Shown: piece by piece, positions 1 to 64,000 of the stretch
Layout: every line of letters starts with the position of its first letter
How positions within the stretch are numbered: position 1 is the stretch's first letter
Assembly (NCBI GenBank): GCA_029980465.1
Contig: JARYIJ010000001.1
Coordinates: 1,821,749-1,885,748, forward strand
Origin: Pseudolabrys sp.
Lineage (GTDB): Bacteria > Pseudomonadota > Alphaproteobacteria > Rhizobiales > Xanthobacteraceae
DNA length: 64,000 bases
Reading direction: 5' to 3'
Program-made: the position numbers and the translations under genes
The notes under the pieces: generated by a model
Databases searched by the model: none
Seen by the model: the letters and a program-made list of their open reading frames with translations, nothing else
Told to the model about the DNA's origin: nothing

Positions 1-56
1 CCGCGACGCTCGTCATCGACATCTGCTTTTGAGAGCATGACCCACTTGAGAGTCAT
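1..56 (-). CDS. 5' end of an unidentified gene running off the left edge (MTLKWVMLSKADVDDERR...)
   Basis: ATG at 56-54 on the minus strand, about 70 nt downstream of the hsdS stop on the same strand. Only 18 codons are visible. Confidence 0.2.
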   Translation of the reverse strand, partial: MTLKWVMLSKADVDDERR

Positions 57-127
57 CTTTTGCAGCAGGTGAAGTGCAGGCACTTGAGAGAGATGCTTTT
101 CGCCATCTCGGAATTGCTGCCGCTTGC

Positions 128-1331
128 TCATGGAGTGAGCTCCTCGGCGGTGCGCTTGACAGATTTCTCGACGTCGTCAGTACTCAGCGGCACACGCCAC
201 TCGCCAGTGAGCAGCTTCTGCATGAGCCCACGTTTCTGGCGGGTAAGGGCTTCGAGCTGCTTTTTGATTACGGTACTCTCGACGATCAGGGCATCCAGCA
301 GGTTTGCCTGCTTTTCCTGATCTTCGAGGGACGGAAGGAAGACCCTAATCTTAGAAAAGGCTGGGAACTTGAGATTCCAAGTGTCACTCGTGAGACCTTG
401 CGAGTAACGCTCGAAATCGAACACCATCCGGCGTGACTTGAAGAGATGTGCGGCATATCGGCCCAAGACCCGGTTTGGGAGGGGGCTCACAACCGTATAC
501 GCGGGGCTGATGATCCCGCGAAGGGCTGACAGGCCTGAGACGCCCTGCCACATACGCATTGTGTTGTAGCCAATGTCACCGGGCAGGATGAGCTTGTAAT
601 TCGATTTGTCCTCCGTCGAGGTATCTTTGCGTCCTACGTCTTCCCGATCGATTACTCCGCCGTTCATGGTGATGCTGAGCAGCCGGTCGTCTTCCTCGCC
701 CGACTGGTTTCGTTCGCGAAAAACGTCGCCGAGTTCGAACTCCTGCCACGCGTTCGGACGCCCGTGAAAAGTGGGGTGGCAAGGATCGAAAAACATTCTT
801 GCAAGCGCGTTGTAGCGCCGCTCTTTCGCCGCACGCAGCGCCTCCAGCTGCTCGATCGCGTCGTCCCAGGTACATAGAATCTCCGCGATGCGACGTTGCT
901 CCCGGAGCGGTGGTAATGAAATAGGGTAAGGAGTTATGTGTTTATTGTTAATTTGTGGCACGGAGGAAACATCTGCAATCCGCGACAGTTGTTTGAACGC
1001 AATAAAGTAAAACAAAAATTCCGAATCCAATCGATCCACTTTAGGCTTGAGTGCCATCATGTTGGTGTCCATGATGATCGAGACGGCGGCAATCCTTACT
1101 TTGTTCGCCGAAATCGCTGCACCTCGCTTTGGAAAGAGCACACTTCCTGTCGGCACAATAGGTACGTCACCTTCGACTCTTTCTCGTGCTTCTGTCTGAT
1201 ATTTTTGGCAGCTGTTCAGGTCTTCTACCTTTACGAATGGCAGACCGCCTCCTGCTACTATGAAAACGTTCGACGGGCTAACGCCGCTATAGATCTTCAC
1301 AAGATCGCCAAGCACACAGTCTGTCCACTGA

Positions 1332-1342
<11 letters not shown>
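128..1342 (-). CDS. hsdS: Type I restriction-modification specificity subunit HsdS (two target-recognition domains)
   Basis: 404 aa. Two TRD halves are each followed by the conserved HsdS helical spacer (LPPLREQRRIAEIL and LPSLEDQEKQANLLDAL). Overlaps the hsdM stop by 11 nt. Confidence 0.9.
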
Positions 1343-2864
<1,522 letters not shown>

Positions 2865-2932
2865 GGTTCTGTCCTCTCATCCTGCCTGTTGTTCGAGCCG
2901 GCGGGGCGCGAAGCCCGCCGGCTGGTCTCCGG

Positions 2933-3241
2933 TCAGCGGTCGCCGCAGGCCGGGTTGTATTGCAGGCGCAACGTTTGCTCGACGACCATGCGGGTGGCCG
3001 CATCGCAATAGAGCGCGGCCACGCTCAGCGTGGCATGACCGCACCCCTGCCATTGCGGCTTGCGATCGTGGGTCTCGACGCGGCTTTTCACATCGCCGCT
3101 CTCGCCGATATCGACGACGATCCAGTTGCCGCCCGTCGCGCCGCGGCCGAGGATCGCATAGACCCCCGACCGTGCCACCAGCTGCGACGTGCTAGTGAAC
3201 GGCCCGTCGAAGCTGTGATTGCCAATCGTGATGCTCATCAA
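2933..3241 (-). CDS. Small hypothetical protein, weak GIY-YIG-like pattern
   Basis: 102 aa between the half-HsdS gene and hsdM on the same strand. Contains GVYAIL...x10...VDIGESGDVKSRVETH, reminiscent of GIY-x10-YIG..R. AAGGAA lies upstream of the start. Confidence 0.5.
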   Translation of the reverse strand: MMSITIGNHSFDGPFTSTSQLVARSGVYAILGRGATGGNWIVVDIGESGDVKSRVETHDRKPQWQGCGHATLSVAALYCDAATRMVVEQTLRLQYNPACGDR

Positions 3242-3265
3242 TAGATTCCTTTCGTTCTAGAGCAC

Positions 3266-3910
3266 CTAGGACAAGGCCTGAGGGCGTTTGCCGCGCCGCT
3301 CAGGTCGTTTGGAAGCCGGGGGCGTTACCACGCCTCCGGTTTTCTTCGCGCACTCAAGCGCGAGCGCGTGAAGTTCTTGCAGCCGCAGTTGGTTGAGACG
3401 CTCGGCGATGTCCGACTGCTTACGAACCAGCCGGCCAAGCTCGACGAGCCGGCGCTGATCGGCCAGGCTCGGGAGCGGCACCTCAAGATGCTCCACGGCA
3501 GCACGGCGAAGATTGAGAATAGTCGAGCCGGTGGCGAGCTGGCGCAGGGTTGCCTGGGTGCCGGGCAGGTTCAGATAGAAGACGAGGAACTCGGGATCGA
3601 TGCGCGATGCGTCAGGTGCCAGGATGTAGAGCGACCCCGCGGCCACCATCGGGATGTCGGACCGGGGGACGACGGCGGCGCGGTAGCTCGATCCGCGGGT
3701 CTGGAGGGCGACCTCGCCGGCCCGGAGAACGTCAGGCATTCCCTTGCCCGGTATTTCACTCAGCCGCACCATGGCGTCCAGGCCGAGCGTACCGTCCGAG
3801 CCGATGTCCTTGCCTTGAACGACTCGAAATCTCCCGCCCGGCTCATGGACGATCCGCTCGCGAAAGGGCGAGCCGGAACGGATACTTGCGAGATCGGCGA
3901 CCTGATACAT
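3266..3910 (-). CDS. Single-TRD HsdS-like specificity protein (half-size S subunit)
   Basis: 214 aa. One TRD followed by an HsdS-type conserved helix (LPLPSLADQRRLVELGRLVRKQSDIAERLNQL). Heads the same minus-strand gene string as hsdM and hsdS. Confidence 0.7.
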   Translation of the reverse strand: MYQVADLASIRSGSPFRERIVHEPGGRFRVVQGKDIGSDGTLGLDAMVRLSEIPGKGMPDVLRAGEVALQTRGSSYRAAVVPRSDIPMVAAGSLYILAPDASRIDPEFLVFYLNLPGTQATLRQLATGSTILNLRRAAVEHLEVPLPSLADQRRLVELGRLVRKQSDIAERLNQLRLQELHALALECAKKTGGVVTPPASKRPERRGKRPQALS

Positions 3911-4039
3911 TTTGCAGTAATGCCTTTCGTGCGATTATTTCCGTATCAGCCTGCGCCGAGGCTGTCAATAATCATTTCTTGCACGAAAGGCTTTACTGAA
4001 ATAAAGACAACCGGCCGCATTGGACGGGCAAGGGAGCCC

Positions 4040-4456
4040 TCAGTGGACGGCAGAAAGGGCCGATTTCTGAGTTTCCCACTCGGCCGGAAATCGCCGCATC
4101 AGCACGGGTAGCGTCCATTCTGCCGGCTGCCGTCCAGCCAGAATCGCCTCAACGATGTCGGGCTCCAGCAGTGTCAGCCGCAGTACGCGGCCCACATACG
4201 ACTCGTTGATTTTTTCGGCGGTGGCGATCTCCCGGATAGTCGCGTACGTGCCATCTTCCAGCATTTCCCGCCACCGAAACGCCCGCGCGATTGCCTTGAC
4301 CATGGCGCTGTCAACGTGGCGGCAAACCGGCGCGGCCGTTAGGCTCGCGCCATCCGGCGCCAGGACGACCTTCCGACCCCCGCGTCGCCGGATCGAAATC
4401 GGCACCCGCACGGTGACAGTCGTGCCATCGTCAATGATCTCCGGTTTTGTCATCAT
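4040..4456 (-). CDS. Recombinase-associated small protein (putative HTH/DNA-binding)
   Basis: 138 aa starting MMTKPEII. ATGA overlap with the recombinase stop. Contains EIATAEKINESYVGRVLRLTLLEPDIVEAIL, which resembles C-terminal segments of some serine recombinases. The upstream 80 codons of the 218-aa ORF are Arg-rich overlap and were rejected. Confidence 0.6.
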   Translation of the reverse strand: MMTKPEIIDDGTTVTVRVPISIRRRGGRKVVLAPDGASLTAAPVCRHVDSAMVKAIARAFRWREMLEDGTYATIREIATAEKINESYVGRVLRLTLLEPDIVEAILAGRQPAEWTLPVLMRRFPAEWETQKSALSAVH

Positions 4457-5769
4457 GCCGCCCTCCGGGCTCCTGGCTGCACGGCACTCAGATCCGCGAC
4501 GAGATTTGTCAGCCCTTGCGTCCGTAGGCGGATGTCTGCGCCTTCTGCGCTGATGTCGACTCGCTCGACGAGCAATTGCACGATGCGTGCCTGCTCGGCC
4601 GGGAACAGTTCGTCCCAGAGTGGATCGAGCCGCTCCAGCGCGATTCGGACATCGTTCTCGCTGAGATCGTCGATCGATTGCCGCGCTCTGCGCCAAGTCC
4701 GTACGATGATTTCGGGCGAGCGCAGCACACCGCGTACCTGATCGATGACAGCGCCCTCGATCTCGGCCGCAGGCACGCGCCGTACCGGGCAGGCGTCACC
4801 ATCACGTTTGAGCACATCAGTCGAGACATAATAGCGGTAGAGCTTGTCACCTCGCCGTGTGTGAGCAGGCGTCATCGCCCGGCCGGTCGGTCCGAAGATC
4901 AGGCCCTTCAGCAAGGCAGGCGTCTGCGCTCGCGTCTGGCGGGCACGTGTGCGCGGACTCTCAGCGAGAATGCTGTGGACTTTGTCCCAGAGCGCCTGGC
5001 TAACGATGGCCTGGTGCTCGCCGGGATAAGCCGTTCCTTTGTGCACCGCTTGGCCGATGTAGACGCGGTTGTTCAGGAGCTTATAGACGTAGCCCTTGTC
5101 GACCAGCTTGCCTTGCTTGCCGGCGATGCCCTCGGCGCACAGCGCCCGCACCAGTGCGGTGGCAGAGCCGACTTTGACGAAGCGTTCGAAGATCATGCGA
5201 ACCCTCTTTGCTTCGCCTTCGTTCACTACCAGCTTGCGGTCCTTCACAATATAGCCGAGCGGCACAAAGCCGCCCATCCACATGCCCTTCTTGCGCGATG
5301 CCGCGAACTTGTCGCGGATGCGCTCGCCGATAACCTCGCGCTCGAACTGCGCGAAGGAGAGCAGGATATTGAGCGTCAGCCGTCCCATCGACGTCGTGGT
5401 GTTGAACGACTGCGTGACGCTCACGAACGTAACGCTGTTGCGATCGAAAACCTCGACCAGCTTGGCAAAGTCCATCAGCGCGCGGCTGAGCCGGTCGATC
5501 TTGTAGACCACCACGACGTCGACGTGGTGCGCCTCGATGTCGGCGAGCAGCCGCTGGAGTGCTGGACGGTCCAGTGTTGCACCGGAGATACCACCGTCGT
5601 CGTAATGATTCGGTACCAGCACCCAGCCCTCGGGCTTCTGGCTCGCGATATATGCCTCGCAGGCCTCGCGCTGGGCATCGAGCGAATTAAATTCCTGCTC
5701 CAGACCCTCCTCGCTCGATTTCCGGGTGTAAACCGCGCAGCGGAGTTTGCGCACGATGGGTTTCTTCAT
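4453..5769 (-). CDS. Large serine recombinase (resolvase/invertase catalytic domain + recombinase domain)
   Basis: 438 aa from MKKPIVRKLRCAVYTRKSSEEGL (catalytic Ser context YTRKSS), followed by resolvase-type DRLSR. ATGA overlap with the upstream DUF2924-like gene. Confidence 0.88.
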   Translation of the reverse strand: MKKPIVRKLRCAVYTRKSSEEGLEQEFNSLDAQREACEAYIASQKPEGWVLVPNHYDDGGISGATLDRPALQRLLADIEAHHVDVVVVYKIDRLSRALMDFAKLVEVFDRNSVTFVSVTQSFNTTTSMGRLTLNILLSFAQFEREVIGERIRDKFAASRKKGMWMGGFVPLGYIVKDRKLVVNEGEAKRVRMIFERFVKVGSATALVRALCAEGIAGKQGKLVDKGYVYKLLNNRVYIGQAVHKGTAYPGEHQAIVSQALWDKVHSILAESPRTRARQTRAQTPALLKGLIFGPTGRAMTPAHTRRGDKLYRYYVSTDVLKRDGDACPVRRVPAAEIEGAVIDQVRGVLRSPEIIVRTWRRARQSIDDLSENDVRIALERLDPLWDELFPAEQARIVQLLVERVDISAEGADIRLRTQGLTNLVADLSAVQPGARRAA

Positions 5770-6213
5770 CGTGCGCCTCTCTGGTTTTTCAAGCCAAAGA
5801 AGGTCAGACCGTTCCATCGCGTGCCAGTGATGGCGCGCGCGATAGCCGACAGCGATTTGTAGGGGCGGCCCTGGTAATCGTAGCCGTCGTCGCACACCGT
5901 TACGCAGTGCTCGACGCCCTGGTATTCGCGGATAAGCCGCGTGCCCGCGATCGGCCGATCCTTGGCAGGCTGGCGCCGCCGTTTCGGGTCGCCGCCGTCA
6001 AGTTCTTCGGCAAGATCACGCAGGCGCTTCAGCGTCTCTGGTTTGAGGCCGCCATACGCCAGCTCCTGGATGCGGTAGGCAAGCCGGTGTTCGAGGAAGC
6101 GCCGGTTGTACGGCGGTGGTTCGGATTCGAAGAGATCGCGCCATTTCTGCTTGAGCGCGCCGATCGGCGCGGTTTTCAGGGTGGCCAGTTGGGCCAGCAC
6201 GGTGTCGGTCAAT
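5766..6213 (-). CDS. DUF2924-like protein
   Basis: The block LKQKWRDLFESEPPPYNRRFLEHRLAYRIQELAYGGLKPETLKRL matches my memory of the DUF2924 N-terminus. Inferred TTG start at 6213 with GGAGG 7 nt upstream. The N-terminal part of the 207-aa ORF was rejected. Confidence 0.65.
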
Positions 6214-6430
6214 CCAGGCCTCCATCCGACGTGAGACGGTCGGCATGACTGCTCTGGTGGCCGGCACAGTCGAGCAAACTCTCTCTGCAGGGCGCAGATA
6301 AAAGACTGGACTTCCGGGCCTGGAGCCGCATGAGCCCGGCCGCCAAGATTTCGGCGATTTCGTCCAGCCGCTCGGCAGCTGACATGCAATCGGCAGCGAG
6401 CGGATTGGGCAAACTACTATATGTCGGCAT
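6209..6430 (-). CDS. Small hypothetical protein heading the recombinase cassette
   Basis: 73 aa from MPTYSSLPNPLAADCMSAAERLDEIAEILAAGLMRL. Its stop overlaps the TTG start of the next gene (TTGA). Its N-terminal 35 aa recur at 58157-58053. Confidence 0.5.
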   Translation of the reverse strand: MPTYSSLPNPLAADCMSAAERLDEIAEILAAGLMRLQARKSSLLSAPCRESLLDCAGHQSSHADRLTSDGGLD

Positions 6431-6593
6431 CCGTGCGATCCGGTGGCTTGCTCGTCCCACGTACCGGGAGCCGGGGAAAAATGTCGGGGCAACAGCCAAT
6501 CAGATTGAGAGGGCAGCGCGACTCGTGCTTGAGTTGTAACGGGAGGCAACTACCGATTCTCTGGGGAGGGGGAGCTGCTGACGTGAGGCGACT

Positions 6594-7790
6594 ATGGCTA
6601 CCTTTAGTCTCCGGAAATTCACGAATCCCGGGCTGCTGAAAACAATCGCTCCGGGTCGGCTGGTCGCATTCCTCAATCCCTGGCGCGAGTATCTCGCCGG
6701 TCGGGGTCTCGATTTCCCGACCAATGGCTCAGGCGAGATCGATTGCGACGCCTTGGCCCATATCCTCATCGACCCGGACGCCAGCGTGCCGAAGGAGATG
6801 GTCGATGCGCTCTACTACGTCCACGAGACATCGTCGGACGAGGACATGGATGCACTCCTCGATCTGGCAAAATCACGGGATGTAAAAATCGATCACGACC
6901 CCAGGACGACGGTGGCGGATGTCGCGATCCAGATGTGGCTCGCCGCTCCCGATATGCTCCGAGAACATCATGCCGAGGCTATCGCGTTCCGGCAGAAGAA
7001 CTTCCTCTACTATGGCGGCGCGCACGGCAAGAAGCGCACCTTTCCGACCGTCGACAATGAACTCCGTCTCCGGATCCAGGCTGAGCTTGACGACTGGTTT
7101 GAGGAGCACAAGCGCGGCCGCGGCTGTCACATATTTTTGTTTCCCCACGGCACGAAAGTCTGGATTCTCATTCGGCATGGTCTGCCAATGCGCCGAGAGG
7201 CCAGCCATCACGATGATGGTCGCTCATCGACTGAATTCTATAGACCCCAGCAGCATGACGTACTGATCTACGACACGTCGGCCGACGAGTTAGGGGTACA
7301 CGCGAACACCAAGGGCGAAACCAAACTCTATCTTGCTTGTTTTGGGCGCCATGTGTTCGGAGACGAGGAGTATTTCCCGCCCGCCGACAAGTTCAGCCTG
7401 GATCCGCTCATCGAGGATGGAGCGAAGTCGTTGCTGTGCGAGGATGTCGAAGGGCTGGAGGAGATTCGCTTGGTCGAGTACCGCCGATATTGGGGCGGAG
7501 CCTACAAGGAAATCGAAATCCGCAAGGCGAGCGATATCTTTGCTGCCCTCGCTGCGCGCGGGCAAGAACTCGGGTCGAAAGGAAGGCTGGTCGGCGCGGC
7601 GTTCAAGGTGAAGTTCACCGGCTCGCCAAAGGAACGGTCGTTGACGATCAGGCCGCCCGGCAACGCCAAATATGAACGGAATGAGGATAGCGAGCTGATC
7701 GAGGTCTGGCTGGCAAACCGCGGCTTTATTCTTGAGCCAGAAGATGGCAATGACGACGAATCGCCTACACCGGTTCTGGAAAGCCCTTGA
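6594..7790 (+). CDS. Hypothetical protein orfA1 (no recognisable domain)
   Basis: 398-aa ORF divergent from the recombinase cassette. The N-terminal ~45 aa (MATFSLRKFTNPGLLKTIAPGRL...RGLDFP) are shared with the ORF at 58316. Confidence 0.7.
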   Translation: MATFSLRKFTNPGLLKTIAPGRLVAFLNPWREYLAGRGLDFPTNGSGEIDCDALAHILIDPDASVPKEMVDALYYVHETSSDEDMDALLDLAKSRDVKIDHDPRTTVADVAIQMWLAAPDMLREHHAEAIAFRQKNFLYYGGAHGKKRTFPTVDNELRLRIQAELDDWFEEHKRGRGCHIFLFPHGTKVWILIRHGLPMRREASHHDDGRSSTEFYRPQQHDVLIYDTSADELGVHANTKGETKLYLACFGRHVFGDEEYFPPADKFSLDPLIEDGAKSLLCEDVEGLEEIRLVEYRRYWGGAYKEIEIRKASDIFAALAARGQELGSKGRLVGAAFKVKFTGSPKERSLTIRPPGNAKYERNEDSELIEVWLANRGFILEPEDGNDDESPTPVLESP

Positions 7791-8838
7791 CGAGCTTCCA
7801 GAATCAACAACCGACCGACGGGAATGGTCCCTTCGGCTCAAGGACGACTGGCCGGTTGCGGCATCCTATCTGACGCAGGTAGGCCGCCGTGCCAAGGAAA
7901 TCGGGTGTCCGTCGCCGGGCGGTGAGGGCTGTCCCCGCAAGATTGTGAAACACGGGGACGGGCGCTTCCGCGCCGTGTGCGGCAACAAGCCGGCGGAATG
8001 CGATTCCATCGATGTGACGGGTGAAGAAATCGCTTGCCTCGCTGTCGATCGGAAAAAACTTGCGGCGGCGGTCTGCACCATACTGAGTGCCACATCCGAA
8101 CCCGGTATTCAGGAGCGGGGCGCCGCAATGCTCGTCGGGTCCCACGCGGTGGCGGCTGGCGTCGGCATTCCGATCATCCTCTTGATTCCAGGTCCGATGG
8201 CGGAAGTCTCGCTGGAGATGTTACCGGAATTGGATGGGCCCGCCGCGATTGTGACACCGACAATCGGTTCGATATCCCAGCAGTTCAAGACTACGCTCAA
8301 ATCCAGGGGACATTGCATCCTGGCGCTCAGTGAAATCGGTAGTGTGGACGACCAGGATGGCCTGACAGGTTTGCAATCCGCCGAGAAATTGCTTTCTCCA
8401 CTCCGAGAAAGGCTACTTGCCAGTCAGGCCTCGGCAGCATCGGGACGGATATGGCTCTTGCCGGCCGACGCTCGGTGGGAAGATCTGACTTTCGAGTTCA
8501 CCGCGGCTGAAGTCGTGAACGTTCGGTTTCGCCAAGAAACCCGACGCTTCGAGCCCGAACAATTCGGGATGAAAAGCAAGAAGAATGGGCGACCAACCAC
8601 GCTTTGGACGCTACTTCGGAGCGTTGCGCAGCTCGCGGGCAGTCTGACGTGGAAAGATCGGGCAGCTTCGACGAAGATCAAGAAGCAAAAGCAGCTATTG
8701 TCAGGTCGCTTGATTGCTCTTTTCGGAATCACAGGCGATCCGATCCCCTGGCAGCCGGGCCAACGAGCTTATGTCGCCCGTTTCACCATTTCTGACAGGA
8801 CTGCTGGCAACGGGCGTGCGCGAGGCGGCTCGCGGTGA
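7732..8838 (+). CDS. Hypothetical protein orfB1 with a Cys-rich (zinc-ribbon-like) segment
   Basis: 368 aa. Contains CPSPGGEGCPRKIVKHGDGRFRAVCGNKPAECD. Homologous to the ORF at 45724-46797. Start is uncertain (TTG 7732 or ATG 7744/7750). Overlaps the orfA1 3' end. Confidence 0.7.
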   Translation: MSQKMAMTTNRLHRFWKALDELPESTTDRREWSLRLKDDWPVAASYLTQVGRRAKEIGCPSPGGEGCPRKIVKHGDGRFRAVCGNKPAECDSIDVTGEEIACLAVDRKKLAAAVCTILSATSEPGIQERGAAMLVGSHAVAAGVGIPIILLIPGPMAEVSLEMLPELDGPAAIVTPTIGSISQQFKTTLKSRGHCILALSEIGSVDDQDGLTGLQSAEKLLSPLRERLLASQASAASGRIWLLPADARWEDLTFEFTAAEVVNVRFRQETRRFEPEQFGMKSKKNGRPTTLWTLLRSVAQLAGSLTWKDRAASTKIKKQKQLLSGRLIALFGITGDPIPWQPGQRAYVARFTISDRTAGNGRARGGSR

Positions 8839-8962
8839 AATTTCACCGCTCGTATTTGTCTCTCGCTGAAAAAATCTTCAGCTCCTAAGCCATTGAACTC
8901 CTTCTTTCCTCGGGTCGGCGCGCCGTCCGATCACCGGTTTTTCGTCTCCCCAGCGAAGTTTC

Positions 8963-9000
8963 GCGAGTGGCGAGTGATCGGGCCCAGAGCCCGCCACTCG
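8963..9000 (+). promoter_or_regulatory. Conserved 9-bp-stem hairpin/dyad upstream of the sigma-like gene
   Basis: CGAGTGGCG-(20 nt)-CGCCACTCG. The identical structure lies at 46925-46962 upstream of the copy-2 gene remnant. Confidence 0.4.
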
Positions 9001-9019
9001 GACCATTGGCGAAACCTCT

Positions 9020-10012
9020 ATGGAGACCAGCAACCGCGACGGCGGCATCGACCGCCGCGTCATACGCAACATTCAGTTCAATGCTCGCCGCCTGGCGTGC
9101 CGCCGTACGATCCCCGGAATGGAGGTCGAAGATTACGAGCAGGACCTCATTGCCGATCTCCTCGACCGCGTAAAGTCATTTGATCCGAGGCTCGCGTCAT
9201 TCGCCACATTCGCCGATCGTCTCGTCAGGCACCGCATCAGCACGATGACGAGCCCGACGCGACGTCTGAAGGCGGAGCGCAACTCTGTCTCCATGGACGC
9301 TCCCGTTTTCGACGAGGAGGGCAACGAGCAGACGCTACGCGACCTTCTCCCCGACGAGTCACCACCTGTCGATGAGGCCTGCGCAATAAGGATCGACGTC
9401 GGTCGCTTCGTCGAAAGTCTCCCGCCGCCCCTGCTCGATTGTTGCGATATTCTCTTGGCCGACAGTGTTTCGGAAGGCGCGCGAGCGGCCGGAATCCATC
9501 GTTCGACCGCTTACGAACGTGCGGCGCGGCTTCGCGAACGAGCAGCCGCTCAGGGCCTTGCTGTCTACGTCACGAAGGTCCCCGACAGTTTCGCCCGGCC
9601 CCCGGTAGATGACGAACAGCAATCCGGCAGGGCTTTGCCGGATTCCGATTTCGATCAGCATGGGGCTCCCACAATGGGCCGCGGCCGTAGGTTCCCGACC
9701 GTCAGCTTGTCGCTGAGTGAGATCGAGCTTTGCGGCTGGCTGGGTCAGGCAGAGCCTGGAGACACGCTGGAATATTACCGCGGCTTCTTGTTGGTCGACG
9801 CGAGCCAGCACAGCGGCCGCTTGCCGGAGCAGGACCGTGTAGAGCTCATGCGCGTCGCGCGTCGCGCCTGGTTGGCAAGCGAGCAGAAGCTGATCCATCT
9901 CGTTCAGCGCCGCCACGGTCCCGACGACTACAGCTATCTCGCAATTGCGCGCCCGAAGTCGAACCCGGCATCGGCTTCGCTGTCATCGCTGCTCTTGGCG
10001 GAGGCCGCGTGA
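9020..10012 (+). CDS. Sigma-70/ECF-like protein with an extra ~130-aa C-terminal domain
   Basis: 330 aa. Region-2-like EDYEQDLIADLLDRVKSFDP...FATFADRLVRHRI and region-4-like HTH SVSEGARAAGIHRSTAYERAARLRE. The C-terminal part is unassigned. Confidence 0.6.
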   Translation: METSNRDGGIDRRVIRNIQFNARRLACRRTIPGMEVEDYEQDLIADLLDRVKSFDPRLASFATFADRLVRHRISTMTSPTRRLKAERNSVSMDAPVFDEEGNEQTLRDLLPDESPPVDEACAIRIDVGRFVESLPPPLLDCCDILLADSVSEGARAAGIHRSTAYERAARLRERAAAQGLAVYVTKVPDSFARPPVDDEQQSGRALPDSDFDQHGAPTMGRGRRFPTVSLSLSEIELCGWLGQAEPGDTLEYYRGFLLVDASQHSGRLPEQDRVELMRVARRAWLASEQKLIHLVQRRHGPDDYSYLAIARPKSNPASASLSSLLLAEAA

Positions 10013-10070
10013 TGGGCCGCAACCAAGCCAAGCCGAGATTTCACGTCAGCACCAACAAAGAGGTCTTCCG

Positions 10071-10364
10071 ATGACCACGTCAATTGCAGTGACCGCGCTG
10101 CGCAAGCGCCACATCTGGCTCGAAACGCTGCCCGACACCGTTTCCATTCCGGCGCTCGAAGCACGGCAGCGGCCAGCCGCCGTCAAGTCGATCGAGGATG
10201 CTACGCTCGACGACATCGCGTTCGCGATGCTCGGGGCGGAGGCGGAATTCAATGCCGTCGGCGACCGGCTGCATGCGCTGCGCAAGCTCTACAACCTCGC
10301 TCGCCAAGCCGGTGCGCTCGGTTCCGACCGCGCGGTCGATGTGATCTACGAGGGAGGTCGCTGA
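10071..10364 (+). CDS. Hypothetical small phage-type protein
   Basis: 97 aa. AGAGG RBS. ATGA overlap with the downstream ATPase gene. Confidence 0.55.
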   Translation: MTTSIAVTALRKRHIWLETLPDTVSIPALEARQRPAAVKSIEDATLDDIAFAMLGAEAEFNAVGDRLHALRKLYNLARQAGALGSDRAVDVIYEGGR

Positions 10365-11197
10365 TGGCGCTGCGCATCATCACCGCCGATCAGCGGCTCG
10401 CCGAGGCGCATGCCAAGACCACGATGGCGATCTTCGGGCCCTCGGGTGTCGGCAAGACCTCGCTGCTTAAGACCCTGCCGCCGGCGGAGACGCTCTGCAT
10501 CGATCTCGAGGCCGGCATGAAGTCGGTCCAGGACTGGCCGGGCGACAGCATCCCGGTGCGCAGCTTCGGCGACGCGCTCGACGTCGGCTGCCTGATCGGC
10601 GGCGTCAATCCGGCGGCCGACGAGAAGACGTTCTTCTGCGAGAGCCACTACCGGCACCTGGTCGACACCTATCCCGACCTCGTCCGCATGATCGCGGGAA
10701 AGCGCATCATCTTCGTCGACTCGATCACCGACCTGACGCGGCTCGCCATGGTGTGGGCGAAGACCCGGCCCGAGGCGCAGTCGGAGCGGACTGGCAAACC
10801 CGATACCCGCGGCGCCTACGGTCTCCTGGCACGCGAAACCATCGGGCTCCTGAAGCACCTGCAGCACGCGCCCGGCCGCACCGTCATCTTCGTCGGCATC
10901 CTGGAGCGCATCACCGACGAGTTCAACCGCGTCACCTGGCAGCCGCAAATGGAAGGCGGCAAGGCCGCCCGCGAGCTCCCCGGCATCGTCGACCAGGTGA
11001 TCTCCATGAGCCGGTTCACGGCAGATGGCGACGCGTGGCGCCACGAGCCCGAGCGCGGCGACGTGCGCCGCTTCGTCTGCCAGGCCGCGAATCCGTTCGG
11101 CCTGCCGGGCAAGGATCGTTCCGGCCGCCTCGACCTCACCGAGCCGCCCGACCTGAGCGCGCTCATTCGCAAGATCAACCAGCCCAGCAAAGGATGA
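10364..11197 (+). CDS. Phage AAA_24 / Sak4-like RecA-fold ATPase
   Basis: 277 aa. Walker A is GPSGVGKTS and Walker B-like is IIFVDSITDL. Second copy at 57222-58052 on the minus strand. Confidence 0.8.
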   Translation: MALRIITADQRLAEAHAKTTMAIFGPSGVGKTSLLKTLPPAETLCIDLEAGMKSVQDWPGDSIPVRSFGDALDVGCLIGGVNPAADEKTFFCESHYRHLVDTYPDLVRMIAGKRIIFVDSITDLTRLAMVWAKTRPEAQSERTGKPDTRGAYGLLARETIGLLKHLQHAPGRTVIFVGILERITDEFNRVTWQPQMEGGKAARELPGIVDQVISMSRFTADGDAWRHEPERGDVRRFVCQAANPFGLPGKDRSGRLDLTEPPDLSALIRKINQPSKG

Positions 11198-11937
11198 CCA
11201 CCATGTTCGACATGAACGACGCCGAGCCGCAGAAGAGCGGTGAACTCATTCCCGATGGCACCTTCGCCAAGGTCACGATGAGCATCCGCCCCGGCGGGAT
11301 CGATGGCCAGAGCGAGATCGACCAGGCACTGCTCAAGGCGCCGAAGGACCCGTCGAGCGACGTACGCATGCTCGACTGCGAGTTCACGGTGGCGGAGGGA
11401 CCGCACGCCAAGCGCAAGTTCTGGCAGATGTTCACGGTGCAGGGCGGCAAGGTCGACGAGAACGGCGTGTCGATCGCCTGGAAAATTTCCAAGAGCACCT
11501 TCCGCGCCATGATCGACAGCGCGCTCGGGCTCGACCCGCAGGACATGAGCGAAGCGGCCAAGCAGAAACGCATCCTGCGCGGTCTTGCCGACCTCAACGG
11601 CATCACCTTCGTTGCCAAGATCAAGGTCGAGGCGAGCGAGGACGCCCGCTACAGCGATCAGAACCGCCTCGACCGCGTGGTGCTGCCGAACGAGAAGGAA
11701 TGGAAGCTCGTCATGGACGGCAAGGACGTGCCGGCGAGCCCGAGCCGTTCTCGCGGCGCCGGCAGCAAGGCCGCGGCCGCGCAACCCGCCTGGACGCAAG
11801 GCGCAGCCCCGGGCGGCCAGTCCCCGGCTGCGCAGCGTTCGACGCAGGCGCCCAGCGCGCCCGCCTGGTCGCAACCGTCACCTGCCGCCGGAGCGCCGGC
11901 GGCAAAGCAGTCGGGTCCGGCATGGCTCAACGGCTGA
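11194..11937 (+). CDS. DUF669-like phage protein (possible ssDNA-binding), Ala/Pro/Gln-rich tail
   Basis: 247 aa from MTTMFDMNDAEP. ATGA overlap with the ATPase gene. Typical partner position next to Sak4-like ATPases. The family call is from memory. Confidence 0.55.
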   Translation: MTTMFDMNDAEPQKSGELIPDGTFAKVTMSIRPGGIDGQSEIDQALLKAPKDPSSDVRMLDCEFTVAEGPHAKRKFWQMFTVQGGKVDENGVSIAWKISKSTFRAMIDSALGLDPQDMSEAAKQKRILRGLADLNGITFVAKIKVEASEDARYSDQNRLDRVVLPNEKEWKLVMDGKDVPASPSRSRGAGSKAAAAQPAWTQGAAPGGQSPAAQRSTQAPSAPAWSQPSPAAGAPAAKQSGPAWLNG

Positions 11938-11940
11938 ACC

Positions 11941-12174
11941 ATGACCGACAACGAATGGCAGGCGCACGTCGCGCATGAAGCGGCCAAGGCGACCGGCGAA
12001 TGGCTCGAAGGAAGAGGACGGCTTCACCAGCCAATCCGCTCTTTGACCATGCCCGAGCTCGAGGCCATGGCGCAGAACGCCATCAGCCGCTTCATCGTGA
12101 TGGCGTCGCAGCGGATCGCGGAGGCACCGGACGAGCCCGGGTCGCGGAAGCTCTCGACGCTGCTCATGGGCTGA
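11941..12174 (+). CDS. Hypothetical small phage-type protein
   Basis: 77 aa. Third-codon-position G/C (GC3) is strong in this frame through 12174. Confidence 0.6.
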   Translation: MTDNEWQAHVAHEAAKATGEWLEGRGRLHQPIRSLTMPELEAMAQNAISRFIVMASQRIAEAPDEPGSRKLSTLLMG

Positions 12175-12515
12175 GAGCCTGTGCGCACTGCAGTCGGGAA
12201 TCCCGAGGTTTCTACTACACGCACCAACTGCGCCCCGACCGGTACCCGACCTTTGCGTTCTGCTCGTTGCGCTGCCTCAACGCCGGCGCTGCTATCGCCA
12301 AGAGGAACCACGGCATGATCGACAAGACCGAGCTGGAGACGCAGGCGATCAAGGCGGCACGCCGCAATCTTGCGGAGGTGCTGACCGAGCTCGGGTTGAT
12401 GGCGCCGTTCCATGACCGATCGGCCGACGAGATCGATCGCGTCATAGAGGCCTGCGTCGACGGCTTCCAGGCCGCGATGCACCGCGAAACGCTCAACGAC
12501 GATATCCCGTTTTGA
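12171..12515 (+). CDS. Hypothetical Cys-containing protein (CAHC...CSLRC), start unresolved
   Basis: The GC3 signal switches into this frame at about 12171, but there is no in-frame ATG/GTG/TTG before 12312. The listed ATG at 12000 lies in a low-GC3 stretch. Confidence 0.4.
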   Translation: MRACAHCSRESRGFYYTHQLRPDRYPTFAFCSLRCLNAGAAIAKRNHGMIDKTELETQAIKAARRNLAEVLTELGLMAPFHDRSADEIDRVIEACVDGFQAAMHRETLNDDIPF

Positions 12516-12523
12516 GGGTGCTC

Positions 12524-13291
12524 ATGGACGTCGTCAATCTCAATCATGGCTCCGGATTTGTGTACGGCATCGGCGCGCGCGAGATGTCCGTTGCCCAGCG
12601 CGTCAACACGCTGATCGATGCCGCTCTATTGACAGCGCGGCGCGAGCAGCCCGAGCGCGATTACCTCGGGGCGTCGCGGCTGGGAGAGCCTTGCTGCCGC
12701 CGCCTCGCCTACGAAATCACCCACACGCCGCCGGATTATGGTCACGATCTCGACGGCGCCATGCTGCGGGTGTTCGAAGCCGGCCACCGGTTCGAGGCGT
12801 TGTCGATCGAATGGCTGCGCGCTGCGGGATTCGATCTGCGGACGCAGCGGCGCGACGGCAGCCAGTTCGGCTTTGCGGCGGCTGGCGGGCGGCTGCGCGG
12901 TCATATCGACGGCGTGATCCTTGCCGGCCCCGACATCGGCGTGCCCTGGCCGGCACTGTGGGAGCACAAGGCGCTCAACGCCAGGTCCTGGAACGACATC
13001 CTCAAGCGCGGCCTGCGCATCGCAAAGCCGCTCTATTTCGCGCAGGTCCAGATCTACATGGCCTACATGGAGATCGGCGTCACGCTGTTCAGCGCGCTGA
13101 ACAAGGACAGCCAGGCGCTCCACCACGAGCTGGTCTCCTTCGATCCCGCTGAAGCGCAGTCGCTCTCCGACAAGGCGGTCGACATCCTGCGCGCGGTCGA
13201 AACTTGCGAACTGCCGCCCCGCATCGCAGCCGCGTCCGACTTCTACCTCTGCCGACTGTGCCCGTTCGCCCGACGCTGCTGGGAGCAATGA
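12524..13291 (+). CDS. PD-(D/E)XK exonuclease, Cas4/RecB-like, with C-terminal Cys cluster
   Basis: Nuclease-like HIDGVI...WEHKAL motif and C-terminal CRLCPFARRC plus an N-terminal CC. ATG 12524 is preceded by GAGGG. Confidence 0.7.
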   Translation: MDVVNLNHGSGFVYGIGAREMSVAQRVNTLIDAALLTARREQPERDYLGASRLGEPCCRRLAYEITHTPPDYGHDLDGAMLRVFEAGHRFEALSIEWLRAAGFDLRTQRRDGSQFGFAAAGGRLRGHIDGVILAGPDIGVPWPALWEHKALNARSWNDILKRGLRIAKPLYFAQVQIYMAYMEIGVTLFSALNKDSQALHHELVSFDPAEAQSLSDKAVDILRAVETCELPPRIAAASDFYLCRLCPFARRCWEQ

Positions 13292-14580
13292 CCATGACAT
13301 TCACGCCGTCGGACATGCAAGCCAAGGCGATCAACGCGATCAAGGACTGGTTCACGAACCGCACCGCCGTGCAGCAGGTGTTCCGGGTGTTCGGCTATGC
13401 CGGCACCGGCAAGACCACCATCACCCGACACGCCATCGCCGAGCTCGGTCTCGAAACCGGCGCAAGCGACGGCGTCCACTACGCGGCCTTCACCGGCAAG
13501 GCGGCGCTGGTGATGACCCGCAAGGGGACGCCGGCCTCGACCATTCACTCGCTGATCTACCGCGTGTCGGAGGCGACGCCCGCGGAGATCGAGAAGGTCA
13601 AGGAGGAGATCGCCGATCTCAAGGCAAAAATCGCATCCATCGGTGCGGCCGAGCGCCTGTTCGCCGAGTCGCAACTTCGCTCGCTCGAATTGCGGCTGTC
13701 CGACATCCACAAGCCGCGTTTCGTGCTGAACGAGCAGTCCATGTTGCGCGAAGCCAAGCTGCTCGTGCTCGACGAGGTGTCGATGGTCGGCGACGACATG
13801 GCGCGCGATCTTCTCGCCTTCGGCAAGCCGATCCTGGTGCTGGGCGATCCCGGCCAGCTGCCGCCGGTCAGGGGCGAAGGCGCGTTCACGCAATGTCAGC
13901 CCGATGTGATGCTGACCGAGATTCATCGCCAGGCCGGCGAGAGTGCCATCATCCGATTGGCCACGCTCGCGCGCGAAAGCAAATCCATCCCCTACGGCGT
14001 GCACGACGAATTCGTCTGGAAGATGCGCAGGCTCGATGTGGCGCCCGAGCAGATGCTGCGCGGCGGCCAGGTGATCTGCGGCCGCAACGCCACGCGCCTG
14101 CAGCTCAACCTCGCCATGAAGCGGGCGTCCGGGTTCGAGGGCGTCTATCCGACCGGGCAAGGCGAAAAGATCATCTGCCTGAAGAACCGCAACGATCTTG
14201 GGCTGGTCAACGGCATGTTCCTCGACCTCACCGAGGTAAAGGACGAGGACGAGATTTCATTCACCGCCGTCGTTACCACGGAGGACGGACAGAAGATCGG
14301 CGGGACGAACGGAGCGCGCGAGCGCTTCCGCGTCTACAAGGGGTACTTCGACGACCACGTCACGCCCGATCCGGAGCGCGAGCGCCGTGATCACTGGAAG
14401 AAAAAGACTATCATCGAGGCGGTTTGGGGCTGGGCCATCACCTGTCACAAGGCTCAGGGCTCGCAGTGGGAGAACATCATCGTCTACGACGACGGCCTTG
14501 GCCGCACCGCCGAAGATCGTGCCCGCTGGCTCTACACCGCCATCACCCGCGCCGAGCGCGGTCTCGTGCTGCTCGATTGA
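13288..14580 (+). CDS. RecD-like (AAA_30/UvrD_C_2) DNA helicase
   Basis: 430 aa. Walker A is GYAGTGKTT, Walker B is LLVLDEVSMV, and the C-terminal motif is ITCHKAQGSQWENIIV. Confidence 0.85.
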   Translation: MTMTFTPSDMQAKAINAIKDWFTNRTAVQQVFRVFGYAGTGKTTITRHAIAELGLETGASDGVHYAAFTGKAALVMTRKGTPASTIHSLIYRVSEATPAEIEKVKEEIADLKAKIASIGAAERLFAESQLRSLELRLSDIHKPRFVLNEQSMLREAKLLVLDEVSMVGDDMARDLLAFGKPILVLGDPGQLPPVRGEGAFTQCQPDVMLTEIHRQAGESAIIRLATLARESKSIPYGVHDEFVWKMRRLDVAPEQMLRGGQVICGRNATRLQLNLAMKRASGFEGVYPTGQGEKIICLKNRNDLGLVNGMFLDLTEVKDEDEISFTAVVTTEDGQKIGGTNGARERFRVYKGYFDDHVTPDPERERRDHWKKKTIIEAVWGWAITCHKAQGSQWENIIVYDDGLGRTAEDRARWLYTAITRAERGLVLLD

Positions 14581-14587
14581 GGCGCCG

Positions 14588-17539
14588 ATGCTCGACCTCA
14601 ACGAAGCCGAACCTGCACGCCCGGCCGAGTGGTTTGACCTCGATGCAGTCGTCGCAAGATTGCGCGAGACCGCCGAGCACTGGGTGCCGCGACACTTCCC
14701 GAATGGCCGGCGGATAGGCGATGAATGGCGGCTTGCCAATATCCGGGGCGATGCGCCGCGCAAGAACGGCTCCTGCGTGATTGCACTCACCGGCGAGCAC
14801 GCCGGCGACTGGATCGATTTTGATGGCGGCGAGGGTGGCGGCCCCATCAACACGCTGGAGCACGCCATCCATCGCACCGGTCGCGAGCTGATAAGCTACG
14901 CGGCCGATCTGACCAGGACCGGCCCGCAGCCGAAACGAGGCGCAACCAAGCCATCGTCCAAGCAAGCCGACCAGGCCCGCGAGATTGACCATATCCTGTC
15001 GAAAGCAGTGCCGGTCGCCGGCACGCTGGGCGAACGCTATCTCGCATCGCGCCGGCTGGCGGCGCCGGATTGTACTGACCTTCTGTTCCACCCAGACCTG
15101 ACGCACTGGGAGAGCCGGCGCGGCTTTCCGGGCCTGGTCGCGGTGGTGCGTGACGGCAGCGGCACTCGCATCGCGCTCCACCGCACTTATCTCGCCGACG
15201 ACGGGGCCGCCAAAGCGCCGGTTGATAACCCGCGCAAGATGCTGGCCTCGGTCGCCGGCGGTGCTGTCCGCCTTGCCAATCTGACCGATGATCACGTCGT
15301 TGGGCTCGCCGAAGGCATCGAGACGGCGCTCTCGGTGATGGCGGCCAGTGCGCGCCTGCCGGTCTGGGCGACGCTATCGACGTCCAACCTGGAGCAGGTC
15401 GTTCTGCCCGTCCAAGCACGGAAGGTCGTGCTTCTGGCCGACCACGACCCCTCCAACGCCGGCGCGCGCGCCGCCGCGACCGCCGCCGCCCGCCTGCACG
15501 CCGAAGGCCGGCGCGTCTTCATCGCAATGCCACCCAAGGAGGGCGATGACTTCAACGATCTGCTGATGCGCGAGGGCGCCGATGCCGTGCGCAGGGTCGT
15601 CGAGTCGGCGGTCGAGTGGAGCGGCCAGGGCACCTCAGAAACCATGGCTCTCGTCGTTGACGGCGGCACGCACCGGCCAATCGGGCTGTCACTGCCCGAG
15701 CGCGCGCGACCGCAACTCCGCGCCGACAACGGTGATCTCGCCGGCGCGGTCTCGCAGGCCTGGCGCATCCTGCTTGCCGCCAACAATCCACCCTGGCTGT
15801 TCCGTGCCGCCGGATGCCCAACCTGGGTGGTGCGCGACGACGACGGCCTTCCCATGGCGAAGCCGCTCACGGAGGATCGCTTGCGGCCGGTGCTCGCCCA
15901 GCTCGTCGATTGGCGGAAGATCAATCGCAACGGCGAACTTATTCCCGCCCATCCACCATCGCCGGTGATCAAATCGATCCTCGCTACGCCCGATCCGGCA
16001 CTGCCGGTGCTCGCCGGCATCGTCACCACGCCGGTGTTCGGCCGCGACGGCGAACTCATTACCAAGCCGGGATACCATCCGGCGGCGCGCCTGCTTTATG
16101 ACCCGCCCAAGGATTTTGTGCTGCCAACGGTCGCCAAGCAGCCGACGCCGGCGGATATCGCTGCGGCGCGGTCATTGCTACTCGAAGATCTCCTGGGAGA
16201 GTTTCCGTTCACTGGCGAGGCCGAGCGCGCGCATGCACTCGCGCTGCTGCTCGTCGGCTTCGTGCGCACCATGATCGACGGGCCGACCCCGCTGCACTTG
16301 GTCGAAAAGCCCACGCAAGGCACCGGCGCGACCTTGATGGTGGACGCGGTTTCCGTGATCGCTACCGGCTGCCGCGCCAGCGTCATGGTCGAGGGCAGTG
16401 ACGACGAGGAATGGCGCAAGCGCCTGACCGCCAAGTTGCGCCAGATCCCGTCCGTCGTGCTGATCGACAATCTGCGCCGGCCGCTCGATTCCTCGGCGCT
16501 TGCGGCCGCGCTCACCGCGCCGTTCTGGGAAGACCGCATTTTGGGTATCTCGGAAACCACGCGGCTGCCGATCCGCTGCATCTGGATCGCCACCGGCAAC
16601 AATGCCGAGTTCTCAGGCGAAATGGCGCGCCGGCTGGTGCGCATCCGGCTCGATGCCCGTGTCGACCAGCCCTGGCGCCGCAACGGTTTCCGCCATCCCG
16701 ATCTTATCGCCTGGGTTCATGCCAACCGGGCAGACCTCGTGGCCGCCTGTCTGTCTCTTTGCCGCGGCTGGATCGCGGCCGGCATGCCACGCGGAGCCAA
16801 GCATATCGGCAGCTTCGAAGCCTGGGCCGCCGTCATGGGCGGCCTGCTCGAGGCGATCGGCGTTCCGGGCTTCCTCGGCAATATCGACGAGATGCTGGAA
16901 GCCTCTGACGGTGAGGGCGCGGTCTGGCGTGTGTTCGTCGGTCAATGGTGGGATCGCTTTGGCACCGCTGAAGTCGGCAGCAGCGGACTCTATGAACTCG
17001 CCATCACCTGCGAACCACCATTGCCGCTCGGCATGGGCGGCGAACGATCACAGCGCACGCGGCTCGGCAAGGCGCTCGTGCGCATGCGCGATCGTGTGTT
17101 CGACATCGCCGGCCTAAAGGCGCGCATCCGGGCGATCGGAGTGTCGCATCAGGCGCGCCGCTGGCAGCTCGTCCTCGAAGGGGAACCTGGGGAACGTGGG
17201 GAACGTTTTTCGCAAGCCGCCAAAGCTGAACAAGGGGAACGTCAGGCCGATTTGGAGCAACGTTCCCCTCGACGTTCCCCGACTTATCTTATTGATGGAC
17301 AAGGCATCGGGGAACATGGGGAACCTGGGGAACGTTTTTCTGACCTACGCGCATGCGCATCGAAGAACGACGAAAATAATATAAAAGAAGAGCAAGCACG
17401 TTCCCCACGTTCGCCACGTTCCCAAAATGGTGGCGGTTCAGACGCTTATACGGGGGAACGTGGCGGGGAACCTCGGAATGGACCTTCCCCACGTTCCCCG
17501 CTGACTGAATCTCCCAATTGGCTAAAGGGGGTGCCGTGA
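14588..17539 (+). CDS. Toprim-domain DNA primase fused to a large C-terminal (NTPase/helicase-like) region; replication initiator
   Basis: 983 aa from MLDLNEAEP. Toprim-like VVLLADHDPSNAGARAA...PPKEGDDFNDLL. The C-terminal low-complexity GER/GEP/RSP tract is encoded by the iteron array. Confidence 0.8.
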   Translation: MLDLNEAEPARPAEWFDLDAVVARLRETAEHWVPRHFPNGRRIGDEWRLANIRGDAPRKNGSCVIALTGEHAGDWIDFDGGEGGGPINTLEHAIHRTGRELISYAADLTRTGPQPKRGATKPSSKQADQAREIDHILSKAVPVAGTLGERYLASRRLAAPDCTDLLFHPDLTHWESRRGFPGLVAVVRDGSGTRIALHRTYLADDGAAKAPVDNPRKMLASVAGGAVRLANLTDDHVVGLAEGIETALSVMAASARLPVWATLSTSNLEQVVLPVQARKVVLLADHDPSNAGARAAATAAARLHAEGRRVFIAMPPKEGDDFNDLLMREGADAVRRVVESAVEWSGQGTSETMALVVDGGTHRPIGLSLPERARPQLRADNGDLAGAVSQAWRILLAANNPPWLFRAAGCPTWVVRDDDGLPMAKPLTEDRLRPVLAQLVDWRKINRNGELIPAHPPSPVIKSILATPDPALPVLAGIVTTPVFGRDGELITKPGYHPAARLLYDPPKDFVLPTVAKQPTPADIAAARSLLLEDLLGEFPFTGEAERAHALALLLVGFVRTMIDGPTPLHLVEKPTQGTGATLMVDAVSVIATGCRASVMVEGSDDEEWRKRLTAKLRQIPSVVLIDNLRRPLDSSALAAALTAPFWEDRILGISETTRLPIRCIWIATGNNAEFSGEMARRLVRIRLDARVDQPWRRNGFRHPDLIAWVHANRADLVAACLSLCRGWIAAGMPRGAKHIGSFEAWAAVMGGLLEAIGVPGFLGNIDEMLEASDGEGAVWRVFVGQWWDRFGTAEVGSSGLYELAITCEPPLPLGMGGERSQRTRLGKALVRMRDRVFDIAGLKARIRAIGVSHQARRWQLVLEGEPGERGERFSQAAKAEQGERQADLEQRSPRRSPTYLIDGQGIGEHGEPGERFSDLRACASKNDENNIKEEQARSPRSPRSQNGGGSDAYTGERGGEPRNGPSPRSPLTESPNWLKGVP
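17180..17499. repeat. Iteron array (16 copies of GGGGAAC[G/C/A]T or its complement) around an AT-rich core; putative replication origin
   Basis: Forward 9-mers at 17180, 17189, 17198, 17234, 17309, 17318, 17327, 17453 and 17465. Reverse 9-mers at 17260, 17272, 17398, 17407, 17416, 17482 and 17491. AT-rich stretch GAAAATAATATAAAAGAAGAG at 17372-17392. Confidence 0.7.
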
Positions 17540-17582
17540 TGCAGCGCACTCTCAATGCCAGATTGCTCCGCGGAGCCGCGCC

Positions 17583-17900
17583 ATGAGCCGGCAACGCCTT
17601 CCCGATCGCCGGCCCAGCCTCACGATCACCTTCGTGCACGACTGCCGGTCCTATTCGGTTACGTTCGGCTTCGACCCCGACAGCTGCCGCGTCGGCGAAG
17701 TGTTCACGCACGGCGCCAAGGTCGGCTCTGCCATGGATGGCATCCTCGACGATGCCTGCATCGCGCTGTCGCTCCTGCTGCAGCACGGCGTCGAACCGAA
17801 GGCACTCGCGGCGAGCATGGGGAGGCTCGGCGACGGCAAAACACCTGCCTCAATCATCGGCGCGCTTGCTGACCTCATCGCACGCGAGGCGCAGCCATGA
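17583..17900 (+). CDS. Conserved small phage-type hypothetical protein
   Basis: 105 aa. Homolog at 50652-50969. Confidence 0.6.
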   Translation: MSRQRLPDRRPSLTITFVHDCRSYSVTFGFDPDSCRVGEVFTHGAKVGSAMDGILDDACIALSLLLQHGVEPKALAASMGRLGDGKTPASIIGALADLIAREAQP

Positions 17901-18097
17901 GGTGGATGCCTAAGGGATACGGGGGCAAACGCCGTCCGCCGGAAGACGTCAAGCGCGATGGCTGGCACGAGCACGGCATCCTGGTGGTCAGTGAGGATGA
18001 TCAGCGTCTCACCTGGCCGGAGCGTGAATTGATCAGGCAGCTCGGGAGAAAACTTTACGGCAAGCGCGCAGCAACCAAAGAGGCGTGCCATGGCTGA
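17897..18097 (+). CDS. Small hypothetical protein
   Basis: 66 aa. ATGA coupling to the upstream gene. Homolog at 50966-51166. Confidence 0.55.
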   Translation: MRWMPKGYGGKRRPPEDVKRDGWHEHGILVVSEDDQRLTWPERELIRQLGRKLYGKRAATKEACHG

Positions 18098-18530
18098 TTG
18101 GACGCCGGCCTGTGTCGAAGCGCGCCTGCATGAGGCGGCCGACGTGATGAAGCGTCTGCCCGAGGTGCGCGTGCAGGGCTACTATTCGCTGTGGCCGAAA
18201 GTTCTCGCCGAGTTCAGCGATTTGGTTGGCCAGGAGCCGTCGCGACTCAAGCGTCCTCCTCCGTCTCCAGATGCCATCTCGCGGATGGAGGAGACGCTCC
18301 GCTGGCTGCGCTGGCTGGAAGCCGAAGATGCCAAGCTCGCGTGGGCGCGCGCCGAGCGCACGCCGTGGAAAATGATCTGCTGGCGGTTCGGTGTCTGTCG
18401 CGCCACTGCGCATCGGCGCTGGCAGTATGTCCTGAGCCTGATCGCTTGGCGGCTTAATGGCCGCAAGCTACCGACGAAGCGATCGCGGAAGTACGTGACT
18501 GCGATGGTGGGGCGAGCCCCGCCGGGCTGA
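18090..18530 (+). CDS. Hypothetical phage-type protein (Trp/Arg-rich, possible DNA-binding)
   Basis: 146 aa. Overlaps the upstream gene by 8 nt. Homolog at 51159-51587. Confidence 0.6.
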   Translation: MADWTPACVEARLHEAADVMKRLPEVRVQGYYSLWPKVLAEFSDLVGQEPSRLKRPPPSPDAISRMEETLRWLRWLEAEDAKLAWARAERTPWKMICWRFGVCRATAHRRWQYVLSLIAWRLNGRKLPTKRSRKYVTAMVGRAPPG

Positions 18531-18627
18531 GGCGATACTCGGTTTTTCGATTATTTTCATGGCTCGCTTTGGGAAGTTGCGATTGTCGAGTAAAAAAGTG
18601 TCTCAGTTTGAATAAGGCAGCCCGTCA

Positions 18628-18900
18628 CTAAACATCTAATTTTTTGACATCTGGTTCTGGTTTACCTGACCAAGTCATGCGGTAGATGGAGCCGGGAGCT
18701 ACAGACTGAACTGCATGGGGCCAAAGAGCCGCAAAGCAGGTGCCGCCCGAGTGACGCACGGACGGATAAATAATACCGTTTAGACCGCGACTACGAGCGG
18801 CTTCCGCCAGTGCGTTGCCTTCTGGGTAACCTACCGCTGGGTCTGGATGCAGGCACGGATGACTTGGATCAGCACGCCGTAAAGCCGAACCGAACCACAT
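18628..18900 (-). pseudogene. C-terminal fragment of a RES-domain toxin-like protein
   Basis: The 90-aa ORF contains GIIYPSVRHSGGTCFAALWP (Ser-containing RES-type block). The N-terminal two thirds are missing where the methylase gene begins. Confidence 0.5.
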
Positions 18901-20287
18901 GACGCCGCGACTGCCCGATGCGGTCGAGCACTGGCAGCTCGATCGTCTAATCCCCTATGCGCGCAACGCCCGGACTCACGACGACGATCAGGTGGCGCAG
19001 ATCGCGGCCTCGATCGTCGAATTCGGCTGGACCAATCCGATCCTGGTCGACGCGGAGGGCGGCATTGTTGCCGGCCACGGCCGGCTGCTGGCGGCACGCA
19101 GGCTTGGCCTCGACACCGTGCCGGTGGTCGTCCTTGACCATCTGACGCCAGCGCAGCGGCGCGCTTACGTCATCGCCGACAACAAGCTCGCACTCAACGC
19201 CGGCTGGAACGAGGAACTGCTCGCATCTGAACTGCATGCCCTCAACGGCGAGGGCTTCGACCTCGGACTCACCGGCTTCTCCGAGTCCGAGCTCGACGCA
19301 CTCATGGCGCCGCTTGGCGAGGAGACGGATGCCGCCGATAGTGACGGCGAGGACGCCGCTGATGAAATGCCGGAACCGCCGCGCGAGCCGGTCTCTCGTG
19401 CGGGCGATCTCTGGCTGATCGGGAACCATCGACTGCTTTGTGGCGACAGCACCGATTCCTCAGCGGTGGCGCGCGTCATGAATGGCGAGCGCGCGACGCT
19501 CGTCTTCACGTCGCCACCCTACGGCAACCAGCGCGATTACACGACCGGCGGTGTAGGCGATTGGGACGCGCTCATGCGCGGCGTGTTCGCGGTACTGCCG
19601 GTCGCAGACTCGGCGCAGGTCCTGGTCAATCTTGGACTGGTCCACCGCGACAACGAATGGCAGCCCTATTGGCAGGCTTGGCTCGACTGGATGCGCGAGC
19701 AGGGCTGGCGTCGCTTCGGGCTCTACGTCTGGGACCAGGGCCCGGGATTGCCGGGCGACTGGAACGGGCGCCTGGCACCGGCCTTCGAGCTCGTTTTCCA
19801 CTTCAATCGCAAGGCGCGCAAGCCGAGCAAGATTGTGCCCTGCAAGTGGGCCGGCCACGTCAACGACACGCATGGCGGCATCCGCCACAAGGATGGCCAC
19901 GTCGGCGAATGGACGCACGCCGGCCAGGGCGTCCAGGAAACGCGGATCCCCGACAACGTCATCCGCATCACGCGCCACAAGGCGCGCGGGATCGAGACGG
20001 AGCATCCCGCCGTCTTTCCGGTCGCGTTGCCGGAATTCGTGATGCGCGCCTACGGCAACGAGCGCGACATCATCTACGAGCCCTTTGCAGGCTCGGGCAC
20101 CAGCATCATCGCCGCGGAACGAACCGGCCGGCGCGCGCGGGCAATCGAACTCGCTCCCCAATATGTCGATGTCGCGCTTCGCCGGTGGCGCAAACTCTTT
20201 CCCGATCAGCCAGTGAAACTCGATGGCGAAGGCCAAACCTTCGAAGCGGTCGCGCGCGAACGCGGGGTCGCAATCCCCGACGACTGA
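18899..20287 (+). CDS. ParB-like N-terminal domain fused to a DNA methyltransferase (N6A/N4C type)
   Basis: 462 aa. ParB box is GGIVAGHGRLLAARRLG, catalytic motif is TSPPYGNQRDY, and the C-terminal SAM motif is YEPFAGSGTSIIAAERTGR. Confidence 0.85.
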   Translation: MTPRLPDAVEHWQLDRLIPYARNARTHDDDQVAQIAASIVEFGWTNPILVDAEGGIVAGHGRLLAARRLGLDTVPVVVLDHLTPAQRRAYVIADNKLALNAGWNEELLASELHALNGEGFDLGLTGFSESELDALMAPLGEETDAADSDGEDAADEMPEPPREPVSRAGDLWLIGNHRLLCGDSTDSSAVARVMNGERATLVFTSPPYGNQRDYTTGGVGDWDALMRGVFAVLPVADSAQVLVNLGLVHRDNEWQPYWQAWLDWMREQGWRRFGLYVWDQGPGLPGDWNGRLAPAFELVFHFNRKARKPSKIVPCKWAGHVNDTHGGIRHKDGHVGEWTHAGQGVQETRIPDNVIRITRHKARGIETEHPAVFPVALPEFVMRAYGNERDIIYEPFAGSGTSIIAAERTGRRARAIELAPQYVDVALRRWRKLFPDQPVKLDGEGQTFEAVARERGVAIPDD

Positions 20288-21440
20288 CACGCTGCAGGTC
20301 GAGCTCTGGCCGCTGGACCGGCTGTTGCCATATGCAGCGAACGCCAGGACCCATCCTGACGAGCAGGTCGCTCAGATTGCCGGCTCGATCGCTGAATTCG
20401 GCTTCAACGTGCCGTGTCTGGTTGACGACCGCGGCGTACTCATCGCCGGCCACGGCCGAATCGTCGCGGCGAAACGACTCGGCTTGCAGCAGGTCCCGGT
20501 CATCCGGCTCGGGCATCTGACTGATGCACAGGCGCGAGCCTTTCGGCTCGCCGACAATCGCATCGCGCTCAACGCCGGCTGGGATGATGAACTGCTCTCT
20601 GCCGAGCTGGAACGGCTCAAGGAGGATGGTGTCGATCTCGCCTTGCTCGGCTTTGCCGAGGACGATCTCGATCGACTGCTCGATGGACTCGACGCGGGTG
20701 GTGCATCCGAGGGAGAGGATGAAGTCCGCGAACCGCCAGCCCAGGCGGTCACCCGCCCGGGCGACCTTTGGCTCCTTGGATCGCATCGCCTGCTGTGCGG
20801 CGATGCGACGGTTGCCACCGATGTTTGCCGGCTGCTCCACGGCGCTAATCCGCATCTGATGGTGACCGACCCGCCTTACGGGGTCGAATACGATCCCAAC
20901 TGGCGAGTCGACTCCGGTGTTTCTTCGACCGCGCGGCCCGGCAAGGTCAACAACGACGACCGCGCCGACTGGCGCGAAGCCTGGAGCCTGTTTCCGGGCG
21001 AGGTCGCCTACGTATGGCACTCGGGGATTTACGCACGAATCGTTGCGGAAAGCCTCGACGCCTGCGGTTTTCTGATCAGGGCACAGATCGTATGGGCGAA
21101 GCCACGCCTGGTGCTCTCTCGCGGTGATTACCACTGGCAGCATGAACCGTGCTTCTACGCAGTGCGCAAAGGCGCGACCGGCCATTGGCAGGGCGCCCGC
21201 GACCAAACCACGTTGTGGACCATCGCCACCGGCGAGAGCGACGAGGCGACCGAGCACGGGACGCAAAAGCCGGTCGAGTGCATGCGCCGGCGACAACAAC
21301 GCGGTCTTTACCTCTCCGGACGCGATCAATTGGAGTCAGCGCACCGGGCCGACGACAGCCAAAAACTGGCGCAGCATCGTCTGGGCCGCCGGCGCCATCC
21401 AGAAGTTCTGCATGATTGCTGGCAACGCCAGCGGCAATAA
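20223..21440 (+). pseudogene. Second ParB-methyltransferase, 3'-truncated at ~21290 and reading out of frame into the tail-fibre remnant
   Basis: ParB box is LIAGHGRIVAAKRLG and the catalytic motif is VTDPPYGVEYD. The sequence stops making sense after HGTQKPVECMRR, and the expected C-terminal SAM-binding motif is absent. Confidence 0.7.
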
Positions 21441-23898
21441 CGATTACGCTTATTGCAGCGATCCGACCTCGGCGGCGTGGTCGCAAAAATCGCTGACCGG
21501 CTCGGCCTACGATTGGCAATCGATCGCCTATTCGCCGGGCCTCGACATGCTGATGGTGGTCGGTGGCAATACCGGCGTCATTGCCCGCTCCACCGATGGC
21601 GTTAATTACACGCAACTCGCGAGCGGCCTTGGCGGCACGCGCTTCGATCATGCCTGCTGGTCCGATGCCGGCAAGTGGCTCGTCATCGGCGCCAATACGC
21701 TCTACACCTCGGCGAATGGCGTCGTCTGGGCGGCCGTCGCGCCGCCGTCGAGCTTAAGCTGGCATCGCTTGGCGGCGGCGAATGCACTGCCGGTCGCCGG
21801 CAATCTGCGGGTCGATTTTTCCGATGGCGCGACGCTCGCGGTCAATTCGCGCGTGCCCATTCCGCCTGGCGCACACTTCTGGTGGCGCGTCTATGTCGAG
21901 GCCAACAACGCCGATTCCTATACGTCGATCGGCGAGATCTATATGCGCGCCTCGCCCGGCGGCGCCGATCTCTGCGCGGGCGGGACCGCGCTCGAAAGCG
22001 GCCATAGCGGTTCCGATGTCGCGGCCAACGCCTTCAACCGCAGCGAGGGAAATCGCTGGGCGACGGTCGGCTCTTCCGGCGTCTGGGTCGGCTACCGCTT
22101 CCCACTCCGGCAGGCCATCGTCGAATTCGCGCTCAAAGCCGACACCTCGTATCTGACGCAGGTCCCCAAGCGCTTCTGGCTCGAATGGTCGGACGATGGG
22201 GTTGCCTGGCGCACCACTATCGGCGCCATCAACGAGATCGGCTGGACCAATCTACAAACCCGCACCTTCACCAAGCCGGCGCTGGTTGCCGGCGCGGCTG
22301 AGACCTGGGCGGTGCGCTGCCTCGACAAGATGTCGAGCGGCGCCTTCGGCAGCGCCGATTACGTCGAGATCCAGGAGCTCGAATTCCGCGATAGTAGCGG
22401 CGTCGACCTGACCGACGCCGGCGGCGGCAACGCGATCGAGTCCTCGCACAACTCGAGCTACGTGGCCGCCAACGCCTTCGACAATAATTCCGGCACGCGC
22501 TGGCAATCGAGCGCGAACGGCAAGCAATATGTCGGCTATGCGTTTCCGTCGGCGGTTGCGTCCGCCGTCCTCACGATGCGGGCGCAGAACACGTCCGAAT
22601 ACAATCTAGCGCCGCTGAATTTCGACGTTCTGATTTCGCATGATGCGCAAGTGTTCGGCGCGGTCCTGGCCGTCCCGACGCTGCCGGCCTGGACGCAAAA
22701 TCTCCAGCGCGCCTTCGATCTCGTCGGCGACGGCACGCCGCTCGGCCCCTCTATCGACGGCCAAGCCAACGCGAATTTCTCCGGTACCGCGACGGGCAAC
22801 GTCTCGCTCACGACCACGCAGGCCGACGATGTCATCGTCGTCATCGTCCATACCGAGACGACGGGCACCAATGGCTATCGCCCGGTCGGCAGCGTCACCG
22901 ACACGGCCGGGCTTTCGTGGCAGCGCCGCGCGCAATACCAGTGGGCCGGCGGTCGCAACAGCAACTCGAACACGCTCGAAATCTGGTGGGCGCATGCGCC
23001 CGCTGCGCTCACCGCCGATACGATCACCGCGCACATCTCGGGCGGCAATGTCGACGACGCGACTATTCTGGCGTTCGGTGTCGCTGGCGCCGATATCGAC
23101 GAGCCATTCGACACGAACGCTGCCCTCCCGGCGACCGCGAGCGGCGGCGCATCGACCGCCAGCACGCCGAGCATTGGGGGCGTTGCAACCGATGCCCCCC
23201 GCGCGCTGATCCTCGCGGTCGCCGGCTCGCCGCGCACCGGCGGGACGACCTCCTCGCCCGCCGATTTCACGACGCTTGCCAATTTCACCAATGGCGGTGG
23301 CACCGATTGGTCATCGCAGCAGAGCGAGTACAAGCTCGCGACCGCCGCGCTCACTGATGCGACCGTCGCTTTCGGCACGTCATTTACGATCCTGAATTGG
23401 GGATTGATCGTCGATGCGATCAAGGTCCCGCCCGCCGGCATCCCGCAACTCAAACTGACGGCGGCGTTGGCCGAGGATGGGGGCTTCGAGGCGGCGATCA
23501 CCATCATCCCGCTGCCGCTAGGATTGGCCGCCGCGTTCGCCGACGAGGCGCGGCTCACGCCGACCGTCGGCATCTGGCCGGTGCTTTTTCTCGCCGCCGC
23601 CTTCGGCGAAGACGCGCCATTTGCGGCGGCAATCACCGTCCTGCCGGCGCCGCTCCGTCTCGCCGCGGATCTCACTGACGGCGCGGCGTTTGGCGCCTAC
23701 CTGACCATCGGTGTCGCAGCCTTGCGGCTCACGGCCGATCTCGCCGACGACGCGGTGCTGACCGCGCGCGCAACGCTCTTCGCCGCGCTGGCGCTTGCAG
23801 CCGCGTTCGCCGACGAGGCCGAGCTTGTGGCACCGGTGACAATTGGATTTGGGCCCCACGCACCTCCGATCCAGGTGGTCGTGGTGCTGAGTTGGTAA
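21291..23898 (+). pseudogene. 5'-truncated tail fibre / host-specificity protein (two discoidin/F5-8-C-like modules, repeat-rich C-terminus)
   Basis: Two similar modules (AANAFNRSEGNRWATV..VWVGYRF and AANAFDNNSGTRWQSS..QYVGYAF). No credible start, because the 924-aa ORF start at 21124 lies inside the methylase gene in another frame. Confidence 0.65.
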
Positions 23899-23914
23899 CC
23901 AACGGAGAAAAAAC

Positions 23915-24328
23915 ATGGCATCTGACATGAGCGTCTATCTCGGCAACAAGGTTTGCCGCTGGCTTGCCGGCAATGCGATGCCGGCGGCGCCCGCCGCCTG
24001 CTATGTCGCCCTGTTCAACGGCAACCCGAAAGCGAGCGGGACCGAGGTCACCGCGACCATTCGGGCCGCCGGACGCGTCGCGATCGCCTTCGACGCCATC
24101 GCCGACGACGGGGTCGACAACGAGATCACGAATTCGGCGGATGTCGATTTCGGCGAGGCAGCGGGCGATGTCGCCAACCTCGACTATGTCGGCATCTTTG
24201 ACGCGGCCTCAGGCGGCGATCTGCTGTTCAGCAAGGCTCTGCCGGGCGGGCCGTTCGCGGTCGCAGCCGGCACGCCCATCAAGTTCCTGTCCGGTGATCT
24301 GACTTTTACCATCGGCGCCGCCGGCTAA
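23915..24328 (+). CDS. Hypothetical phage tail-associated protein
   Basis: 137 aa immediately after the fibre gene, preceded by GGAGAAAAAAC. Followed by a terminator. Confidence 0.6.
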   Translation: MASDMSVYLGNKVCRWLAGNAMPAAPAACYVALFNGNPKASGTEVTATIRAAGRVAIAFDAIADDGVDNEITNSADVDFGEAAGDVANLDYVGIFDAASGGDLLFSKALPGGPFAVAAGTPIKFLSGDLTFTIGAAG

Positions 24329-24359
24329 CGCAATCGCACGACCAATCATCCGCACAACC

Positions 24360-24381
24360 GCCGCCGCGAGGCGGCTTTTTT
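24360..24381 (+). terminator. Rho-independent terminator
   Basis: GCCGCC-GCGA-GGCGGC stem-loop followed by TTTTTT. Confidence 0.75.
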
Positions 24382-24400
24382 CATTTCTGGAGAACATCGA

Positions 24401-25216
24401 ATGGCAGCCTGGACCTATGACGAGGCGCTGCGACGCTTGCTTGCGCACGAAGGCGGCTACACCAACCATCCGTCTGACCCGGGCGGGCCGACCAACTTCG
24501 GCATCACGATCGCGGACTACCGCAAATACGTGAAGCCGAACGCGACAGCGGCCGACGTGCGCGCCATGACGGTCGACGACGCGAAGACGATCTACCGCAA
24601 GCGGTATTGGGACGCGCAGCGCTGCGACGATCTGCCAGCCGGCGTCGATTACTCGGTGTTCGATTACGGCGTGAATAGCGGGATCGGCCGCAGCGGCAAG
24701 GTGCTGCGCCGCGTCATCGGGCTTCCAGACACGACGCATGTCGTCACTGACGAGGTGCTGCGCGCCGTCGCCAAGCGCGATCCGAAAGCCCTGGTCAGTG
24801 CGATCAATGACGAGCGCCTTGCCTTCCTCAAGCTCCTCAAAACCTGGCCGGTATTCGGCAAGGGCTGGCGCGCGCGCGTCGCTGCCGTCAAATCCGTCAG
24901 CCTGCGCATGGTGGCGCAACAGGCGCCGGCGCCCTCGGTCGTTCCCGATGCCGCACCCGTCCCCGGCAAGGGCGTCGTGCCCGCCCCCACAGCCGCAAAG
25001 AAGGTGATCATGGGTACTGGCACTGCGGCGCCGGTCGCCGCCGGCGGCGGATTCTGGGACTGGATCGCCGCCCACCCGTTCCAGACCGCGGCGCTCGGCT
25101 GCGGCGTCGTCCTGGTCGTCGGCGGTTCGGTTTACGCGCTCAACCGCTGGCACCAGCGCCGGCAGGAAGCCGCCATCCCCGAAGCGCCCGTCATCCCCGC
25201 ACTCGCCACCCCCTGA
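24401..25216 (+). CDS. Phage lysozyme, GH108 N-terminal domain + PG_binding_3, C-terminal TM anchor
   Basis: 271 aa. Contains HEGGYTNHPSDPGGPTNFGIT, WPVFGKGWRARV and a hydrophobic C-terminal segment. Copy at 54842-55657. Confidence 0.88.
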   Translation: MAAWTYDEALRRLLAHEGGYTNHPSDPGGPTNFGITIADYRKYVKPNATAADVRAMTVDDAKTIYRKRYWDAQRCDDLPAGVDYSVFDYGVNSGIGRSGKVLRRVIGLPDTTHVVTDEVLRAVAKRDPKALVSAINDERLAFLKLLKTWPVFGKGWRARVAAVKSVSLRMVAQQAPAPSVVPDAAPVPGKGVVPAPTAAKKVIMGTGTAAPVAAGGGFWDWIAAHPFQTAALGCGVVLVVGGSVYALNRWHQRRQEAAIPEAPVIPALATP

Positions 25217-25232
25217 ACATAGGAGTCCATCC

Positions 25233-25622
25233 ATGCTGCTGTACATTTCGATCGCGGCAACGCTAGTTGCGATCTACTGGTTCTGGATTCGTCCGATTCT
25301 GAAATCGCGCCCGGCATTCCGCGAGCTCTATCAGGAAGAAGAGAATTTCCTCGCGGCTGTGCGTGCGAAGTTTGCCGGCATCAAACAGAAACTCTCGTCC
25401 GCCATCGTGATCGCCGCAAGCGCCATCGTCAGCGGCTACGACTTCTTCGCGCCGATCGTGGGCGGGGTCGATGTGAGCTCGATCGCGGCGCAGGTGCCGT
25501 CCTGGGCTTGGCCGCTGATCCTGATCGCTGTGACGGCGGTCCTGAAATATTTCCGCGACCTTGCTGACAAGCGGCACGAAATCGAGCTCGGCAACGGGTC
25601 ACCCGCGCCGCAGGAGAAGTGA
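25233..25622 (+). CDS. Membrane protein, holin candidate
   Basis: 129 aa with three hydrophobic segments, directly downstream of the lysozyme gene. Copy at 55674-56063. Confidence 0.5.
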   Translation: MLLYISIAATLVAIYWFWIRPILKSRPAFRELYQEEENFLAAVRAKFAGIKQKLSSAIVIAASAIVSGYDFFAPIVGGVDVSSIAAQVPSWAWPLILIAVTAVLKYFRDLADKRHEIELGNGSPAPQEK

Positions 25623-25625
25623 GCC

Positions 25626-26015
25626 ATGTGGACCTGGCTTGCGAGCCTCATCGGCGGGTCCGTCGTTTCCGGTCTGATCAATGCCTACAAGGCCAAGCTC
25701 GACGCGGCGAATATGCAGGACCGGATCGCCGCCGATCTCGCAGCCAAGGAAATCGAGGCCGAGATCGACGCGAAAAGGCAGGCGTCCGCCATCATCATCG
25801 CCGAACAAGGCCGCTGGTACACCGCCATCATCCGTCCTCTGCTCGCGTTCCCGATCATCATCTATTTCTGGAAGGTGATCGTGTGGGACAAGGTGCTGGG
25901 CTTGGGCGCCACCGACCCGATCAACGGCATGATTGCCGATTGGACCGGGATGATTATCACCGCCTACGTGGGCGGACGATCGATCGAAAAGGTCGCGCGC
26001 ATCCTGCGCCGGTAG
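25626..26015 (+). CDS. 3-TM holin-like membrane protein
   Basis: 129 aa. N-terminal TM, coiled segment, then RWYTAIIRPLLAFPIIIYFWKV. Copy at 56068-56457. Confidence 0.5.
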   Translation: MWTWLASLIGGSVVSGLINAYKAKLDAANMQDRIAADLAAKEIEAEIDAKRQASAIIIAEQGRWYTAIIRPLLAFPIIIYFWKVIVWDKVLGLGATDPINGMIADWTGMIITAYVGGRSIEKVARILRR

Positions 26016-26045
26016 CGTGGCCGCTTCCCTCAGCGGACGTAATCG

Positions 26046-26396
26046 ATGCCGAACAGACTGGACCAGATCAGCCGCGTCATCGGCAACATCGAAGCCGAGG
26101 TGCGGAACCTGTCTGCATCGGTGGCGGACGTACGGCGCTCCTCCGAGGAACAGCACCGCGAGAACCGTCTGCATCTGGAAAGCATCAGCGAGCGCGTGGG
26201 AAAGATCGAAGCCGACATGAAGCCGCTTGGAAAGACCGTCGCGACCATGGAGCCGATCGTCGCGGGTTATGCGGTGACACGCTGGAAGGTCGCCGGAGCG
26301 TTCGCGCTGGGCACGAGCATCATCACCGCGCTGGGATGGGTGATTTCCCTGTTCGCAGGCAAGCTTGTCGCTTGGTTTCTGTCATTGTTTCGATGA
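26046..26396 (+). CDS. Coiled-coil protein with C-terminal TM segments (spanin-like candidate)
   Basis: 116 aa. Last gene of copy 1. Not homologous to the gene at the equivalent position in copy 2. Confidence 0.5.
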   Translation: MPNRLDQISRVIGNIEAEVRNLSASVADVRRSSEEQHRENRLHLESISERVGKIEADMKPLGKTVATMEPIVAGYAVTRWKVAGAFALGTSIITALGWVISLFAGKLVAWFLSLFR

Positions 26397-26404
26397 GAGC
26401 CGAA

Positions 26405-26759
26405 CTAGTCGAAGTTGATGTTGCGAAGGCACGATTCCGACAAGAACGCCGATAGACCCAGGATAGTCAGGATTCCGACTGGCAGATTGATGTAGAAGAC
26501 CCAGCGCCAGTTGAATACTTCGGTCAGATAACCCCCGAGCGTCGGCCCGAGGATCGGGCCGACCATGACGCCAACGCCCCAGATCGCCATGGCAGAGCCG
26601 TGCTGCTCTTTCGGGTAGCTGTGGAGCAGGACGGATTGCGACATCGGGACGAGCGGCGCCCCGAACACGCCTTGCCGCAGGCGAAAGAGGACCATTTGTT
26701 CGAGTGAACCAGCCATTCCGCAGCGCGGACGCGAATGTGAATCCGGCGACCGTCACCAT
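26405..26759 (-). pseudogene. Internal fragment of an EmrB/QacA-type MFS transporter gene, frameshifted
   Basis: FRLRQGVFGAPLVPMSQS...WRWVFYINLPVG in one frame and the preceding TVAGFTFASAL in another. Both ends are truncated. Confidence 0.7.
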
Positions 26760-26826
26760 ACCTCATGATTGAATGTTCTTGAAGACGCCACCAGTGCACT
26801 CGCAAATATCAAGAGCATAGCCAATC

Positions 26827-27492
26827 TTACTCGCGGCGCTGCTCGGCCGGCCCATGAGAGTTTAGGAGATTCTGCGCCGTGTTGATGAGGGCAACGTGAG
26901 AGAACGCTTGTGGGAAATTGCCGAGCATGCGACACTCCACTGCATCATACTCTTCCGCAAGCAATCCAAGATCGTTTCTGAGCGACAGCAATCGTTCGAA
27001 AAGCGCTTCGGCTTCGTGATAGCGTCCCGACAATGCGAGGGCATCGGCGAGCCAAAACGTGCAGGCGAGGAATGCACCCTCGGGTCCCGGCAGGCCATCA
27101 TCGGCGCAGGCTGGGCGATAGCGTCGGACAAGGCCGTTCACCATTAGCGTGCTGCGGATGGCCTCTATGGTTCCTTCAATTCTCGCGTCGTTCGGCGGGA
27201 GAAAACCGACTTGCGGAAGAAGCAGCAGCGCAGCGTCCAGCTCCTTGCTCTCGTACGATTGAACAAAGCTGTTCAACTCGCGATCGAAGGCGCGCACGCA
27301 GACCTCTGAATGAATCGCTTCGCGGATGCTCTGCCAACGCGAAACAGGAGCTTCGCGCTGGGAAAGCTCCGCAATTTTAATTGCCCGATCGAACGCCAGC
27401 CACGACATCACCTTCGAGTGGGTGAAGTGACGTGGCGGGCCCCGCATCTCCCAGATACCCGCATCCGGCCTTTTCCAAGCCGATTCGAGAAA
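26827..27492 (-). pseudogene. C-terminal fragment of a GH15 (glucoamylase/trehalase-like) glycoside hydrolase
   Basis: PDAGIWEMRGPPRHFTHSKVMSWLAFDRA...FWLADALALSGR...NFPQAFSHVALI. The N-terminal half is missing at the IS66 junction. Confidence 0.7.
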
Positions 27493-27972
27493 GTCAGGGT
27501 CACGGCATCAATCCCGGGCGGAATCCGAACCGTCGCTGCACCGATTACGATCTCGACCATCGGCGTGCTGCTTGGCACGGCCAGTGCGATCGACGCACCC
27601 GAGCGACACCGGGATGCCTCGACGATGACCGGCGTGAAGGCAAGGCCCCTCTCGTCGGCCTCGCTCTCCGCCCGCTGCCGCGATTCCCGACGCCAGCCGA
27701 ACAACTGCTGTGGTGTCAAACCGTGCCGGCGCGCAACGGCGGAGACCGTCTCGCCGCCCGCGTAGCTCTCGGCAATGATCCGCGCCTTCTCATCCGCAGC
27801 CCACGCGCGACGCCGTCCCGTCCCAGTGAACACCTCTACCCGGCGCACCGGCTCCGGCTGGGATTTGGGCAAAAGCTCAGTGTCCGACACGTGTCCAACC
27901 CGCCTCGATTCAGCACGCCGACATTCGCTCATCGGCGTCCCGCGCGAAACGTGGGGTCAAAAGGCCGCTTAC
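27493..27972 (-). mobile_element. IS66-family remnant: terminal repeat plus truncated tnpA (orf1)
   Basis: The end sequence GTAAGCGGCC (minus strand, terminus at 27972) is typical of IS66 inverted repeats. The TnpA-like RRRAWAADEKARIIAESYAGGETVSAVARRHGLTPQQLFGWRR breaks off after PPGIDAVTL. Confidence 0.7.
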
Positions 27973-28174
27973 GATCTTTCGAAGGTTGGTATTAATTGCT
28001 CGCCTTCTCGCCGGGAAGGCATACGGCACTGCGCGCGCCTACTCGCCGGCGGCCCGCGCGCGGTCCGTCAGGATGCCGGCAAGCGTCTCACCGCGCAGGA
28101 CTGGCGGGCTTTAATCCAGTCCCATGACAAAGAGGACGCAATCAAAACGTCAGCCCAGAGTGCCTCTGATGGGT

Positions 28175-28918
28175 TCAATAGGTTGAGCGTCCACCTGAGA
28201 GATCGAATACCGCTCCCGTGCTGAACGAACACTCCTCGGAACTCAGCCACGCCACCAATGCCGCGATTTCTTCCGGACGCCCGAAACGGCCCAGCGGAAT
28301 TTTCGACAGCATGAAGTCGATGTGGGACTGAGGCAGTTGCTCGAACAGCGACGTTTTGACGGCCGCCGGCGTCACACAATTCACCCGGATTTCGGTGTCG
28401 GCCAGTTCCTTGCCGAGCGATTTGGTCAACGCGATCACGGCGGCCTTGCTGGCGCTGTAGCCGGATGCGTTCGGATTGCCGTCCTTGCCGGCGACGGATG
28501 CGATATTGACGACGCGCCCGTAGCCCGCCGCGCGCATGTGCGGGAGCACCGCCTTCGCGCAATAGAACGGTCCGTCCACATTGATGCGGAACACGCGCGC
28601 CCATTCGTCGACCGGATAATCCCAAACCTTGGTGGTGGCGCCGGTGATGCCGGCGTTGTTGACCAGGATGTCGATGCGTCCGTGCTGCTTGAGCGTGTCG
28701 GCGGTCGCTTTGGTCACCGCATCGAAGTGGCTGACATCCGTCTCGAATCCGGTCACGGCGCTCAGGCGCCCGCGCAGGGCGGCCAGGGCCTTAGCGTCAT
28801 AGTCCCACACGACGCATCGCGCGCCGGACCGCAGTAGCCGCTCGACGATGGCGAGACCAAGCCCCGACGCGCCGCCGGTGACGACCGCCACCCGGTCCTT
28901 AAGGTCAATCTGGTTCAT
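28175..28918 (-). CDS. Short-chain dehydrogenase/reductase (SDR)
   Basis: 247 aa. Contains TGGASGLG, NNAG and YSASKAAV. Confidence 0.88.
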   Translation of the reverse strand: MNQIDLKDRVAVVTGGASGLGLAIVERLLRSGARCVVWDYDAKALAALRGRLSAVTGFETDVSHFDAVTKATADTLKQHGRIDILVNNAGITGATTKVWDYPVDEWARVFRINVDGPFYCAKAVLPHMRAAGYGRVVNIASVAGKDGNPNASGYSASKAAVIALTKSLGKELADTEIRVNCVTPAAVKTSLFEQLPQSHIDFMLSKIPLGRFGRPEEIAALVAWLSSEECSFSTGAVFDLSGGRSTY

Positions 28919-28933
28919 TTGATCCTTTCTATT

Positions 28934-28943
28934 TTATCGATAA
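28934..28943. promoter_or_regulatory. Perfect palindrome TTATCGATAA in the SDR / ABC-operon divergent promoter region
   Basis: A near-identical box TTCATCGATAAA lies at 35814-35825 upstream of the dioxygenase operon. Confidence 0.4.
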
Positions 28944-29056
28944 CATGAAAAATGTTGCATGTAAAGTTGGAATACCGATACAATTGGTGTTAGAAGATAG
29001 CCGCCTCAGGCGCTTTACGACCGCGACCGCCGAAAAAACAAACCAGGGAAGAGACG

Positions 29057-30127
29057 ATGCCAATCATTACGAACAAGCGTGCGCTATTTCGCGCCATTCT
29101 TGGCGCCTCTGCCGTGCTGGCCGTCACTGCGGCCACGACGGTGATTCCCACTGCCGCTCAGGCGCAGACGACCATCCGCGCCGGCGTGATCAATGCCATC
29201 AGCGACGCGGCCTTCTTCATCGCCGACCGCAAAGGCTATTTCCGTGAGGAGGGGTTGAACGTCGAGATCGTGCCGTTCAAGGCCTCCTCGCAAATGGTCG
29301 CCCCGCTCGGCACCGGCGAGTTGCAGGTGGCCGCCGGCGCCGTCTCCGCCGGCCTCTATAATGCGATCGCCCGCGGCATCGACATCCGCATCGTTGCCGA
29401 CAAGGGTTCGATGCCGAAGCTGCACGGCTATGTCGAGCTGCTCGTGCGCAAGGATCTGGTCGATAGCGGCCGCTACAAAGGCTTCAAAGACCTCAAGGGC
29501 ATGAAAGTCGGCAGCCAGTCCAAGGGCGGCAGCGCGACCATCATTCTCGAACATGCGCTCAAGAAGGCCGGCTTGACCTTCAACGACGTCGATCTCGTCT
29601 ATATGGGCCATCCCGAGCTCGCCGCCGCGCTCCAGAACAAGGCCATCGACGCCGCCTTCGTCACCGAACCGCATGCCGCGCGCACGATCCGGAGCGGCGC
29701 GGCCCTGCTGATGGCGCGTGGCGACGAAGTCTATCCCGACGCGCAGGTCGCCGTGGTGCTGTACGCCGGCAAGTTCATCACCGAGAACCGCGGTGCCGCC
29801 GAGCGCTTCATGCGCGCCTATGTGCGCGCCGCGCGCGACTACAACGATGCGATCAAGGACGGCCGCTTCTTCGGACCCAAGGGCGACGAGATCATCAAGA
29901 TCCTCGCCGAAGCGACGCCCGTGAAGGACATCGAGCTCTACAAGATCATCACCCCGAACGGCTGCAATCCGAACGGCCAGGTCAACCGCGAAAGCCTGGC
30001 CTCCGATCTGGCCTCGTTCAAGGCCGACGGTCTGATCAAGGGCGAGCCAGATTTGAAGACGATCATCGACATGTCGTTCGCCGAAAAGGCGGTGAAGGAA
30101 CTCGGACCCTACAAGCCGAACTCGTGA
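29057..30127 (+). CDS. ABC transporter periplasmic substrate-binding protein (NMT1/NitT-TauT-like)
   Basis: 356 aa. Signal peptide ending AAQAQ. Followed by ATPase and permease genes. Confidence 0.75.
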   Translation: MPIITNKRALFRAILGASAVLAVTAATTVIPTAAQAQTTIRAGVINAISDAAFFIADRKGYFREEGLNVEIVPFKASSQMVAPLGTGELQVAAGAVSAGLYNAIARGIDIRIVADKGSMPKLHGYVELLVRKDLVDSGRYKGFKDLKGMKVGSQSKGGSATIILEHALKKAGLTFNDVDLVYMGHPELAAALQNKAIDAAFVTEPHAARTIRSGAALLMARGDEVYPDAQVAVVLYAGKFITENRGAAERFMRAYVRAARDYNDAIKDGRFFGPKGDEIIKILAEATPVKDIELYKIITPNGCNPNGQVNRESLASDLASFKADGLIKGEPDLKTIIDMSFAEKAVKELGPYKPNS

Positions 30128-30234
30128 TCGCGTGCATCGGCGGCTTGGCCCGGCCGAGCCGCTTTGCATGTTGCTTCAGCACGACGGCAGGCGCGCGCCG
30201 CCGGCGGGCGGCATTAGTCCTTCAGGAGAGCACT

Positions 30235-31098
30235 ATGAGCAGTGTCCTTGCATTTCAAAGCAGCGACGGAACGGCGGGCTCGGCCGGACGCCGCGCTGCT
30301 GCTGATCCGCCGATCCGCATCCGGTTCGTCGGAACGCGCAAGACATTCATGATCGGCAGCAAGCCGTTTGTCGCGCTCGAAGAGCTGAACCTCGACGTGG
30401 CGGAGGGGACATTCTTCTGCATCGTCGGGCCGAGCGGCTGCGGCAAGACGACCTTGTTGCGCATTCTCGCCGGACTCGAGTCGCCCAGCGAAGGCCGCGT
30501 CGAATGCTCGCGCACCGGCAAGGAGCCGCCGCGTATGTCGATGGTGTTTCAGGGAGACTCGATCTTTCCCTGGATGTCGGTGTGGGACAATGCTGCCTAT
30601 GCCCTGCGCCTGCGCGGCGTCGCGCACGCCGCGATCAAGGAAACGGTCGACTATTATCTCGATCGCACCGGCCTGCGGCGCTTCGCCGACTACTATCCGC
30701 ACCAGCTCTCGGGCGGCATGAAGCAGCGGGTGTCGATCGCGCGCGCTTTCGCCAACGATCCCGAAATCCTGCTGATGGACGAGCCGTTCTCCGCGCTCGA
30801 CGAGCAAAACAAGACGCTGTTACAGGAAGAGCTGCTGCGCATTTGGGAAGAAACCCGGAAAACCGTGCTGTTCATCACGCATAGCGTCGACGAGGCGGTG
30901 ACCCTAGGCGACCGCATCATGGTCATGACCGCTCATCCGGGCCGCGTGAAGGCGATCATCGACGTACCGTTCGAACGGCCGCGTTCGGTGCTGGAGCTGC
31001 GCGCGGAGCGCAGCTACGGCGAACTTGTCTACCGCATCTGGGGGCACTTGCGCGACGAAGTGCAGCAGGCGCGCGACCAGCAGCAGTCGAATGGATGA
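30235..31098 (+). CDS. ABC transporter ATP-binding protein
   Basis: Walker A is GPSGCGKTT, signature is LSGGMKQR, Walker B is LLMDEPFSALD. ATG 30235 is preceded by AGGAGAG. Confidence 0.9.
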   Translation: MSSVLAFQSSDGTAGSAGRRAAADPPIRIRFVGTRKTFMIGSKPFVALEELNLDVAEGTFFCIVGPSGCGKTTLLRILAGLESPSEGRVECSRTGKEPPRMSMVFQGDSIFPWMSVWDNAAYALRLRGVAHAAIKETVDYYLDRTGLRRFADYYPHQLSGGMKQRVSIARAFANDPEILLMDEPFSALDEQNKTLLQEELLRIWEETRKTVLFITHSVDEAVTLGDRIMVMTAHPGRVKAIIDVPFERPRSVLELRAERSYGELVYRIWGHLRDEVQQARDQQQSNG

Positions 31099-31101
31099 TC
31101 C

Positions 31102-31947
31102 ATGACCCTCGCCACACACGACAATACGACGCAAGCGACCTTCGTCACCGTCGCCGAACCGAAAAGGACGCGGCGCTCCTTTGCCGACGGCGTCTTCGCC
31201 GACGAGCACGTGATGATGGTGCTCTCACCGGTGGCGTTATTGCTGATCTGGGAGATCGCCGGGCGGCTCGGGCTCATCGATCTGCGCTTCTTTCCGATGC
31301 CGAGCCAGATATTCACGGAGCTCGTTGGCGTCATGAGCTCGGGCGAATTGTGGCTGAACACGACCGCGAGCCTGCAACGGCTGGCGATCGGCTTCGTGCT
31401 CGGCGGGGCGCCGGCGCTGGCTCTCGGCATTCTGATGGGGCTGGTGCGGCCGCTGCGCCTGTTCGTCGATCCGCTGGTCGCCGCCACCTATCCGGTTCCG
31501 AAAAGCGCGATCCTGCCACTCATCCTGCTCGTCTTTGGGCTGGGCGAAGCCTCCAAGGTCGTCATGGTCGCGATCGGCGTATTCTATCCGGTCATCATCA
31601 ACACCACGGCCGGCGTGCTGGCGATCAATCGTACTTATCTGGACGTCGGCAAGCATTTCAGGGCGACGCCCTGGCAAACCTTCCGCACCATCGCGCTGCC
31701 GGGAGCGATGCCTTTCATCATGACCGGCTTCAAGCTCGGCGCCGGGCTCGGACTCATCCTCATCGCCATCGCCGAGATGATCGGCGCCAAGCGCGGTCTC
31801 GGCTACATGATCTGGAACGCCTGGGAAATCCTGCAAGTGGAGATGATGTATATCGGCATCTTGGTGATAGCCGTCATCGGCTTCATCGTGACCATCCTGC
31901 TCAATCAACTCGAACGCTGGATGGTGCCGTGGCAGTCGGGCCGGTGA
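31102..31947 (+). CDS. ABC transporter permease
   Basis: 281 aa, multiple TM segments, BPD-type permease layout. Confidence 0.85.
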   Translation: MTLATHDNTTQATFVTVAEPKRTRRSFADGVFADEHVMMVLSPVALLLIWEIAGRLGLIDLRFFPMPSQIFTELVGVMSSGELWLNTTASLQRLAIGFVLGGAPALALGILMGLVRPLRLFVDPLVAATYPVPKSAILPLILLVFGLGEASKVVMVAIGVFYPVIINTTAGVLAINRTYLDVGKHFRATPWQTFRTIALPGAMPFIMTGFKLGAGLGLILIAIAEMIGAKRGLGYMIWNAWEILQVEMMYIGILVIAVIGFIVTILLNQLERWMVPWQSGR

Positions 31948-31988
31948 TGCCGGTCGCGCGCGGTGTTTGCGGACAATAAGGGAATTCA

Positions 31989-33455
31989 ATGAAAGCAATG
32001 CAGATTTCGAGCTTCATCGCCGGTGAATATGTCGGCGTGGGCGGCCGCAACGCATTCGAGAACATCAACCCGGCCGACGGCAGTGTGATATCGCACGTGA
32101 TCGAGGCGAGCGCCGACGACGTCGACCGCGCCGTGCAGGCCGCCAAACGCGCGTTGAAGGGACCCTGGGGCCGGCTCAGCGTGCCGGAACGCGCTCGCTT
32201 GCTGGAGAAAGTGGCCGCCCGCATCGAGGAGCGATTCGATGAGTTCCTCGCCGCCGAGGTCGCCGACACCGGCAAGCCGGTGACGCTCGCCTCCCATCTC
32301 GACATCCCGCGCGGCGCCGCCAATTTCCGTGCTTTCGCCTCGGTCATCGAATCGGCGCCGACGAAAGGTTTCACCATGCGCGGCCCGACTGGCGGCGACG
32401 TCATCAACTATTCGCTGCGCACGCCGAAAGGCGTGATCGCGGTCGTATGCCCGTGGAATTTTCCGCTGCTGCTGATGACCTGGAAGGTCGCGCCGGCGCT
32501 CTCCTGCGGCAACACGGTGGTGGTGAAGCCGTCCGAGGAAACGCCGTCGACCGCGAGCCTCTTGGGCGACGTCATGCGCGAGGTCGGCATCCCGGACGGC
32601 GTCTACAACGTCGTGCACGGCTTCGGGCCGAATTCGGCCGGCGAGTATCTCACCTCGCACCCTTTGGTGGACGCGATCACCTTCACCGGCGAATGCAAGA
32701 CCGGCGAGGCGATCATGCGCGCGGCGGCCGCCGGCACGCGACCGGTTTCGTTCGAACTTGGCGGCAAGAATGCCGGCATCGTGTTTGCCGACTGCAACAT
32801 GGAGAAGGCGGTCGACACCACGGTGCGCGCAATCTTCATGAACGCGGGGCAAGTCTGCCTGCACACCGAACGCGTCTATGTCGAGCGGCCGTTCTTCGAG
32901 GAGTTCACCGCCAAGGTCAGCGCGCGCGCCAAGGCGCTCAAGCCGGGTCAACCACACGACAAGAGCACGACCATCGGGCCGCTGATCAGCGCCGAACATC
33001 GCAAGAAGGTGCTCGGCTATTACCAGAAGGCGGCGGCAGCCGGCGCGCGCGCGCATACTGGCGGCGGCGAATTCCGCATGGAGGGCGCGCTCGCCAAGGG
33101 CTTCTGGGTCGAGCCGACGGTGTGGACCGGCCTCGACGATGGCGCCGCCATCAACCGCGAGGAGATCTTCGGGCCCTGCGCGCATTTCTCGCCTTTCGAC
33201 TCCGACGACGAGGTGGTGGCGCGGGCGAACGACAGCGACTTCGGCCTTGCCGCCATGGTGCTCACGGAAAACCTCACGCGCGCGCACCGCATCGCCGGGC
33301 AGCTCGAGGCGGGCACCTGCTGGATCAACAGCTGGTTCTTGCGCGACCTGCGCGCGCCCTTCGGCGGCGCCAAGCGCTCCGGCATCGGTCGCGAAGGCGG
33401 CGTGCATTCGCTGGAATTCTATACGGAGCTGAAGAATGTCTGCGTTCCGATCTGA
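31989..33455 (+). CDS. NAD-dependent aldehyde dehydrogenase (2-hydroxymuconic semialdehyde dehydrogenase-like)
   Basis: 488 aa. Contains FELGGKNA and a catalytic Cys context (MNAGQVCLHTERVYV). The product assignment comes from the meta-pathway context. Confidence 0.85.
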   Translation: MKAMQISSFIAGEYVGVGGRNAFENINPADGSVISHVIEASADDVDRAVQAAKRALKGPWGRLSVPERARLLEKVAARIEERFDEFLAAEVADTGKPVTLASHLDIPRGAANFRAFASVIESAPTKGFTMRGPTGGDVINYSLRTPKGVIAVVCPWNFPLLLMTWKVAPALSCGNTVVVKPSEETPSTASLLGDVMREVGIPDGVYNVVHGFGPNSAGEYLTSHPLVDAITFTGECKTGEAIMRAAAAGTRPVSFELGGKNAGIVFADCNMEKAVDTTVRAIFMNAGQVCLHTERVYVERPFFEEFTAKVSARAKALKPGQPHDKSTTIGPLISAEHRKKVLGYYQKAAAAGARAHTGGGEFRMEGALAKGFWVEPTVWTGLDDGAAINREEIFGPCAHFSPFDSDDEVVARANDSDFGLAAMVLTENLTRAHRIAGQLEAGTCWINSWFLRDLRAPFGGAKRSGIGREGGVHSLEFYTELKNVCVPI

Positions 33456-33485
33456 CCCGCTCCGCTGCGGGACGGAGCCGCAATC

Positions 33486-34286
33486 ATGAGCAAGAATGCA
33501 TTCGCGCAGGCTGCGGCCCTCGCCGACGCTTTGAATGCTGCCGAGACGGCCCGGGCCCCGATTGCACCCATCAGCAGGGCCCATCCTGCGGCGACCGAGT
33601 TGGACGCCTATGCGGTGCAGGCCTTCAATATTGAACGTGGGCTCAAGTCGGGTCGCCGAATTGTCGGCCGCAAGATTGGGCTGACCTCGGTTTCGGTGCA
33701 GGCGCAGTTCGGCGTCAATCAGCCGGATTGCGGCATCCTGTTTGCCGACATGGAAGTACCCGACCGCACTGAAGTGCCGGCGGGAGAACTGATTGCCCCG
33801 CGCGTGGAGGCCGAGATCGGCTTCGTCATCGGCAAGTCGATCGAGCATCCCGACGTCACGGTGGCCGAGCTGGTGTCGTCCATTGCCTATGCGATGCCCG
33901 CCATCGAGATCGTCGACAGCCGCATCGTCGACTGGAAGATCAATCTCTTCGACACCATTGCCGATAACGCTTCGTCCGCTCGCTTCGTGCTCGGCTCGAC
34001 CTTTCACAAACTGTGCGGGCTCGATTTGCGGCTCTGCGGCATGATGTTGGAGAAGAACGGCGAGCCGGTCTCGTTCGGCGCGGGCGCCGCCTGCATGGGA
34101 CATCCGCTCAACGCGGTGCGCTGGCTGGCGCGTGTGATGGCGCAGGAAGGCCGCCCTTTGCGCGCAGGTGATGTGGTGCTGTCCGGTGCACTGGGGCCGA
34201 TGGTTCCGGCGGCGCCCGGCGACCGCTTCACCATCCGCATCGAGAAACTCGGCGATGCCGCCGTGTCGTTCCAGGCAAAAACATGA
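33486..34286 (+). CDS. 2-oxopent-4-enoate hydratase-like (MhpD/XylJ family)
   Basis: 266 aa. AYAVQAFNIERGLKSGRRIVGRKIGLTS...FGVNQPDCGILFADM. Confidence 0.75.
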   Translation: MSKNAFAQAAALADALNAAETARAPIAPISRAHPAATELDAYAVQAFNIERGLKSGRRIVGRKIGLTSVSVQAQFGVNQPDCGILFADMEVPDRTEVPAGELIAPRVEAEIGFVIGKSIEHPDVTVAELVSSIAYAMPAIEIVDSRIVDWKINLFDTIADNASSARFVLGSTFHKLCGLDLRLCGMMLEKNGEPVSFGAGAACMGHPLNAVRWLARVMAQEGRPLRAGDVVLSGALGPMVPAAPGDRFTIRIEKLGDAAVSFQAKT

Positions 34287-35068
34287 ACAAGAACATGAAT
34301 ACGATGGCTCAGCTTGACGTTGCCGCAAAGCTCGATGAGGCGGCGCGGTCGGCGACAGCCATCGAGCAGATTTCGCTTACCACCGCGCTGTCGGTGCCCG
34401 ACGCCTATCGCGTGCAACGACTCTCGGTGAACTTGCGCGTCGCGCGCGGCGAAAAGCCGAGCGGCATGAAACTTGGACTGACCAGTCGCGCGAAGATGGC
34501 GCAGGTCGGCATTTCGACGGCGGTCTGCGGACTGCTCACGGACGCGATGGCGGTGGAGGAGGGGCACGAGCTGCCCTTCGCGCGGTATATCCATCCGCGC
34601 GCGGAGCCGGAAATCGCCTTTCTGCTCGGCAAATCGCTGCGCGGCCTGGGAACCATTCCGGAAGTCGCCCGGGCGGTCGAGGCGGTGCTGCCCGCCATCG
34701 AGATCATCGACAGCCGCTACCGTAACTTCAAGTTTTCGCTTGCCGACGTAATCGCGGACAATTCCTCGTCGTCGGCCTATATTCTTGGCCAGCCGATTCC
34801 GACTCGCCGGGCGATCGACAATGTCGGCATGGTGCTCTTGATCGACGGCAAGCCGGCCGAGATCGGATCGTCGGCGGCGGTGCTGGGAAGTCCGTGGCGC
34901 GCGCTGGTCGCCGCAGCGCATTTTGCCGATGAATACGACGTCGACCTGGGGCCGGGCGACATCATCCTCAGCGGCGGCGCGACGGCGGCGGTCGGCCTTG
35001 CCGCGGGACAGACCGTCTGTCTGGAGGTGAACGGGTTCGCGCCGATCCAGTTCAAGGTGACGGCCTAG
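34283..35068 (+). CDS. 4-oxalocrotonate decarboxylase-like (XylI family)
   Basis: 261 aa paralog of the preceding gene. ATGA overlap. Confidence 0.65.
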   Translation: MNKNMNTMAQLDVAAKLDEAARSATAIEQISLTTALSVPDAYRVQRLSVNLRVARGEKPSGMKLGLTSRAKMAQVGISTAVCGLLTDAMAVEEGHELPFARYIHPRAEPEIAFLLGKSLRGLGTIPEVARAVEAVLPAIEIIDSRYRNFKFSLADVIADNSSSSAYILGQPIPTRRAIDNVGMVLLIDGKPAEIGSSAAVLGSPWRALVAAAHFADEYDVDLGPGDIILSGGATAAVGLAAGQTVCLEVNGFAPIQFKVTA

Positions 35069-35096
35069 AGACGCGGCCGGCCGGGAGCGACAGGAC

Positions 35097-35792
35097 ATGA
35101 ACAAGATCGTGACGCAGCAGGATGTCGGGCGGGCGCGCTTCCTCGACGTGCTGCACCGACTGCGCACCGAAATCCTCAACGGCACGGTCGAGCCAAACCA
35201 GAAATTGTCGATCGACGACATCGCGCGCCGCTATGATGTCTCCACCGGCACCTTGCGCGAGGTGATCTCGCGGCTGGTCGCCGAACAGCTCCTCATCATG
35301 GACGGCCAGAAGGGAGTGCGGGTGACGCCGATCAGCGTCGCCGACATCGACGACATCATCAATGTGCGCATTTTGCTGGAGACCCACGCGCTGCGCGAAT
35401 CGATGCGGCGCGGCGGCCACGCGTGGGAAAGTGGCATCGTGGCGTCGCAGCACAAGCTCAGCCGTATCCAGCGCGACGCCCTGGAAGGCCGCGAGCAATG
35501 GAATACCGAATGGCATCGCACCAACCGCGAATTCCACTTGGCGCTCGGCTCGGCCTGCGGCTCGCCGCGCATTCTGCAAATCCTCAACAGTCTGTTCGAC
35601 CAGTCCCAGCGCTACGGCCTGCGCTTCCTCCAAAGCCATGGCGCGGTGATTAAATTCGCCAACGATCACAATGAGATCATCGAGGCCATCCTGGCCCACG
35701 ACATGGAGAAGGCCTGCGAGCGGCTGCGCGCGCATCTCGAACAGGTGCGCTTCGACCTGACCCAGGTGCCAAAGCTAAGCTCGGTATCTTAA
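35097..35792 (+). CDS. GntR-family transcriptional regulator (FadR-type C-domain)
   Basis: 231 aa. N-terminal winged helix-turn-helix (wHTH) is LSIDDIARRYDVSTGTLREVISRLVAEQLL. Confidence 0.85.
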   Translation: MNKIVTQQDVGRARFLDVLHRLRTEILNGTVEPNQKLSIDDIARRYDVSTGTLREVISRLVAEQLLIMDGQKGVRVTPISVADIDDIINVRILLETHALRESMRRGGHAWESGIVASQHKLSRIQRDALEGREQWNTEWHRTNREFHLALGSACGSPRILQILNSLFDQSQRYGLRFLQSHGAVIKFANDHNEIIEAILAHDMEKACERLRAHLEQVRFDLTQVPKLSSVS

Positions 35793-35799
35793 ATTGCAT

Positions 35800-35827
35800 T
35801 TGACAAAAGTCATTTCATCGATAAAAT
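35800..35827 (+). promoter_or_regulatory. Putative sigma-70 promoter (TTGACA-16 bp-TAAAAT) with overlapping TTCATCGATAAA box
   Basis: AT-rich intergenic region upstream of the Rieske oxygenase gene. The palindromic box at 35814-35825 overlaps the -10 element. Confidence 0.45.
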
Positions 35828-35890
35828 CGTCTCTGGTTAAATAACAAGCGTTACGGGTTGAAGGTCCATGGTATCGTGAGAGGAATGCCC

Positions 35891-37201
35891 ATGAATATTG
35901 AGGCCCGCCAAGTACAAGGCTTGGTCGACGACCGCCCGAGCCACTTCAAGGTTGACCGTTCAGTCTACACCGACCCCGCGATTTTCGCGCGCGAGATGGA
36001 GCTCATCTTCGAGCGCAACTGGGTCTATCTCTGCCACGCCAGCCAGATCGCCAACGAAGGCGACTTCTATTCGACTCGCATGGGCCGTCAGCCGGTCTAT
36101 GCCGTGCGCGGCAAGAACAACAAGATCAACGCCTTTATCAATGCCTGTAGCCATCGCGGCGCGGTGCTGACGCCAATGCGGCGCGGCAATGCGAAGACGC
36201 TGACCTGCCGCTTTCATGGCTGGTGCTTCAACACCGAAGGCCGCTGCGTCAAGGTCAAGAACGAAAAGACCGGCTGGCCGGACGGCTGCGACAAGGAGCA
36301 GTTTGGGCTGACGCCGGTGGCGCGCGTGGAGGAATACAAGGGCTTCGTGTTCGGCTCGCTCAGCGCCAACGTCGAGCCGCTCCAGGATTTCCTCGGTGAA
36401 GCGAAGACCTTCATCGATCTGCTCGCCGACCAGTCGGTCGAGGGCATGGAGGTTGTGCGCGGCGGACAGACCTACCTGATCCGCGGCAATTGGAAATTGC
36501 AGGCCGAGAACGGCGTGGACGGCTATCACGTGTCCACGGTGCATCGCGTATTCGCCGGCGCGATGGCCAAGCGCGAGTCGCTGGAAGGCGCCGAAGGCAT
36601 GCGCAAGACCGAAGCCGGCCGGATCGCGGGGATCGTGCCGACCGGCCAGTACGATCTCGGCAACGGCCACATGGTCGTGTGGGCGAAGCGGGCAACGCCG
36701 GAGGTGGCGCCGCTCAGCGCCTCGCTTGACAAGCTCCAGGAGCGCTTCCCCGACGATCGCATCGAATGGATGCTGCGGCGCGGACGCAATCTTCTCGTCT
36801 TCCCTTCGACGCACTTCATGGATCAGCCGTCGACGCAGATCCGCGTGCTGCTGCCGATCTCGCCGAGTGAAACGGAATGCCGCGTTTACTGTATCGCCCC
36901 GAAGGGTGAACCGGCGGCCGGGCGCGCCGCCCGTATCCGCAAGTTCGAGGACTTCTACATGCTCACCGGCATGGCGACGCCGGACGACATGGCGGCGTTG
37001 GAGGACATCCAGCTCGGCTCGCTCGGCGTTGCCGCGCAGTGGAACAACATTGAACGCGGCCGTTCGGTGATGGTGGACGGGGCCGACGAGGAGGCCAAGG
37101 CGCTCGGAATCAAGCCCGTGTCGAGCAACGGAAGTTGGGAAAGCGAAACGCTCTATTACGGCTTCTTCCGCCAGTGGAGCAAGGAGATGTCCACGCCATG
37201 A
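35891..37201 (+). CDS. Rieske aromatic ring-hydroxylating dioxygenase, alpha subunit (benzoate/anthranilate-type)
   Basis: Rieske motif CSHRG...CRFHGW. ATG 35891 lies 6 nt after GAGAGGA. Confidence 0.88.
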   Translation: MNIEARQVQGLVDDRPSHFKVDRSVYTDPAIFAREMELIFERNWVYLCHASQIANEGDFYSTRMGRQPVYAVRGKNNKINAFINACSHRGAVLTPMRRGNAKTLTCRFHGWCFNTEGRCVKVKNEKTGWPDGCDKEQFGLTPVARVEEYKGFVFGSLSANVEPLQDFLGEAKTFIDLLADQSVEGMEVVRGGQTYLIRGNWKLQAENGVDGYHVSTVHRVFAGAMAKRESLEGAEGMRKTEAGRIAGIVPTGQYDLGNGHMVVWAKRATPEVAPLSASLDKLQERFPDDRIEWMLRRGRNLLVFPSTHFMDQPSTQIRVLLPISPSETECRVYCIAPKGEPAAGRAARIRKFEDFYMLTGMATPDDMAALEDIQLGSLGVAAQWNNIERGRSVMVDGADEEAKALGIKPVSSNGSWESETLYYGFFRQWSKEMSTP

Positions 37202-37725
37202 ACCAGCATGCAGCGATCATGCAGCCGGACCTCTCCGCTTGGCTCCAGCCGGCCGAACAGTTGCTCTATCTCGAAGCGGACGTGCTTGACCGCCAGATGT
37301 GGGAGGAATGGCTCCCGCTCTATACCGAGGACAGTATTTACTGGGTGCCGTCTTGGGCCGATGAAGAACATCTGATCGAGAATCCCGAGCTTGAGATCAA
37401 CATGATGTATATCGTCGGCAAAGCCGGGCTCGAGGCGCGGCTCTACCGCATCTCCTCGCGCGATTCTTATGCCTCCTTGCCGCTGCCGCGCACCTCGCAT
37501 GTGGTGAGCAGTGTGCGCATCACCGGAGAGGCGGAGAACGGCGACATTCTCGTATCGGCGAAATGGTCGGTGCTCTCGAGCGACGCACGGCGCGGCAAGA
37601 TCGTCCGCGGCGGGTGGTATGACTACGCTCTGGCCAAAACGGCCGAAGGGCTGCGCATCCGACGCAAAAAGATCACGCTGCTCGAAGACATGATCGACGG
37701 AACGATCGACATCTTCCAGATCTGA
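37198..37725 (+). CDS. Ring-hydroxylating dioxygenase beta subunit
   Basis: 175 aa. ATGA overlap with the alpha subunit gene. SnoaL/NTF2-like small subunit pattern. Confidence 0.85.
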   Translation: MNQHAAIMQPDLSAWLQPAEQLLYLEADVLDRQMWEEWLPLYTEDSIYWVPSWADEEHLIENPELEINMMYIVGKAGLEARLYRISSRDSYASLPLPRTSHVVSSVRITGEAENGDILVSAKWSVLSSDARRGKIVRGGWYDYALAKTAEGLRIRRKKITLLEDMIDGTIDIFQI

Positions 37726-37732
37726 GGGACCG

Positions 37733-38767
37733 ATGCTTGCTTTGTCCAAGGTGACGCAAGGAGAGAATGGGCTTGCGCTCGTCGACCATGCCGAGCCCCA
37801 AATCGGTCCCGGTCAGGTGCTGATCCGCATCGAGGCGAGCGGCATCTGCGGCACCGATATCCAGATATACAAGTGGGCGCCGCGCATGGCGCGCCGGATG
37901 ACCCTGCCGCGCGTGCTCGGTCACGAAGGCAGCGGCGTGGTCGTTGGCGTCGGGCAGGGCGTGAACCGGGTGAAGGTCGGCGACCACGTTTCGCTCGAAA
38001 GCCATATTTTTTGCGGCGAATGCCACCAATGCAAGACCGACCGGGCGCATCTCTGCGTCAACACGCGCTATCCCGGCGTTGATATCGACGGCTGCTTCGC
38101 GCGCTACGTCGTCGTGCCCGAGCAGATCGCCTGGGTGCATCCGGAGCCGATTCCGTTCGAGCAGGCCGCGATCTTCGAGCCCTTCGGCATCGCGATGCAT
38201 GTCTGCAACGAGGGCCGCGGGGTCGCCTCGCTGCCGGTGCTAGTCAGCGGCTGCGGTCCCATCGGCCTGATGGCGGTCGCCACCGCGCGTGCGCTGGGAG
38301 CGCGGAAGGTCATTGCCGTCGATCCGATCGCTATCCGCCGGCGCGCCGCGATCGAGCTCGGCGCCGACGCTGCGCTCGATCCGACCACGCACGATATCGT
38401 TGCGGAGGTGAAGGCCTTGACCGCGGGGCAGGGGGTCGAGGTCGCCATTGAATTCTCCGGCACCGAGCCCGGTTTCCGCACCGCGCTTGATTGCGTGACG
38501 AAAGGTGGCGAATTCCGCCTCGTCGGCGCGCCCGCGCTGCCGATCGAAATCGATCTCACGCGCTGGCTGCTGCAATGCCCGACCATCTACAACATCCACG
38601 GCCGCCGCATCTGGCGGAGCTGGGACCAGCTCTGGGCGCTTTTCAAGTCGGGCAAGATCGACCTGCGCCCGGTCATCAGCCACGTGCTGCCGCTGTCGGA
38701 GGGCATCACCGGCTTCGACCTGATCCGCAAGGGCGAAGCGCTGAAGCCGATCCTCATTCCGTCCTGA
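37733..38767 (+). CDS. Zn-dependent alcohol/threonine dehydrogenase-family oxidoreductase (candidate cis-diol dehydrogenase)
   Basis: 344 aa. Contains GHEGSG, a structural Zn Cys cluster (CGECHQC) and GCGPIG. Confidence 0.8.
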   Translation: MLALSKVTQGENGLALVDHAEPQIGPGQVLIRIEASGICGTDIQIYKWAPRMARRMTLPRVLGHEGSGVVVGVGQGVNRVKVGDHVSLESHIFCGECHQCKTDRAHLCVNTRYPGVDIDGCFARYVVVPEQIAWVHPEPIPFEQAAIFEPFGIAMHVCNEGRGVASLPVLVSGCGPIGLMAVATARALGARKVIAVDPIAIRRRAAIELGADAALDPTTHDIVAEVKALTAGQGVEVAIEFSGTEPGFRTALDCVTKGGEFRLVGAPALPIEIDLTRWLLQCPTIYNIHGRRIWRSWDQLWALFKSGKIDLRPVISHVLPLSEGITGFDLIRKGEALKPILIPS

Positions 38768-38776
38768 AGGTGCGCG

Positions 38777-39805
38777 GTGTCCCTCCATCAAATCACCCTG
38801 GTGTTCGAGGACGGCGTTGCCGCGGTGGTGACCGCCAACGAAATCGAAAGCGTCTATCAGGCGGCGCTGCGGCAGAACGTGCAGATCCAGACTGACTGCC
38901 GCGAGGGCGCCTGCGCCACCTGCATCGGGCACTGCACGTCGGGCCGCTATGAACTGATGGAGTTTACCGACGAAGCGCTGCCGCCCGAGGAGCAGGCCAA
39001 GGGCGCGGTGCTGACCTGTCGCATGCAGGCCAAATCGGATTGCGTGGTCACGCTGCCTTATCCGGCAGCGGCGATCCGCATGGCGGCGCAGAAGCCGGTG
39101 GCGGTGCGGGTCGCCGGCGTCGAGACGGTGGCGGAGAATGTGCGCCGTCTTGTCGTCACCCAGATCGAGGGACAGCCGCTCCGCTTCCTGCCCGGCCAGT
39201 ACGTCAATATTGCCATCCCCGGCAGCGGCTTCACCCGCTCCTATTCCTTCGCCAACGCCCCGGGCGGCCGCGACTACGAGTTCTTCGTGCGCAAGCTGCC
39301 GGCCGGGCTGATGAGCGACTGGATCGACCAGCCGGCGGTGATCGGCGCCGAGACCATGCTGAGCGCGCCGCTCGGCCAGTTCTTCTTGCGCAAGGCGGAC
39401 CGCCCGCTGGTGATGGTTGCAGGCGGCACCGGGCTGGCGCCGATGCTCAGCATGCTCAGCCATCTCGCGACGGCCGAGGCGAAGCCACCCAGGATCACCC
39501 TGCTCTATGGCGTTAACCGCGCCGGCGAGGCCTTTGGCGCCGAGCGTCTCGCCGCGCTGGCGCAGACGCTGCCGATCGAGGTCCGCCGCGCGGCCATCGA
39601 CGTCGGCGCGGCCTGGGACGAGCGCGTGGGCCTGGTCACCGACCTGCTGACGCCCGACCTGGTGGCCGCGAGCGCCGACGTGTATCTCTGCGGCCCGCCG
39701 GCCATGGTCACCACGGCGCGGCAATGGCTGGACGAGAACAGCCAATCGGGCGATCGTATCTTCGCGGAGCGCTTCCTGGCCGCGGCCGACGCCAAGGCCG
39801 CTTAG
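38777..39805 (+). CDS. Oxygenase reductase: plant-type [2Fe-2S] ferredoxin fused to FNR-like FAD/NAD domain (BenC-type)
   Basis: 342 aa. Contains CREGACATC...C, RSYSF and GGTGLAP. Confidence 0.85.
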   Translation: MSLHQITLVFEDGVAAVVTANEIESVYQAALRQNVQIQTDCREGACATCIGHCTSGRYELMEFTDEALPPEEQAKGAVLTCRMQAKSDCVVTLPYPAAAIRMAAQKPVAVRVAGVETVAENVRRLVVTQIEGQPLRFLPGQYVNIAIPGSGFTRSYSFANAPGGRDYEFFVRKLPAGLMSDWIDQPAVIGAETMLSAPLGQFFLRKADRPLVMVAGGTGLAPMLSMLSHLATAEAKPPRITLLYGVNRAGEAFGAERLAALAQTLPIEVRRAAIDVGAAWDERVGLVTDLLTPDLVAASADVYLCGPPAMVTTARQWLDENSQSGDRIFAERFLAAADAKAA

Positions 39806-39840
39806 CCGCCCCGAGCGGGGCGAGATGTGAGATTCGAACG

Positions 39841-40707
39841 ATGCCTGTGATCGACCAGTTGCGCTATGTGTGGTTCGAGACGCCTGACTTCGCCAGCGCC
39901 TGCACTTATGCGTCCGACGTGATCGGGCTTGAATGCGGCCAGCGCGGCGCCGACGCCGCCTATTTCCGCTCCGACGACCGCGCTTACTCGCTGGCCTTCC
40001 AGCGCAGCGACCGGGTGTTGGCCAGCGTCGGTCTCGAGGTGCGCGAGGCCGCCGTGCTCGACCGGATCGCTCAGACACTGGGCGAGCGCGGCATGAAGAG
40101 CCAGCGCGGCGACGGCGCCTTGCGCGCGCTGCGCCGGGTGAAGGATATCCTCCAGGTCAGCGATCCGAGCGACAATGCCATCGAGCTGGTCGTGCGTCCC
40201 GAGCACAAGGGACGCCGCTGTTTCCCCAGCCGCGACGCCGGCATCACTGGCTTCTCCGGGGTAAGCTTCGATTCGACCAACCCGGAGAAGGACGCCGCCT
40301 GGTGGTGCGAGGTGCTCGGCGCCCGCATCAGCGACTATGTGGGCGACGCGGTATTCCTGCGGCTCGACGACCTGCATCATCGCATCGCGCTCTATCCGGC
40401 GCGCGCGCCGCGGCTGACCTCGCTTTCCTTCGAGGTCGAAGACTTCAACAACATCATGCAGAGCTGGTACTTCCTCACCGACCGTCAGGTTCGCATCATC
40501 CAGGGACCCGGCCGGCAGCCGTTCTCCGGCCAGATCTTCGTGAAATTCGAAGGCCCCAACGGCTTGGTGTTCGGCTACACGCACGGCATGGACCGGATCG
40601 TCAATGCCGAGAAATGGCGTCCGCGGCAGTTCGCGGCGGCGGCGACCTCGGCCTGCATGTGGGGGACCGAGCCGCCGGAAGCCACTTTCCGTTTGAGCTT
40701 GCAATAG
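39841..40707 (+). CDS. Extradiol ring-cleavage dioxygenase (VOC family), copy 1
   Basis: 288 aa from MPVIDQLRYV. Two glyoxalase-like modules. Confidence 0.75.
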   Translation: MPVIDQLRYVWFETPDFASACTYASDVIGLECGQRGADAAYFRSDDRAYSLAFQRSDRVLASVGLEVREAAVLDRIAQTLGERGMKSQRGDGALRALRRVKDILQVSDPSDNAIELVVRPEHKGRRCFPSRDAGITGFSGVSFDSTNPEKDAAWWCEVLGARISDYVGDAVFLRLDDLHHRIALYPARAPRLTSLSFEVEDFNNIMQSWYFLTDRQVRIIQGPGRQPFSGQIFVKFEGPNGLVFGYTHGMDRIVNAEKWRPRQFAAAATSACMWGTEPPEATFRLSLQ

Positions 40708-40724
40708 ACCGAACGAGGGCACCG

Positions 40725-40904
40725 ATGCCGCTCATCCAGATTACCATTGTCGAAGGCCGGACCCCGGAGCAGAAAAAAGCCCTGGCCGAGAAGGTGACCG
40801 ACGCGGTGCAGGAGTCCATCGGAGCTCCACGCCAGGCGATTCGCATCGCGATCTACGAGATACCCACTGCGCATTGGTTCATCGCCGGCGTCCCCAGCGG
40901 ATGA
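40725..40904 (+). CDS. 4-oxalocrotonate tautomerase
   Basis: 59 aa starting MPLIQITIVEGRTPEQK (catalytic Pro1 signature). Confidence 0.85.
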   Translation: MPLIQITIVEGRTPEQKKALAEKVTDAVQESIGAPRQAIRIAIYEIPTAHWFIAGVPSG

Positions 40905-40935
40905 CGCCGGCCGAAACAAGCAGAAGGAATTCGCC

Positions 40936-41793
40936 ATGATCGAACTGAAAGACATCTGCTACGTCCGGCTCGGCACAGCGGATATCGGTCTGTGCGAGAA
41001 GTTCTCCACCGAAGTGCTCGGCCTCGACGTCGCCGAGCGCAGCCGCAAGGCGACCTATTTCCGCTCCAATCAGCGCGAGCACACGCTCTGCTATTTTGAA
41101 GGAGATCCGGCCGACCAGGCGGTGGGCTTCGAGGTCGAGGGCCATGACGAGTTGCGCGCGGCGGCGGCGACGCTGGAAAAGCTCGGCCACCCGGTGCACG
41201 AAGGCACGGCCTCGGAATGCGAAGCGCGCAAGGTGCGCGCCTTTATCCGCTTCCAGGACCCTACCGGCAACTCGATCGAGCTCGCGGTGCGGCCGGCCAT
41301 GGGCGGCGTACGCTATTTCGGCACGCGCGACGCCGGCATCACCGGCTTCAGCCATGTCGGGCTGTGCTCGAAGGACCCGGCGCGCGACGAGAAATTCTGG
41401 ACGCAGGTGTGCAATGCGCGCGTCAGCGACCGCATCGGCGACGTGCCGCTCATGCGCATCCACGAGGTGCACCACACCATCGCGCTGTTCCCGGCGAAGC
41501 GCTCGGGCATCCAGCACGTCAACCATCAGGTCGAGTCGTCGGACGACATCATGCGGTCTTACTGCCTGCTGAAGGAAAAGAACGTGCCGATCGTCTTCGG
41601 TCCCGGCCGGCATCCGACCTCGTCGGCGCGTTTCGTCTATTTCGAGGGACCGCAGGGGATGGTCTACGAATACTCGGTCGGCGTGCGCGAGATCACCGAC
41701 GAAGACGGCTATCGCGAACGGCAGTTCAATTTCGAGCCGCCGAGCCTGTGCATGTGGGGCTCTAAGCCCGACATCAAGGAATTCAAGAACTAG
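40936..41793 (+). CDS. Extradiol ring-cleavage dioxygenase (VOC family), copy 2
   Basis: 285 aa. Same architecture as 39841-40707 but clearly diverged. Confidence 0.75.
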   Translation: MIELKDICYVRLGTADIGLCEKFSTEVLGLDVAERSRKATYFRSNQREHTLCYFEGDPADQAVGFEVEGHDELRAAAATLEKLGHPVHEGTASECEARKVRAFIRFQDPTGNSIELAVRPAMGGVRYFGTRDAGITGFSHVGLCSKDPARDEKFWTQVCNARVSDRIGDVPLMRIHEVHHTIALFPAKRSGIQHVNHQVESSDDIMRSYCLLKEKNVPIVFGPGRHPTSSARFVYFEGPQGMVYEYSVGVREITDEDGYRERQFNFEPPSLCMWGSKPDIKEFKN

Positions 41794-41796
41794 CCC

Positions 41797-42471
41797 GTGC
41801 CGTCGCTCGACACGCTTCAGCTTCTGGTACGGCGGGCCGCCCGCGCGCTGGCGCGGCACGGCCTCGTGCACGCCTATGGCCATTGCAGCGCCCGTATCGA
41901 CGCGGGCTCGTTTCTCGTCTGCGCCGCGCAGCCGATGGGGCTCATCCGGCCGGGTGAAGCCGGCGCGGTGGTGCCGGTCGAGGGCGCGCTGCCCGACGGC
42001 GTGCTCGGCGAGGTGCGCATCCACCAGCAGATCTACAAGCGGCGGCCCGATGTGAACGGCATCGTGCGCAGCATGCCGATGAAGGCGATGACGCTGTCCA
42101 CGTTGGGTCTCACGCCGCGCCCGCGGCATGGCTTCGGCTCCTACTTCGCGCCGCAGCCGCCGCTGTGGGACGACCCGCTGCTGTTGCGCTCGGATGAACA
42201 GGCGGCGGCACTGGCCCATACGCTCGGCCCGGCACCGGCGATCCTGATGCGTGGCAATGGCGTCGTGACCGCGGCTGAGAGCCTGGAAAAGGCCGTCGTG
42301 CTGACCTGGTATCTGGAGGATACCGCCCGGGTGGAGCTGGAATGCCTCTCCGTCGAAGACGCACAGGCCGGGCGCATTCTCACGCCGGAGCAGTGCGCCG
42401 TGCGCGCGACCGGCCAGGGCCGCATCTTCGAGCGCATGTGGGATTATCTGACGGCCGGCGATCCGGAATAG
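41797..42471 (+). CDS. Class II aldolase/adducin-family protein
   Basis: 224 aa, GTG start. Contains HGLVHAYGHCSAR and RGNGVVTAAESLEKA. Confidence 0.7.
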   Translation: MPSLDTLQLLVRRAARALARHGLVHAYGHCSARIDAGSFLVCAAQPMGLIRPGEAGAVVPVEGALPDGVLGEVRIHQQIYKRRPDVNGIVRSMPMKAMTLSTLGLTPRPRHGFGSYFAPQPPLWDDPLLLRSDEQAAALAHTLGPAPAILMRGNGVVTAAESLEKAVVLTWYLEDTARVELECLSVEDAQAGRILTPEQCAVRATGQGRIFERMWDYLTAGDPE

Positions 42472-42493
42472 CGCGCGGGGCGCGCGCTGTGCC

Positions 42494-43225
42494 TCAGTCG
42501 AGCCAGACGCGGCGGATGTCGAGCAAGGTGCGCTCGATGTGCAGGCGATTGGCCGCGAGCGCGCGCTCGGTATCGCGGGCGAGAGTGGCATCGACAATGG
42601 CGCGATGCTCGGCATGGACGTCGCGCGTGATGCGCTCCTTGAGGCGGCCGAGCGCATAGCGGCGGTAGCGTTCGTGGTGGTCGTAGACCTGGTTGCGCAG
42701 CCGGTTGATCCAGGTCGAGCGTGAGGCCGACAGCAGTGCGTTGTGGAAATCGCGGTTGCGCTCTTCCCACGCGCCGAGGGGGGCGGTCTCGTCCTTGACG
42801 CGCTCCGATTCCAGGCGGTCGAGCCGATGGAATGCGGCAACGATACCGGCTTCCCAATCGTAATCGCCGAATCGGATCGAGCGCCGCAACGCCTCCGACT
42901 CGATCATGATGCGGGTTTCCGTGATGTCTTCAAGTTCGCCGAGGGTGAGGGGGGCGACGCGGAAGCCGCGCTGCGCCACGATCTGCACCAGCTCTTCCGT
43001 CGCCAGCCGCGACAACGCCTCGCGCAGCGGGGTCGGGCCGACCTGGTACATTCTTTTCAGGACCTCGATCTTCAATTTGGATGAAGGTTCGAGAACCCCG
43101 GACAGGATATCCCGGCGGATGTTACGGTAGGCCTGCTCGGACAGGGACTCCAACAGTCTTCCGTCCTCGGCGATAGATGAGGTATTGCCGTATGTAGCCT
43201 TGAGATCCGAGCTTTCGTCTACCAC
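42494..43225 (-). CDS. GntR-family transcriptional regulator (FadR-type)
   Basis: 243 aa. wHTH is LKIEVLKRMYQVGPTPLREALSRLATEELV. Confidence 0.85.
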   Translation of the reverse strand: MVDESSDLKATYGNTSSIAEDGRLLESLSEQAYRNIRRDILSGVLEPSSKLKIEVLKRMYQVGPTPLREALSRLATEELVQIVAQRGFRVAPLTLGELEDITETRIMIESEALRRSIRFGDYDWEAGIVAAFHRLDRLESERVKDETAPLGAWEERNRDFHNALLSASRSTWINRLRNQVYDHHERYRRYALGRLKERITRDVHAEHRAIVDATLARDTERALAANRLHIERTLLDIRRVWLD

Positions 43226-43418
43226 GGCTGTATTCCGTCCTCAGGTCGCCTTTTTGCCTAGAATCAGTGACCTCCCGAATCTAGGCACCTGCTGGTTGAG
43301 CGGCACGGCAGTGAAGCTGGCGAGCAGCAAAGCGAACGCCGCCGCGGCTGTGCCGCGCCTGCCTCTCGCCGATGCTGTCGTCTGTACCGAAGCCATGGCC
43401 CACACTACTCGTTTTTAC

Positions 43419-43772
43419 TTAATCGGCGAATTCGATCTGTTTGGGCGCTGCCGCGTCGATCATAGGGCCGCTGCGCTGTTCCAGCCACCCGCGGATGCGC
43501 GGGCGCCGGCCTTCCAGCCTTTTCGGTTCCAGGCCGGCCGCGGTGAAGGCCGGCTTGAGCCGCCGCGGAATGGTCACCGAGAAATCGCGGGTCCGGCGGC
43601 GCCCGAAATTCACATAGATTGTAGTCCCGCTCTCGCGCACAGACAGCACTTTGCCCTCCACCGGTGCTGATGGCTGTGAGCTTGCAGGGCGCCTGCGAGG
43701 CAGCGCCGCCGCGGCGAGCGCAAGCATCGCGGCCGTCAAGGCGAGGATCGGTAGGCGCCGGCGCCGTTGCAT
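43419..43772 (-). CDS. Secreted hypothetical protein (thermonuclease-associated OB-like C-terminal pattern)
   Basis: 117 aa with an N-terminal signal-like segment. The family assignment is weak. Confidence 0.45.
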   Translation of the reverse strand: MQRRRRLPILALTAAMLALAAAALPRRRPASSQPSAPVEGKVLSVRESGTTIYVNFGRRRTRDFSVTIPRRLKPAFTAAGLEPKRLEGRRPRIRGWLEQRSGPMIDAAAPKQIEFAD

Positions 43773-43939
43773 GCTCGATTGTCCGAACCCGCCGGCCGTT
43801 CCGTCAATACGGGGTAGCGGCCGGCGCTACGCTGCCTGGGAACGGGCGCTGTGGAAGGAGGTGGCGGCGCTATCGAGCGCCAAGGTGGACCAGCCAAATG
43901 TATACTCCCCGAAACCTTCCCATTTTTGGGAGCATCAAT

Positions 43940-44428
43940 ATGGCTCGCACCATCCGCGACGCTAGACTCGTCACACGGGCCGCCCGCTTGCGGCTTGGCA
44001 TCCGCACCGAGCCGTATTGGCGCACGCTGGAGAAGCGCCTTGCGCTTGGCTATCGGCGCCGCACCAACGGTGGCACGTGGTTCGCTCGGCGGCGGACCGC
44101 GAGCGGGAGCTATGTCGAGCATAAAATCGCGACCACGGACGATTTGCAGGCCGCTGACGGGGTGGCGGTGTTCGACTTTGGCCACGCCCAACGTGCGGCG
44201 CGGGAATGGTGGCTCGCCGAACGGCGGCGGGAGGAAGGCCACGACACTCGGATTGGTCCTTTCACAGTCGCCGACGCGGTTTCGGATTATCTCGAAACTT
44301 TGAAACATGGTGATGGCAAATATGGTGGTAAATCCGCCTACCAGACCCGTTGGGCGGCTGAGGTGCACATCTTACCAGCGCTCGGCGCGCTCCAAGTCGC
44401 CAAGCTGAAAGCAGGGCAGATCAAGTAA
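43940..44428 (+). pseudogene. N-terminal fragment of a tyrosine integrase (arm-binding/SAM-like region only)
   Basis: MARTIRDARLV...GGTWFARRRTASGSYVEHKI...VADAVSDYLE. The catalytic domain is absent. Ends at the junction with IS701-like sequence. Confidence 0.6.
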
Positions 44429-45315
44429 CACATGAGCGCTGCTGACCCCGAGCACGTAGCCTTTGCCCGCCCGACGTAGCTGCTGCTCGATATCGCCAAC
44501 ACCGTAGACGGTGTCACCAGCAACCCACTTGAACGGTACAGACGCAGCGATCGCGCGTGCGATCGTTCTCGTCGCAAGCTTTGGTTTGGTCGCAAAGCCG
44601 ACATCGGCAGGCACATAGGCAGCTTCCAGACGATCCGGATCGTCGGTCCATTCCTTCGGAAGATACAGCGCACGATCGATGAATGCATGACCGTGGCGCG
44701 AAACATAGGCCGCGAAGACCCCGATCTGACAGTTCGTGATCTTACCCGCCGAACCAGTGTATTGCCGCGCCACTCCGCACGATGCCTTGCCCTGCTTGAG
44801 AAAGCCGGTCTCGTCGATCACGAGGACCGCATCGTCATCCGCCAAATGCTCGATGACATAATCGCGTACGATATCGCGTAGGGCATCCGCATCCCAATCG
44901 CTGCGACCCAGGATCGCCTGCTGACGCCATGGGCCGGGATCGCCAGCCGCCTCCGCGCGCATCCAACCGGTCTTGCGCTGCTAATCTCCGAGCAGGCCTT
45001 CCAGGAACAGACCTGCATTCGTTGCAACTCGCTCTTGCCCGAACAACGGACGTATCCGCTTCTTGATCTCCCGAAGCGACGCCGCCCACAACGCAAGCGT
45101 CTCTTCTATCGACGCTGCCCGCGTCCACGATCTTCGAATCATGTTGCCTATGGATTCAGAACTCCGTAAGAACAGCAACTGTAATGCTAGGATGCCAAAT
45201 GGAGTTGCGAAAAATTCCGCTGTCTTTTCAATTGATCGATTGTATCCCAGTCGCACTCCCATGTGGAAGATTGGGCACTCCGAATTCGGAGAATGTTAGT
45301 TTCCAGTTCCTGTCG
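44429..45315 (-). mobile_element. IS701-family insertion sequence remnant (transposase frameshifted and 3'-truncated)
   Basis: ORFs 44981-45262 and 44372-44962 together read as one transposase (LVIDETGFLKQGKASCGVARQYTGSAGKITNCQIGVF), with a frame break near 44965. The C-terminal third is missing. Confidence 0.75.
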
Positions 45316-45681
45316 CTCCGCCACTCCTGACGCGACCAACATTCTCTGCCGGGATTTCTCGCGGTGAAATCGCCAATAACGGCGGCCCTTCGCGCGAAAC
45401 CTCCGCACTGTGGTGAGCCCGTCGGGGCCCGAAATTCTGTCTCTCGGCCCGTTTGTCTCCAAACCTCCGCACTTCGCGGATTTAGTGCGGTTCTCGTAAG
45501 CAACTGATTTTGAAACTCTTTTCGCGACACCAACCTCCGCACTTTGCAGAGATATCGCGGGGTAGCGAGAGAGTCTGGGAGCGAACGCCGATGTTGATTT
45601 TGCGAGCGTTTGTCAGTCTCGGAGGATGGACCGGAACCGAGCGCATTGAATGCTCAGTCCGCCGCGGGTTACCTGCCCGTA
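45316..45681 (-). repeat. 366-bp repeat R, left copy (inverted relative to 58907-59272)
   Basis: All three shadow ORFs crossing the two copies translate identically, so the copies are 100% identical over 366 bp. Confidence 0.9.
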
Positions 45682-45723
45682 GACGTCGCGAGCTGATGCC
45701 AGAACCCGAGGTGGAGGACAACG

Positions 45724-46797
45724 TTGACTCGTCCGTTGACGCGCCTTTGGCGGACGCTGGAGGAGCTTCCACAGAGAGCAGCCGAAAGACTGGAATGGCG
45801 CCTACGCCTGGCTGACGAGTTGCTCGTGGCGGCGCGCCTTCTCCGTAGCACCGGTCGGCTGGTGCACGCCGTCGCTTGCCCGAGTCCTGGAGGAGATGGA
45901 TGCCCACGAAAGATTGTGCATCACGGTGATGGCCGTATCGTTGCGGTCTGTGGCGATCGACCTCAGCGGTGCGAGAGGCTAGACCTGCATCCAGATGATA
46001 TCGAAGTGCTGGAGCTCGATGAGCAAATCCTTTGCCGTGAACTGCGCCGGGTGCTTGCCCTCGATGAGCCACATATCCCCACAGCTCTGACGAAACTTGC
46101 TCACGTCGGTACGATTCCCGCCCGGGCGGGGCTTGGACTCCCAGTGCTTATTGGGTTTCCAAGCATGGATGTACCGATCTCGGCTCACGATATTCCGACT
46201 CTATCGGTGGGGGAGATACCGGGTCTAGTTCTCACCCCGACCGGCAGCTTTGTCGATGTCCTGCCGGGCGGCTGGTCCTCCCTGTCTCTCGGGCAACTCC
46301 TTGGAGCGGATGACAGCCGACACATCGTGGCACAGGAAGCGGCGCCTGCACTAATCGATGAGTTGAAAGCGAAGGCGATGGCCACGTCCACGTTTCCGCA
46401 CGACGTGATTTGGCGACTTCCACCGGACGCCCGCTGGGAAGAGATGGCGTTCGAATTCACGGCGAGCGATGCTCTCAACATCCGCTTTCGCGGGGAGAGC
46501 CGGAGTTTTGACTCTCAACAACTCGACATGAAGCGGAATAGGACTGGCAAGCCAACGAGCCAGTGGAAGCTCCTCCAAGGGTTCGCCGAAAATGGCGGTG
46601 AGATTTCTTGGTCCAGCCCCGGGGCCAATCCGACAGTCAAGAAGCAGAAGCAACTGCTTTCGGACAAGCTGATCAAAGCCTTCGGGATCGCCGACGATCC
46701 GATCAATTGGGTCAAGCGTTCCAATACCTATCGAACAAAATTCAAGATAAGTGGAACACCCTTGGGCTTTCGCCATGCCCAGGACGCTCGCCGGTGA
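45724..46797 (+). CDS. Hypothetical protein orfB2 (homolog of orfB1, Cys-rich segment)
   Basis: 357 aa with a TTG start preceded by GAGGTGGAGGA. Contains CPSPGGDGCPRKIVHHGDGRIVAVCGDRPQRCE. Confidence 0.7.
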   Translation: MTRPLTRLWRTLEELPQRAAERLEWRLRLADELLVAARLLRSTGRLVHAVACPSPGGDGCPRKIVHHGDGRIVAVCGDRPQRCERLDLHPDDIEVLELDEQILCRELRRVLALDEPHIPTALTKLAHVGTIPARAGLGLPVLIGFPSMDVPISAHDIPTLSVGEIPGLVLTPTGSFVDVLPGGWSSLSLGQLLGADDSRHIVAQEAAPALIDELKAKAMATSTFPHDVIWRLPPDARWEEMAFEFTASDALNIRFRGESRSFDSQQLDMKRNRTGKPTSQWKLLQGFAENGGEISWSSPGANPTVKKQKQLLSDKLIKAFGIADDPINWVKRSNTYRTKFKISGTPLGFRHAQDARR

Positions 46798-46981
46798 AAT
46801 TCACCGGGGAAATTACGTCTCACGCAGAAAAAATCTTTAGCGCCTAATCGATTGAATTCATTGGTACGGCAGGCAGCCAGTTCCATCTGACAGCCGGCTT
46901 TTTCGTCTCTCTCAGCGAAGTTTCGCGAGTGGCGAGTGATCGGGCCCAGAGCCCGCCACTCGGACCATTGGCGAAACCCCT

Positions 46982-47146
46982 ATGGAGACCAGCAATCGAG
47001 ACGGCGGCATCGACCGCCGCGTCATGCGCAACATACGGTTCAATGCTCGCCGCCTGGCGTGCGGCCACACTGTCCCTGGAATGGAGGTCGAAGATTACGA
47101 GCAGGACCTCGTTGCTGATCGGGGCTGCTCCGGGCCGGCCAGGTGA
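46982..47146 (+). pseudogene. Sigma-like gene remnant (first ~44 codons) fused to helicase-derived sequence
   Basis: METSNRDGGIDRRVMRNIRFNARRLA...EDYEQDLVAD matches 9020-9150. Homology jumps to the helicase gene at about 47117. Confidence 0.75.
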
Positions 47147-47658
47147 TCTGCGGGCGCAACGCAACGCGCATGCAGCTCAACCTCGCCATGAAGCAGGCCG
47201 CAGGCTTCGCTGCTTCCTATCCGACCGGGGCCGGCGAGAAGCTGATCTGTCTGCGCAATCGCAACGACATCGGCCTGGTCAACGGCATGTTCGTCACCCT
47301 CGACGAGATCGAGGAGGACGGCGACGAGATCGCCTTCAAGGCCGCGATCACCACCGAGGATGGGCAGAAGGTCGGGGGCGAGACCAACGACAAGCGCGAG
47401 CGCTTCCGCATCTATCGCGGCCACTTCGACGACCATCTCTCGCCCGATCCCGATCGGGACCGGCGCGACCATCATAAGAAGCGCACCCTGATCGAGTGCG
47501 TCTGGGGCTGGGCCATCACCTGTCACAAGTCGCAGGGCTCCCAGTTCGAGAACGTCGTGGTGTTCGACGACGGGCTCGGGCGCACGCCGCAGGATCGCGC
47601 GCGCTGGCTCTACACCGCCATCACCCGCGCCGAGCGCGGGCTGGTGCTGCTCGATTGA
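47117..47658 (+). pseudogene. 3' fragment of the RecD-like helicase gene (copy 2)
   Basis: Matches 14060-14580 (QVICGRNATR...ITCHKSQGSQFENVVV). Walker motifs are lost. Confidence 0.8.
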
Positions 47659-47665
47659 GGCGCCA

Positions 47666-50608
47666 ATGCTCGACCTCAACGACGCGCAACCTGTATGGCC
47701 GTTCGAGCGGTTTGACCTCGATGCCATCGTCTCGCGTCTGCGCGATAGCGCCGAGCAATGGGTTCCGCAACTGTTCCCGAACGGCCGGCGGGTCGGCGAT
47801 GAATGGCGGCTCGCCAATATTCAGGGCGCCGCGCCGCGCAAGAACGGCTCTTGCGTGATCGCGCTTGCCGGCGAGCATGCGGGCGACTGGATCGACTTCG
47901 ATGGTGGTGATGGCGGTGGACCGCTCAGCACATTGGAGAATGCAACGGGACTCAGCGGACGCGAGCTGTTCGCCTACGCGGCCGATCTGACGAAAACGGG
48001 CGCGCAGCCGAAACGGTCCGCCGCCAAGCCGTCGACCAAGCAGGCCGATCAGGCCCGTGAGATCGAACATATCCTCTCCAAGGCAGTGCCAATCGCGGGC
48101 ACCTTGGGCGAACGATATCTCGCTTCGCGTGGCCTACCGGCGTCCTACTGCTCCGACCTTCTGTTCCATTCCGACCTGACGCATTGGGAAAGCCGGCGTG
48201 GCTTTCCGGGCCTGGCAGCCGTGGTACGGGACGTTGCCGGGAACCGCATCGCGCTCCACCGCACCTATCTCGCCGACGACGGCACCGCCAAGGCGCCGGT
48301 CGATAACCCGCGAAAAATGCTGGCCTCGATCGCAGGCGGCGCCGTGCGTCTCGCCGACCTGACCAAAGATGGCGTCATCGGGCTCGCCGAAGGTATCGAG
48401 ACGGCGCTCTCGGTGATGGTGGCATGTGCGCGCCTGCCGGTCTGGGCAACACTCTCGGCCTCGAACCTGGAACAGGTGGCTCTGCCCACCGAGATGCGGA
48501 AGGTCGTGCTCCTTGCCGACCACGATCCCTCCGGCGCTGGTGCGCGCGCGGCCGAGACTGCTGCCGCCCGTCTGCACGCCGAGGGCCGGCGGGTCTTCAT
48601 CGCCATGCCGCCAAAGGAGGGCGACGACTTCAATGACCTGCTGCTGCGCGACGGCGTCGATGCCGTGCGCAGAATCGTTGAGGCGGCGGTCGAATGGGGC
48701 GCCCACAGCAACGACGACCGCGTGATCCTCGCCATCGACAGCGGCACGCACAAGCCGATCGGCTTCGGGCAGTCGGATCGCCCCCGACCGCAGTTGCGCG
48801 CCGACAATGGCGATCTGGCGCGCGCAGTGTCGCAGGCGTGGCAGATTCTGCTCGCCGCCAACGATCCGCCCTGGATGTTCCGTGCCGCCGGATGTCCGAC
48901 CTGGGTGGTGCGCGACGACGACGGCCTGCCCATGGCGAAGCCCCTGACCGAGGATCGCCTGCGTCCGGTGCTCGCCCAGCTCGCCGATTGGCGAAAGCTC
49001 TCCCGCAACGGCGATCTTATCCCGGCGCATCCGCCCTTGGCGGTGATCAAGTCGATCCTCGCCACACCCGATCCGGCGCTTCCCGTGCTGGCAGGCATCG
49101 TCACGACGCCTGTGTTCGGCCGCGAGGGCGAGCTCATCACCGAGCCCGGCTACCATCCGGCTGCGCGCCTGCTCTACGACCCGCCCAAGGGCTTCGTCCT
49201 GCCGCCGGTGCCGGCGAAGCCTACGCAATCCGACATCGTCGTTGCACGGTCTCTGCTGCTCGACGACCTATTGGGAGATTTCCCGTTCATCGGCGAAGCC
49301 GAGCGCGCGCATGCGCTTGCGCTCCTTCTCGTCGGCTTCGTGCGCGCCATGATCGATGGGCCGACCCCGCTGCATCTGGTCGAGAAACCGACCCAAGGCA
49401 CCGGCGCGACCCTGATGGTGGACGTGATGTCGGTCGTCGCGATCGGCTGCCGCGCGAGCGTCATGGTCGAGGGCAGCGACGACGAGGAATGGCGCAAGCG
49501 CCTGACCGCCAAGCTACGCCAGATCCCGTCCGTCGTCCTGATCGACAATCTTCGCCGACCGCTCGACTCCTCGGCGCTCGCTGCCGCGCTCACCGCGCCG
49601 TTTTGGGAAGACCGCATCCTCGGTGTCTCGGAAACGACACGGCTGCCCATTCGCTGCATCTGGATCGCCACCGGCAACAATGCCGAGTTCTCCGGCGAGA
49701 TGGCGCGCCGGCTCGTGCGCATCCGTCTCGACGCCCGCGTCGACCAGCCCTGGCGCCGCAATGGCTTCCGCCATCCCGATCTCATTGGCTGGGTTCATGC
49801 CAACCGGGCGGATCTTGTGGCCGCCTGTCTATCGCTCTGCCGCGGCTGGATCGCGGCCGGAATGCCACGCGGGAGCAAACACATCGGCAGCTTCGAAGCC
49901 TGGTCCGCCCTCATGGGCGGCCTGCTCGAGGCGATCGGAGTGCGAGGCTTCCTCGGCAACATCGACGAGATGCTCGAAGCCTCCGACGGCGAGGGCGCGG
50001 TCTGGCGCGTGTTCGTCGGTCAATGGTGGGATCGCTTCGGCACGGCAGAGGTTGGCACCAGCGGACTCTATGAGCTCGCCGTCAATTGCGAGCCTCCGCT
50101 GCCGCTCGGCACCGGCGGCGACCGATCCCAGCGCACCCGGCTCGGCAAAGCGCTCGTGCGCATGCGCGACCGGGTCTTCGACATCGCCGGACTGAAAGCG
50201 CGCATCCGGGCGATCGGGGTTTCCCATCAGGCGCGCCGCTGGCAGCTCACGCTCGAAGGGGAACATGGGGAACGTGGGGAACGTTTTTCGGAGTCGTCCG
50301 ATTTCGGGAAAGGGGAACGTCAGGCTGCTTTAGAGCAACGTTCCCCTCAACATTCCCCGGCCTATCCCATTGATGGACAAGGCGTCGGGGAACGTGGGGA
50401 ACCTGGGGAACGTTTTTCCGACCTACGCGCACGCGCGCGCGTACACAATAATAAAGAAGAGCAAACACGTTCCCCACGTTCGTCACGTTCCCAAAACGGT
50501 GTTGGTTCAGACGCTTACGACGGGGAACATGGCGGGGAACGTCATAACGCACGTTCCCCACGTTCCCCGCTGAATGAATCGCCCGATTGGCTGAAGGGGG
50601 TGCCGTGA
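47666..50608 (+). CDS. Toprim primase / replication initiator, copy 2
   Basis: 980 aa, colinear with 14588-17539. Roughly 85-90% identical by eye. Confidence 0.8.
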   Translation: MLDLNDAQPVWPFERFDLDAIVSRLRDSAEQWVPQLFPNGRRVGDEWRLANIQGAAPRKNGSCVIALAGEHAGDWIDFDGGDGGGPLSTLENATGLSGRELFAYAADLTKTGAQPKRSAAKPSTKQADQAREIEHILSKAVPIAGTLGERYLASRGLPASYCSDLLFHSDLTHWESRRGFPGLAAVVRDVAGNRIALHRTYLADDGTAKAPVDNPRKMLASIAGGAVRLADLTKDGVIGLAEGIETALSVMVACARLPVWATLSASNLEQVALPTEMRKVVLLADHDPSGAGARAAETAAARLHAEGRRVFIAMPPKEGDDFNDLLLRDGVDAVRRIVEAAVEWGAHSNDDRVILAIDSGTHKPIGFGQSDRPRPQLRADNGDLARAVSQAWQILLAANDPPWMFRAAGCPTWVVRDDDGLPMAKPLTEDRLRPVLAQLADWRKLSRNGDLIPAHPPLAVIKSILATPDPALPVLAGIVTTPVFGREGELITEPGYHPAARLLYDPPKGFVLPPVPAKPTQSDIVVARSLLLDDLLGDFPFIGEAERAHALALLLVGFVRAMIDGPTPLHLVEKPTQGTGATLMVDVMSVVAIGCRASVMVEGSDDEEWRKRLTAKLRQIPSVVLIDNLRRPLDSSALAAALTAPFWEDRILGVSETTRLPIRCIWIATGNNAEFSGEMARRLVRIRLDARVDQPWRRNGFRHPDLIGWVHANRADLVAACLSLCRGWIAAGMPRGSKHIGSFEAWSALMGGLLEAIGVRGFLGNIDEMLEASDGEGAVWRVFVGQWWDRFGTAEVGTSGLYELAVNCEPPLPLGTGGDRSQRTRLGKALVRMRDRVFDIAGLKARIRAIGVSHQARRWQLTLEGEHGERGERFSESSDFGKGERQAALEQRSPQHSPAYPIDGQGVGERGEPGERFSDLRARARVHNNKEEQTRSPRSSRSQNGVGSDAYDGEHGGERHNARSPRSPLNESPDWLKGVP
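50258..50569. repeat. Iteron array, copy 2 (GGGGAAC[G/A/C]T units around an AT-rich core at ~50445-50462)
   Basis: Same unit, same block order and same orientation pattern as 17180-17499. Confidence 0.7.
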
Positions 50609-50651
50609 TGCCGCGCGCCCTTGATGCCAATTTGCTCCGCGGAGGCGCGCC

Positions 50652-50969
50652 ATGAGCCGGCAGCGCCTTCCCGAACGCAGGCCAAGCGTCACGACCACGT
50701 TCGTGCACGACTGCCGGTCCTATGCGGTGACGTTCGGCTTCGACCCGAGCACCGGCCGCATCGGCGAAGTGTTCACGCACGGCGCCAAGGTAGGCTCCGC
50801 CATGGACGGCATCCTCGACGATGCCTGTATCGCGCTGTCGCTTCTGCTGCAACATGGCGTCGAGCCCACGGCGCTTGCGACGAGTATGGGGCGGCTCGGC
50901 GACGGCAAGACGCCCGCGTCTGTCATTGGTGCACTCGCCGATCTCATCGCTCTCGAGGTGCAGCCGTGA
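50652..50969 (+). CDS. Conserved small phage-type hypothetical protein (copy 2)
   Basis: 105 aa homolog of 17583-17900. Confidence 0.6.
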   Translation: MSRQRLPERRPSVTTTFVHDCRSYAVTFGFDPSTGRIGEVFTHGAKVGSAMDGILDDACIALSLLLQHGVEPTALATSMGRLGDGKTPASVIGALADLIALEVQP

Positions 50970-51166
50970 GGTGGATGCCCAAGGGATACGGCGGCCACCG
51001 GCGTCCGCCCGAAGAGGTCAAGCGCGAGGGCTGGCACGAGCACGGCATCCTGGTGGTCAGCGCGGACGATCAGCGTCTCACCTGGCCTGAGCGTGAACTG
51101 ATCCGGCAACTCGGGGGAAGACTGTACGGGAAGCGATCATCGAACAAGGAGGCGTGCCATGGCTGA
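50966..51166 (+). CDS. Small hypothetical protein (copy 2)
   Basis: 66 aa with a GTG start overlapping the upstream stop (GTGA). Homolog of 17897-18097. Confidence 0.5.
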   Translation: MRWMPKGYGGHRRPPEEVKREGWHEHGILVVSADDQRLTWPERELIRQLGGRLYGKRSSNKEACHG

Positions 51167-51587
51167 TTGGACGCCGGCTTGTGTCGAAGCGCGGCTGCAC
51201 GAGGCGGCCGACGTGATGAAGCGTCTGCCCGAGGTCCGCGTGCAGGGCTACTACTCGCTGTGGCCGAAGATGCTCGCCGAGTTCAGCGATTTGGTTGGCC
51301 AGGAACCTCAGCGCCTCAAGCGTCCTCCTCCGTCTCCCGATGCCATCACGCGGATGGAGGAGACACTGGGCTGGTTGCGGTGGCTTGAAGCCGAGGATGC
51401 GAAGCTCGCCTGGGCGCGCGCCGAGCGCACCCCATGGAAAATGATCTGCTGGCGGTTCGGTATCGCTCGCGCCACCGCGCATCGGCGCTGGCAATATGTG
51501 CTGAGCGTGATCACGTGGCGGCTCAACGGGCGGAGGGTGCCGGGGAAGCGGTCACGGCGATTCGTGGTCGAAAGAGCCAAGGCTTGA
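51159..51587 (+). CDS. Hypothetical phage-type protein (copy 2), divergent C-terminal tail
   Basis: 142 aa homolog of 18090-18530. The last ~10 aa differ at the mer junction. Confidence 0.6.
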   Translation: MADWTPACVEARLHEAADVMKRLPEVRVQGYYSLWPKMLAEFSDLVGQEPQRLKRPPPSPDAITRMEETLGWLRWLEAEDAKLAWARAERTPWKMICWRFGIARATAHRRWQYVLSVITWRLNGRRVPGKRSRRFVVERAKA

Positions 51588-51591
51588 GATT

Positions 51592-52032
51592 CTATGCTTC
51601 AGCCGGCGGACGACGAACGTCGAGAACGTCAAGCACTGGGCATTCTGGTGCGGTAGTTCCAGTGCAACGCGCAACTGTCTTCGCCAGCAACCGCTCCAGC
51701 TTGCGAAGGTCAGCTATCTTGGCGCGAATCTCGTCGAGATGATGCGAAGCGATTTCGCGAACTTCCCGACATGAGGCTTTTGCGGGGCCGCCGAGCCGAA
51801 TCAGCGCGCGGACCTGATCGAGAGAAAATCCCAACTCCCGCGACCGGCGGATAAAGGCCAGGATACGAAGGTGAGTGGCGTCATAGACGCGACGCCCACC
51901 GGCTGTGCGCGGCGGCGCCGGGAACATCTTGATCCGCTCGTAGTAGCGGATTGTCTCGATGTTCACGCCGGTAAGTTCCGACAAATTACCGATTGTTAAC
52001 GCTTCCGCTCGCGCATCTGTGATCGAGCCCAT
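51592..52032 (-). CDS. merR: Mercury-responsive regulator MerR
   Basis: 146 aa. HTH is IGNLSELTGVNIETIRYYE. Three Cys residues are spaced as in MerR (ASC, ARC, PEC). Confidence 0.9.
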   Translation of the reverse strand: MGSITDARAEALTIGNLSELTGVNIETIRYYERIKMFPAPPRTAGGRRVYDATHLRILAFIRRSRELGFSLDQVRALIRLGGPAKASCREVREIASHHLDEIRAKIADLRKLERLLAKTVARCTGTTAPECPVLDVLDVRRPPAEA

Positions 52033-52043
52033 GGTGACCGGCC

Positions 52044-52074
52044 TTGCTCCTGTAGTGACTACAGGAAGTATACC
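52044..52074 (+). promoter_or_regulatory. mer operator/promoter: -35 TTGCTC, 19-bp spacer containing a perfect 9-bp dyad, -10 TATACC
   Basis: TCCTGTAGT-G-ACTACAGGA at 52048-52066 lies between -35 (52044-49) and -10 (52069-74). The 19-bp spacer is the MerR hallmark. Confidence 0.8.
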
Positions 52075-52100
52075 GCCCGCGATCCAGAGAGGACAACGAA

Positions 52101-52514
52101 ATGAGCGAAACGCGCAGCGCCATGGGTTCTATTGCATTGAGCGATCGCCCTGCCAACGCCTCGCCCGGCAAGGGTCAAAAGCTGGCGGCGGCGGGCGGGA
52201 TCATCGGTGCGCTCGCCGCATCGTCGTGCTGCATTTTGCCGGTCGTTCTCTTTAGCCTTGGTGTCAGTGGCGCATGGATTGGAAACTTCACGCAGCTTGC
52301 GCCCTATCAGCCGTATTTCATTGCGGCCACGCTCGCTTTCATCGGCACCGGCTATTGGTTGGTCTATCGCTCGTCAAAGGTCGCCTGTGCAGAGGGTGAG
52401 GCTTGCGCACGGCCATTGCCTAACAGATTCGTTAAGATCGCGCTCATTGCGGCGACCGTCATTGTTCTTGCCGCCTGGGCCTTCGACTATGTCGCCCCCT
52501 ACGTGCTGTCCTAA
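52101..52514 (+). CDS. merT: Mercuric ion transport protein MerT
   Basis: 137 aa. Vicinal Cys pair in the first TM (ASSCCILP) and a second Cys pair (CAEGEAC). Confidence 0.88.
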   Translation: MSETRSAMGSIALSDRPANASPGKGQKLAAAGGIIGALAASSCCILPVVLFSLGVSGAWIGNFTQLAPYQPYFIAATLAFIGTGYWLVYRSSKVACAEGEACARPLPNRFVKIALIAATVIVLAAWAFDYVAPYVLS

Positions 52515-52531
52515 CCAATGGAGCAAATCAA

Positions 52532-52816
52532 ATGATGAAGTACGTCATCCCTGTTACGCTCTCGCTCGGCATCATCGGTCCTTCGTCTGCTCGTGCAGCG
52601 GAAAAAACGGTGACGCTCGCGGTGCAGAACATGTACTGCGCCGCGTGCCCGCACACCGTTAAATCGAGCCTGCAATCCGTGCCGGGTGTCAAAGCGGTTT
52701 CGGTGTCATTCAAAAACAAGACTGCCATCGTGACCTTCGACGACGCAAAGACCAACGTGAAGGCGCTGACGACAGCGACGACGAACGCCGGCTATCCGTC
52801 CTCTCCGAAAGGCTGA
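52532..52816 (+). CDS. merP: Periplasmic mercury-binding protein MerP
   Basis: 94 aa with a signal peptide and heavy-metal-associated (HMA) motif NMYCAACP. Confidence 0.9.
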   Translation: MMKYVIPVTLSLGIIGPSSARAAEKTVTLAVQNMYCAACPHTVKSSLQSVPGVKAVSVSFKNKTAIVTFDDAKTNVKALTTATTNAGYPSSPKG

Positions 52817-52823
52817 GCCTCCG

Positions 52824-53075
52824 GTGAAAGCAGCCGGTACCACAATTGGAGCAGTGCTCGTTGGCGCCCTTGCGGTGGTTTGCTGCGCCACGCCAGCGAT
52901 TATTGCGGGCATCAGCGTGACGGCGCTCGCAGCTTGGCTCTCCTATTCGGGATACGTGCTGATCGCAGCCGTGCTGATTGCCGGTGCGGTCGGCTGCGTC
53001 CTGTGGCTCCGGCGTCGCGGCATCAATGCTCAAGCGTGCTGCGGGCCAGCAAAGAAGGCGTCAAATCATGAGTGA
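52824..53075 (+). CDS. merF: Two-TM mercury transporter MerF-like
   Basis: 83 aa with a GTG start and two vicinal Cys pairs (VVCCATP and QACCGP). Confidence 0.7.
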   Translation: MKAAGTTIGAVLVGALAVVCCATPAIIAGISVTALAAWLSYSGYVLIAAVLIAGAVGCVLWLRRRGINAQACCGPAKKASNHE

Positions 53076-53669
53076 CTGTTGCGCGTCTGGAAATCGCGGC
53101 AAGCAATTTGATCTCGCCGTCATCGGTGCGGGGTCGGCAGGCTTTTCGGCGGCGATCACTGCGGCAGAACAAGGTGCGCAGGTGGCTCTGATTGGTCATG
53201 GCACTCTTGGCGGCACATGCGTCAACATCGGTTGCGTGCCGTCAAAAACACTAATCCGGGCCGCTGAGACACAGCATCAGGCCAGCGCCGCCGCGCGCTT
53301 CGCAGGCATCAGGGCCAAAGGGCAGGTGGGCGATTGGACAGCGACCGTCCAGCAGAAAGACGAGCTCGTTTCGAGCCTGCGCCAATCGAAATACGCCGAT
53401 CTTTTACCGGCTTATAACAACATCTCTTACGTCGAAGGGCAGGCCCGCCTTGCCGAAGGTGGCGTGGCCATCAATGGCGATCTGATCAAGGCGCCGCGCC
53501 TTATCATCGTCACGGGCGCACGGCCTGCAGTGCCCTCGATCCCCGGTCTTGATGCTGTCGAGTATCTGACAAGCACCACCGCGCTATCCCTTGAATGCCT
53601 CCCGAAGTCATTGCTTGTGATCGGCGGGGGTTACATCGGCGCTGAACTAGCGCAGATGTTTGCGCGCAT
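53068..53669 (+). pseudogene. merA: Mercuric reductase MerA, 3'-truncated (about 200 of ~470 codons; no NmerA domain)
   Basis: MSDCC..., FAD motif GAGSAGF, redox-active GGTCVNIGCVPSK. Breaks after GGGYIGAELAQMFAR, where portal-derived sequence starts. Confidence 0.85.
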
Positions 53670-54146
53670 GAGCGGCAGCATCTCCGACGGCAGCATCTGA
53701 AGCTGGAGCGGGACCGTGAGCCCGTCCTGCGGCCGGCGCGGCCGGAAACGGAAGAACACTTCGCCTGCGATGAACACTTCGCGTGCCGCGCGGCGTTGCA
53801 GGCCATAGAAGTCCGTGAAACCTTCGGCGTCGGCCTCGTCGGTCCAGTCGAGCCAAAGCTTCTGGACCTGCGCTTTGACGCCGGTATCTTTGATCAGGGA
53901 TGACGGCTTGATGCCGGCACCCACAACGTTACCGGCCCAGCTCTCGATCGCGTTCGCCGCGTAGCCGTTGTTGCGAATTAGCCAGCGGGCGCGCGCCGTG
54001 ATGTCGGGACCGGCCGCCGCAATGAGCGTGTTGAGATGCGCGCGGCTCGGCTGGAAGCCCTTGAGCCTGCGGTTCGCGAGTCCTGCTTCGAAGCCGCCGA
54101 TGAAGGCTCCAACCCGCCGCCGGAACGCTGTCAGGGAGGCGAGCAC
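53670..54146 (-). pseudogene. N-terminal fragment of a lambda-type phage portal protein
   Basis: GFEAGLANRRLKGFQPSRAHLNTLI...RWLIRNNGYAANAIESW...FRFRPRR. Truncated at the merA junction. Confidence 0.75.
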
Positions 54147-54359
54147 TCAGAGGCCTTTCGAGGCAGACGTGAGAATGCGGCGCTTGCGGCCACCCTCCTG
54201 GGCCGCCGCGATCCGCCGCTCGAGGTCCGTGATTGCGGCTGCCATCTCGGCATCGCTGCCGTAGGTGACGCGGCGGCCGTCGATCTCCACGGTGCGCACG
54301 CCGCGGAAGCGCGCGGCGAGCAGCGCGTCCCGTTGCGCGGTCATCTCTTCGAGCGTCAT
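54147..54359 (-). CDS. Phage head-tail joining protein (gpW-like)
   Basis: 70 aa located between the terminase and portal fragments, as in lambda A-W-B order. Confidence 0.65.
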   Translation of the reverse strand: MTLEEMTAQRDALLAARFRGVRTVEIDGRRVTYGSDAEMAAAITDLERRIAAAQEGGRKRRILTSASKGL

Positions 54360-54363
54360 GAGT

Positions 54364-54588
54364 TCAGCCCAGATAGCTCGACCGGAACACGCGCCGCGCT
54401 CGGCGCTCAGGCCGTCGGCGGATCACGCCGGCGACGGGATCGCTTTCCGCGGCGGGATCGGTGGTTTGACTGCGCTCATCTTCGTCAGGCGGGCCGATCT
54501 GACTCTCCAGGTCACGCCACATCGCGTCGGTCCAGCGATCGGCGCCGGCGATCCACGCGGCTGCTCTCGCGTAGACCAGCGTCCGCGG
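54364..54588 (-). pseudogene. C-terminal fragment of a terminase large subunit (lambda GpA-type position)
   Basis: My own translation reads ...VYARAAAWIAGADRWTDAMWRDLESQIGPPDEDE..., ending 4 nt before the gpW start. An in-frame TAG lies at the upstream breakpoint. Assignment is by position and weak similarity. Confidence 0.45.
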
Positions 54589-54804
54589 CTACGTCCGCGA
54601 GCTGCAATCCCAGATTCAGGTGCTCTCGGAGCGCGCCGCGAACCTCGCCGCCAATCTGGCAGCGGCGAACGAGCAAAACGAGCTGCATCTCGCGCGTATC
54701 GATGCGCTCCAGGATGAGCTCGCGAAGGCCAAGGAGCCGCGCGACGTGAGCCCGGAGCCGCCGCCGGGCTGATCCGATCCTCCCGTTTCCGATCCTCAAC
54801 CTAG

Positions 54805-54825
54805 GCCGCCTCCGGGCGGCTTTTT
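54805..54825 (+). terminator. Rho-independent terminator (counterpart of 24360-24381)
   Basis: GCCGCC-TCCG-GGCGGC followed by TTTTT. Confidence 0.7.
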
Positions 54826-54841
54826 CATTTGGAGAACCGAC

Positions 54842-55657
54842 ATGGCGGCTTCGACCTACGACGAGGCGCTGCGGCGCCTGCTCGCCCACGAGGGCGGTTA
54901 TACCAACCATCCGTCCGACCCCGGCGGCCCGACGAATTTTGGCATCACGATCTACGACTACCGCAAATACGTGAAGCCGAACGCCACAGCCGCCGACGTG
55001 CGCTCCATGACGGTCGGCGAGGCCAAGGCGATCTATCGCAAGCGCTACTGGGATGCGGAGCGCTGCGATGAGCTGCCCGCCGGGGTCGATTACTCGGTGT
55101 TCGATTATGGCGTGAACAGCGGGATCGGGCGCAGCGGCAAGGTGCTGCGCCGCATCGTCGGGCTGCCCGACAGCACCCACGTGGTCACCGACGAGGTGCT
55201 GCGCGCTATCGCCAGGCGCGACCCGAAGGCGCTTGTCGTCGCGATCAATGACGAGCGCCTGGCCTTCCTCAAGCGCCTGAAGACCTGGCCGGTGTTCGGC
55301 AAAGGCTGGGGCGCGCGCGTCGCCGCCGTCAAATCCGTCAGCCTGCGCATGGTGTCACAACAGACGTCGGCACCCCCGATCGCGCCGGGCGCCGCACCTG
55401 TCCCCGGCAAGGGCGTCGTGCCGGCGCCGGCAGCCGCAAAGAAAGTGATCGTTGGGACCGGCACCGCCGCTCCGGTCGCTGCCGGCGGCGGCTTCTGGGA
55501 CTGGATCGCGGCCCACCCCTTCGAGACCGCAGCGCTTGGCTGCGGCGTCGTCCTGATCGTCGGCAGCTCGGTCTACGCGCTCAACCGCTGGCACCAGCGT
55601 CGGCAGGAAGCCGCCATCCCCGAAACGCCTTTCGTCCCCGCGCTCGCCACCGCCTGA
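54842..55657 (+). CDS. Phage lysozyme GH108 + PG_binding_3 (copy 2)
   Basis: 271 aa, colinear with 24401-25216. Confidence 0.88.
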   Translation: MAASTYDEALRRLLAHEGGYTNHPSDPGGPTNFGITIYDYRKYVKPNATAADVRSMTVGEAKAIYRKRYWDAERCDELPAGVDYSVFDYGVNSGIGRSGKVLRRIVGLPDSTHVVTDEVLRAIARRDPKALVVAINDERLAFLKRLKTWPVFGKGWGARVAAVKSVSLRMVSQQTSAPPIAPGAAPVPGKGVVPAPAAAKKVIVGTGTAAPVAAGGGFWDWIAAHPFETAALGCGVVLIVGSSVYALNRWHQRRQEAAIPETPFVPALATA

Positions 55658-55673
55658 ATATTGGAGGACACCC

Positions 55674-56063
55674 ATGCTGCTCTACATCTCGATCGCCGCA
55701 ACGCTCGTTGCGGTCTATTGGTTCTGGATTCGTCCGATCCTGAAATCGCGCCCCGCCTTCCGCGAGCTCTACCAGGAAGAGGAGAATTTCTTCGCCGCCC
55801 TGCGCGCAAAATTTGCCGGCATCAAGCAGAAGCTGTCGTCCGCGGTCGTGATCGCCGCGAGCGCCATCGTGAGCGGCTACGACTTCTTCGCGCCGATCGT
55901 CGGCGGCGTCGATGTGAGCTCGATCGCGGCGCAGGTGCCGTCTTGGGCTTGGCCGCTGATCCTGATCGTCGTGACTGCCGTCATGAAATACTTCCGCGAT
56001 CTTTCCGACAAGCGGCGTGAAATCGAACTAGGTGATGGGTCGTCCGCGCCACAGGAGAAGTGA
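55674..56063 (+). CDS. Membrane protein, holin candidate (copy 2)
   Basis: 129 aa homolog of 25233-25622. Confidence 0.5.
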   Translation: MLLYISIAATLVAVYWFWIRPILKSRPAFRELYQEEENFFAALRAKFAGIKQKLSSAVVIAASAIVSGYDFFAPIVGGVDVSSIAAQVPSWAWPLILIVVTAVMKYFRDLSDKRREIELGDGSSAPQEK

Positions 56064-56067
56064 CGCC

Positions 56068-56457
56068 ATGTGGACTTGGCTTGGGAGCCTCATCGGCGGC
56101 CCCGTCGTTACTGGCCTCATCAATGCCTACAGGGCGAAGCTCGACGCCGCGAACACGCAGGACCGGATCGCGGCCGACCTCGCCGCCAAAGAGATCGAGG
56201 CGGAGATCGAGGCGCGCAGGCAGGCCTCCGCCATCATCATCGCTGAGCAGGGCCGCTGGTACACGGCGATCATTCGGCCGCTGCTTGCGCTGCCGATCAT
56301 CATCTATTTCTGGAAAGTGATCGTCTGGGACAAGGTGCTCGGGCTCGGCAGCACCGATCCACTCACCGGCATGATCGCCGATTGGAGCGGCTTGATCATC
56401 ACTGCATACGTCGGCGGACGCTCGATCGAGAAAGTCGCGCGGATTTTCAGGCGATAG
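56068..56457 (+). CDS. 3-TM holin-like membrane protein (copy 2)
   Basis: 129 aa from MWTWLGSLIGG. Homolog of 25626-26015. Confidence 0.5.
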   Translation: MWTWLGSLIGGPVVTGLINAYRAKLDAANTQDRIAADLAAKEIEAEIEARRQASAIIIAEQGRWYTAIIRPLLALPIIIYFWKVIVWDKVLGLGSTDPLTGMIADWSGLIITAYVGGRSIEKVARIFRR

Positions 56458-56472
56458 TCCGAAGGTGCTCAG

Positions 56473-56754
56473 ATGAGTGCAAGCCAAGACGAATTCAAAA
56501 GGCCGAAGCCGCTGCTCGATCGGACAATCACCTACGGTCATATTCTGACGGCGATCAGTTTTGTGATCGCAGGGACGGCAGCATTCTTCGGAATGAAAGC
56601 GGAACTGCAGAATGTCGATCAGCGCGTCGCCAAGATCGAAGCGACGCTCCAGCAGCTTGCGAACGTCGTGGTGCAGACCGCCCGACAGGACGAGCGGCTT
56701 AATGCTATCGAGCGGCGTGTCGATCGCCTCGAACAATCGTCAACCCACCGCTGA
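56473..56754 (+). CDS. TM + coiled-coil protein (spanin-like candidate), unrelated to 26046-26396
   Basis: 93 aa with one central TM followed by a heptad-like C-terminus. Confidence 0.45.
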   Translation: MSASQDEFKRPKPLLDRTITYGHILTAISFVIAGTAAFFGMKAELQNVDQRVAKIEATLQQLANVVVQTARQDERLNAIERRVDRLEQSSTHR

Positions 56755-57225
56755 CGAGATTGGCACGAAGGGCGCCGCTGTGTCTTTCAAAAACATTGCC
56801 GCAATCTGTTCGCCCTGGCGGATGATGGCCGCATCAGCTGCGGGGACAAATTCGGCAACGGAACGTTGCCAATCGTCCATCGGGATTTTCGGCTCAAATA
56901 TCGGAGCATCCAGACGAATGACCGAAGGCGGACCAAGGAGAAGACGAACTTGATTTGTCGCGGCGAGTGATTGCAGCCGCATGGCGGCTTCGATGATCCT
57001 CTTCCAGTGCCAAAGACCGCCCTTCGTGATCTCGGCTCGCGACACGATGTACTTGTCGTCGCCGCAACCGAGGCTCGGCGCCTTGAGCAGGGCCTGGTCG
57101 ATCTCGCTCTGGCCGTCGATTCCGCCCGGGCGGACGATCATGGTCACCTTGGCGAAGGTGCCGTCGGGAATGAGTTCGCCGGTCTTCTGCGGCTCGGCAT
57201 CGTTCATGTCGAACATGGTGGTCAT
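56740..57225 (-). pseudogene. DUF669-like gene remnant (first 49 codons, 57079-57225) fused to unrelated lower-GC sequence
   Basis: MTTMFDMNDAEPQKTGELIPDGTFAKVTM...QALLKAP matches 11194-11340, then diverges. Confidence 0.7.
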
Positions 57226-58157
57226 CCTCTGCTGGTCTGGTTGATCTTGCGGAGCAGCGCGCCGAGGTCGGGCGGCTCAGTGAGGTCGAGGCGGCCGGAG
57301 CGATCCTTGCCCGGCAGGCCGAAGGGATTGGCCGACTGGCAGACGAGGCGGCGCACCTCGCCGCGATCGGGCTCGTGACGCCAGGTGTCGCCATCGGGCG
57401 CGAACCGGCTCATGGAGATCACCTGGTCGACGATGCCGGGGAGCTCGCGGGCAGCCTTGCCACCCTCCATCTGCGGCTGCCAGGTGACGCGGTTGAACTC
57501 GTCGGTGACGCGGTCCAGGATCCCGACGAAGATCACGGTGCGGCCTGGCACGTGTTGCAGGTGCTTCAGGAGCCCGATGGTTTCGCGCGCGAGCAGGCCG
57601 TAAGCGCCGCGGGTGTCAGGCTTGCCGGTCCGCTCCGACTGCGCTTCCGGTCGCGTCTTCGCCCAGGCCATGGCGAGCCGCGTGAGGTCGGTGATGGAGT
57701 CCACGAAGATGATGCGCTTGCCCGCGATCATGCGGACGAGGTCGGGATAGGTGTCGCCGAGATGCCGGTAGTGGCTTTCGCAAAAGAAGGTCTTCTCATC
57801 CGCCGCCGGATCAACGCCGCCGACGAGGCAGGCGACGTCGAGAGCATCGGCGAAGCTGCGCACGGGGATGCTGTCGCCGGGCCAGTCCTGGACCGACTTC
57901 ATGCCGGCTTCGAGATCGATGCAGAGCGTCTCCGCCGGTGGCAGGGTCTTGAGCAGCGAGGTCTTGCCGACACCCGAGGGCCCGAAGATCGCCATCGTGG
58001 TCTTCGCATGCGCCTCGGCGAGCCGCTGATCGGCGGTGATGATGCGCAGCGCCAGCCGCATGAGGCCGGTAGCTAGAATCTCGGCGATTTCGGTAAGGCG
58101 CTCGGCGGCGGAAAGATGCTGGGGCGATAGAGGGTTGGGGATCGAAGCGGTCGGCAT
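57222..58157 (-). CDS. Sak4-like ATPase (copy 2) carrying a foreign 35-codon N-terminal leader
   Basis: From ALRIITADQRLAEAH onward it matches 10364-11197. The leader MPTASIPNPLSPQHLSAAERLTEIAEILATGLMRL matches the small ORF at 6430. Confidence 0.7.
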   Translation of the reverse strand: MPTASIPNPLSPQHLSAAERLTEIAEILATGLMRLALRIITADQRLAEAHAKTTMAIFGPSGVGKTSLLKTLPPAETLCIDLEAGMKSVQDWPGDSIPVRSFADALDVACLVGGVDPAADEKTFFCESHYRHLGDTYPDLVRMIAGKRIIFVDSITDLTRLAMAWAKTRPEAQSERTGKPDTRGAYGLLARETIGLLKHLQHVPGRTVIFVGILDRVTDEFNRVTWQPQMEGGKAARELPGIVDQVISMSRFAPDGDTWRHEPDRGEVRRLVCQSANPFGLPGKDRSGRLDLTEPPDLGALLRKINQTSRG

Positions 58158-58315
58158 TTTTGGCCCCGGTTACCTGGCTGTCACCTACCGGGCGTCGGGG
58201 GAAACTGTCGGGATACTGCATCGCAAAGGTTGTGATAATTGTGCGACTCGTGATTTAGTGGTGAGGAAGTCTAAGAATCGCTTCTCTGGCGCGCACTCTA
58301 CATAGGGGTGATCGC

Positions 58316-58903
58316 ATGGCTACCTTCAGGCTCCGGAAATTCAGCCACCCTGATGCTCTTAGAGCCATTGCGCCTGCTAGGCTGACGACATTTCTCCGCC
58401 AATACATGGAATATTTCAGAGGTCGCGGCGTCGCATTGCCGGAGGACGGTATGTTCTCCGGCGATGCAGAGATGTGGGACGCGCAGCAGGCTCAACATGA
58501 GCTATTGCTGCAGCTCGCGAATAAATCTGATCTCGCAAAATATTTTGAAGAGAATGCCAACCAGCAGGTCGATCCGATTCTCCTCGATGAGAATGGCTTC
58601 GTTGTAAATGGGAATAGACGCCTCTCGTATTGGCGCGAGCTCCTGCACAAAGAATCAACCAAATACGGTCATTTCCGTCACATCGACGCCGCGGTGCTCC
58701 CACATTGCGATGAGAAAGAGATCGACCGACTCGAAGCGACGCTGCAGATCGAAAAGGACATCAAGGCCGACTACAGCTGGGATGCCAGAGCTAACATGAT
58801 GCTGGCTAAACAGAAGCGTGACGGCTTTTCCAACAAAGAACTTGGCGAGCTTTACGGCATGAAGGAGAGCGACGTCGAAGAGCTTCTCGATATGCGTGCT
58901 TAG
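58316..58903 (+). CDS. orfA2: orfA1-type N-terminus (~45 aa) joined to a ParB/Srx-like domain
   Basis: 195 aa. MATFRLRKFSHPDALRAIAPARL... then FVVNGNRRLSYW (ParB-type G-x-x-R box). The region is visibly AT-richer. The stop lies 4 nt before repeat R. Confidence 0.6.
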   Translation: MATFRLRKFSHPDALRAIAPARLTTFLRQYMEYFRGRGVALPEDGMFSGDAEMWDAQQAQHELLLQLANKSDLAKYFEENANQQVDPILLDENGFVVNGNRRLSYWRELLHKESTKYGHFRHIDAAVLPHCDEKEIDRLEATLQIEKDIKADYSWDARANMMLAKQKRDGFSNKELGELYGMKESDVEELLDMRA

Positions 58904-58906
58904 CTA

Positions 58907-59272
58907 TACGGGCAGGTAACCCGCGGCGGACTGAGCATTCAATGCGCTCGGTTCCGGTCCATCCTCCGAGACTGACAAACGCTCGCAAAATCAACATCGG
59001 CGTTCGCTCCCAGACTCTCTCGCTACCCCGCGATATCTCTGCAAAGTGCGGAGGTTGGTGTCGCGAAAAGAGTTTCAAAATCAGTTGCTTACGAGAACCG
59101 CACTAAATCCGCGAAGTGCGGAGGTTTGGAGACAAACGGGCCGAGAGACAGAATTTCGGGCCCCGACGGGCTCACCACAGTGCGGAGGTTTCGCGCGAAG
59201 GGCCGCCGTTATTGGCGATTTCACCGCGAGAAATCCCGGCAGAGAATGTTGGTCGCGTCAGGAGTGGCGGAG
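58907..59272 (+). repeat. 366-bp repeat R, right copy, with three AGTGCGGAGGTT boxes
   Basis: Boxes at 59045, 59115 and 59179, plus a degenerate AGTGGCGGAGG at 59263. Identical to the reverse complement of 45316-45681. Confidence 0.9.
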
Positions 59273-59383
59273 GGAGAAATCCTCTGTGCCAACTCGCTCT
59301 TCGTAATCGCGCGCAAGGTGGAGTGGCTACGAGAAGTACTGAGAATCGATCTGCAGACCTCCTCCTGCTGTCAAAGGTCGCCT

Positions 59384-59776
59384 TCAACGGTCGGTAGAAT
59401 CATCGATGATGCTCTGGACTACTTCCACGATCCCTTTGAGCTTCTCGTGTGCATCGATGAGTCGACGCGCTCCCGCGTAATGTTGGCGCCCAGCGCGCTG
59501 CAGGAATAGCTCGAAAATCGCGTCCGAAGAACCCGCGAGTGCGATCAGATGGTGGCCGCTCGGTCCCCTCGAACCAGCAAACCAGTACTTCACCGTCCGC
59601 TCGCTGGCCCCGGTCCAGCGCATCGCTGATTTGACCGCTTGGTGCGTCGTACCGAGTTCTCTTCGCAGGGCAGCGGCTATCGCAATTGCATAGTCTACAT
59701 CGGAATCGTGCCCACGGTTGGGCTGGTGCACAACTGTGCCCTTTTTCGGCACAAGTGTGCCCTTTTTCGCAGGCAT
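59384..59776 (-). CDS. Small hypothetical protein, possible HTH regulator
   Basis: 130 aa, divergent from the recombinase gene. Contains AMRWTGASERTVKYWFAG. N-terminal tandem KKGT(L/V)V is encoded by a direct DNA repeat. Confidence 0.5.
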   Translation of the reverse strand: MPAKKGTLVPKKGTVVHQPNRGHDSDVDYAIAIAAALRRELGTTHQAVKSAMRWTGASERTVKYWFAGSRGPSGHHLIALAGSSDAIFELFLQRAGRQHYAGARRLIDAHEKLKGIVEVVQSIIDDSTDR

Positions 59777-59849
59777 GTTTTCGACCCTCCCCCGTTAAAC
59801 TGGTGAAGGGCCATCAACGGCAGAACTGCTCTCGCGCGTCCTGCGGCTG

Positions 59850-61472
59850 GTGCAGGCGGTCGAGAGCAATCACGACCACGGACAGAGGAAGCGAAACGTG
59901 GTCGGTTCCGGCCAACGCAATTCTGTAGAGGGGCCGACCGACACCACGAAAACGGTGCGCGCTGCGCAGTACGTGCGCATGTCGACGGAGCACCAGCAGT
60001 ACTCCACCGAAAATCAAGCTGACGCCATCCGTTCGTACGCTGAACGCCGTGGCATCGAGATCGTCCGCACCTACGCCGATGAAGGTCGCAGCGGGTTGCG
60101 TTTGGCCGGTCGCGATGCGCTCAAGCAGCTGATCGAGGACGTGCAAAGCGGCAAGGCGGACTTCACCGCGATCCTCGTCTACGACGTGAGCCGCTGGGGC
60201 CGTTTCCAGGACGCCGATGAGAGCGCCTACTACGAGTACATTTGTAAGCGCGCCGGCATCAGCGTGCATTATTGCGCCGAGCAGTTCGAGAACGATGGCA
60301 GCCCCGTTTCCACCATCGTCAAAGGCGTCAAGCGAGCCATGGCCGGCGAGTACAGCCGTGAGCTGTCGACCAAGGTGTTCGCCGGTCAGTGCCGGCTCAT
60401 CGAGCATGGGTTCCGGCAAGGCGGCCCGCCCGGATACGGGCTGCGCCGGCGGCTGATCGATCAGGCCAAGATTGCCAAGGCCGAGCTGTCGCGCGGAGAG
60501 CAAAAAAGCCTGCAAACCGATCGCGTCGTTCTCGTGCCGGGCCCCGCCGAGGAGGTGGAAACGGTCCGATGGATGTATCGGATGTTTGTGGAAGCAGGAA
60601 AGCCAGAACGGGAGATCGCAACCCTCCTGAACGAGCGCGGCATTGCGACTGACCTTGGCCGGCTGTGGACGCGCGGCACGGTTCACCAGGTGCTGATCAA
60701 CGAGAAATATGTCGGTAACAACGTGTGGAACCGCATCTCCTACAAGCTCAAGAAGAAGCGCGTCCGCAACGACCCGGACATGTGGATTCGGGCAGATGGA
60801 GTGTTCGAGCCGATCGTTGATCGCCTGCTATACGACGCCGCGCAATCGATCATCCGGGAGCGTTCCCAGCGACTATCCGACGACGAGATGTTGGATGCCC
60901 TTCGACGGCTCTTCGGCGCACGCGGCTATCTTTCCGGGCTAATCATCGACGAATCCGAACACCTGCCATCAAGCAGCGCCTACCAGCATCGTTTCGGGAG
61001 TCTGTTACGCGCCTATCAACTGGTGGGTTTCACGCCCGATCGCGACTACGAATACATCGAGATCAACCGAGCCCTACGTGCCATGCACCCCGGCGTCGTT
61101 GCCGGTACGATCGCTGGGATCGAGAAGGCTGGCGGCAGGGTCGTCCAAAATGCCGCGACCGACATGCTGACGATCAATGGTGAATTCACTGCGTCAGTTG
61201 TGATCGTGCGATGTCGAGAGACGCTCGCCGGATCCCTCCGATGGCACGTCCGCTTCGACACCGGCCTTTCTCCCGACATCACCGTCGCCGTGCGCATGGA
61301 TCGGATGAACCGGGAGGCGATCGACTATTACCTTCTCCCCCGTCTCGATATGACCGTCCATCAGCTTCGGCTTGCCGAGCACAATGGCGTATCGCTCGAC
61401 TCCTACCGGTTCAATTCGTTGGACGCATTGTTCGGGATGGCGGCCCGTACCAAGGTCTTGGAGGTTGCCTGA
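59850..61472 (+). CDS. Large serine recombinase (second, different family from 4453-5769)
   Basis: Catalytic AAQYVRMSTEHQQYS, DVSRWGR, and a long recombinase/zinc-beta-ribbon-type C-terminal region. The true start is probably internal (GTG 59901 or 59955). Confidence 0.85.
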   Translation: MQAVESNHDHGQRKRNVVGSGQRNSVEGPTDTTKTVRAAQYVRMSTEHQQYSTENQADAIRSYAERRGIEIVRTYADEGRSGLRLAGRDALKQLIEDVQSGKADFTAILVYDVSRWGRFQDADESAYYEYICKRAGISVHYCAEQFENDGSPVSTIVKGVKRAMAGEYSRELSTKVFAGQCRLIEHGFRQGGPPGYGLRRRLIDQAKIAKAELSRGEQKSLQTDRVVLVPGPAEEVETVRWMYRMFVEAGKPEREIATLLNERGIATDLGRLWTRGTVHQVLINEKYVGNNVWNRISYKLKKKRVRNDPDMWIRADGVFEPIVDRLLYDAAQSIIRERSQRLSDDEMLDALRRLFGARGYLSGLIIDESEHLPSSSAYQHRFGSLLRAYQLVGFTPDRDYEYIEINRALRAMHPGVVAGTIAGIEKAGGRVVQNAATDMLTINGEFTASVVIVRCRETLAGSLRWHVRFDTGLSPDITVAVRMDRMNREAIDYYLLPRLDMTVHQLRLAEHNGVSLDSYRFNSLDALFGMAARTKVLEVA

Positions 61473-62359
61473 TGAAAGCGGAAGCCGTCCCGGCCGTCGA
61501 AATGATTCCCGTTGATCTCGTCAACGTCTTGAATCCGCGTGTCCGGAGCAAAAAAGTGTTCAAGGAGATCATCAGCAACATTGCTGAGATCGGGCTCAAG
61601 AAGCCGATCACGGTCACGCGCCGGAATTCTCCCGACGGGACCAAATACGATCTCGTCTGCGGCCAAGGACGGCTCGAGGCCTACCGGAGTTTGGGCCAAC
61701 GCGAGATCCCGGCACTGGTCATCAAAGCCGAGACCGAGGATTGCCTGGTCATGAGCCTGGTGGAGAATCTCGCCCGCCGCCAGCATCGCGCAATCGACCT
61801 TCTTCACGATATCGAAGGGCTTAAGAAGCGAGGTTACAGCGAAGCCGAGATTGCCAAAAAAACGGGCCTCACCCTTGAATATGTCCGAGGTGTCATCCGT
61901 CTTGTCGAGAAAGGGGAGCATCGCCTTCTGCGTGCAGTGGAGTCCGGCCAAATCCCGGTCAGTACTGCGGTCATGATTGCCAACGCTGACGATGCGGGTG
62001 TGCAGCACGCGCTTCAGCAGGCCTATGAGCAGAACCTGCTGCGCGGCAAAAAGCTGCTGGCTGTAAAACGGTTGATCGAGCAAAGGCGACGCCGCGGTAA
62101 AGGACTCGCCAATACCCAACCAAGACGCGTGCAGGCGCTATCGTCGGATGCGCTATTGCGTACTTACCGCGAAGATGCTGACAAGAAGCGGCTCCTCGTC
62201 CGCAAGGCGGGCGCGACCCATGACAGGCTCGTGTTCGTGACCGAGGCCCTGCGTAAACTGCTCGCTGACGAAAACTTCGTCACACTGTTGAGGGCCGAGG
62301 GTCTCGACACGCTGCCGCGTAATTTGGCCGAACGGTTCCAGACCAGCATGCAGGCCTGA
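61472..62359 (+). CDS. ParB/RepB-like protein 1
   Basis: 295 aa from MKAEAVPAVEM. ParB box is LVCGQGRLEAYRSLG and HTH is GYSEAEIAKKTGLTLEYV. TGATG overlap with the recombinase stop. Confidence 0.75.
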   Translation: MKAEAVPAVEMIPVDLVNVLNPRVRSKKVFKEIISNIAEIGLKKPITVTRRNSPDGTKYDLVCGQGRLEAYRSLGQREIPALVIKAETEDCLVMSLVENLARRQHRAIDLLHDIEGLKKRGYSEAEIAKKTGLTLEYVRGVIRLVEKGEHRLLRAVESGQIPVSTAVMIANADDAGVQHALQQAYEQNLLRGKKLLAVKRLIEQRRRRGKGLANTQPRRVQALSSDALLRTYREDADKKRLLVRKAGATHDRLVFVTEALRKLLADENFVTLLRAEGLDTLPRNLAERFQTSMQA

Positions 62360-62361
62360 GC

Positions 62362-63261
62362 ATGGCACGCAAGGCATCCATTTTACCTGTCAAGATGAGC
62401 TTTGAAGCCGCCGGGCTCCGGCTGGCCATCGCGGACATCAATCCGCTGCGCCTGGTCACGGCAGCGGTCAAGAGAACGCCAAAATACACGCAGATCGCCA
62501 CTTCGATTAGGGAGGTCGGGATCATCGAGCCTCCGGTCGTCGCACACGACCGCTCAAACCGAGGGAAATATTTGCTCCTCGATGGCCATTTGCGGATTGA
62601 GGTTCTCAAGGAGATGGGCGCCACCGAGGTCGTCTGCATCATCTCCACCGACGATGAAGCGTACACATACAATAAACGCGTGAGCCGCCTCGCAATCGTC
62701 CAAGAGCACAAGATGATTCTGAAGGCGATCGAGCGCGGCGTTTCCGAGGAGCGTATCGCCAAGACCCTCAACCTCGACATAAAGACGTTGCAGCAGAAGA
62801 AACGAATGCTCACGGGGATCTGCCCAGAAGCTGTCGAGCTGCTCAAGGACAAGCACGTGGCTCTTGGCACATTTTGGATTTTCAAGAAGATGGTGCCGTT
62901 CCGACAGATTGAAGCGGCGGAGCTCATGGTGGCCATGAACAAGTACACCATCAGCTACGCAAGATCGCTCCTCGCAGCAACGCCGCAGGACCAGCTCGTC
63001 GAGACGGGCAAGCCGAAGGCGATCAAGGGCCTCACGGACGAGCAAATCTCGCTCATGGAGCGCGAATCCGGAAATCTCGAAAGAGAGTTCAAGATAGCCG
63101 AGCAATCATACGGCACGGACCATCTCGACCTCGTCTTGGCCAAGGGCTATCTCGGAAGCCTCCTCGGCAACCCGCGCATCGTACGTTACCTGGTTCAGAA
63201 CCACCGCGAAATTCTCGTTGAGTTTCAGAAGATCGCAGAGTTGGAGACCGCTGCGGCTTGA
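62362..63261 (+). CDS. ParB/RepB-like protein 2
   Basis: 299 aa. ParB box is LLLDGHLRIEVLKEMG. Starts 2 nt after the ParB-like 1 stop. Confidence 0.75.
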   Translation: MARKASILPVKMSFEAAGLRLAIADINPLRLVTAAVKRTPKYTQIATSIREVGIIEPPVVAHDRSNRGKYLLLDGHLRIEVLKEMGATEVVCIISTDDEAYTYNKRVSRLAIVQEHKMILKAIERGVSEERIAKTLNLDIKTLQQKKRMLTGICPEAVELLKDKHVALGTFWIFKKMVPFRQIEAAELMVAMNKYTISYARSLLAATPQDQLVETGKPKAIKGLTDEQISLMERESGNLEREFKIAEQSYGTDHLDLVLAKGYLGSLLGNPRIVRYLVQNHREILVEFQKIAELETAAA

Positions 63262-63692
63262 TGCGCCGCGGCGGCCTGGTCGCGCGTCCGGATCGGCGCG
63301 GCCGATGATGGGGACCCGGACCCGATAAGCGCGGGGACCGCGGGAGAAGCCGCACTGTGGGGCGGATCAAGCGCGGTGGTGGGGATGGCGGCGAACCCGT
63401 TCGGAGCCCACCAGGCTGGCCCCTCATGGCTAGCCGCGCGCCCGGCTGTCGCAGTTTCAGCCGGGCGCGTCGTCGCCCGAAGCGAACCCGGACGGGGCCG
63501 ACGCGGCCATCGCTTGAAACTCCGAATCCTACCGCCCAACCGATTTTTGGCAAAAACTCAATGACTTGGCGACGTTTCCATTTTGACGCGTGCACCAGGA
63601 TTGACGAACTGACGCGCCCATTGATTCGACAGGAGTTTTCGGATCGTGTTTCTGGGTGGGTGCGCGTCGAACCAGCATGACTGGGGCACGTT

Positions 63693-64000
63693 TTGAGCGA
63701 CAAGATCGAGCAAGGAAGTTTTGTCGAGGCCCGCGGCCGGCCATGGCTCGTCGAGGCGGTAGACGATTTGGAGCCGGGCCTAACCACCGTCCGGCTTTCG
63801 TGCATTGCCGACGATGCGCAAGGCGAACAGGTCGAAATTCTGTGGGATGCCGAAATCGGCGCGTCGGTCCTGGCCGAGGACACTTGGTCCCGTGTTGGGC
63901 GCGGTGCGCCCGATAGCCCGCAGGTCCTCGCCGCACATTTGCGGGCAATCCGTTGGCGCTCGGCAACGGCTGCCGATCGTGACTTGCTGCAAGCGCCGTT
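63693..64000 (+). CDS. 5' end of a large gene running off the window; N-terminus resembles those of SNF2/DEAD-type helicases of defence loci
   Basis: My own translation from TTG 63693: LSDKIEQGSFVEARGRPWLVEAVDDLEPGLTTVRLSCIADDAQGEQVEILWDAEIGASVL...LRAIRWRSATAADRDLLQAPF. Strong GC3. Helicase motifs would lie beyond the window. Confidence 0.45.
   Translation, partial: MSDKIEQGSFVEARGRPWLVEAVDDLEPGLTTVRLSCIADDAQGEQVEILWDAEIGASVLAEDTWSRVGRGAPDSPQVLAAHLRAIRWRSATAADRDLLQAP

What the first reader, a model, noticed from the sequence alone, without database searches (positions are those of the whole stretch)
17180..17499. Replication-origin-like iteron array embedded in the primase coding sequence, conserved in both copies
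Sixteen 9-mers (GGGGAAC[G/C/A]T or its complement) lie in 320 bp. They form blocks of 3 forward, 1 forward, 2 reverse and 3 forward, then an AT-rich 21-mer (17372-17392), then 3 reverse, 2 forward and 2 reverse. This is the classic iterons-plus-AT-rich-unwinding-element layout of theta origins that sit inside their initiator gene, as in lambda O and P4 alpha. The array is in frame and dictates a GER/GEP/RSP low-complexity linker in the protein. Copy 2 (50258-50569) keeps the same block order even though the flanking coding sequence has diverged, which argues for selection on the DNA sites themselves.
Basis: partly seen in the sequence, partly recalled or inferred. Interest (0 to 1): 0.65.

Follow-up and report, generated by a model that had tools for sequence, protein, structure and literature searches.

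The report
Prophage replication origin inside primase gene
The last 360 bases of a prophage primase-helicase gene are a conserved array of 9-base binding sites, most likely read by the protein's own DNA-binding domain, so this is almost certainly the phage's replication origin written inside its initiator gene; the kind is known, but this family is undescribed and shows a readable protein-DNA recognition code.

Summary
GGGGAAC occurs 26 times in the 64-kb window.

The iteron reading is strongly supported by comparison. In 137 related loci the 3' end of this gene always carries 7-17 copies of one word in both orientations. The layout is constant, but the word differs between lineages (about 25 variants).

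Three word positions co-vary almost one-to-one with three residues of the protein's own winged-helix domain:
- position 7 with T825
- position 3 with H855
- position 6 with R821

Other evidence that the constraint is on DNA:
- Rare-codon use in the array.
- Site cores 97% identical between the two copies, against 74% for spacers.
- A disordered predicted tail.
- Clades where half or all of the array lies after the stop codon.
- A plasmid relative whose array is fully intergenic.

The protein combines a DnaG-type primase, an SF3-helicase-like domain and a winged helix, the phage P4 alpha architecture.

- The AT-rich 21-mer is specific to this clade.
- The universal central element is a perfectly alternating purine-pyrimidine tract (17346-17360).
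- The array encodes a C-terminal tail, not a linker.

Replication itself is inferred, not shown. Verdict: an undescribed variant of a known kind.

The parts
14585..17539 (+). Gene for the 984-aa replication protein. It has a DnaG-type primase (DUF7146 + Toprim_3, residues about 20-340), an SF3-helicase-like domain (about 380-790), a winged helix (799-864) and a disordered tail (866-984).
   Evidence: Pfam. AF2 model, pLDDT 73. Foldseek: 2au3 at E 4e-10; PriRep1 7pds, poxvirus D5/E5 and ASFV C962R. 592 homologs.
16979..17176 (+). Coding region of the winged-helix domain (residues 799-864), inferred to be the iteron reader. R821 and T825 lie at the start of helix 3. H855 and Q856 lie at the wing tip.
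   Evidence: Domain model, pLDDT 93. Co-variation with iteron positions 6, 7 and 3.
17180..17211 (+). Outer-left block: three tandem forward 9-mers (GGGGAACCT, GGGGAACGT, GGGGAACGT) followed by a T-run.
17234..17280 (.). One forward site (17234-42) and two reverse sites 12 bp apart (17260-68, 17272-80).
17309..17340 (+). Inner-left arm: three tandem forward 9-mers pointing at the centre, followed by TTTTTC.
   Evidence: It is the left arm of a 26-nt inverted repeat with 17398-17423, 88% complementary with 62 nt between the arms. The block is present in all 23 word classes.
17346..17360 (.). Perfectly alternating purine-pyrimidine tract, TACGCGCATGCGCAT. This is the element of the centre that is conserved family-wide.
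   Evidence: A run of at least 12 nt is present in 128 of 129 loci at the same place, with a median of 18 nt and a maximum of 36. The background mean is 8.5, and the run exceeds the locus maximum in 97% of loci.
17372..17392 (.). AT-rich 21-mer. It is specific to this clade and is a possible local unwinding element.
17398..17424 (-). Inner-right arm: three tandem reverse 9-mers pointing at the centre (one exact, two with one mismatch).
17453..17499 (.). Two forward sites 12 bp apart (17453-61, 17465-73), then two reverse sites (17482-90, 17491-99).
17523..17586 (+). AAGGGGG Shine-Dalgarno-like sequence inside the last codons, then the primase stop overlapping an ATG (GTGCCGTGATG), a 15-codon ORF, and an ATGA overlap with the TSCPD gene. 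This explains the conserved C-terminal WLKxVP peptide.
   Evidence: read directly from the sequence.
47666..50608 (+). Second copy of the gene, in a decayed prophage remnant. It is an intact 980-aa ORF with the same specificity residues (R821, T825, H855).
50258..50568 (.). Second copy of the array, with the same block order. Its alternating Pu/Py tract is 50424-50447 (24 nt).

Best explanation
The 320-bp array is the cis-acting origin of replication of a temperate phage of Alphaproteobacteria. It is written into the 3' end of the gene for the phage's own initiator.

**Initiator.** It is a single polypeptide with a DnaG-type primase, an SF3-helicase-like domain and a C-terminal winged helix.

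**Proposed mechanism**
1. The winged helix binds the 9-bp word (here GGGGAACGT; position 8 is free). The start of its recognition helix (R821, T825) reads positions 6-7, and the tip of its beta-hairpin wing (H855, Q856) reads position 3.
2. Two tandem triplets of sites, 9 bp apart, point at each other across a 62-bp spacer. This would assemble two oppositely oriented oligomers. Accessory sites lie on both sides.
3. The spacer holds a T-run, an alternating purine-pyrimidine tract prone to Z-DNA or cruciform formation and, in this clade only, an A+T-rich stretch. DNA is opened there and primed by the N-terminal primase.
4. Transcription and translation of the gene run through the origin, so the protein is made next to its site.

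**The encoded tail.** The roughly 120 residues encoded by the array form a disordered passenger tail whose sequence is dictated by the DNA sites.

**What is shown and what is inferred**
- Shown: the sites, their selection at the DNA level, the conserved layout, and the co-variation with the winged helix.
- Inferred: binding, oligomer geometry, the place of melting, and replication itself.
For: **1. Enrichment.** 26 matches against 1.2 expected, all inside the two arrays.

**2. Selection acts on DNA.**
- The tail uses GGG for 10 of 17 Gly codons, against 4 of 76 in the body. It uses CGT for 11 of 14 Arg codons, against 5 of 81 (p 2e-6 and 2e-8).
- Between the two copies, site cores are identical at 109 of 112 positions and spacers at 165 of 222 (p 2e-8).
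- Across 40 distinct tails of the same-word clade, cores are 87% conserved and spacers 56%. Third codon positions of the enzyme body are 58% conserved.

**3. Family-wide pattern.**
- All 137 loci with a complete tail carry one 7-mer 3-17 times (7-17 in full-length tails) in about 350 nt. It occurs in both orientations in all but one truncated tail, and mostly 0-2 times in the other about 7.5 kb of the locus.
- There are about 25 different register-aligned words of the form N-G-[GT]-G-[AG]-[AGT]-[CTG]-N-T.
- The layout is the same throughout: 3F, T-run, Pu/Py tract, 3R, 2F, 1-2R.
- Forward and reverse copies always change together, although they encode unrelated peptides (GER and RSP, GEC and HSP, GEG and PSQ).

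In 52 representatives:
- Position 7: C goes with T825 (33 of 33), T with I825 (10 of 10), and G with V, T or A.
- Position 3: G goes with H855 (29 of 29) and T with Q or R (22 of 23).
- Position 6: A goes with R821 (32 of 35) and G never goes with R (17 of 17).
- These columns score 6.4-8.5 SD above the mean of about 860 columns.
- On a tree built without the winged helix, 10 of 14, 10 of 11 and 9 of 12 word changes fall on the same branch as the residue change (P 1e-8 to 9e-7).
- At site level, T825 proteins have 839 C and 20 T, I825 have 153 T and 36 C, and V825 have 53 G.
- Neighbouring proteins reach only 0.32-0.68 of the word entropy, against 0.78-0.88 for H855, R821 and T825 and up to 0.96 for the best wing column.
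- The residues sit at the start of helix 3 and at the wing tip of a pLDDT-93 winged-helix model.

**5. Translation of the array is dispensable.**
- The tail is predicted disordered, with pLDDT about 30.
- In the Bauldia clade (three sources) the ORF stops at the centre and the right half is non-coding. In L119 the core lies after the stop.
- In plasmid pMt-1 a relative with a PriCT-2 primase module is the only replication-type gene listed. It has three 9-bp-phased sites in each orientation, fully intergenic, 20 nt after its stop.

**6. Context.** The gene sits in a phage replication module (Cas4-like nuclease, RecD-like helicase, this gene). The element has a serine integrase, a repressor and a terminase, and 48 IMG/VR viral contigs carry it.

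**7. Precedent.**
- Ori lambda lies inside O (PMC7466680).
- oriV lies inside repC, and N15 RepA acts in cis (PMC3155836).
- P4 alpha combines primase, SF3 helicase and winged helix (PMC2777425).
- PICI origins are two iteron sets flanking a melting region next to pri-rep (PMC6092414).
Against: - No experiment shows binding or replication; everything is comparative.
- The SF3-like module lacks the Walker A lysine (EKPTQGTGATL, invariant) and has DN instead of DE/DD in Walker B. It may not be an active helicase. The adjacent RecD-like helicase may do the unwinding, which weakens the double-hexamer picture.
- The centre conserved across the family is G+C-rich alternating Pu/Py, which is hard to melt as B-DNA. 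The A+T-rich stretch expected of a classical unwinding element is not conserved.
- No DnaA or CtrA boxes are present.
- The winged helix and the array are less than 100 nt apart. Joint transfer by recombination could therefore contribute to co-variation on the same branch.
- Foldseek gives no significant match for the winged-helix model. The best hit has E 0.2, although the top hits are winged-helix DNA binders.
Confidence: 0.75

Rival explanations
1. The array is bound by the initiator's winged helix, but its main role is not initiation. It could be a copy-control, handcuffing or enhancer site like P4 crr or P1 incA. It could be an autoregulatory roadblock that limits read-through into the downstream genes. 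It could be a partition or packaging site. The true origin would then lie elsewhere.
For: - Iteron arrays with these roles exist in other replicons (established knowledge).
- The centre lacks a conserved A+T-rich unwinding element.
- The SF3-like module may be ATPase-deficient.
- The array lies in the path of transcription into TSCPD and DUF6362.
Against: - The word occurs nowhere else in the window and only 0-2 times in the flanks of most related loci. No second site exists that could be the real origin for this protein.
- In plasmid pMt-1 the parA locus is 6 kb away from the array, which argues against a centromere role.
- The phage integrates through a serine recombinase, so it does not need partition.
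- Convergent triplets around a structured spacer are typical of origins.
Confidence: 0.15
2. This is the classical lambda-type mechanism the first reader proposed. Iterons load the initiator, and the strands open at the AT-rich 21-mer (17372-17392), which is the functional unwinding element. The alternating Pu/Py tract is incidental.
For: - The 21-mer is among the 0.05% most AT-rich 21-nt windows of the sequence.
- It lies between the convergent triplets.
- It is shared by the nearest clades (W1, W2, L044, L078, L081, L149).
Against: - It is absent from most of the family. The tail's lowest-GC 20-mer is below the locus background in only 50% of loci, and its position varies.
- Copy 2 has already shortened it by 9 nt.
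- The Pu/Py tract is present at the same position in 128 of 129 loci.
Confidence: 0.3
3. The repeats are a protein feature: a low-complexity or collagen-like (Gly-X-Y) and RSP-rich C-terminal tail selected at the peptide level, with the DNA repeat as a by-product.
For: - GEPGERGER resembles Gly-X-Y triplets.
- The frame is kept open through the array in most lineages, and indels are multiples of three.
Against: - Forward and reverse words encode unrelated peptides, yet they change in concert in about 25 lineages.
- The repeats use rare codons with no synonymous variation.
- Spacers drift like synonymous sites.
- The tail is predicted disordered.
- Half or all of the array is untranslated in some relatives.
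Confidence: 0.02

Closest known systems
Bacteriophage lambda ori inside gene O (lambdoid O-some origin)
   Same: - The iterons bound by the initiator lie inside the initiator's own coding sequence and dictate part of its peptide. In Stx phages, extra iterons add residues to O (PMC7466680).
- Transcription runs through the origin.
- The element is a temperate phage.
   Different: - Lambda has four 19-bp direct iterons in the middle of O, next to an A+T-rich region. O is only an origin binder and recruits host DnaB through P.
- Here there are sixteen 9-bp sites in both orientations, with dyad symmetry, at the extreme 3' end.
- The centre is an alternating Pu/Py tract.
- The initiator itself carries primase and helicase-like modules.
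- There is no sequence relationship.
Phage P4 alpha protein with its type I iterons (ori and crr)
   Same: - One polypeptide combines a DnaG-type primase, an SF3 helicase and a C-terminal winged-helix origin-binding domain (PMC2777425).
- The iterons are short (8-9 bp).
   Different: - No detectable sequence similarity: phmmer against all PDB chains, which include the P4 alpha winged helix 1ka8, found nothing.
- Foldseek did not retrieve 1ka8.
- The Walker A lysine is missing here.
- P4 has two separate cis sites, which by my recollection lie outside alpha. This family has a single array, inside the gene.
SaPI/PICI Pri-Rep origins and the pRN1 ORF904 origin
   Same: - The origin is placed immediately 3' of the primase/helicase gene.
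- It has two sets of iterons flanking a presumed melting region (PMC6092414).
- The region downstream of orf904 is essential for pRN1 replication (PMC2777425, PMC4234260).
- The helicase-like half of the model resembles PriRep1 (7pds).
   Different: - Those origins are intergenic and A+T-rich in the centre.
- Here the ORF has run through the origin. The intergenic state survives in the pMt-1 plasmid relative, and partly in the Bauldia clade.
repABC plasmids (oriV inside repC) and N15 repA
   Same: - The origin lies inside the initiator gene.
- The initiator acts preferentially or only in cis (PMC3155836).
- repABC replicons are alphaproteobacterial.
   Different: - repC has a large A+T-rich region and no iteron array of this kind.
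- The proteins are unrelated.
Herpes simplex virus oriS (from memory, not checked here)
   Same: Inverted binding sites for an origin-binding helicase flank a central alternating purine-pyrimidine tract.
   Different: - The HSV tract is (AT)n and easily melted, whereas here it is (CG/CA)n.
- The system is eukaryotic and viral, and the proteins are unrelated.

Membership tests
Iteron-type origin located inside its initiator gene (lambda O type) | Several copies of a short word clustered far above chance | tested here: met
   26 matches against 1.2 expected, all in the two arrays. In related loci with a full-length tail, 7-17 copies lie in about 350 nt against mostly 0-2 in about 7.5 kb.
Iteron-type origin located inside its initiator gene (lambda O type) | The word is the binding site of the initiator encoded by the same gene | tested here: inconclusive
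   Binding was not measured. There is strong indirect support: word positions 3, 6 and 7 co-vary with residues H855, R821 and T825 of the gene's own winged helix. The pattern survives a tree-based test and neighbour-protein controls.
Iteron-type origin located inside its initiator gene (lambda O type) | The sites lie within the initiator ORF and are translated | tested here: met
   All 16 sites lie inside the ORF 14585-17539, in fixed codon phase. This is true of most but not all relatives.
Iteron-type origin located inside its initiator gene (lambda O type) | An adjacent A+T-rich DNA-unwinding element | tested here: inconclusive
   It is present in the window (17372-17392) but not conserved in the family. 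The conserved central element is a G+C-rich alternating Pu/Py tract.
Iteron-type origin located inside its initiator gene (lambda O type) | The fragment supports initiator-dependent replication | not testable with these tools
   This needs cloning into a suicide vector, or marker-frequency analysis after induction.
P4 alpha-type primase-helicase initiators | N-terminal DnaG/Toprim-type primase | tested here: met
   DUF7146 (2.5e-29) and Toprim_3 (3.6e-22). Foldseek matches Aquifex DnaG 2au3 at E 4e-10, and T7 gp4 and T4 primases.
P4 alpha-type primase-helicase initiators | Central SF3 helicase with Walker A GxxxxGK[ST] and Walker B motifs | tested here: inconclusive
   The fold resembles SF3 helicases (7pds, D5/E5, ASFV C962R; E 2e-4 to 3e-3). 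However, the P-loop is an invariant GTGAT without lysine, and Walker B is DN.
P4 alpha-type primase-helicase initiators | C-terminal winged-helix origin-binding domain | tested here: inconclusive
   The model has pLDDT 93 and H1-S1-H2-H3-wing topology. Foldseek's top hits are winged-helix DNA binders (RctB, FOXN1, MecI, PadR), but none is significant (best E 0.2) and 1ka8 was not retrieved.
P4 alpha-type primase-helicase initiators | Detectable sequence homology to P4 alpha | tested here: not met
   phmmer of the whole protein against all PDB chain sequences found 0 hits at E <= 1. The PHROG hits are to other primase families.
SaPI/PICI-type Pri-Rep origins | Two oppositely placed iteron sets flanking a central melting region next to the rep gene | tested here: met
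   Convergent triplets 17309-35 and 17398-17424 are 62 nt apart. The arrangement is intergenic in the pMt-1 relative.

The most novel reading that the evidence does not exclude
In this phage family the place of a classical A+T-rich unwinding element is taken by a perfectly alternating, G+C-rich purine-pyrimidine tract of 12-36 nt. This tract undergoes a supercoil-driven B-to-Z or cruciform transition between two converging initiator assemblies, and that transition, rather than simple AT melting, nucleates origin opening. Separately, the roughly 25 natural word and residue pairs would form a modular, transferable recognition code (T/I/V825 for C/T/G at position 7, H/Q855 for G/T at position 3, R/Q-H821 for A/G at position 6). 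That code sets replication-incompatibility groups among co-resident prophages.
Probability: 0.3. Interest if true: 0.8.

Novelty: new variant of a known kind. Interest (0 to 1): 0.6.

Why it matters
- **Annotation.** It identifies the likely origin and origin-binding domain of a widespread, uncultured family of alphaproteobacterial temperate phages. The gene occurs in hundreds of genomes and viral contigs and is annotated only as 'toprim domain protein'.
- **Natural recognition code.** The family offers about 25 matched initiator and iteron specificities with near one-to-one residue-to-base rules. These can be tested directly by point swaps. They could also supply orthogonal origin-initiator pairs for Alphaproteobacteria.
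- **Dual coding.** A functional DNA element dictates about 120 residues of disordered protein. Relatives capture stages from intergenic, through half-translated, to fully translated.
- **Origin opening.** The conserved alternating purine-pyrimidine centre raises a concrete question about how a G+C-rich origin is opened.

Tried and rejected
- **DNA-level searches.** Searches of 16600-17900 against the plasmid and phage collections found no match. The family has no close cultured representative.
- **Protein against phages and plasmids.** tblastn found no record covering at least 80% of the protein. The best hits cover only one part of it, either the central domain or the N-terminal Toprim region.
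- **Exact look-up.** The copy-2 protein is not on record. P0008 was used for context instead.
- **PDB sequence search.** Nothing found.
- **RNA explanation.** Rfam over the whole window gave no hit, so an RNA-gene explanation was dropped.
- **Promoters and terminators.** The scan of 16800-17900 found none. There is no sign of a promoter or terminator function.
- **Host-factor boxes.** There are no DnaA-box (two mismatches or fewer) or CtrA-box matches in the array.
- **IHF.** The consensus site is about 140-fold enriched in tails, at two fixed positions, but in only 9 of 92 tails and not in the window. I treat it as a lineage-specific accessory, not a defining part.
- **AT-rich element as a conserved feature.** Rejected on family data.
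- **Fold search of the isolated winged helix.** No significant match, so homology to the P4 alpha domain is left open.
- **First registration heuristic.** Anchoring words on the T-run captured only 93 loci. It was replaced by a frame-based registration.
- **TSCPD co-variation control.** Only 9 representatives had the protein, so it is uninformative.


Full report
**1. The observation**

- GGGGAACNT matches 26 times in the 64-kb window against 1.17 expected. The largest of 100 dinucleotide-preserving shuffles gave 4.
- Every match lies in 17180-17499 or 50258-50568. The 7-mer core occurs nowhere else.
- With one mismatch allowed in the core, copy 1 has 16 sites, 13 exact and 3 degenerate.
- The order is 3 forward, 1 forward, 2 reverse, 3 forward, 3 reverse, 2 forward, 2 reverse. 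The three triplets are head-to-tail with a 9-bp period.
- The inner forward triplet (17309-35) and the reverse triplet (17398-17424) form a 26-nt inverted repeat, 88% complementary, with 62 nt between the arms.
- The 21-mer 17372-17392 has 4 G+C. It ranks among the 35 most AT-rich of 63,980 windows.
- Forward sites always start at codon position 1 (GGG GAA CNT). Reverse sites always sit one base out of that register (N CGT TCC CC).

**2. The gene and the element**

*The gene.*
- The array is the 3' end of a 984-codon gene, 14585-17539. Its second copy is 47666-50608.
- Pfam finds DUF7146 and Toprim_3 in the first 340 residues and nothing after them.
- An AlphaFold2 model (pLDDT 73) compared with the PDB gives DnaG-type primases for the N-terminal part (2au3, E 4e-10).
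- The same comparison gives SF3 helicases for the second half: PriRep1 7pds, poxvirus D5/E5 and ASFV C962R.
- Residues 799-864 fold as helix, strand, helix, helix and a three-stranded wing. A separate model of this part has pLDDT 93.
- Residues 868-984, exactly the part encoded by the array, have pLDDT about 30.

*The element.*
- A near-identical gene on a 59-kb metagenomic contig sits in a temperate-phage genome. That genome has a large serine recombinase, an HTH repressor, AAA_24, a Cas4-like nuclease, a RecD-like helicase, this gene, TSCPD, DUF6362, ParB-methylase and a GpA terminase.
- The window has the same module.
- 48 IMG/VR viral contigs of 5-48 kb carry the gene.
- No cultured phage or plasmid record covers the whole protein.
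- Copy 2 is part of a decayed remnant (47126-51557 plus 54805-56444) next to a mercury-resistance operon.
- Copy 1's element also lacks the head and tail genes between the methylase and the lysis genes.

**3. Protein repeat or DNA site**

Four independent tests point to DNA.
- *Codon use.* In the tail, 10 of 17 Gly codons are GGG and 11 of 14 Arg codons are CGT. In the body of the same gene the figures are 4 of 76 and 5 of 81 (p 2e-6 and 2e-8). Copy 2 behaves the same way.
- *Conservation between copies.* Site cores are identical at 109 of 112 positions and spacers at 165 of 222 (p 2e-8).
- *Conservation within the clade.* In 40 distinct tails that share the word, core positions are 87% conserved, position 8 is 61% and spacers are 56%. 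Third codon positions of the upstream enzyme body are 58% conserved. The spacers therefore drift like synonymous sites, and amino-acid identity falls in the tail while third-position identity rises.
- *Comparison across the family.* This is the decisive test.
  - Two scans of 185,579 species genomes and one of IMG/VR gave 137 loci with a complete tail.
  - Each carries one 7-mer 3-17 times (7-17 in full-length tails). It occurs in both orientations in all but one truncated tail, and mostly 0-2 times in the remaining about 7.5 kb.
  - The word differs between lineages. Examples are GGGGAACGT, GGGGAATGT, GGGGAGTGT, GGTGAACGT, GGTGAATGT, CGTGAGGGT, GGGGAGGTT, GGGGAACCT, TGGGGACCT, TGTGAACCT, TGTGAGCCT and TGGGGGCCT.
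  - In all there are about 25 words, fitting N-G-[GT]-G-[AG]-[AGT]-[CTG]-N-T.
  - The forward and reverse copies encode unrelated peptides (GER and RSP, GEC and HSP, GEG and PSQ), yet they change together.
  - The layout is the same for 23 words: three forward sites, a T-run, a central tract, three reverse sites, about 30 nt, two forward sites 12 bp apart, then one or two reverse sites.
It came out the opposite way.

**4. Translation of the array is dispensable**
- In a Bauldia clade (three independent sources) the ORF stops at the centre of the array. The right half continues as non-coding DNA.
- In L119 the core lies after the stop.
- On the 47-kb Methylobacterium plasmid pMt-1, a relative with a different primase module (PriCT-2) ends at 20450. 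It shares the same helicase-like half (tblastn match over residues 375-840).
- Three 9-bp-phased AGGGGTTT-type sites (20470-95) and three reverse ones (20605-30) lie entirely between its stop and the next gene. All three exact copies on the plasmid are there.
- That plasmid lists a ParA but no other replication gene. PLSDB tables are incomplete, so this is not proof of absence.
- The conserved C-terminal peptide WLKxVP coincides with a Shine-Dalgarno-like sequence and the ATG of the next ORF (GTGCCGTGATG). DNA constraints may therefore explain it too.

**5. Which protein reads the sites**

I aligned 119 proteins and reduced them to 52 representatives. I then measured the association between each variable word position and each of about 860 protein columns.
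- The top columns all lie in the winged helix and stand 6.4-8.5 SD above the mean.
- Position 7: C goes with T825 (33 of 33), T with I825 (10 of 10), and G with V, T or A.
- Position 3: G goes with H855 (29 of 29) and T with Q or R (22 of 23).
- Position 6: A goes with R821 (32 of 35) and G never goes with R (17 of 17).
- In the model, R821 and T825 are the second and sixth residues of helix 3. H855 and Q856 are at the tip of the wing. These are the classical DNA-contacting elements of winged helices (PMC2777425 for the general rule).
- On a neighbour-joining tree built from residues 1-790 only, parsimony places 10 of 14, 10 of 11 and 9 of 12 word changes on the same branch as the residue change (P 1e-8, 5e-10 and 9e-7).
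- Counted by site, T825 proteins have 839 C and 20 T at position 7, I825 have 153 T and 36 C, V825 have 53 G and 1 C, and A825 have 24 G and 1 T.
- Five I825 loci closest to the window (L038, L040, L063, L065, L079) have arrays that are about half C and half T. They look like a specificity switch in progress.
- The 66-aa protein, DUF6362 and the RecD-like helicase reach only 0.32-0.68 of the word entropy. The key winged-helix residues reach 0.78-0.88, and the best wing column reaches 0.96.
- Caveat: the winged helix and the array are adjacent, so joint recombination contributes to shared-branch changes. The one-residue-to-one-base pattern recurs on different word backgrounds, and linkage alone does not easily explain that.

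**6. The centre**
- The AT-rich 21-mer is specific to this clade. Across 129 loci, the lowest-GC 20-mer of the tail is below the locus background in only 50%, and its position varies.
- Every locus but one has a perfectly alternating purine-pyrimidine run of at least 12 nt (median 18, maximum 36). It lies at the same place, about 10 nt after the T-run that follows the inner forward triplet.
- The mean longest run in equal-sized background segments is 8.5. The tail's run exceeds the locus maximum in 97% of loci.
- In the window it is TACGCGCATGCGCAT (17346-17360). In copy 2 it is TACGCGCACGCGCGCGCGTACACA (50424-50447).
- The sequence varies and the length changes in steps of 6, but the alternation is kept.
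- By established knowledge, such (CG/CA)n tracts adopt Z-DNA or extrude hairpins under negative supercoiling. Whether that happens here is untested.
- As a single strand, 17300-17430 folds through the two triplets (-26.9 kcal/mol, z -4.5). That follows from the inverted repeat.

**7. Mechanism proposed**

The protein's winged helix binds the 9-bp sites. The two converging triplets assemble opposed oligomers around a 62-bp spacer that is prone to a structural transition. The spacer opens, and the primase domain starts synthesis.

Two points keep this partly open.
- The SF3-like module has an invariant P-loop without lysine (EKPTQGTGATL) and DN in Walker B.
- An SF1 RecD-like helicase gene abuts the primase gene.

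The helicase that works at this origin is therefore uncertain. Replication itself is inferred.

**8. Comparison with known systems**
- An origin inside the initiator gene is known for lambda O, where extra iterons add 13 residues to O (PMC7466680). It is also known for repC of repABC plasmids, and N15 RepA acts only in cis (PMC3155836).
- The architecture of primase, SF3 helicase and winged helix is that of P4 alpha and pRN1 ORF904 (PMC2777425).
- Two iteron sets flanking a melting region next to pri-rep is the SaPI/PICI design (PMC6092414).
- This family combines all three. It differs in four respects:
  - the extreme 3' position with a translated disordered tail;
  - the dyad-symmetric layout with 9-bp phasing;
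  - the G+C-rich alternating centre;
  - the breadth of co-evolved specificities.
- It shows no sequence similarity to any solved structure. Homology of its winged helix to P4 alpha's could not be shown.
- The paper searches I ran for iteron origins in primase genes and in alphaproteobacterial prophages turned up no description of this family.

**9. Verdict**
It is wrong or incomplete on the conserved central element, on 'linker', and probably on the location of the P4 origin.
- It is an undescribed variant of a well-known kind. Its interest lies mainly in the readable recognition code and the unusual centre.

Noticed in passing
window 16295-16480 (residues 571-632 of the 14585-17539 product): The SF3-helicase-like module has a family-invariant P-loop, EKPTQGTGATL, with no Walker A lysine, and VLIDN instead of DE/DD in Walker B. 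It may be a pseudo-ATPase or use K575. An SF1 RecD-like helicase gene (13291-14580) ends 4 nt before this gene.
   Followed up: partly
window 17523-17586 and 50592-50655: The primase stop overlaps an ATG (GTGCCGTGATG), preceded by AAGGGGG. A 15-codon ORF (MQRTLNARLLRGAAP in copy 1, MPRALDANLLRGGAP in copy 2) ends in ATGA, overlapping the start of the TSCPD gene. This looks like a translational-coupling relay, and it explains the conserved C-terminal WLKxVP peptide.
   Followed up: partly
window 47126-51557, 54805-56444 and 51592-53700: Copy 2 is a prophage remnant: the RecD-like helicase is truncated to 171 aa while the primase ORF and the array are intact. It sits next to a merR-merT-merP-merA operon. 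It has the same word and the same R821, T825 and H855 residues as copy 1, so the initiator of one element could act on the other's array and over-replicate the neighbouring mer genes in situ.
   Followed up: no
window 4453-26400: Copy 1's element has a serine recombinase (4453-5895, minus strand), the replication module, a ParB-methylase, a 924-aa protein with F5/8 type C domains (21124-23898) and a GH108 lysozyme (24401-25216). It has no terminase, capsid or tail genes, which lie after the methylases in the full phage (L027). It is therefore a defective prophage or a satellite-like derivative.
   Followed up: partly
window 45313-45681 and 58907-59275; 10365-11344 and 57075-58054: A 369-bp inverted repeat, 99.7% identical, brackets the copy-2 and mer region, which suggests a composite transposon or IS ends. 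A 980-bp inverted duplicate (91%) of the AAA_24 gene region of copy 1 lies at 57075-58054.
   Followed up: no
loci L038, L040, L063, L065, L079 (= L002), tails: These are close relatives of the window's gene that carry I825 instead of T825. Their arrays mix GGGGAACGT and GGGGAATGT about half and half, apparently a specificity switch caught midway.
   Followed up: partly
L157 (plasmid pMt-1, NZ_CP097485.1) 20450-20653: A relative with a PriCT-2 primase module and the same helicase-like half has the 3-forward, centre, 3-reverse array with 9-bp phasing (word AGGGGTTT) wholly intergenic, just after its stop. This is the probable ancestral arrangement.
   Followed up: yes
tails of L093, L091, L110, L146, L148, L151, L152, L097, L134: Perfect IHF consensus sites (WATCAANNNNTTR) occur at two fixed positions, 61 nt before and about 78 nt after the start of the Pu/Py tract. 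The rate is 0.28 per kb against 0.002 per kb in the flanks. The window has only weak matches at these positions.
   Followed up: partly
window 1332-2864 (minus strand): A type I restriction-modification HsdM methylase gene (N6_Mtase and HsdM_N) lies next to the prophage integration end.
   Followed up: no
window 17507-17511 and 50576-50580: A GANTC (CcrM-type methylation) site lies in the last part of the tail and is conserved between the two copies. The element encodes its own ParB-fused N6/N4 methylase (18899-20287).
   Followed up: no

Follow-up and report, generated by a model that had tools for sequence, protein, structure and literature searches.

An inverted pair of putative tRNA-Ser attachment arms brackets a phage remnant in a Pseudolabrys contig

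The inverted repeat, its flanks and its junctions

In the window, the 64,000-nt stretch of DNA analyzed here, two copies of one sequence face each other across 13,225 nt (45682-58906). The left arm, R, occupies 45316..45681 on the plus strand and the right arm, R', 58907..59272 on the minus strand, and a repeat search, blastn and direct reading of the sequence established that the right copy (58907-59272) matches the left (45316-45681) base for base as its reverse complement, which makes a perfect 366-bp inverted repeat. The repeat search returned arms of 369 nt each (45313-45681 and 58907-59275), which blastn found to be identical at 368 of 369 positions, the sole mismatch (g at 45315 versus c at 59273) reducing the exact repeat to 366 bp. 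The first-pass annotation had reported these coordinates and this identity, and both were borne out. No other perfect repeat in the window comes near the pair in length; the remaining intra-window repeats, which are duplicated phage segments, are 78-93% identical, in agreement with the earlier estimate of about 85-90%, and the difference from 100% supports the proposal that the R pair is much younger than the other duplications.

To the right of R', a type-a element end (59273..59383, minus strand) leads into the conserved end module of a resident serine-recombinase element (59384..63261; Pfam). This module has a 130-aa gene on the minus strand (59384-59776) and, on the plus strand, the gene for the large serine recombinase int540 (59850-61472; 524 aa in the unitig calls) and a pair of ParB_N/RepB genes at 61211-62359 and 62362-63261. 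The int540 product is a Resolvase plus Recombinase-domain protein, and its gene lies 578 bp from the right arm. On the left, an IS701-family transposase remnant (44372..44962, minus strand; Pfam DDE_5, E=1.4e-41, profile positions 48-214 of 272) is at least 320 bp from R, and the small ORFs between 44818 and 45262 gave no Pfam match and no transposase signal. The suggestion that the IS701 remnant cut off the left copy at 45315 did not hold: the DDE_5 match ends at 44962, and the 33 bp directly left of R (45283..45315, plus strand) are instead a conserved element end, type-b, that makes up the P-side half of an att site.

The junctions were checked against Logan unitigs of run SRR22113990, a separate short-read assembly that may not be the source data of the window genome. 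Four unitigs reach into R by exactly 30 bp (k-1) and break off there: L004 begins at window position 45345, L002 covers 45652-46942, L001 covers 58025-58936 and L003 ends at 59243. The reads fit a single repeat node that has two neighbors on the outside and two on the inside, and at the level of the junctions, all four of which are backed by unitigs, the repeat is not the assembly artefact that the first-pass annotation had raised. The orientation of the 13.2-kb segment, or a coexistence of both orientations, is not readable from these unitigs, because both isomers give the same four junctions. A mixture of coexisting strains, whose two R contexts an assembler joined through R, would be in keeping with a source labelled as a MAG (Pseudolabrys sp.) and with short-read unitigs that cannot phase four junctions. 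We nevertheless regard such an artefact as very improbable, given that all four junctions occur in the reads, that the 3.43-Mb contig suggests a long-read assembly whose reads would easily span 366 bp, and that the graph, with one contiguous 13.2-kb segment, forces an inverted repeat if that segment lies in one genome.

R-like sequence and the layout of the att site

The 3' end of tRNA-Ser supplies the 8-bp core CTCCGCCA at which both R copies begin. This common core forms the outer edge of the left arm at 45316..45323 (plus strand; MAFFT alignment and dyad-symmetry table) and lies at 59265-59272 in the right arm, and the two copies share their outer limit because that limit is the att core. 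Further inward, left R carries the right half-site CCAACATTCTC (45336-45346), three 12-mer repeats of AACCTCCGCACT (starts at 45398, 45462 and 45532) and a 59-bp tail (45623-45681) seen in this genome only; in R' the half-site is at 59242-59252 and the 12-mers are at 59045, 59115 and 59179. R is non-coding.

The motif pair AACCTCCGCACT-N(40-70)-AACCTCCGCACT matched 14 genome loci, against about 0.1 expected by our own estimate, and was absent from 2.9 million viral contigs. Nine of these 14 loci and five metagenome loci (locus numbers carry the prefix L) align to R at 77-92% over ~150-330 bp. In 14 other alphaproteobacterial loci, R-like sequence (77-92% identical) either abuts tRNA-Ser(GGA/CGA) or comes behind a short element end; specifically, ARAGORN placed the end of a tRNA-Ser(GGA) or tRNA-Ser(CGA) exactly at the R-like start in L010, L012, L013, L015, L026 and L027. 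The flanks of these loci share no DNA or protein similarity, except for common upstream genes in L010 and L012. Across genomes, R-like sequence thus is the common dispersed repeat in unrelated contexts that the first-pass annotation had set against its own reading, and its only fixed neighbor is a tRNA-Ser end or att core. Conservation in the other copies stops 43-84 bp short of the inner end of R, at a point that varies slightly by pair, and the inner tip has no further copy in the window or the fetched loci.

These alignments identify R as a putative element-side (P') arm of an att site together with its 8-bp common core, belonging to an element family that most likely inserts into tRNA-Ser 3' ends through a large serine recombinase. 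The earlier proposal that R is the terminal segment of a mobile element present twice was therefore essentially right, R being the core-proximal P' arm of a tRNA-Ser-targeting family. Behind some R-like copies come genes that look like ordinary host genes (amidohydrolase, GpsA), and R-like sequence could therefore belong to the target side and not to the element. No recombinase was found within 8 kb of R-like sequence in the other loci. Because no complete element with both ends was seen, only the right arm of the window links the R-like arm to the ParB-ParB-recombinase module.

The layout around the core supports the att-site assignment. An 11-bp half-site (GAGAGTGTTGG-like; GAG(A/C)(G/A)(T/A)GTT(G/A)G) starts 27 nt before the core in both type-a and type-b ends (28 nt in L039) and mirrors its complement CCAACATTCTC, which starts 12 nt past the core in most R-like copies and is degraded in L006 and L029. 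In the window, the type-b end carries GAGAATGTTAG (45289-45299) and the type-a end GAGCGAGTTGG, each 16 nt before the core. The loci sort into three classes, P-core-P', tRNA-core-P' and P-core-other, and comprise attL-, attR- and attP-type sites. Serine-integrase att sites consist of paired half-sites about a central dinucleotide (PMC3783163), and, as far as sequence can tell, the half-site and core layout is that of such a site; the central dinucleotide and the activity of the recombinase are predicted solely from symmetry. Each arm of the inverted repeat, with its outer flank, reads as a complete attP-type site, composed on the left of the type-b end, core and R, and on the right of the end of the resident ParB-ParB-int540-130-aa element, core and R.

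The two outer flanks have relatives of their own. The type-b end is conserved beside R-like sequence in L006, L011, L018 and L029, with a stand-alone copy in L030. The ParB-ParB-recombinase-130-aa module recurs in L003, L030, L031, L033, L034, L039 and L040, and L030, L031 and L032, at 91-95.5% identity, follow the window collinearly from 63339 through the core to 59265 and then diverge. Unitig L003 passes unbranched through the core, which argues against a second int540 end elsewhere and weakens tandem- or inverted-dimer models.

The segment between the arms and how it may have been captured

The 13.2 kb between the arms is not a functional cassette but a circularly permuted, internally deleted and partly inverted remnant of a phage that is related to element A and to L035 and was opened inside its 417-aa gene. 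Part 1 of this phage-B remnant (45682..47120, plus strand; L035 1758-3197 matches window 45680-47120 at 88.8%) contains B_357 (45724-46797) together with the 3'-terminal 134 bp of the 417-aa-gene homologue and the first part of a homologue of the 329/330-aa gene, and shows 38% aa identity to A_368. Across a deletion joint at 47120/47126, part 2 (47126..51557, plus strand) is 83.5% identical to element A 14054-18488 and encodes a helicase C-terminal fragment, a 980-aa primase (47666-50608), TSCPD and DUF6362 (Pfam, PHROGs). A foreign insert, a truncated mer operon (51592..53700; Pfam), carries MerR on the minus strand and MerT, MerP and an N-terminal fragment of MerA on the plus strand, and is followed by an inverted fragment of a lambda-family portal gene (53631..54146, minus strand; Pfam Phage_portal_2, profile positions 2-144 of 354). 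The phage-B lysis module (54805..56754, plus strand; Pfam, PHROGs) comprises a GH108 endolysin (54842-55657), a 129-aa ORF with no family match in Pfam or PHROGs, a holin-like gene of 141 aa and an ORF of 93 aa. Over 54805-56444 the module matches element A 24360-26002 at 86% identity. An inverted piece with an AAA_24/Sak4-like gene and the start of the next gene (57075..58054, minus strand) is 91% identical to element A 10365-11344 and ends at a fusion joint at 58053/58054. Beyond it lie the upstream region and first 135 bp of the 417-aa-gene homologue (58053..58450, plus strand; 80.9% to L035 379-774), with 53% aa identity to the A_398 N-terminus. Since both L035 matches, 1758-3197 at 45680-47120 and 379-774 at 58053-58450, are on the same strand, they represent one split gene, of which the 3' end adjoins the left arm and the 5' end lies close to the right one. 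The segment closes with an internal fragment (residues 86-235) of a ParB-like defence-island gene (58451..58902, plus strand), truncated at both ends; at the right joint, its homologues continue YADEYL...

Illegitimate, non-homologous joints tie the 13.2 kb to one and the same nucleotide in each R copy, with 2-bp microhomology (TA) on the left and a 4-nt filler, GCTA (58903-58906), between the ParB-like fragment and R' on the right. For two such joints to fall at one nucleotide, there would have to be a defined end or site in the DNA at 45681/58907, or one single event behind both. A generic appeal to rearrangement does not account for them.

One way to obtain such a coincidence would be for the inner end, ...CCCGTA, to be the natural terminus of a non-autonomous, MITE- or CIME-like unit, either R or the type-b end, core and R together (~410 bp), that went in twice, once in each orientation, before the int540 element entered the right core and displaced the type-b end there. 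Stand-alone units of type-b end, core and R-like sequence between unrelated host-like genes (L006, L011, L018 and L029), several copies per contig or genome (L025 and L027; L006 and L010 from one MAG), the TA flanking both inner joints and the complete identity of the R copies are all in line with this. It is possible but unlikely in our view, because the outer edges show no terminal inverted repeats or target duplications, the filler is unexpected for a transposition joint, the displaced type-b end is not found in 59273-64000, other R-like copies lose conservation 43-84 bp before the inner end of R and at differing places, and the tip of R lacks another copy in the window or fetched loci.

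Alternatively, two related elements could each have brought their own, slightly differing P' arm, with gene conversion or repeated RecA flipping homogenizing the whole shared length, so that the edges of identity are the edges of homology. The outer edge does coincide with the start of the differing type-a and type-b ends, weak similarity runs 5 nt beyond the core (T-TC-), and R-like arms are normally followed by different cargo at every locus. Conversion tracts, however, seldom extend to the outermost base of the homologous stretch at each end, the R-like pairs of other contigs (L025 and L027) stay 76-83% identical, and both inner flanks are illegitimate joints to gene fragments and not native cargo; we consider homogenization improbable.

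On balance, we favor a rearrangement scar in an integration hotspot, in which a tRNA-Ser att arm was duplicated in inverted orientation and the remnant of a dead phage was captured between the copies. One att arm would have been copied recently into the inverted position during illegitimate rearrangement of the hotspot, and a linearized phage genome may have been caught between the two R ends. At 366 bp and with perfect identity, the inverted repeat could plausibly serve RecA as a substrate, and the R pair would probably let the junk segment flip by homologous recombination. Such a flip would alter no gene, since R encodes nothing and the inner joints on both sides are dead ends already. Our verdict is that the locus is a decaying island and prophage junkyard with a recently duplicated att arm, and not a new system.

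Comparison with known systems

The geometry recalls the invertible C segment of phage P1, where Cin acts at cix sites at the outer ends of 0.6-kb repeats. The P1 C and Mu G segments (Cin/Gin) are switched by small invertases that need an enhancer and Fis, and they switch tail-fibre genes. In the window, as in these systems, the predicted recombination sites mark the outer limits of the repeats and a serine recombinase is encoded next to the segment; unlike them, the window has an integrase-type recombinase and a segment with no switchable genes. If int540 recombined the inverted att sites in a Cin/cix-like manner, the segment would be a programmed invertible one, which the position of the recombinase gene and cores would allow, and LI/A118 integrase and CcrAB have been observed to recombine attP with attP within one molecule (PMC3783163). 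We give this scarcely any credence, as attP x attP recombination is inefficient for most serine integrases (PMC3783163), the element relatives L030, L031, L033 and L039 lack such a second site, the segment consists of junk (genes split or reduced to fragments, and a dead mer operon), and no reading frame or promoter-gene link was found that a flip would change. There is no sign of a programmed switch.

Inversions by homologous recombination between inverted prophage, IS or other repeats are documented in E. coli O157:H7 (PMC8743559) and S. aureus (PMC6778178). The window resembles them in that a perfect inverted repeat, a potential RecA substrate, brackets a segment in prophage-derived DNA. 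Those repeats, however, are kilobases long and their inversions demonstrated, whereas the window has a 366-bp repeat around a 13-kb segment for which a second orientation was not observed.

Another close likeness is to the att sites, integrative elements and prophages of serine integrases such as phiC31, Bxb1, A118 and SPbeta (PMC3783163, PMC3642061, PMC5499854). Shared features are a short common core (8 bp in the window), two inverted half-sites about a center (58 bp between outer edges in the window), the sorting of the family into P-core-P', B-core-P' and P-core-B' classes, and a Resolvase plus Recombinase-domain protein encoded beside one element end. Three features differ. First, the target is a tRNA-Ser 3' end, and such targets are, according to the Islander report (PMC4383910), more typical of tyrosine integrases. 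Second, the P' side continues into a ~300-bp conserved non-coding arm with three 12-mer repeats, which canonical sites do not need. Third, the element carries two ParB_N/RepB genes.

Finally, the locus resembles the accretion of islands at tRNA genes, as in CIME remnants and SCC-type tandem arrays. Two direct R-like copies surround a small ars cassette beside tRNA-Ser in L027, two element ends lie 60 bp apart in L030, element ends in the window abut the arm of another element, and gene content decays between att scars. Single-site accretion yields direct repeats, whereas the arms in the window are inverted and 100% identical, so that an extra inversion or duplication step is required beyond accretion.

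Two identical arms of a conserved non-coding module

A repeat search of the window returned inverted arms at 45313-45681 and 58907-59275, which blastn aligns with 368 of 369 positions identical; read from the sequence, the sole mismatch is g at 45315 against c at 59273. The exact repeat is therefore 366 bp long, as the first-pass annotation had it in calling 45316-45681 (R) the reverse complement of 58907-59272 (R'), and the spacer between the exact arms is 13,225 nt. The remaining repeats of the window are pieces of two related phage-like elements, 78-93% identical, in keeping with the 85-90% that had been estimated by eye for the duplicated phage genes.

The window derives from a Pseudolabrys sp. 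MAG, in which it lies on a 3.43-Mb contig. A check of both R junctions in reads had been proposed, and all four arm junctions are present in Logan unitigs of run SRR22113990, a separate short-read assembly that is possibly not the window assembly's own data set, which speaks against a junction-level artefact. Four unitigs each stop exactly 30 bp (k-1) within R: L004 begins at 45345, L002 covers 45652-46942, L001 covers 58025-58936, and L003 stops at 59243. In the reads, a single repeat has two neighbours on its outer side and two on its inner side, which forces the inverted-repeat structure, provided that the 13.2-kb segment sits in one genome; the same unitigs fit either orientation of that segment.

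The 12-mer AACCTCCGCACT is present three times in R (45398, 45462, and 45532). When 185,579 species genomes were scanned for a pair of these 12-mers at a spacing of 40-70 nt, 14 loci were returned, where about 0.1 would be expected by our own estimate. Nine of these (L006, L007, L010-L015, and L018), all from Alphaproteobacteria and several from Pseudorhodoplanes, align to R at 67-87% over ~250-330 bp; five metagenome loci (L025-L029) align at 80-92%. The other five (L005, L008, L009, L016, and L017) have no relation to R and consist of gene starts duplicated in tandem, where the 12-mer occurs because its complement carries a Shine-Dalgarno sequence; with the beta- and deltaproteobacterial and spirochaete matches so explained, the 12-mer was rejected as a general iteron. 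Each of these five is a tandem array of two to four or more near-identical 60-69-bp units, every unit with a ribosome-binding site and start codon on the opposite strand.

Save for one pair with the same upstream genes, the flanks of the R-like loci share neither DNA nor proteins. On the inner side lie genes for an amidohydrolase, a phosphatase, RM enzymes, a sigma factor, GpsA, a VapE-like protein, and a porin, and on the outer side those for a CopA-type ATPase, LigD, and membrane proteins, as well as IS110 fragments. Further, all reading frames of R are kept about equally (55-80% amino acid against 77-87% nucleotide identity), so the shadow ORFs were rejected as genes and R was taken as non-coding. 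A structured RNA gene was likewise rejected: Rfam gave no match inside R at E<=1, and RNAalifold, run on the given strand of 10 R homologues, yielded a covariation term of +2.14 kcal/mol, which lends no covariation support, the best-conserved stretches being invariant. With unshared flanks, no covariation, and frames equally kept, the R-like sequence is a discrete, conserved, non-coding DNA module. No blastn match to R was found in phage and plasmid collections, and with zero matches in viral contigs a phage attP arm was set aside. The last 59 bp of R (45623-45681) are not conserved in the other R-like loci; an exact 25-mer from this tail had no metagenome match, and the native continuation past the inner end of R was not found. 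The inner tip was also rejected as an IS or transposon terminus, since its other matches are at chance level and it is not repeated elsewhere.

att-type cores at the outer edges

In a multiple alignment, the common core, CTCCGCCA, comprises the first eight bases of R and is the 3' end of tRNA-Ser. By ARAGORN and alignment, a complete tRNA-Ser (GGA or CGA) stops exactly at the R-like start in six loci (L010, L012, L013, L015, L026, and L027), the arrangement of a tRNA-gene island; contig ends truncate L014 and L025, and no tRNA gene was found in the window. The metagenome locus L027 additionally carries a displaced, diverged tRNA 3' half: it reads tRNA-Ser, diverged R-like copy, 2.7-kb ars cassette, diverged tRNA 3' half, and second R-like copy, an order in which accretion can be seen directly. 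Its cassette (L027 1670-4742) encodes a MIP-family channel, ArsC, a glyoxalase-like protein, and ArsR, and forms a miniature islet without a recombinase of its own.

At the left arm of the window, as in L006, L011, L018, and the metagenome locus L029, a conserved end of 35-45 bp stands in the place of the tRNA (type-b end; 45283-45315 in the window). Ahead of the right arm lies a different element's end (type-a end; 59273-59383), that of the resident element carrying the large serine recombinase gene int540. Both types of end contain a left half-site, GAG(A/C)(G/A)(T/A)GTT(G/A)G, beginning 27 nt before the core (28 nt in L039) and exemplified by GAGAATGTTAG in the left window arm, GAGCGAGTTGG in the right one, and GAGAGTGTTGG in L011. 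A right half-site, CCAACATTCTC (complement), begins 12 nt past the core in most R-like copies and is degraded in L006 and L029. The symmetry centre of the core region is TC, at core positions 2-3.

In serine-integrase att sites, a half-site lies on either side of a central dinucleotide, and attP and attB forms exist alongside the hybrids attL and attR (PMC3783163); the dyad-symmetric layout described here has the same build. Paired inverted half-sites around the putative crossover, the attP-type arrangement, occur in both window arms, L011, and L029, and in weaker form in L006 and L018. The hybrid sites, which keep one half-site and share only the core, are also represented. Specifically, L010, L012, L013, L015, L025, and L026 are attL-type, with tRNA-Ser and the right half-site and no left half-site, and L030 (twice), L031, and L039 are attR-type, with the left half-site joined to unrelated DNA and no right half-site. 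We conclude from these alignments that R is probably an element-side P' arm with the common core, that each arm of the inverted repeat forms a putative complete attP-type site, and that each outer edge is a predicted att core to which a different element end is attached. The alternative once raised in the first-pass annotation, a terminal segment of a mobile element present twice, is thereby given a form, as R is an att arm at both sites with the att cores outermost. The proposed cut of the left copy by an IS701 remnant at 45315 falls away: that remnant (DDE_5, 44372-44962) comes no closer than 320 bp and does not bound R.

The int540 gene (59850-61472, plus strand), whose product has Pfam Resolvase and Recombinase domains, begins 578 bp from the right arm in an end module of two ParB genes, int540, and a 130-aa gene (59384-63261), which in relatives stops at the core. 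The relatives L030, L031, and L032 (91-95.5% nucleotide identity) share with the window a collinear stretch that runs from 63339 to 59265, just past the core, and beyond it turn into unrelated DNA; in L030, a type-b end and core follow 60 bp further on, without R-like sequence. Relatives have only the 3.8-kb module and one 178-bp block in common with the window. No complete element was recovered among the fetched loci, and a search for the int540 element's far end did not locate it, the window stopping inside the element or its flank. A consistent recombinase partner for the R-like copies of other genomes was rejected, with none on either side within the 8-kb loci.

The 178-bp block, non-coding and past the ParB genes, lies at 63306-63483 in the window and at 6303-6478 in the relative L033, with 90% identity where adjacent genes reach only 74%, and holds a hairpin, CGCGCCCGGCTG-N9-CAGCCGGGCGCG. 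Unitigs L003 and L031, from two samples, both break at ~63335-63339, as would be expected of a dispersed repeat or of a second cis site of the element. In L033 (754-5779), a ParB-ParB-serine recombinase-130-aa relative adjoins a CBASS-type operon (patatin, DncV-like nucleotidyltransferase, ThiF/E1-like, and JAB), suggesting that int540-type elements may carry defence cargo.

A permuted phage remnant and its two joints to R

An intact relative of the phage between the arms (phage B) is found in L035, and also in L036-L038. In L035, a 417-aa gene, a gene like the window's B_357, and a 329-aa gene follow one another in the order of A_398, A_368, and A_330 in element A, the fuller phage-like element of the window. 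By blastn, L035 1758-3197 matches window 45680-47120 (88.8%) and L035 379-774 matches window 58053-58450 (80.9%). Both matches are plus-strand and at opposite ends of the segment, so the 417-aa gene has been broken in two: the final 134 bp begin where the left arm stops on its inner side, the opening 135 bp and upstream region lie near the right arm, and the middle 983 bp are absent.

From left to right, the segment opens with the 3' part of the 417-aa gene, B_357, and the first part of the 329-aa homologue, up to a deletion joint at 47120/47126. Past that joint come the C-terminal fragment of a helicase and the genes for the 980-aa primase, TSCPD, and DUF6362, then a mer operon in truncated form (MerR, MerT, MerP, and a MerA fragment) and a portal fragment in inverted orientation. 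Next is a lysis module composed of endolysin, a 129-aa ORF without family match, a holin-like gene, and a 93-aa ORF, and after it an AAA_24/Sak4-like piece that is inverted and 91% identical to element A. The 5' part of the 417-aa gene with its upstream region follows, and last comes a 450-bp internal fragment of a ParB-like gene, with a 4-nt filler between it and R'. Elsewhere, this ParB-like gene sits in RM/SNF2 defence islands (L019-L024). The segment is a phage copy of one genome length, circularly permuted and badly damaged, and not a cassette. The idea that the ORFs C_195 and B_357 were once adjacent, like A_398 and A_368, was rejected in its simple form, as C_195 is chimeric and its larger part is a truncated ParB-like gene; the split 417-aa gene replaces it.

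Several features of the two phage copies were noted alongside. Two fusion ORFs are products of the rearrangement joints: C_195 (58316-58903) joins a 45-aa phage gene start to the ParB-like fragment, and the AAA_24/Sak4-like ORF (57222-58157) has a 34-aa N-terminal extension that reads over the joint 58053/58054. The mer operon (51592-53700), with MerR on the minus strand, an HMA domain in MerP, and only the N-terminal third of MerA, ends against the inverted portal-gene fragment (53631-54146). Iteron-like GGGGAAC(A/G)T repeats at the primase 3' end of both copies (50258-50292, 50387-50421, and, inverted, 50463-50492; 17180-17343 in element A) may mark a phage replication origin. In the stretch 1332-26400, element A, a more complete relative of the remnant, encodes a separate large serine recombinase (4453-5895, minus strand) and adjoins a type I restriction-modification remnant (HsdM, 1332-2864; HsdS-like gene, 3266-3910), and an aromatic ring-hydroxylating dioxygenase cluster occupies ~28-43 kb, between element A and the repeat.

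At the left joint (R...CCCGTA|GACGTC), phage homology (L035 ...GGCTTAGACGCC) begins at the shared TA, a 2-bp microhomology. At the right joint, the ParB-like homology stops at ...GCGTGCTTA, where homologues go on YADEYL..., and the filler GCTA and R' follow. The inner edges are thus shown to be non-homologous joints to the permuted remnant, both illegitimate and both at the same nucleotide of R. A transposon or MITE with terminal inverted repeats does not fit: no direct repeat that would represent a target-site duplication lies outside 45316/59272 (flanks ...CCTGTCG and GGGAGAAAT...), the inner TA has a 4-nt filler on one side, and the tip is unrepeated.

Proposed origin of the duplicated arm, predicted inversion, and known systems

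The structure probably arose when one arm was copied, not long ago, in inverted orientation and a circular phage genome, once linearised, was trapped between two ends that terminate in R. A recent event is favoured by the 100% identity of the window arms, against 76-83% for the paired R-like copies of L025 and L027. No single reconstructed event yields both the different outer flanks and the identical inner ends. An integrated inverted dimer of the int540 element would account for both outer flanks and the shared inner end; its probability is low, given that the reads contain no second junction of element end, core, and other DNA, unitig L003 being unbranched through the core. It could also be that a small mobile unit inserted twice and that int540 integration into one core came afterwards, that two identical arms were cleaved at a shared position, or that the arms underwent gene conversion.

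The matching inner joints are the sole lead to something new, in that they could mean a defined DNA end in the element family, a reading to which we give little credence; two joints on one nucleotide matter only if the element itself makes such an end. It is similarly a long shot that the R-like arms are a cis-acting module of an undescribed, compact, tRNA-Ser-targeting serine-recombinase family, with 45681/58907 as a defined cleavage or nick site. Such a module would combine the att half-site with three 12-mers as putative binding sites for ParB/RepB-like proteins or the 130-aa protein, and 45681/58907, 366 bp from the core, would be an origin or processing site of the excised circle. A defined cleavage site there would account for two independent illegitimate joints on one nucleotide and, if real, would mean that elements with a fixed cleavage site capture foreign DNA at it, here a whole linearised phage genome.

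A perfect 366-bp inverted repeat should, we infer, allow RecA to flip the 13.2 kb, and flips between larger prophage repeats have been documented (PMC8743559, PMC6778178). A flip driven by int540 is also conceivable, because both arms appear to be attP-type; the LI/A118 integrase and CcrAB have been observed to carry out attP x attP recombination within one molecule, a reaction that is inefficient for most serine integrases (PMC3783163). Neither flip would alter any gene. The repeat hence predicts a structural polymorphism, two orientations of the 13.2 kb, that could confuse assemblies and has no obvious phenotypic consequence. A programmed invertible segment of the Hin/Gin/Cin type is not indicated, as both segment ends are gene fragments and R has no conserved ORF.

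For annotation, a mysterious perfect inverted repeat is resolved as a duplicated att-site arm. Xanthobacteraceae and other Alphaproteobacteria can be searched with the signature of a tRNA-Ser-terminal CTCCGCCA, the half-sites GAGAGTGTTGG / CCAACATTCTC, and a ~300-bp arm with AACCTCCGCACT repeats, and such elements carry, or lie beside, genes for defence, metal resistance, and catabolism.

As a by-product of mobile-element traffic, the inverted repeat is nothing out of the ordinary, and its closest known counterparts are serine-integrase att sites and their elements, the build-up of islands and att scars at tRNA genes, and repeat-mediated inversions. Relative to these, the half-site pair spans 58 bp, slightly longer than the ~40-50 bp typical of serine-recombinase att sites, and three features appear unusual among serine-integrase systems: insertion at tRNA-Ser, a P' arm that is long, conserved, and furnished with 12-mer repeats, and the ParB/RepB gene pair.

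Follow-up and report, generated by a model that had tools for sequence, protein, structure and literature searches.

The stretch of Pseudolabrys sp. DNA analysed here (64,000 nt; hereafter, the window) contains two copies of an A-B gene pair, one of which is split over the two ends of a segment (45682-58906) bracketed by a repeat, R. The first-pass annotation interpreted the segment as a circular replicon, plausibly of small phage-plasmid-like ancestry, that was opened between orfA2 and orfB2 and captured by an element ending in R, and the question raised by this locus is whether such a capture took place. Instead of a plasmid-like replicon that was cleanly opened and captured, the segment is probably a decayed and repeatedly rearranged prophage remnant that lies between inverted tRNA-Ser-linked elements and was built by illegitimate recombination (Table 1).

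Table 1. Features of the segment, its bracketing repeats, its flanks and the reference copy, with positions in the window.
Feature	Position	Strand	Basis or remark
Copy 1, reference arrangement	4453-8838		Serine integrase (-), DUF2924 (-), A1 6594-7790 (+), B1 7732-8838 (+)
Left flank	44427-45312		IS701-family remnant 44427-45191, then 120 nt; tRNA-3'-end-like repeats
R, left copy	45313-45681	+	Repeat and family alignment
12-nt motif AACCTCCGCACT, three copies	45398, 45462, 45532 (span 45398-45543)	+	Mirrored at 59045-59190
a3, last 44 codons (374-417) of A and stop	45681-45815	+	Left end of segment
B2, full-length B-family gene, 357 aa	45724-46797	+	Cys-rich CPSPGGDGCPRK motif; 80 homologues, typically 350-367 aa
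Sigma-like gene, first 46 codons	46982-47120	+	Cut at 47120, joined to helicase C-terminus
RecD/UvrD-like helicase, C-terminal fragment	47126-47658	+	ORF 47143-47658, UvrD_C_2 only
Primase-type gene (DUF7146 and Toprim), apparently intact	47666-50608	+	Iteron-like repeats in 3' end
Foreign/fragmentary filler	51557-54805		Relatives have other genes there
merR-type regulator	51592-52032	-	Within filler
Pyridine-nucleotide oxidoreductase, truncated	52978-53700	+	Within filler
Lambda-type portal fragment	53631-54146	-	Within filler
Lysis block: GH108 lysozyme (54842-55657) and two small genes	54805-56457	+	86% identical to copy 1, 24360-26015
About 600 nt between lysis block and inverted AAA_24 block	56458-57074		Closes rotated order
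Inverted AAA_24 block	57075-58157	-	91% identical to copy 1, 10365-11344
a5, first 45 codons of A	58316-58450	+	100% aa identity to L010 A, residues 1-45
X fragment (residues 86-235), then GCTA filler (4 nt)	58451-58906	+	Defence-island family
R', right copy, inverted	58907-59275	-	Repeat comparison
Right flank: small gene (-), large serine recombinase, ParB/RepB-like genes	59384-63261		Recombinase 59850-61472; ParB/RepB-like 61475-62359 and 62362-63261

In the relatives, the A-type gene encodes about 390-420 aa and abuts B in all 43 cases in which sequence upstream of B is available; neither R nor any other sequence lies between the two genes in any of the 43, and none has A and B natively apart. 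Copy 1 shows the same order, A1 being directly followed by B1, as previously annotated. The proposed split of an ancestral A-B synteny is therefore supported, but the break point lies within A. The ORF designated orfA2 (58316-58903) does stop 3-4 nt before R', and orfB2 begins 43 nt past R, as had been noted. However, orfA2 is an A gene only over its first 45 codons (a5), which are 53% identical to A1 and match the A protein of the closest relative, a metagenome sequence (L010), completely; the native upstream region of A is retained 5' of a5 (58053-58315), with 81% DNA identity over 58053-58450. Codons 46-195 correspond to part of an unrelated and uncharacterised defence-island family, X (roughly 440 aa, a length estimated from overlapping partial sequences), which is cut at R', and the stop codon is produced by the junction. 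At the other end of the segment, the 43 nt upstream of B2, which had been taken for a spacer with a ribosome-binding site (GAGGTGGAGGA), are coding sequence from the last 44 codons of A (a3). This piece shares 87% aa identity with residues 377-415 of L010 A, and the DNA homology starts from TAGACG (45680). B2, 89% identical to L010, overlaps the A remnant at its start. Between a5 and a3, the middle 984 nt of A (328 codons) are missing and a foreign 456-nt gene fragment is present, so that the break occurred inside A, with loss of DNA, instead of between A2 and B2. The seemingly clean 'split operon' is thus a broken gene in a scrambled prophage remnant and does not constitute evidence for a captured replicon. 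Since the segment begins with the 3' piece and ends with the 5' piece of one gene, both on the same strand, its order is rotated when compared with any of the relatives.

The gene order of the family is serine integrase, DUF2924, A, B, sigma-like, AAA_24, further genes, helicase, and DUF7146/Toprim primase. The segment shares with copy 1 homologous B, helicase, primase, DUF6362-like and lysis genes, with 80-91% DNA identity in blocks. In the segment, each end carries one piece of A, and the sigma-like gene breaks off after codon 46; with the conserved blocks numbered 1-6 by the order in relatives, it reads 3 5 6 -4 1 2. These data identify the segment as what is left, in degenerate form, of a temperate phage in copy 1's family, and not as an intact member. 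Of possible use beyond this locus is the early module A-B-sigma-like, which is invariant and marks out a family of uncharacterised serine-integrase prophages with more than 40 members seen here.

The interior is a patchwork of at least nine blocks. The helicase fragment lacks ~290 N-terminal codons, the gene downstream of AAA_24 is reduced to about 50 N-terminal codons, and ORF 57222-58157 joins AAA_24 in frame (junction at 58054) to codons 1-34 of a small gene whose usual place is upstream of A. At least eight further illegitimate junctions were identified (47120/47126, 51557, 54805, 56457, about 57075, 58054, 58450, and 58902-58906), including the sigma-helicase fusion, the inverted AAA_24 block fused to the start of another gene, and the portal fragment. 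All junctions examined are illegitimate, with 0-4 nt of microhomology and, in one case, a 4-nt filler. Apart from the portal fragment and the lysis block, no integrase, partition/stability genes, or virion module was found in 45682-58906, and a patchwork of this composition is not a coherent replicon. The annotation had also assigned the segment its own primase and iteron origin. The primase ORF is indeed apparently intact, and GGGGAAC iteron-like repeats are present in its 3' end (50258-50292 and 50387-50421, and inverted at 50463-50492). An equal iteron-like arrangement occurs in copy 1 (17180-17423), primase ORF and repeats are also found in integrated relatives, and the role of the repeats as an origin is putative. 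B2, the primase, and the lysozyme appear to be intact ORFs that have been severed from the promoter region upstream of A and do not form a working unit.

R has the boundaries originally assigned to it: its two inverted arms of 369 nt (R and R') differ by one mismatch (45315) and are perfectly identical over 366 nt. Read on the forward strand, left R runs from a tRNA-Ser-3'-end-like core (GCTCCGCCA) inward to the boundary 'h'; the outer flank of R' extends the canonical core by 5 nt more (TCTCCCTCCGCCA), and the outer boundaries of both copies coincide with a CTCCGCCA core. This plausible att core on the outer side of both copies is a hint that the outer junctions were formed by site-specific and not by illegitimate recombination. 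At the inner boundaries, a3 and the a5-X piece both adjoin the same (inner) end of R, as the earlier interpretation had proposed. Within the window, AACCTCCGCACT is confined to R and R' (six matches versus 0.25 expected). R is non-coding, with no ORF containing a transposase domain and no terminal inverted repeats of its own, and the flanks of the copies (TTCCTG-R and R-GACGTC; TAGCTA-R' and R'-GGAGAA) show no target duplication, direct or inverted, nor does 45312/59276.

R belongs to a family of conserved ~320-nt elements located at tRNA-Ser 3' ends in related Alphaproteobacteria, usually beside defence cargo. It is alignable to nine family loci over about 300 nt (77-87% identity), including the three AACCTCCGCACT motifs; the family-conserved element occupies about 45313-45634 of left R, the final 50-75 nt being locus-specific, and the outer flank at 45283-45312 is also homologous to loci L017, L022, and L029. 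R is shown to be a duplicated copy of a ~320-nt non-coding element with 50-75 nt of locus-specific sequence. The family starts at the last 8-13 nt of tRNA-Ser, and an intact tRNA-Ser gene lies beside the element in four of the nine loci and is absent from four, while in the ninth (L025) the contig end falls where the tRNA would be. In the window, no tRNA gene was found, and beside R only the 8-13-nt core remains; the 120 nt to the left of R contain degenerate tRNA-3'-end-like repeats that continue the native context of the family. The inner flanks are variable, often with restriction or methylase genes, and the cargo near the family loci includes restriction-modification genes, methylases, and a VapE-like primase. 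No transposase was found near the relatives of R at tRNA-Ser 3' ends, R-like sequence is absent from all 45 phage relatives, and Rfam has no entry for a ~320-nt tRNA-Ser-adjacent element. R was also considered as a transposon end, and this was rejected because it belongs to a tRNA-Ser-linked family and is non-coding, inverted, and without duplications.

Genomic islands that target tRNA genes have att arms and undergo tandem accretion at tRNA 3' ends. The R family resembles them in its start at the tRNA-Ser end, its variable cargo, and its short motifs similar to arm-type sites, and the locus does so in the degenerate repeats beside left R. Unlike in such islands, no integrase was found within the 8-kb loci of the family, and in the window the element is present twice, inverted, and without its tRNA gene. 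Judging from context only, the family appears to represent the tRNA-proximal arm of tRNA-Ser-targeting genomic islands, and the element with its three 12-nt motifs could mark integration hotspots of defence islands.

The present structure probably arose through serial illegitimate events: DNA was deleted, inverted at least once, and subjected to one event of the duplication type. The last would have rotated the block order; it could have produced a prophage copy in tandem or inverted tandem, with deletions trimming it afterwards, or, equivalently, a circular by-product that was re-joined, and a circular or tandem intermediate is possible. The inverted repeat would then probably derive from an inverted duplication that was once longer, with one of the inner junctions older than this duplication and the other resulting from a later deletion. 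With inner junctions of different origin, the shared inner boundary requires no special site. The window shows neither a second prophage copy nor a reciprocal junction, and the order of the events cannot be reconstructed. RecA could flip the segment via the two R copies. Overall, the locus is an ordinary rearrangement fossil. The Rac, e14, and CP4-57 remnants of Escherichia coli K-12 are cryptic prophages that decayed via deletion, inversion, and insertion, and the segment, like cryptic prophages, has lost its integrase and virion genes, contains truncated and fused genes along with foreign insertions, and lies in a mobile-element hotspot. Unlike them, it is rotated, with pieces of one gene as its ends, and has on either side an inverted repeat that is perfect over 366 nt and does not come from a phage. 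Inverted duplications at breakpoints are known from the tandem inversion duplications of Salmonella and from staggered-break inversions; they are a candidate parallel and likewise show inverted repeats of a few hundred nucleotides around rearranged DNA, little or no junction homology, and later remodelling by deletion, whereas the rotation seen here requires at least one extra step.

An unlikely alternative is that a circle of the already rearranged prophage, excised or replicated by means of the primase and iteron region, was linearised in A and end-joined between two head-to-head chromosomal R copies. Rotating -4 1 2 3 5 6 yields exactly the order 3 5 6 -4 1 2, both ends lie within one gene on one strand, an intact primase gene and iteron-like repeats are present, and the TA microhomology and GCTA filler give the junctions the look of end-joining. 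However, the ends do not abut in A, where DNA has been both lost and gained; the region that would close the circle (56458-57074) has no identified homologue and contains neither att nor integrase; the empty site would be an unstable, 738-nt perfect palindrome; and the phage family otherwise integrates by serine integrase. In an independent k-mer assembly of SRR22113990, four contigs (L001, L002, L073, and L074) each end 30 nt into the perfect repeat, so that all four R junctions exist in the reads. The circular 58906-to-45682 junction predicted by the annotation is absent from the read contigs at comparable abundance: L001 and L002 run 30 nt into R with no branching at 58906/45682, and a rare form is possible. 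Rotation as such arises most simply via a circle or a tandem dimer, which comes close to the original idea. In Campbell-type integration, for which lambda is the paradigm, the circular genome and the prophage have maps that are circular permutations of each other, and the segment is similarly rotated relative to its relatives. In contrast to that process, which leaves direct att cores at both ends and an integrase gene inside next to one of them, the permutation point lies in coding sequence, with DNA lost and gained, no integrase is encoded inside, and the segment has inverted cores and is flanked by inverted repeats of 369 nt.

In an improbable variant, the R family would be an undescribed conserved cis element (an integrase-binding arm or a transcript) of a widespread class of tRNA-Ser-targeting defence islands in Hyphomicrobiales, and a circle derived from a defective prophage and driven by primase and iterons would have been captured at head-to-head att arms; if true, the ends of integrative islands would be able to trap replicating DNA. 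Similarly improbable is an inversion cassette in which a tyrosine integrase acting on the outer att cores, or RecA acting on R, flips a 14-kb unit, the repeat being maintained and not accidental. The coincidence of the outer boundaries with the core and the perfect 366-nt identity are consistent with this, and two orientations would be indistinguishable in short-read contigs. However, two-site inversion duplicates no arm, no tyrosine integrase is present near R in the window, and the junk content shows no orientation-dependent gene arrangement; such a cassette would account for possible flipping and not for the origin of the structure. The short-read contigs fit either orientation of the segment. 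An assembly artefact or strain chimera is very improbable: the source is a metagenome-assembled genome (a 3.43-Mb Pseudolabrys contig) and repeats are classic mis-join points, but a 369-nt repeat is far below the long-read lengths required for a 3.4-Mb contig, and the four junctions recur in the independent assembly with exactly two neighbours per R end, so that the path must be either the one assembled or the flipped isomer of it.

Transposon-type capture, in which an R-ended element forms a cointegrate with a circular A2-B2 replicon or inverts the segment by intramolecular replicative transposition, can be virtually dismissed: identical copies bracket the segment, as in IS26, Tn3, or Mu replicative products, and inverted copies do result from the intramolecular route (PMC4471558), but R lacks a transposase, terminal inverted repeats, and target duplications, its relatives lie at tRNA-Ser 3' ends, and both gene pieces face one end of R, whereas target halves are expected at opposite ends. 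In a cointegrate, the transposable element is present twice, complete and directly repeated, with direct target duplications (PMC4471558); the cointegrate-like capture first proposed would predict this, and the inverted, non-coding R copies without duplications do not conform to it. Features of a composite transposon of the Tn5/Tn10 type are also absent at R, there being no flanking IS with a transposase and no outer duplication.

The locus as a whole appears to be a mobile-element graveyard, containing the IS701 remnant, an island end, the prophage, and a plasmid-type recombinase/ParB module. This right-flank module of four genes is conserved on alphaproteobacterial plasmids, and its serine recombinase, which lies outside the segment, shares no more than 24% identity with the integrase of copy 1.

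The 13.2-kb segment (45682-58906) of the Pseudolabrys sp. contig is bracketed by two inverted copies of a repeat, R on the left and R' on the right, whose arms enclose 13,225 bp of DNA. The first-pass annotation had placed this repeat, and the ends of orfA2 and orfB2 relative to it, correctly; the coordinates and features found are listed in the table. The window derives from a 3.43-Mb contig of a Pseudolabrys MAG, and the reads of run SRR22113990, assembled independently by k-mers, served as a check. Four contigs of this assembly (58025-58936, 45652-46942, 63335-59243, and 45345-34372) cover the R junctions, and each ends exactly 30 nt inside the perfect repeat. All four junctions are therefore real in the reads. 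The assembly graph permits two configurations only, the assembled path and the flipped isomer of it. The contigs on the inner side enter R and do not break at 58906/45682, and thus a circular 58906-to-45682 junction is absent from the read contigs at comparable abundance.

Table. Coordinates of the repeat arms and of the main ORFs of the segment.
Feature	Position (nt)	Strand	Remarks
R	45313-45681		Inverted, 369 nt, 366 nt perfect; single mismatch at 45315
R'	58907-59275		Inverted, 369 nt, 366 nt perfect
orfB2	45724-46797		TTG start, 43 nt past R
Primase ORF	47666-50608		Intact, as in copy 1
Fusion ORF	57222-58157	-	Small-gene codons 1-34 + AAA_24; AAA_24's own ATG lost at 58054
orfA2	58316-58903		Stop 3-4 nt before R'

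A and B are adjacent genes of a serine-integrase prophage family; neither has a model in PADLOC, NCBIfam, Pfam, or PHROGs. In copy 1, a paralogous prophage element elsewhere in the window, A1 (6594-7790) runs directly into B1 (7732-8838), as the first-pass annotation had noted. B2 has 80 homologues in the database, usually 350-367 aa in length. The comparison set comprised 45 related loci, i.e. 3 metagenome contexts (L010, L013, and L014) and 42 IMG/VR prophage contigs; related viral contigs were recovered only by an alignment-based scan, and scanning viral contigs with the B2 protein alone gave no match. An A-type gene abuts or overlaps B in all 43 loci having sequence 5' of B, which bears out the proposal that A-B adjacency is the original order. 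The A product is 390-420 aa long wherever the contig permits, and a sigma-like gene comes after B. Neither R nor family X, an uncharacterised defence-island gene family, was found in any of the 45 loci, and R as a normal interval between A and B was seen in 0 of the 43. In many IMG/VR relatives (L034, L036, L039-L041, L044-L046, L048, L051-L054, L058, and L068), a DUF2924-integrase pair lies on the same strand as B, ~5 kb downstream of it, as against divergently upstream of A; the two positions thus represent two natural placements of the integration module in this prophage family.

The segment had been proposed to be a replicon opened between A and B, whereas comparison with the closest relative (L010; 89% identity to B2) places the break inside A. 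Residues 1-45 of orfA2 are 100% identical to the first 45 residues of the L010 A protein (417 aa), and DNA homology to L010 at the right end covers the native upstream region and 135 nt of A (58053-58450), ending there. At the left end, homology begins at 45680. Because 45681-45815 aligns with the final 44 codons of A in L010, the 43 nt preceding orfB2, formerly read as a spacer with a GAGGTGGAGGA RBS, encode the C-terminal end of A (...PEPEVEDNVD...), which overlaps the start of B. On its left, the segment therefore begins at A codon 374, and its right end bears codons 1-45; codons 46-373 (984 nt) were found nowhere in the window.

Residues 46-195 of orfA2 share 60-81% identity with residues 86-235 of family X (P0002-P0026), the full length of which was estimated at ~440 aa from overlapping partial sequences. 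The orfA2 ORF is a chimera of the A start and a family X fragment. Where orfA2 stops, all family X members read on '...LLDMRAYADEYLRSR...'. The family X homology ends at 58902 and is followed by a 4-nt filler (GCTA) and the start of R', the orfA2 stop codon being a product of the junction. Both the N-terminal 85 residues and the C-terminal half of family X are absent from the window. An att-core-like 8-mer near the breakpoint between A codons 1-45 and X was judged compatible with chance. The neighbours of family X are of defence-island type (methyltransferase, BglII-type endonuclease, X, SNF2 helicase, NOV_C nuclease, and toxin-antitoxin), and X never lies beside a B gene in the contexts examined. 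No model for X is present in Pfam, PADLOC, NCBIfam, or PHROGs, and neither the family X nor the B-family profile matched any PDB sequence. The island conserved in loci L003-L008 (HTH, N6/N4 methyltransferase, BglII/BamHI-type endonuclease, X, 140-aa ORF, ZorD/DpdE-like SNF2 helicase, NOV_C nuclease, and PhD-YoeB) could be an undescribed defence system.

Mapping of the segment junctions against copy 1 and L013/L014 revealed a patchwork. The sigma-like gene is cut past codon 46 and joined to the final 171 helicase codons (47120/47126). Homology stops at 51557 and restarts at 54805 with the lysis block, the interval holding, besides a merR-type gene, an oxidoreductase gene that is truncated and, on the opposite strand, a fragment (171 codons) of a lambda-type portal gene. 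Homology stops again at 56457, where a stretch of ~600 nt follows; neither filler region (51557-54805 and 56458-57074) has a recognisable relative. The AAA_24 block (57075-58054) is inverted, shares 91% identity with copy 1, and is fused in frame at 58054 to codons 1-34 of the small gene normally divergent upstream of A, and the gene downstream of AAA_24 is reduced to ~50 codons. The fusion ORF may be expressed from the divergent promoter region 58158-58315. All segment junctions show microhomology of 0-4 nt. The segment contains no integrase, DUF2924, partition, or virion genes and is thus not the coherent replicon that had been envisaged, although the primase gene ascribed to it is present. 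Of the iteron origin also ascribed to it, the GGGGAAC repeats exist, intact in the primase 3' end as in copy 1, but as an origin they are a candidate only, by analogy with phage P4 alpha/ori. The GGGGAAC(N) triplets, direct and inverted, occupy 50258-50292, 50387-50421, and 50463-50492, and those of copy 1, also in the primase 3' end, 17180-17214, 17309-17343, and 17398-17423. Within 51592-53700, the MerR-family regulator (-) and the truncated pyridine-nucleotide-disulphide oxidoreductase (+) are divergent and ~950 nt apart, with MerR upstream, and may be what is left of a module for mercury or redox resistance that had inserted into the prophage remnant. Copy 1 additionally carries two tandem paralogues (18899-20287 and 20223-21440, +), ParB-N-domain/N6-N4 DNA methyltransferase genes with 68% DNA identity over ~390 nt.

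Each R copy holds three occurrences of the 12-nt motif AACCTCCGCACT, which is absent from the rest of the window. When 185,579 species genomes were scanned for pairs of this motif at a spacing of 45-70 nt, 14 loci were recovered. Five of them, in Betaproteobacteria, Kofleriaceae, and Spirochaetaceae, are tandem intergenic repeats unrelated to R; in three betaproteobacterial loci (L019, L027, and L028), found only through the 12-mer common with R, 60-70-nt units lie directly upstream of genes, each unit holding a reversed RBS-plus-start-codon copy (...CAT...GGTAACCTCCGCACT...). The other nine, from Pseudorhodoplanes and uncultured Alphaproteobacteria MAGs (two in one genome), share 77-87% identity with R from ~50-75 nt inside the inner boundary to the outer boundary, defining a conserved ~320-nt non-coding element (45313-45634 and 58955-59275 in the window; loci L017, L018, L021-L026, and L029). 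In L021, L023, L024, and L026, this element begins at the 3' end of an intact tRNA-Ser (GGA or CGA), and the L025 contig ends where the tRNA would join it. The outer boundary of R is exactly the tRNA-Ser 3'-end core CTCCGCCA, which the right copy extends by 5 nt (TCTCCCTCCGCCA). L017, L022, and L029 lack the tRNA, and since their outer flanks are homologous to the left flank in the window (45283-45312 and beyond), the left R copy is in a native context. Inner flanks differ at each locus, often carrying restriction-modification or other island-type genes, and across the family the sequence varies on either side of the conserved element. From this genomic context, we infer that R-family elements form the tRNA-proximal arms of islands that target tRNA-Ser genes, and they resemble the att arms of such tRNA-targeting islands. 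ARAGORN found no tRNA in the window, no second copy of the tRNA-Ser 3' end was detected there or within the 8-kb R-family loci, and an exact 23-mer from the R inner end had no match in metagenome contigs. When 10 R-family sequences were folded jointly with RNAalifold, the covariation term was positive (unfavourable) and compensatory pairs were few, so that an RNA structure is not supported. Rfam gave no match to the whole window at the gathering threshold or to R at E<=10. R was also rejected as a transposon end, having no transposase, terminal inverted repeats, or direct or inverted target-site duplications at its copies in the window.

When the canonical blocks are numbered 1 (start of the small gene), 2 (upstream region and A 5' end), 3 (A 3' end, B, and sigma-like gene start), 4 (AAA_24), 5 (helicase C-terminus and primase), and 6 (lysis), the segment reads 3 5 6 -4 1 2, which is -4 1 2 3 5 6 rotated. 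'Circular permutation' therefore describes the order correctly. No single inversion restores the canonical order, and an R x R' flip restores no canonical adjacency, because flipping leaves the junction types unchanged. The structure is best read as the product of serial illegitimate recombination in a mobile-element hotspot. This hotspot has an IS701 remnant at its left side and a recombinase/ParB module of plasmid type at its right, and also contains a putative island arm and a prophage; the segment lies between an aromatic-degradation operon (29-43 kb) and the recombinase/ParB module. One duplication-type step would have rotated the order, through a tandem or inverted-tandem copy that was subsequently trimmed or, to the same effect, through the re-joining of a circular by-product. 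The inverted duplication may once have been longer, with one side later trimmed by deletion; in that case, the inner boundary common to both R copies would not call for a special site. That a true circular intermediate gave the present structure is unlikely, as the closing junction has neither att nor integrase and no circular junction appears in the read contigs. Campbell integration produces direct att cores and an internal integrase, and does not fit a segment without one. Cointegrate formation yields direct copies of the complete element with direct target duplications, and intramolecular replicative transposition yields inverted copies, with target halves at opposite element ends and an inverted duplication (PMC4471558). 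Neither fits: the R copies are inverted, both pieces of the broken A gene face the inner end of R, and no target duplication is present in either orientation. The suggested cointegrate-like capture by an R-ended element fails on these grounds. The segment is closest to cryptic prophage remnants and to inverted duplications at rearrangement breakpoints; the initial observation is real, its interpretation right in part only, and the structure ordinary in kind. Two by-products deserve mention: the A-B-sigma-like module, invariant within a prophage family that is so far uncharacterised, and the ~320-nt element linked to tRNA-Ser.

Positions 45000-59600 of the window had no match in the phage GenBank collection, and matches in the plasmid collection were confined to the IS701 remnant and the recombinase/ParB module. 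The latter (59384-63261) consists of four genes, i.e. a small gene, a large serine recombinase gene, and two ParB/RepB-C-domain genes, and is conserved on plasmids of Roseomonas, Marinibacterium (pLA6_006, L072), Agrobacterium, Sinorhizobium, and others, whereas the copy in this window seems to lie on the chromosome.
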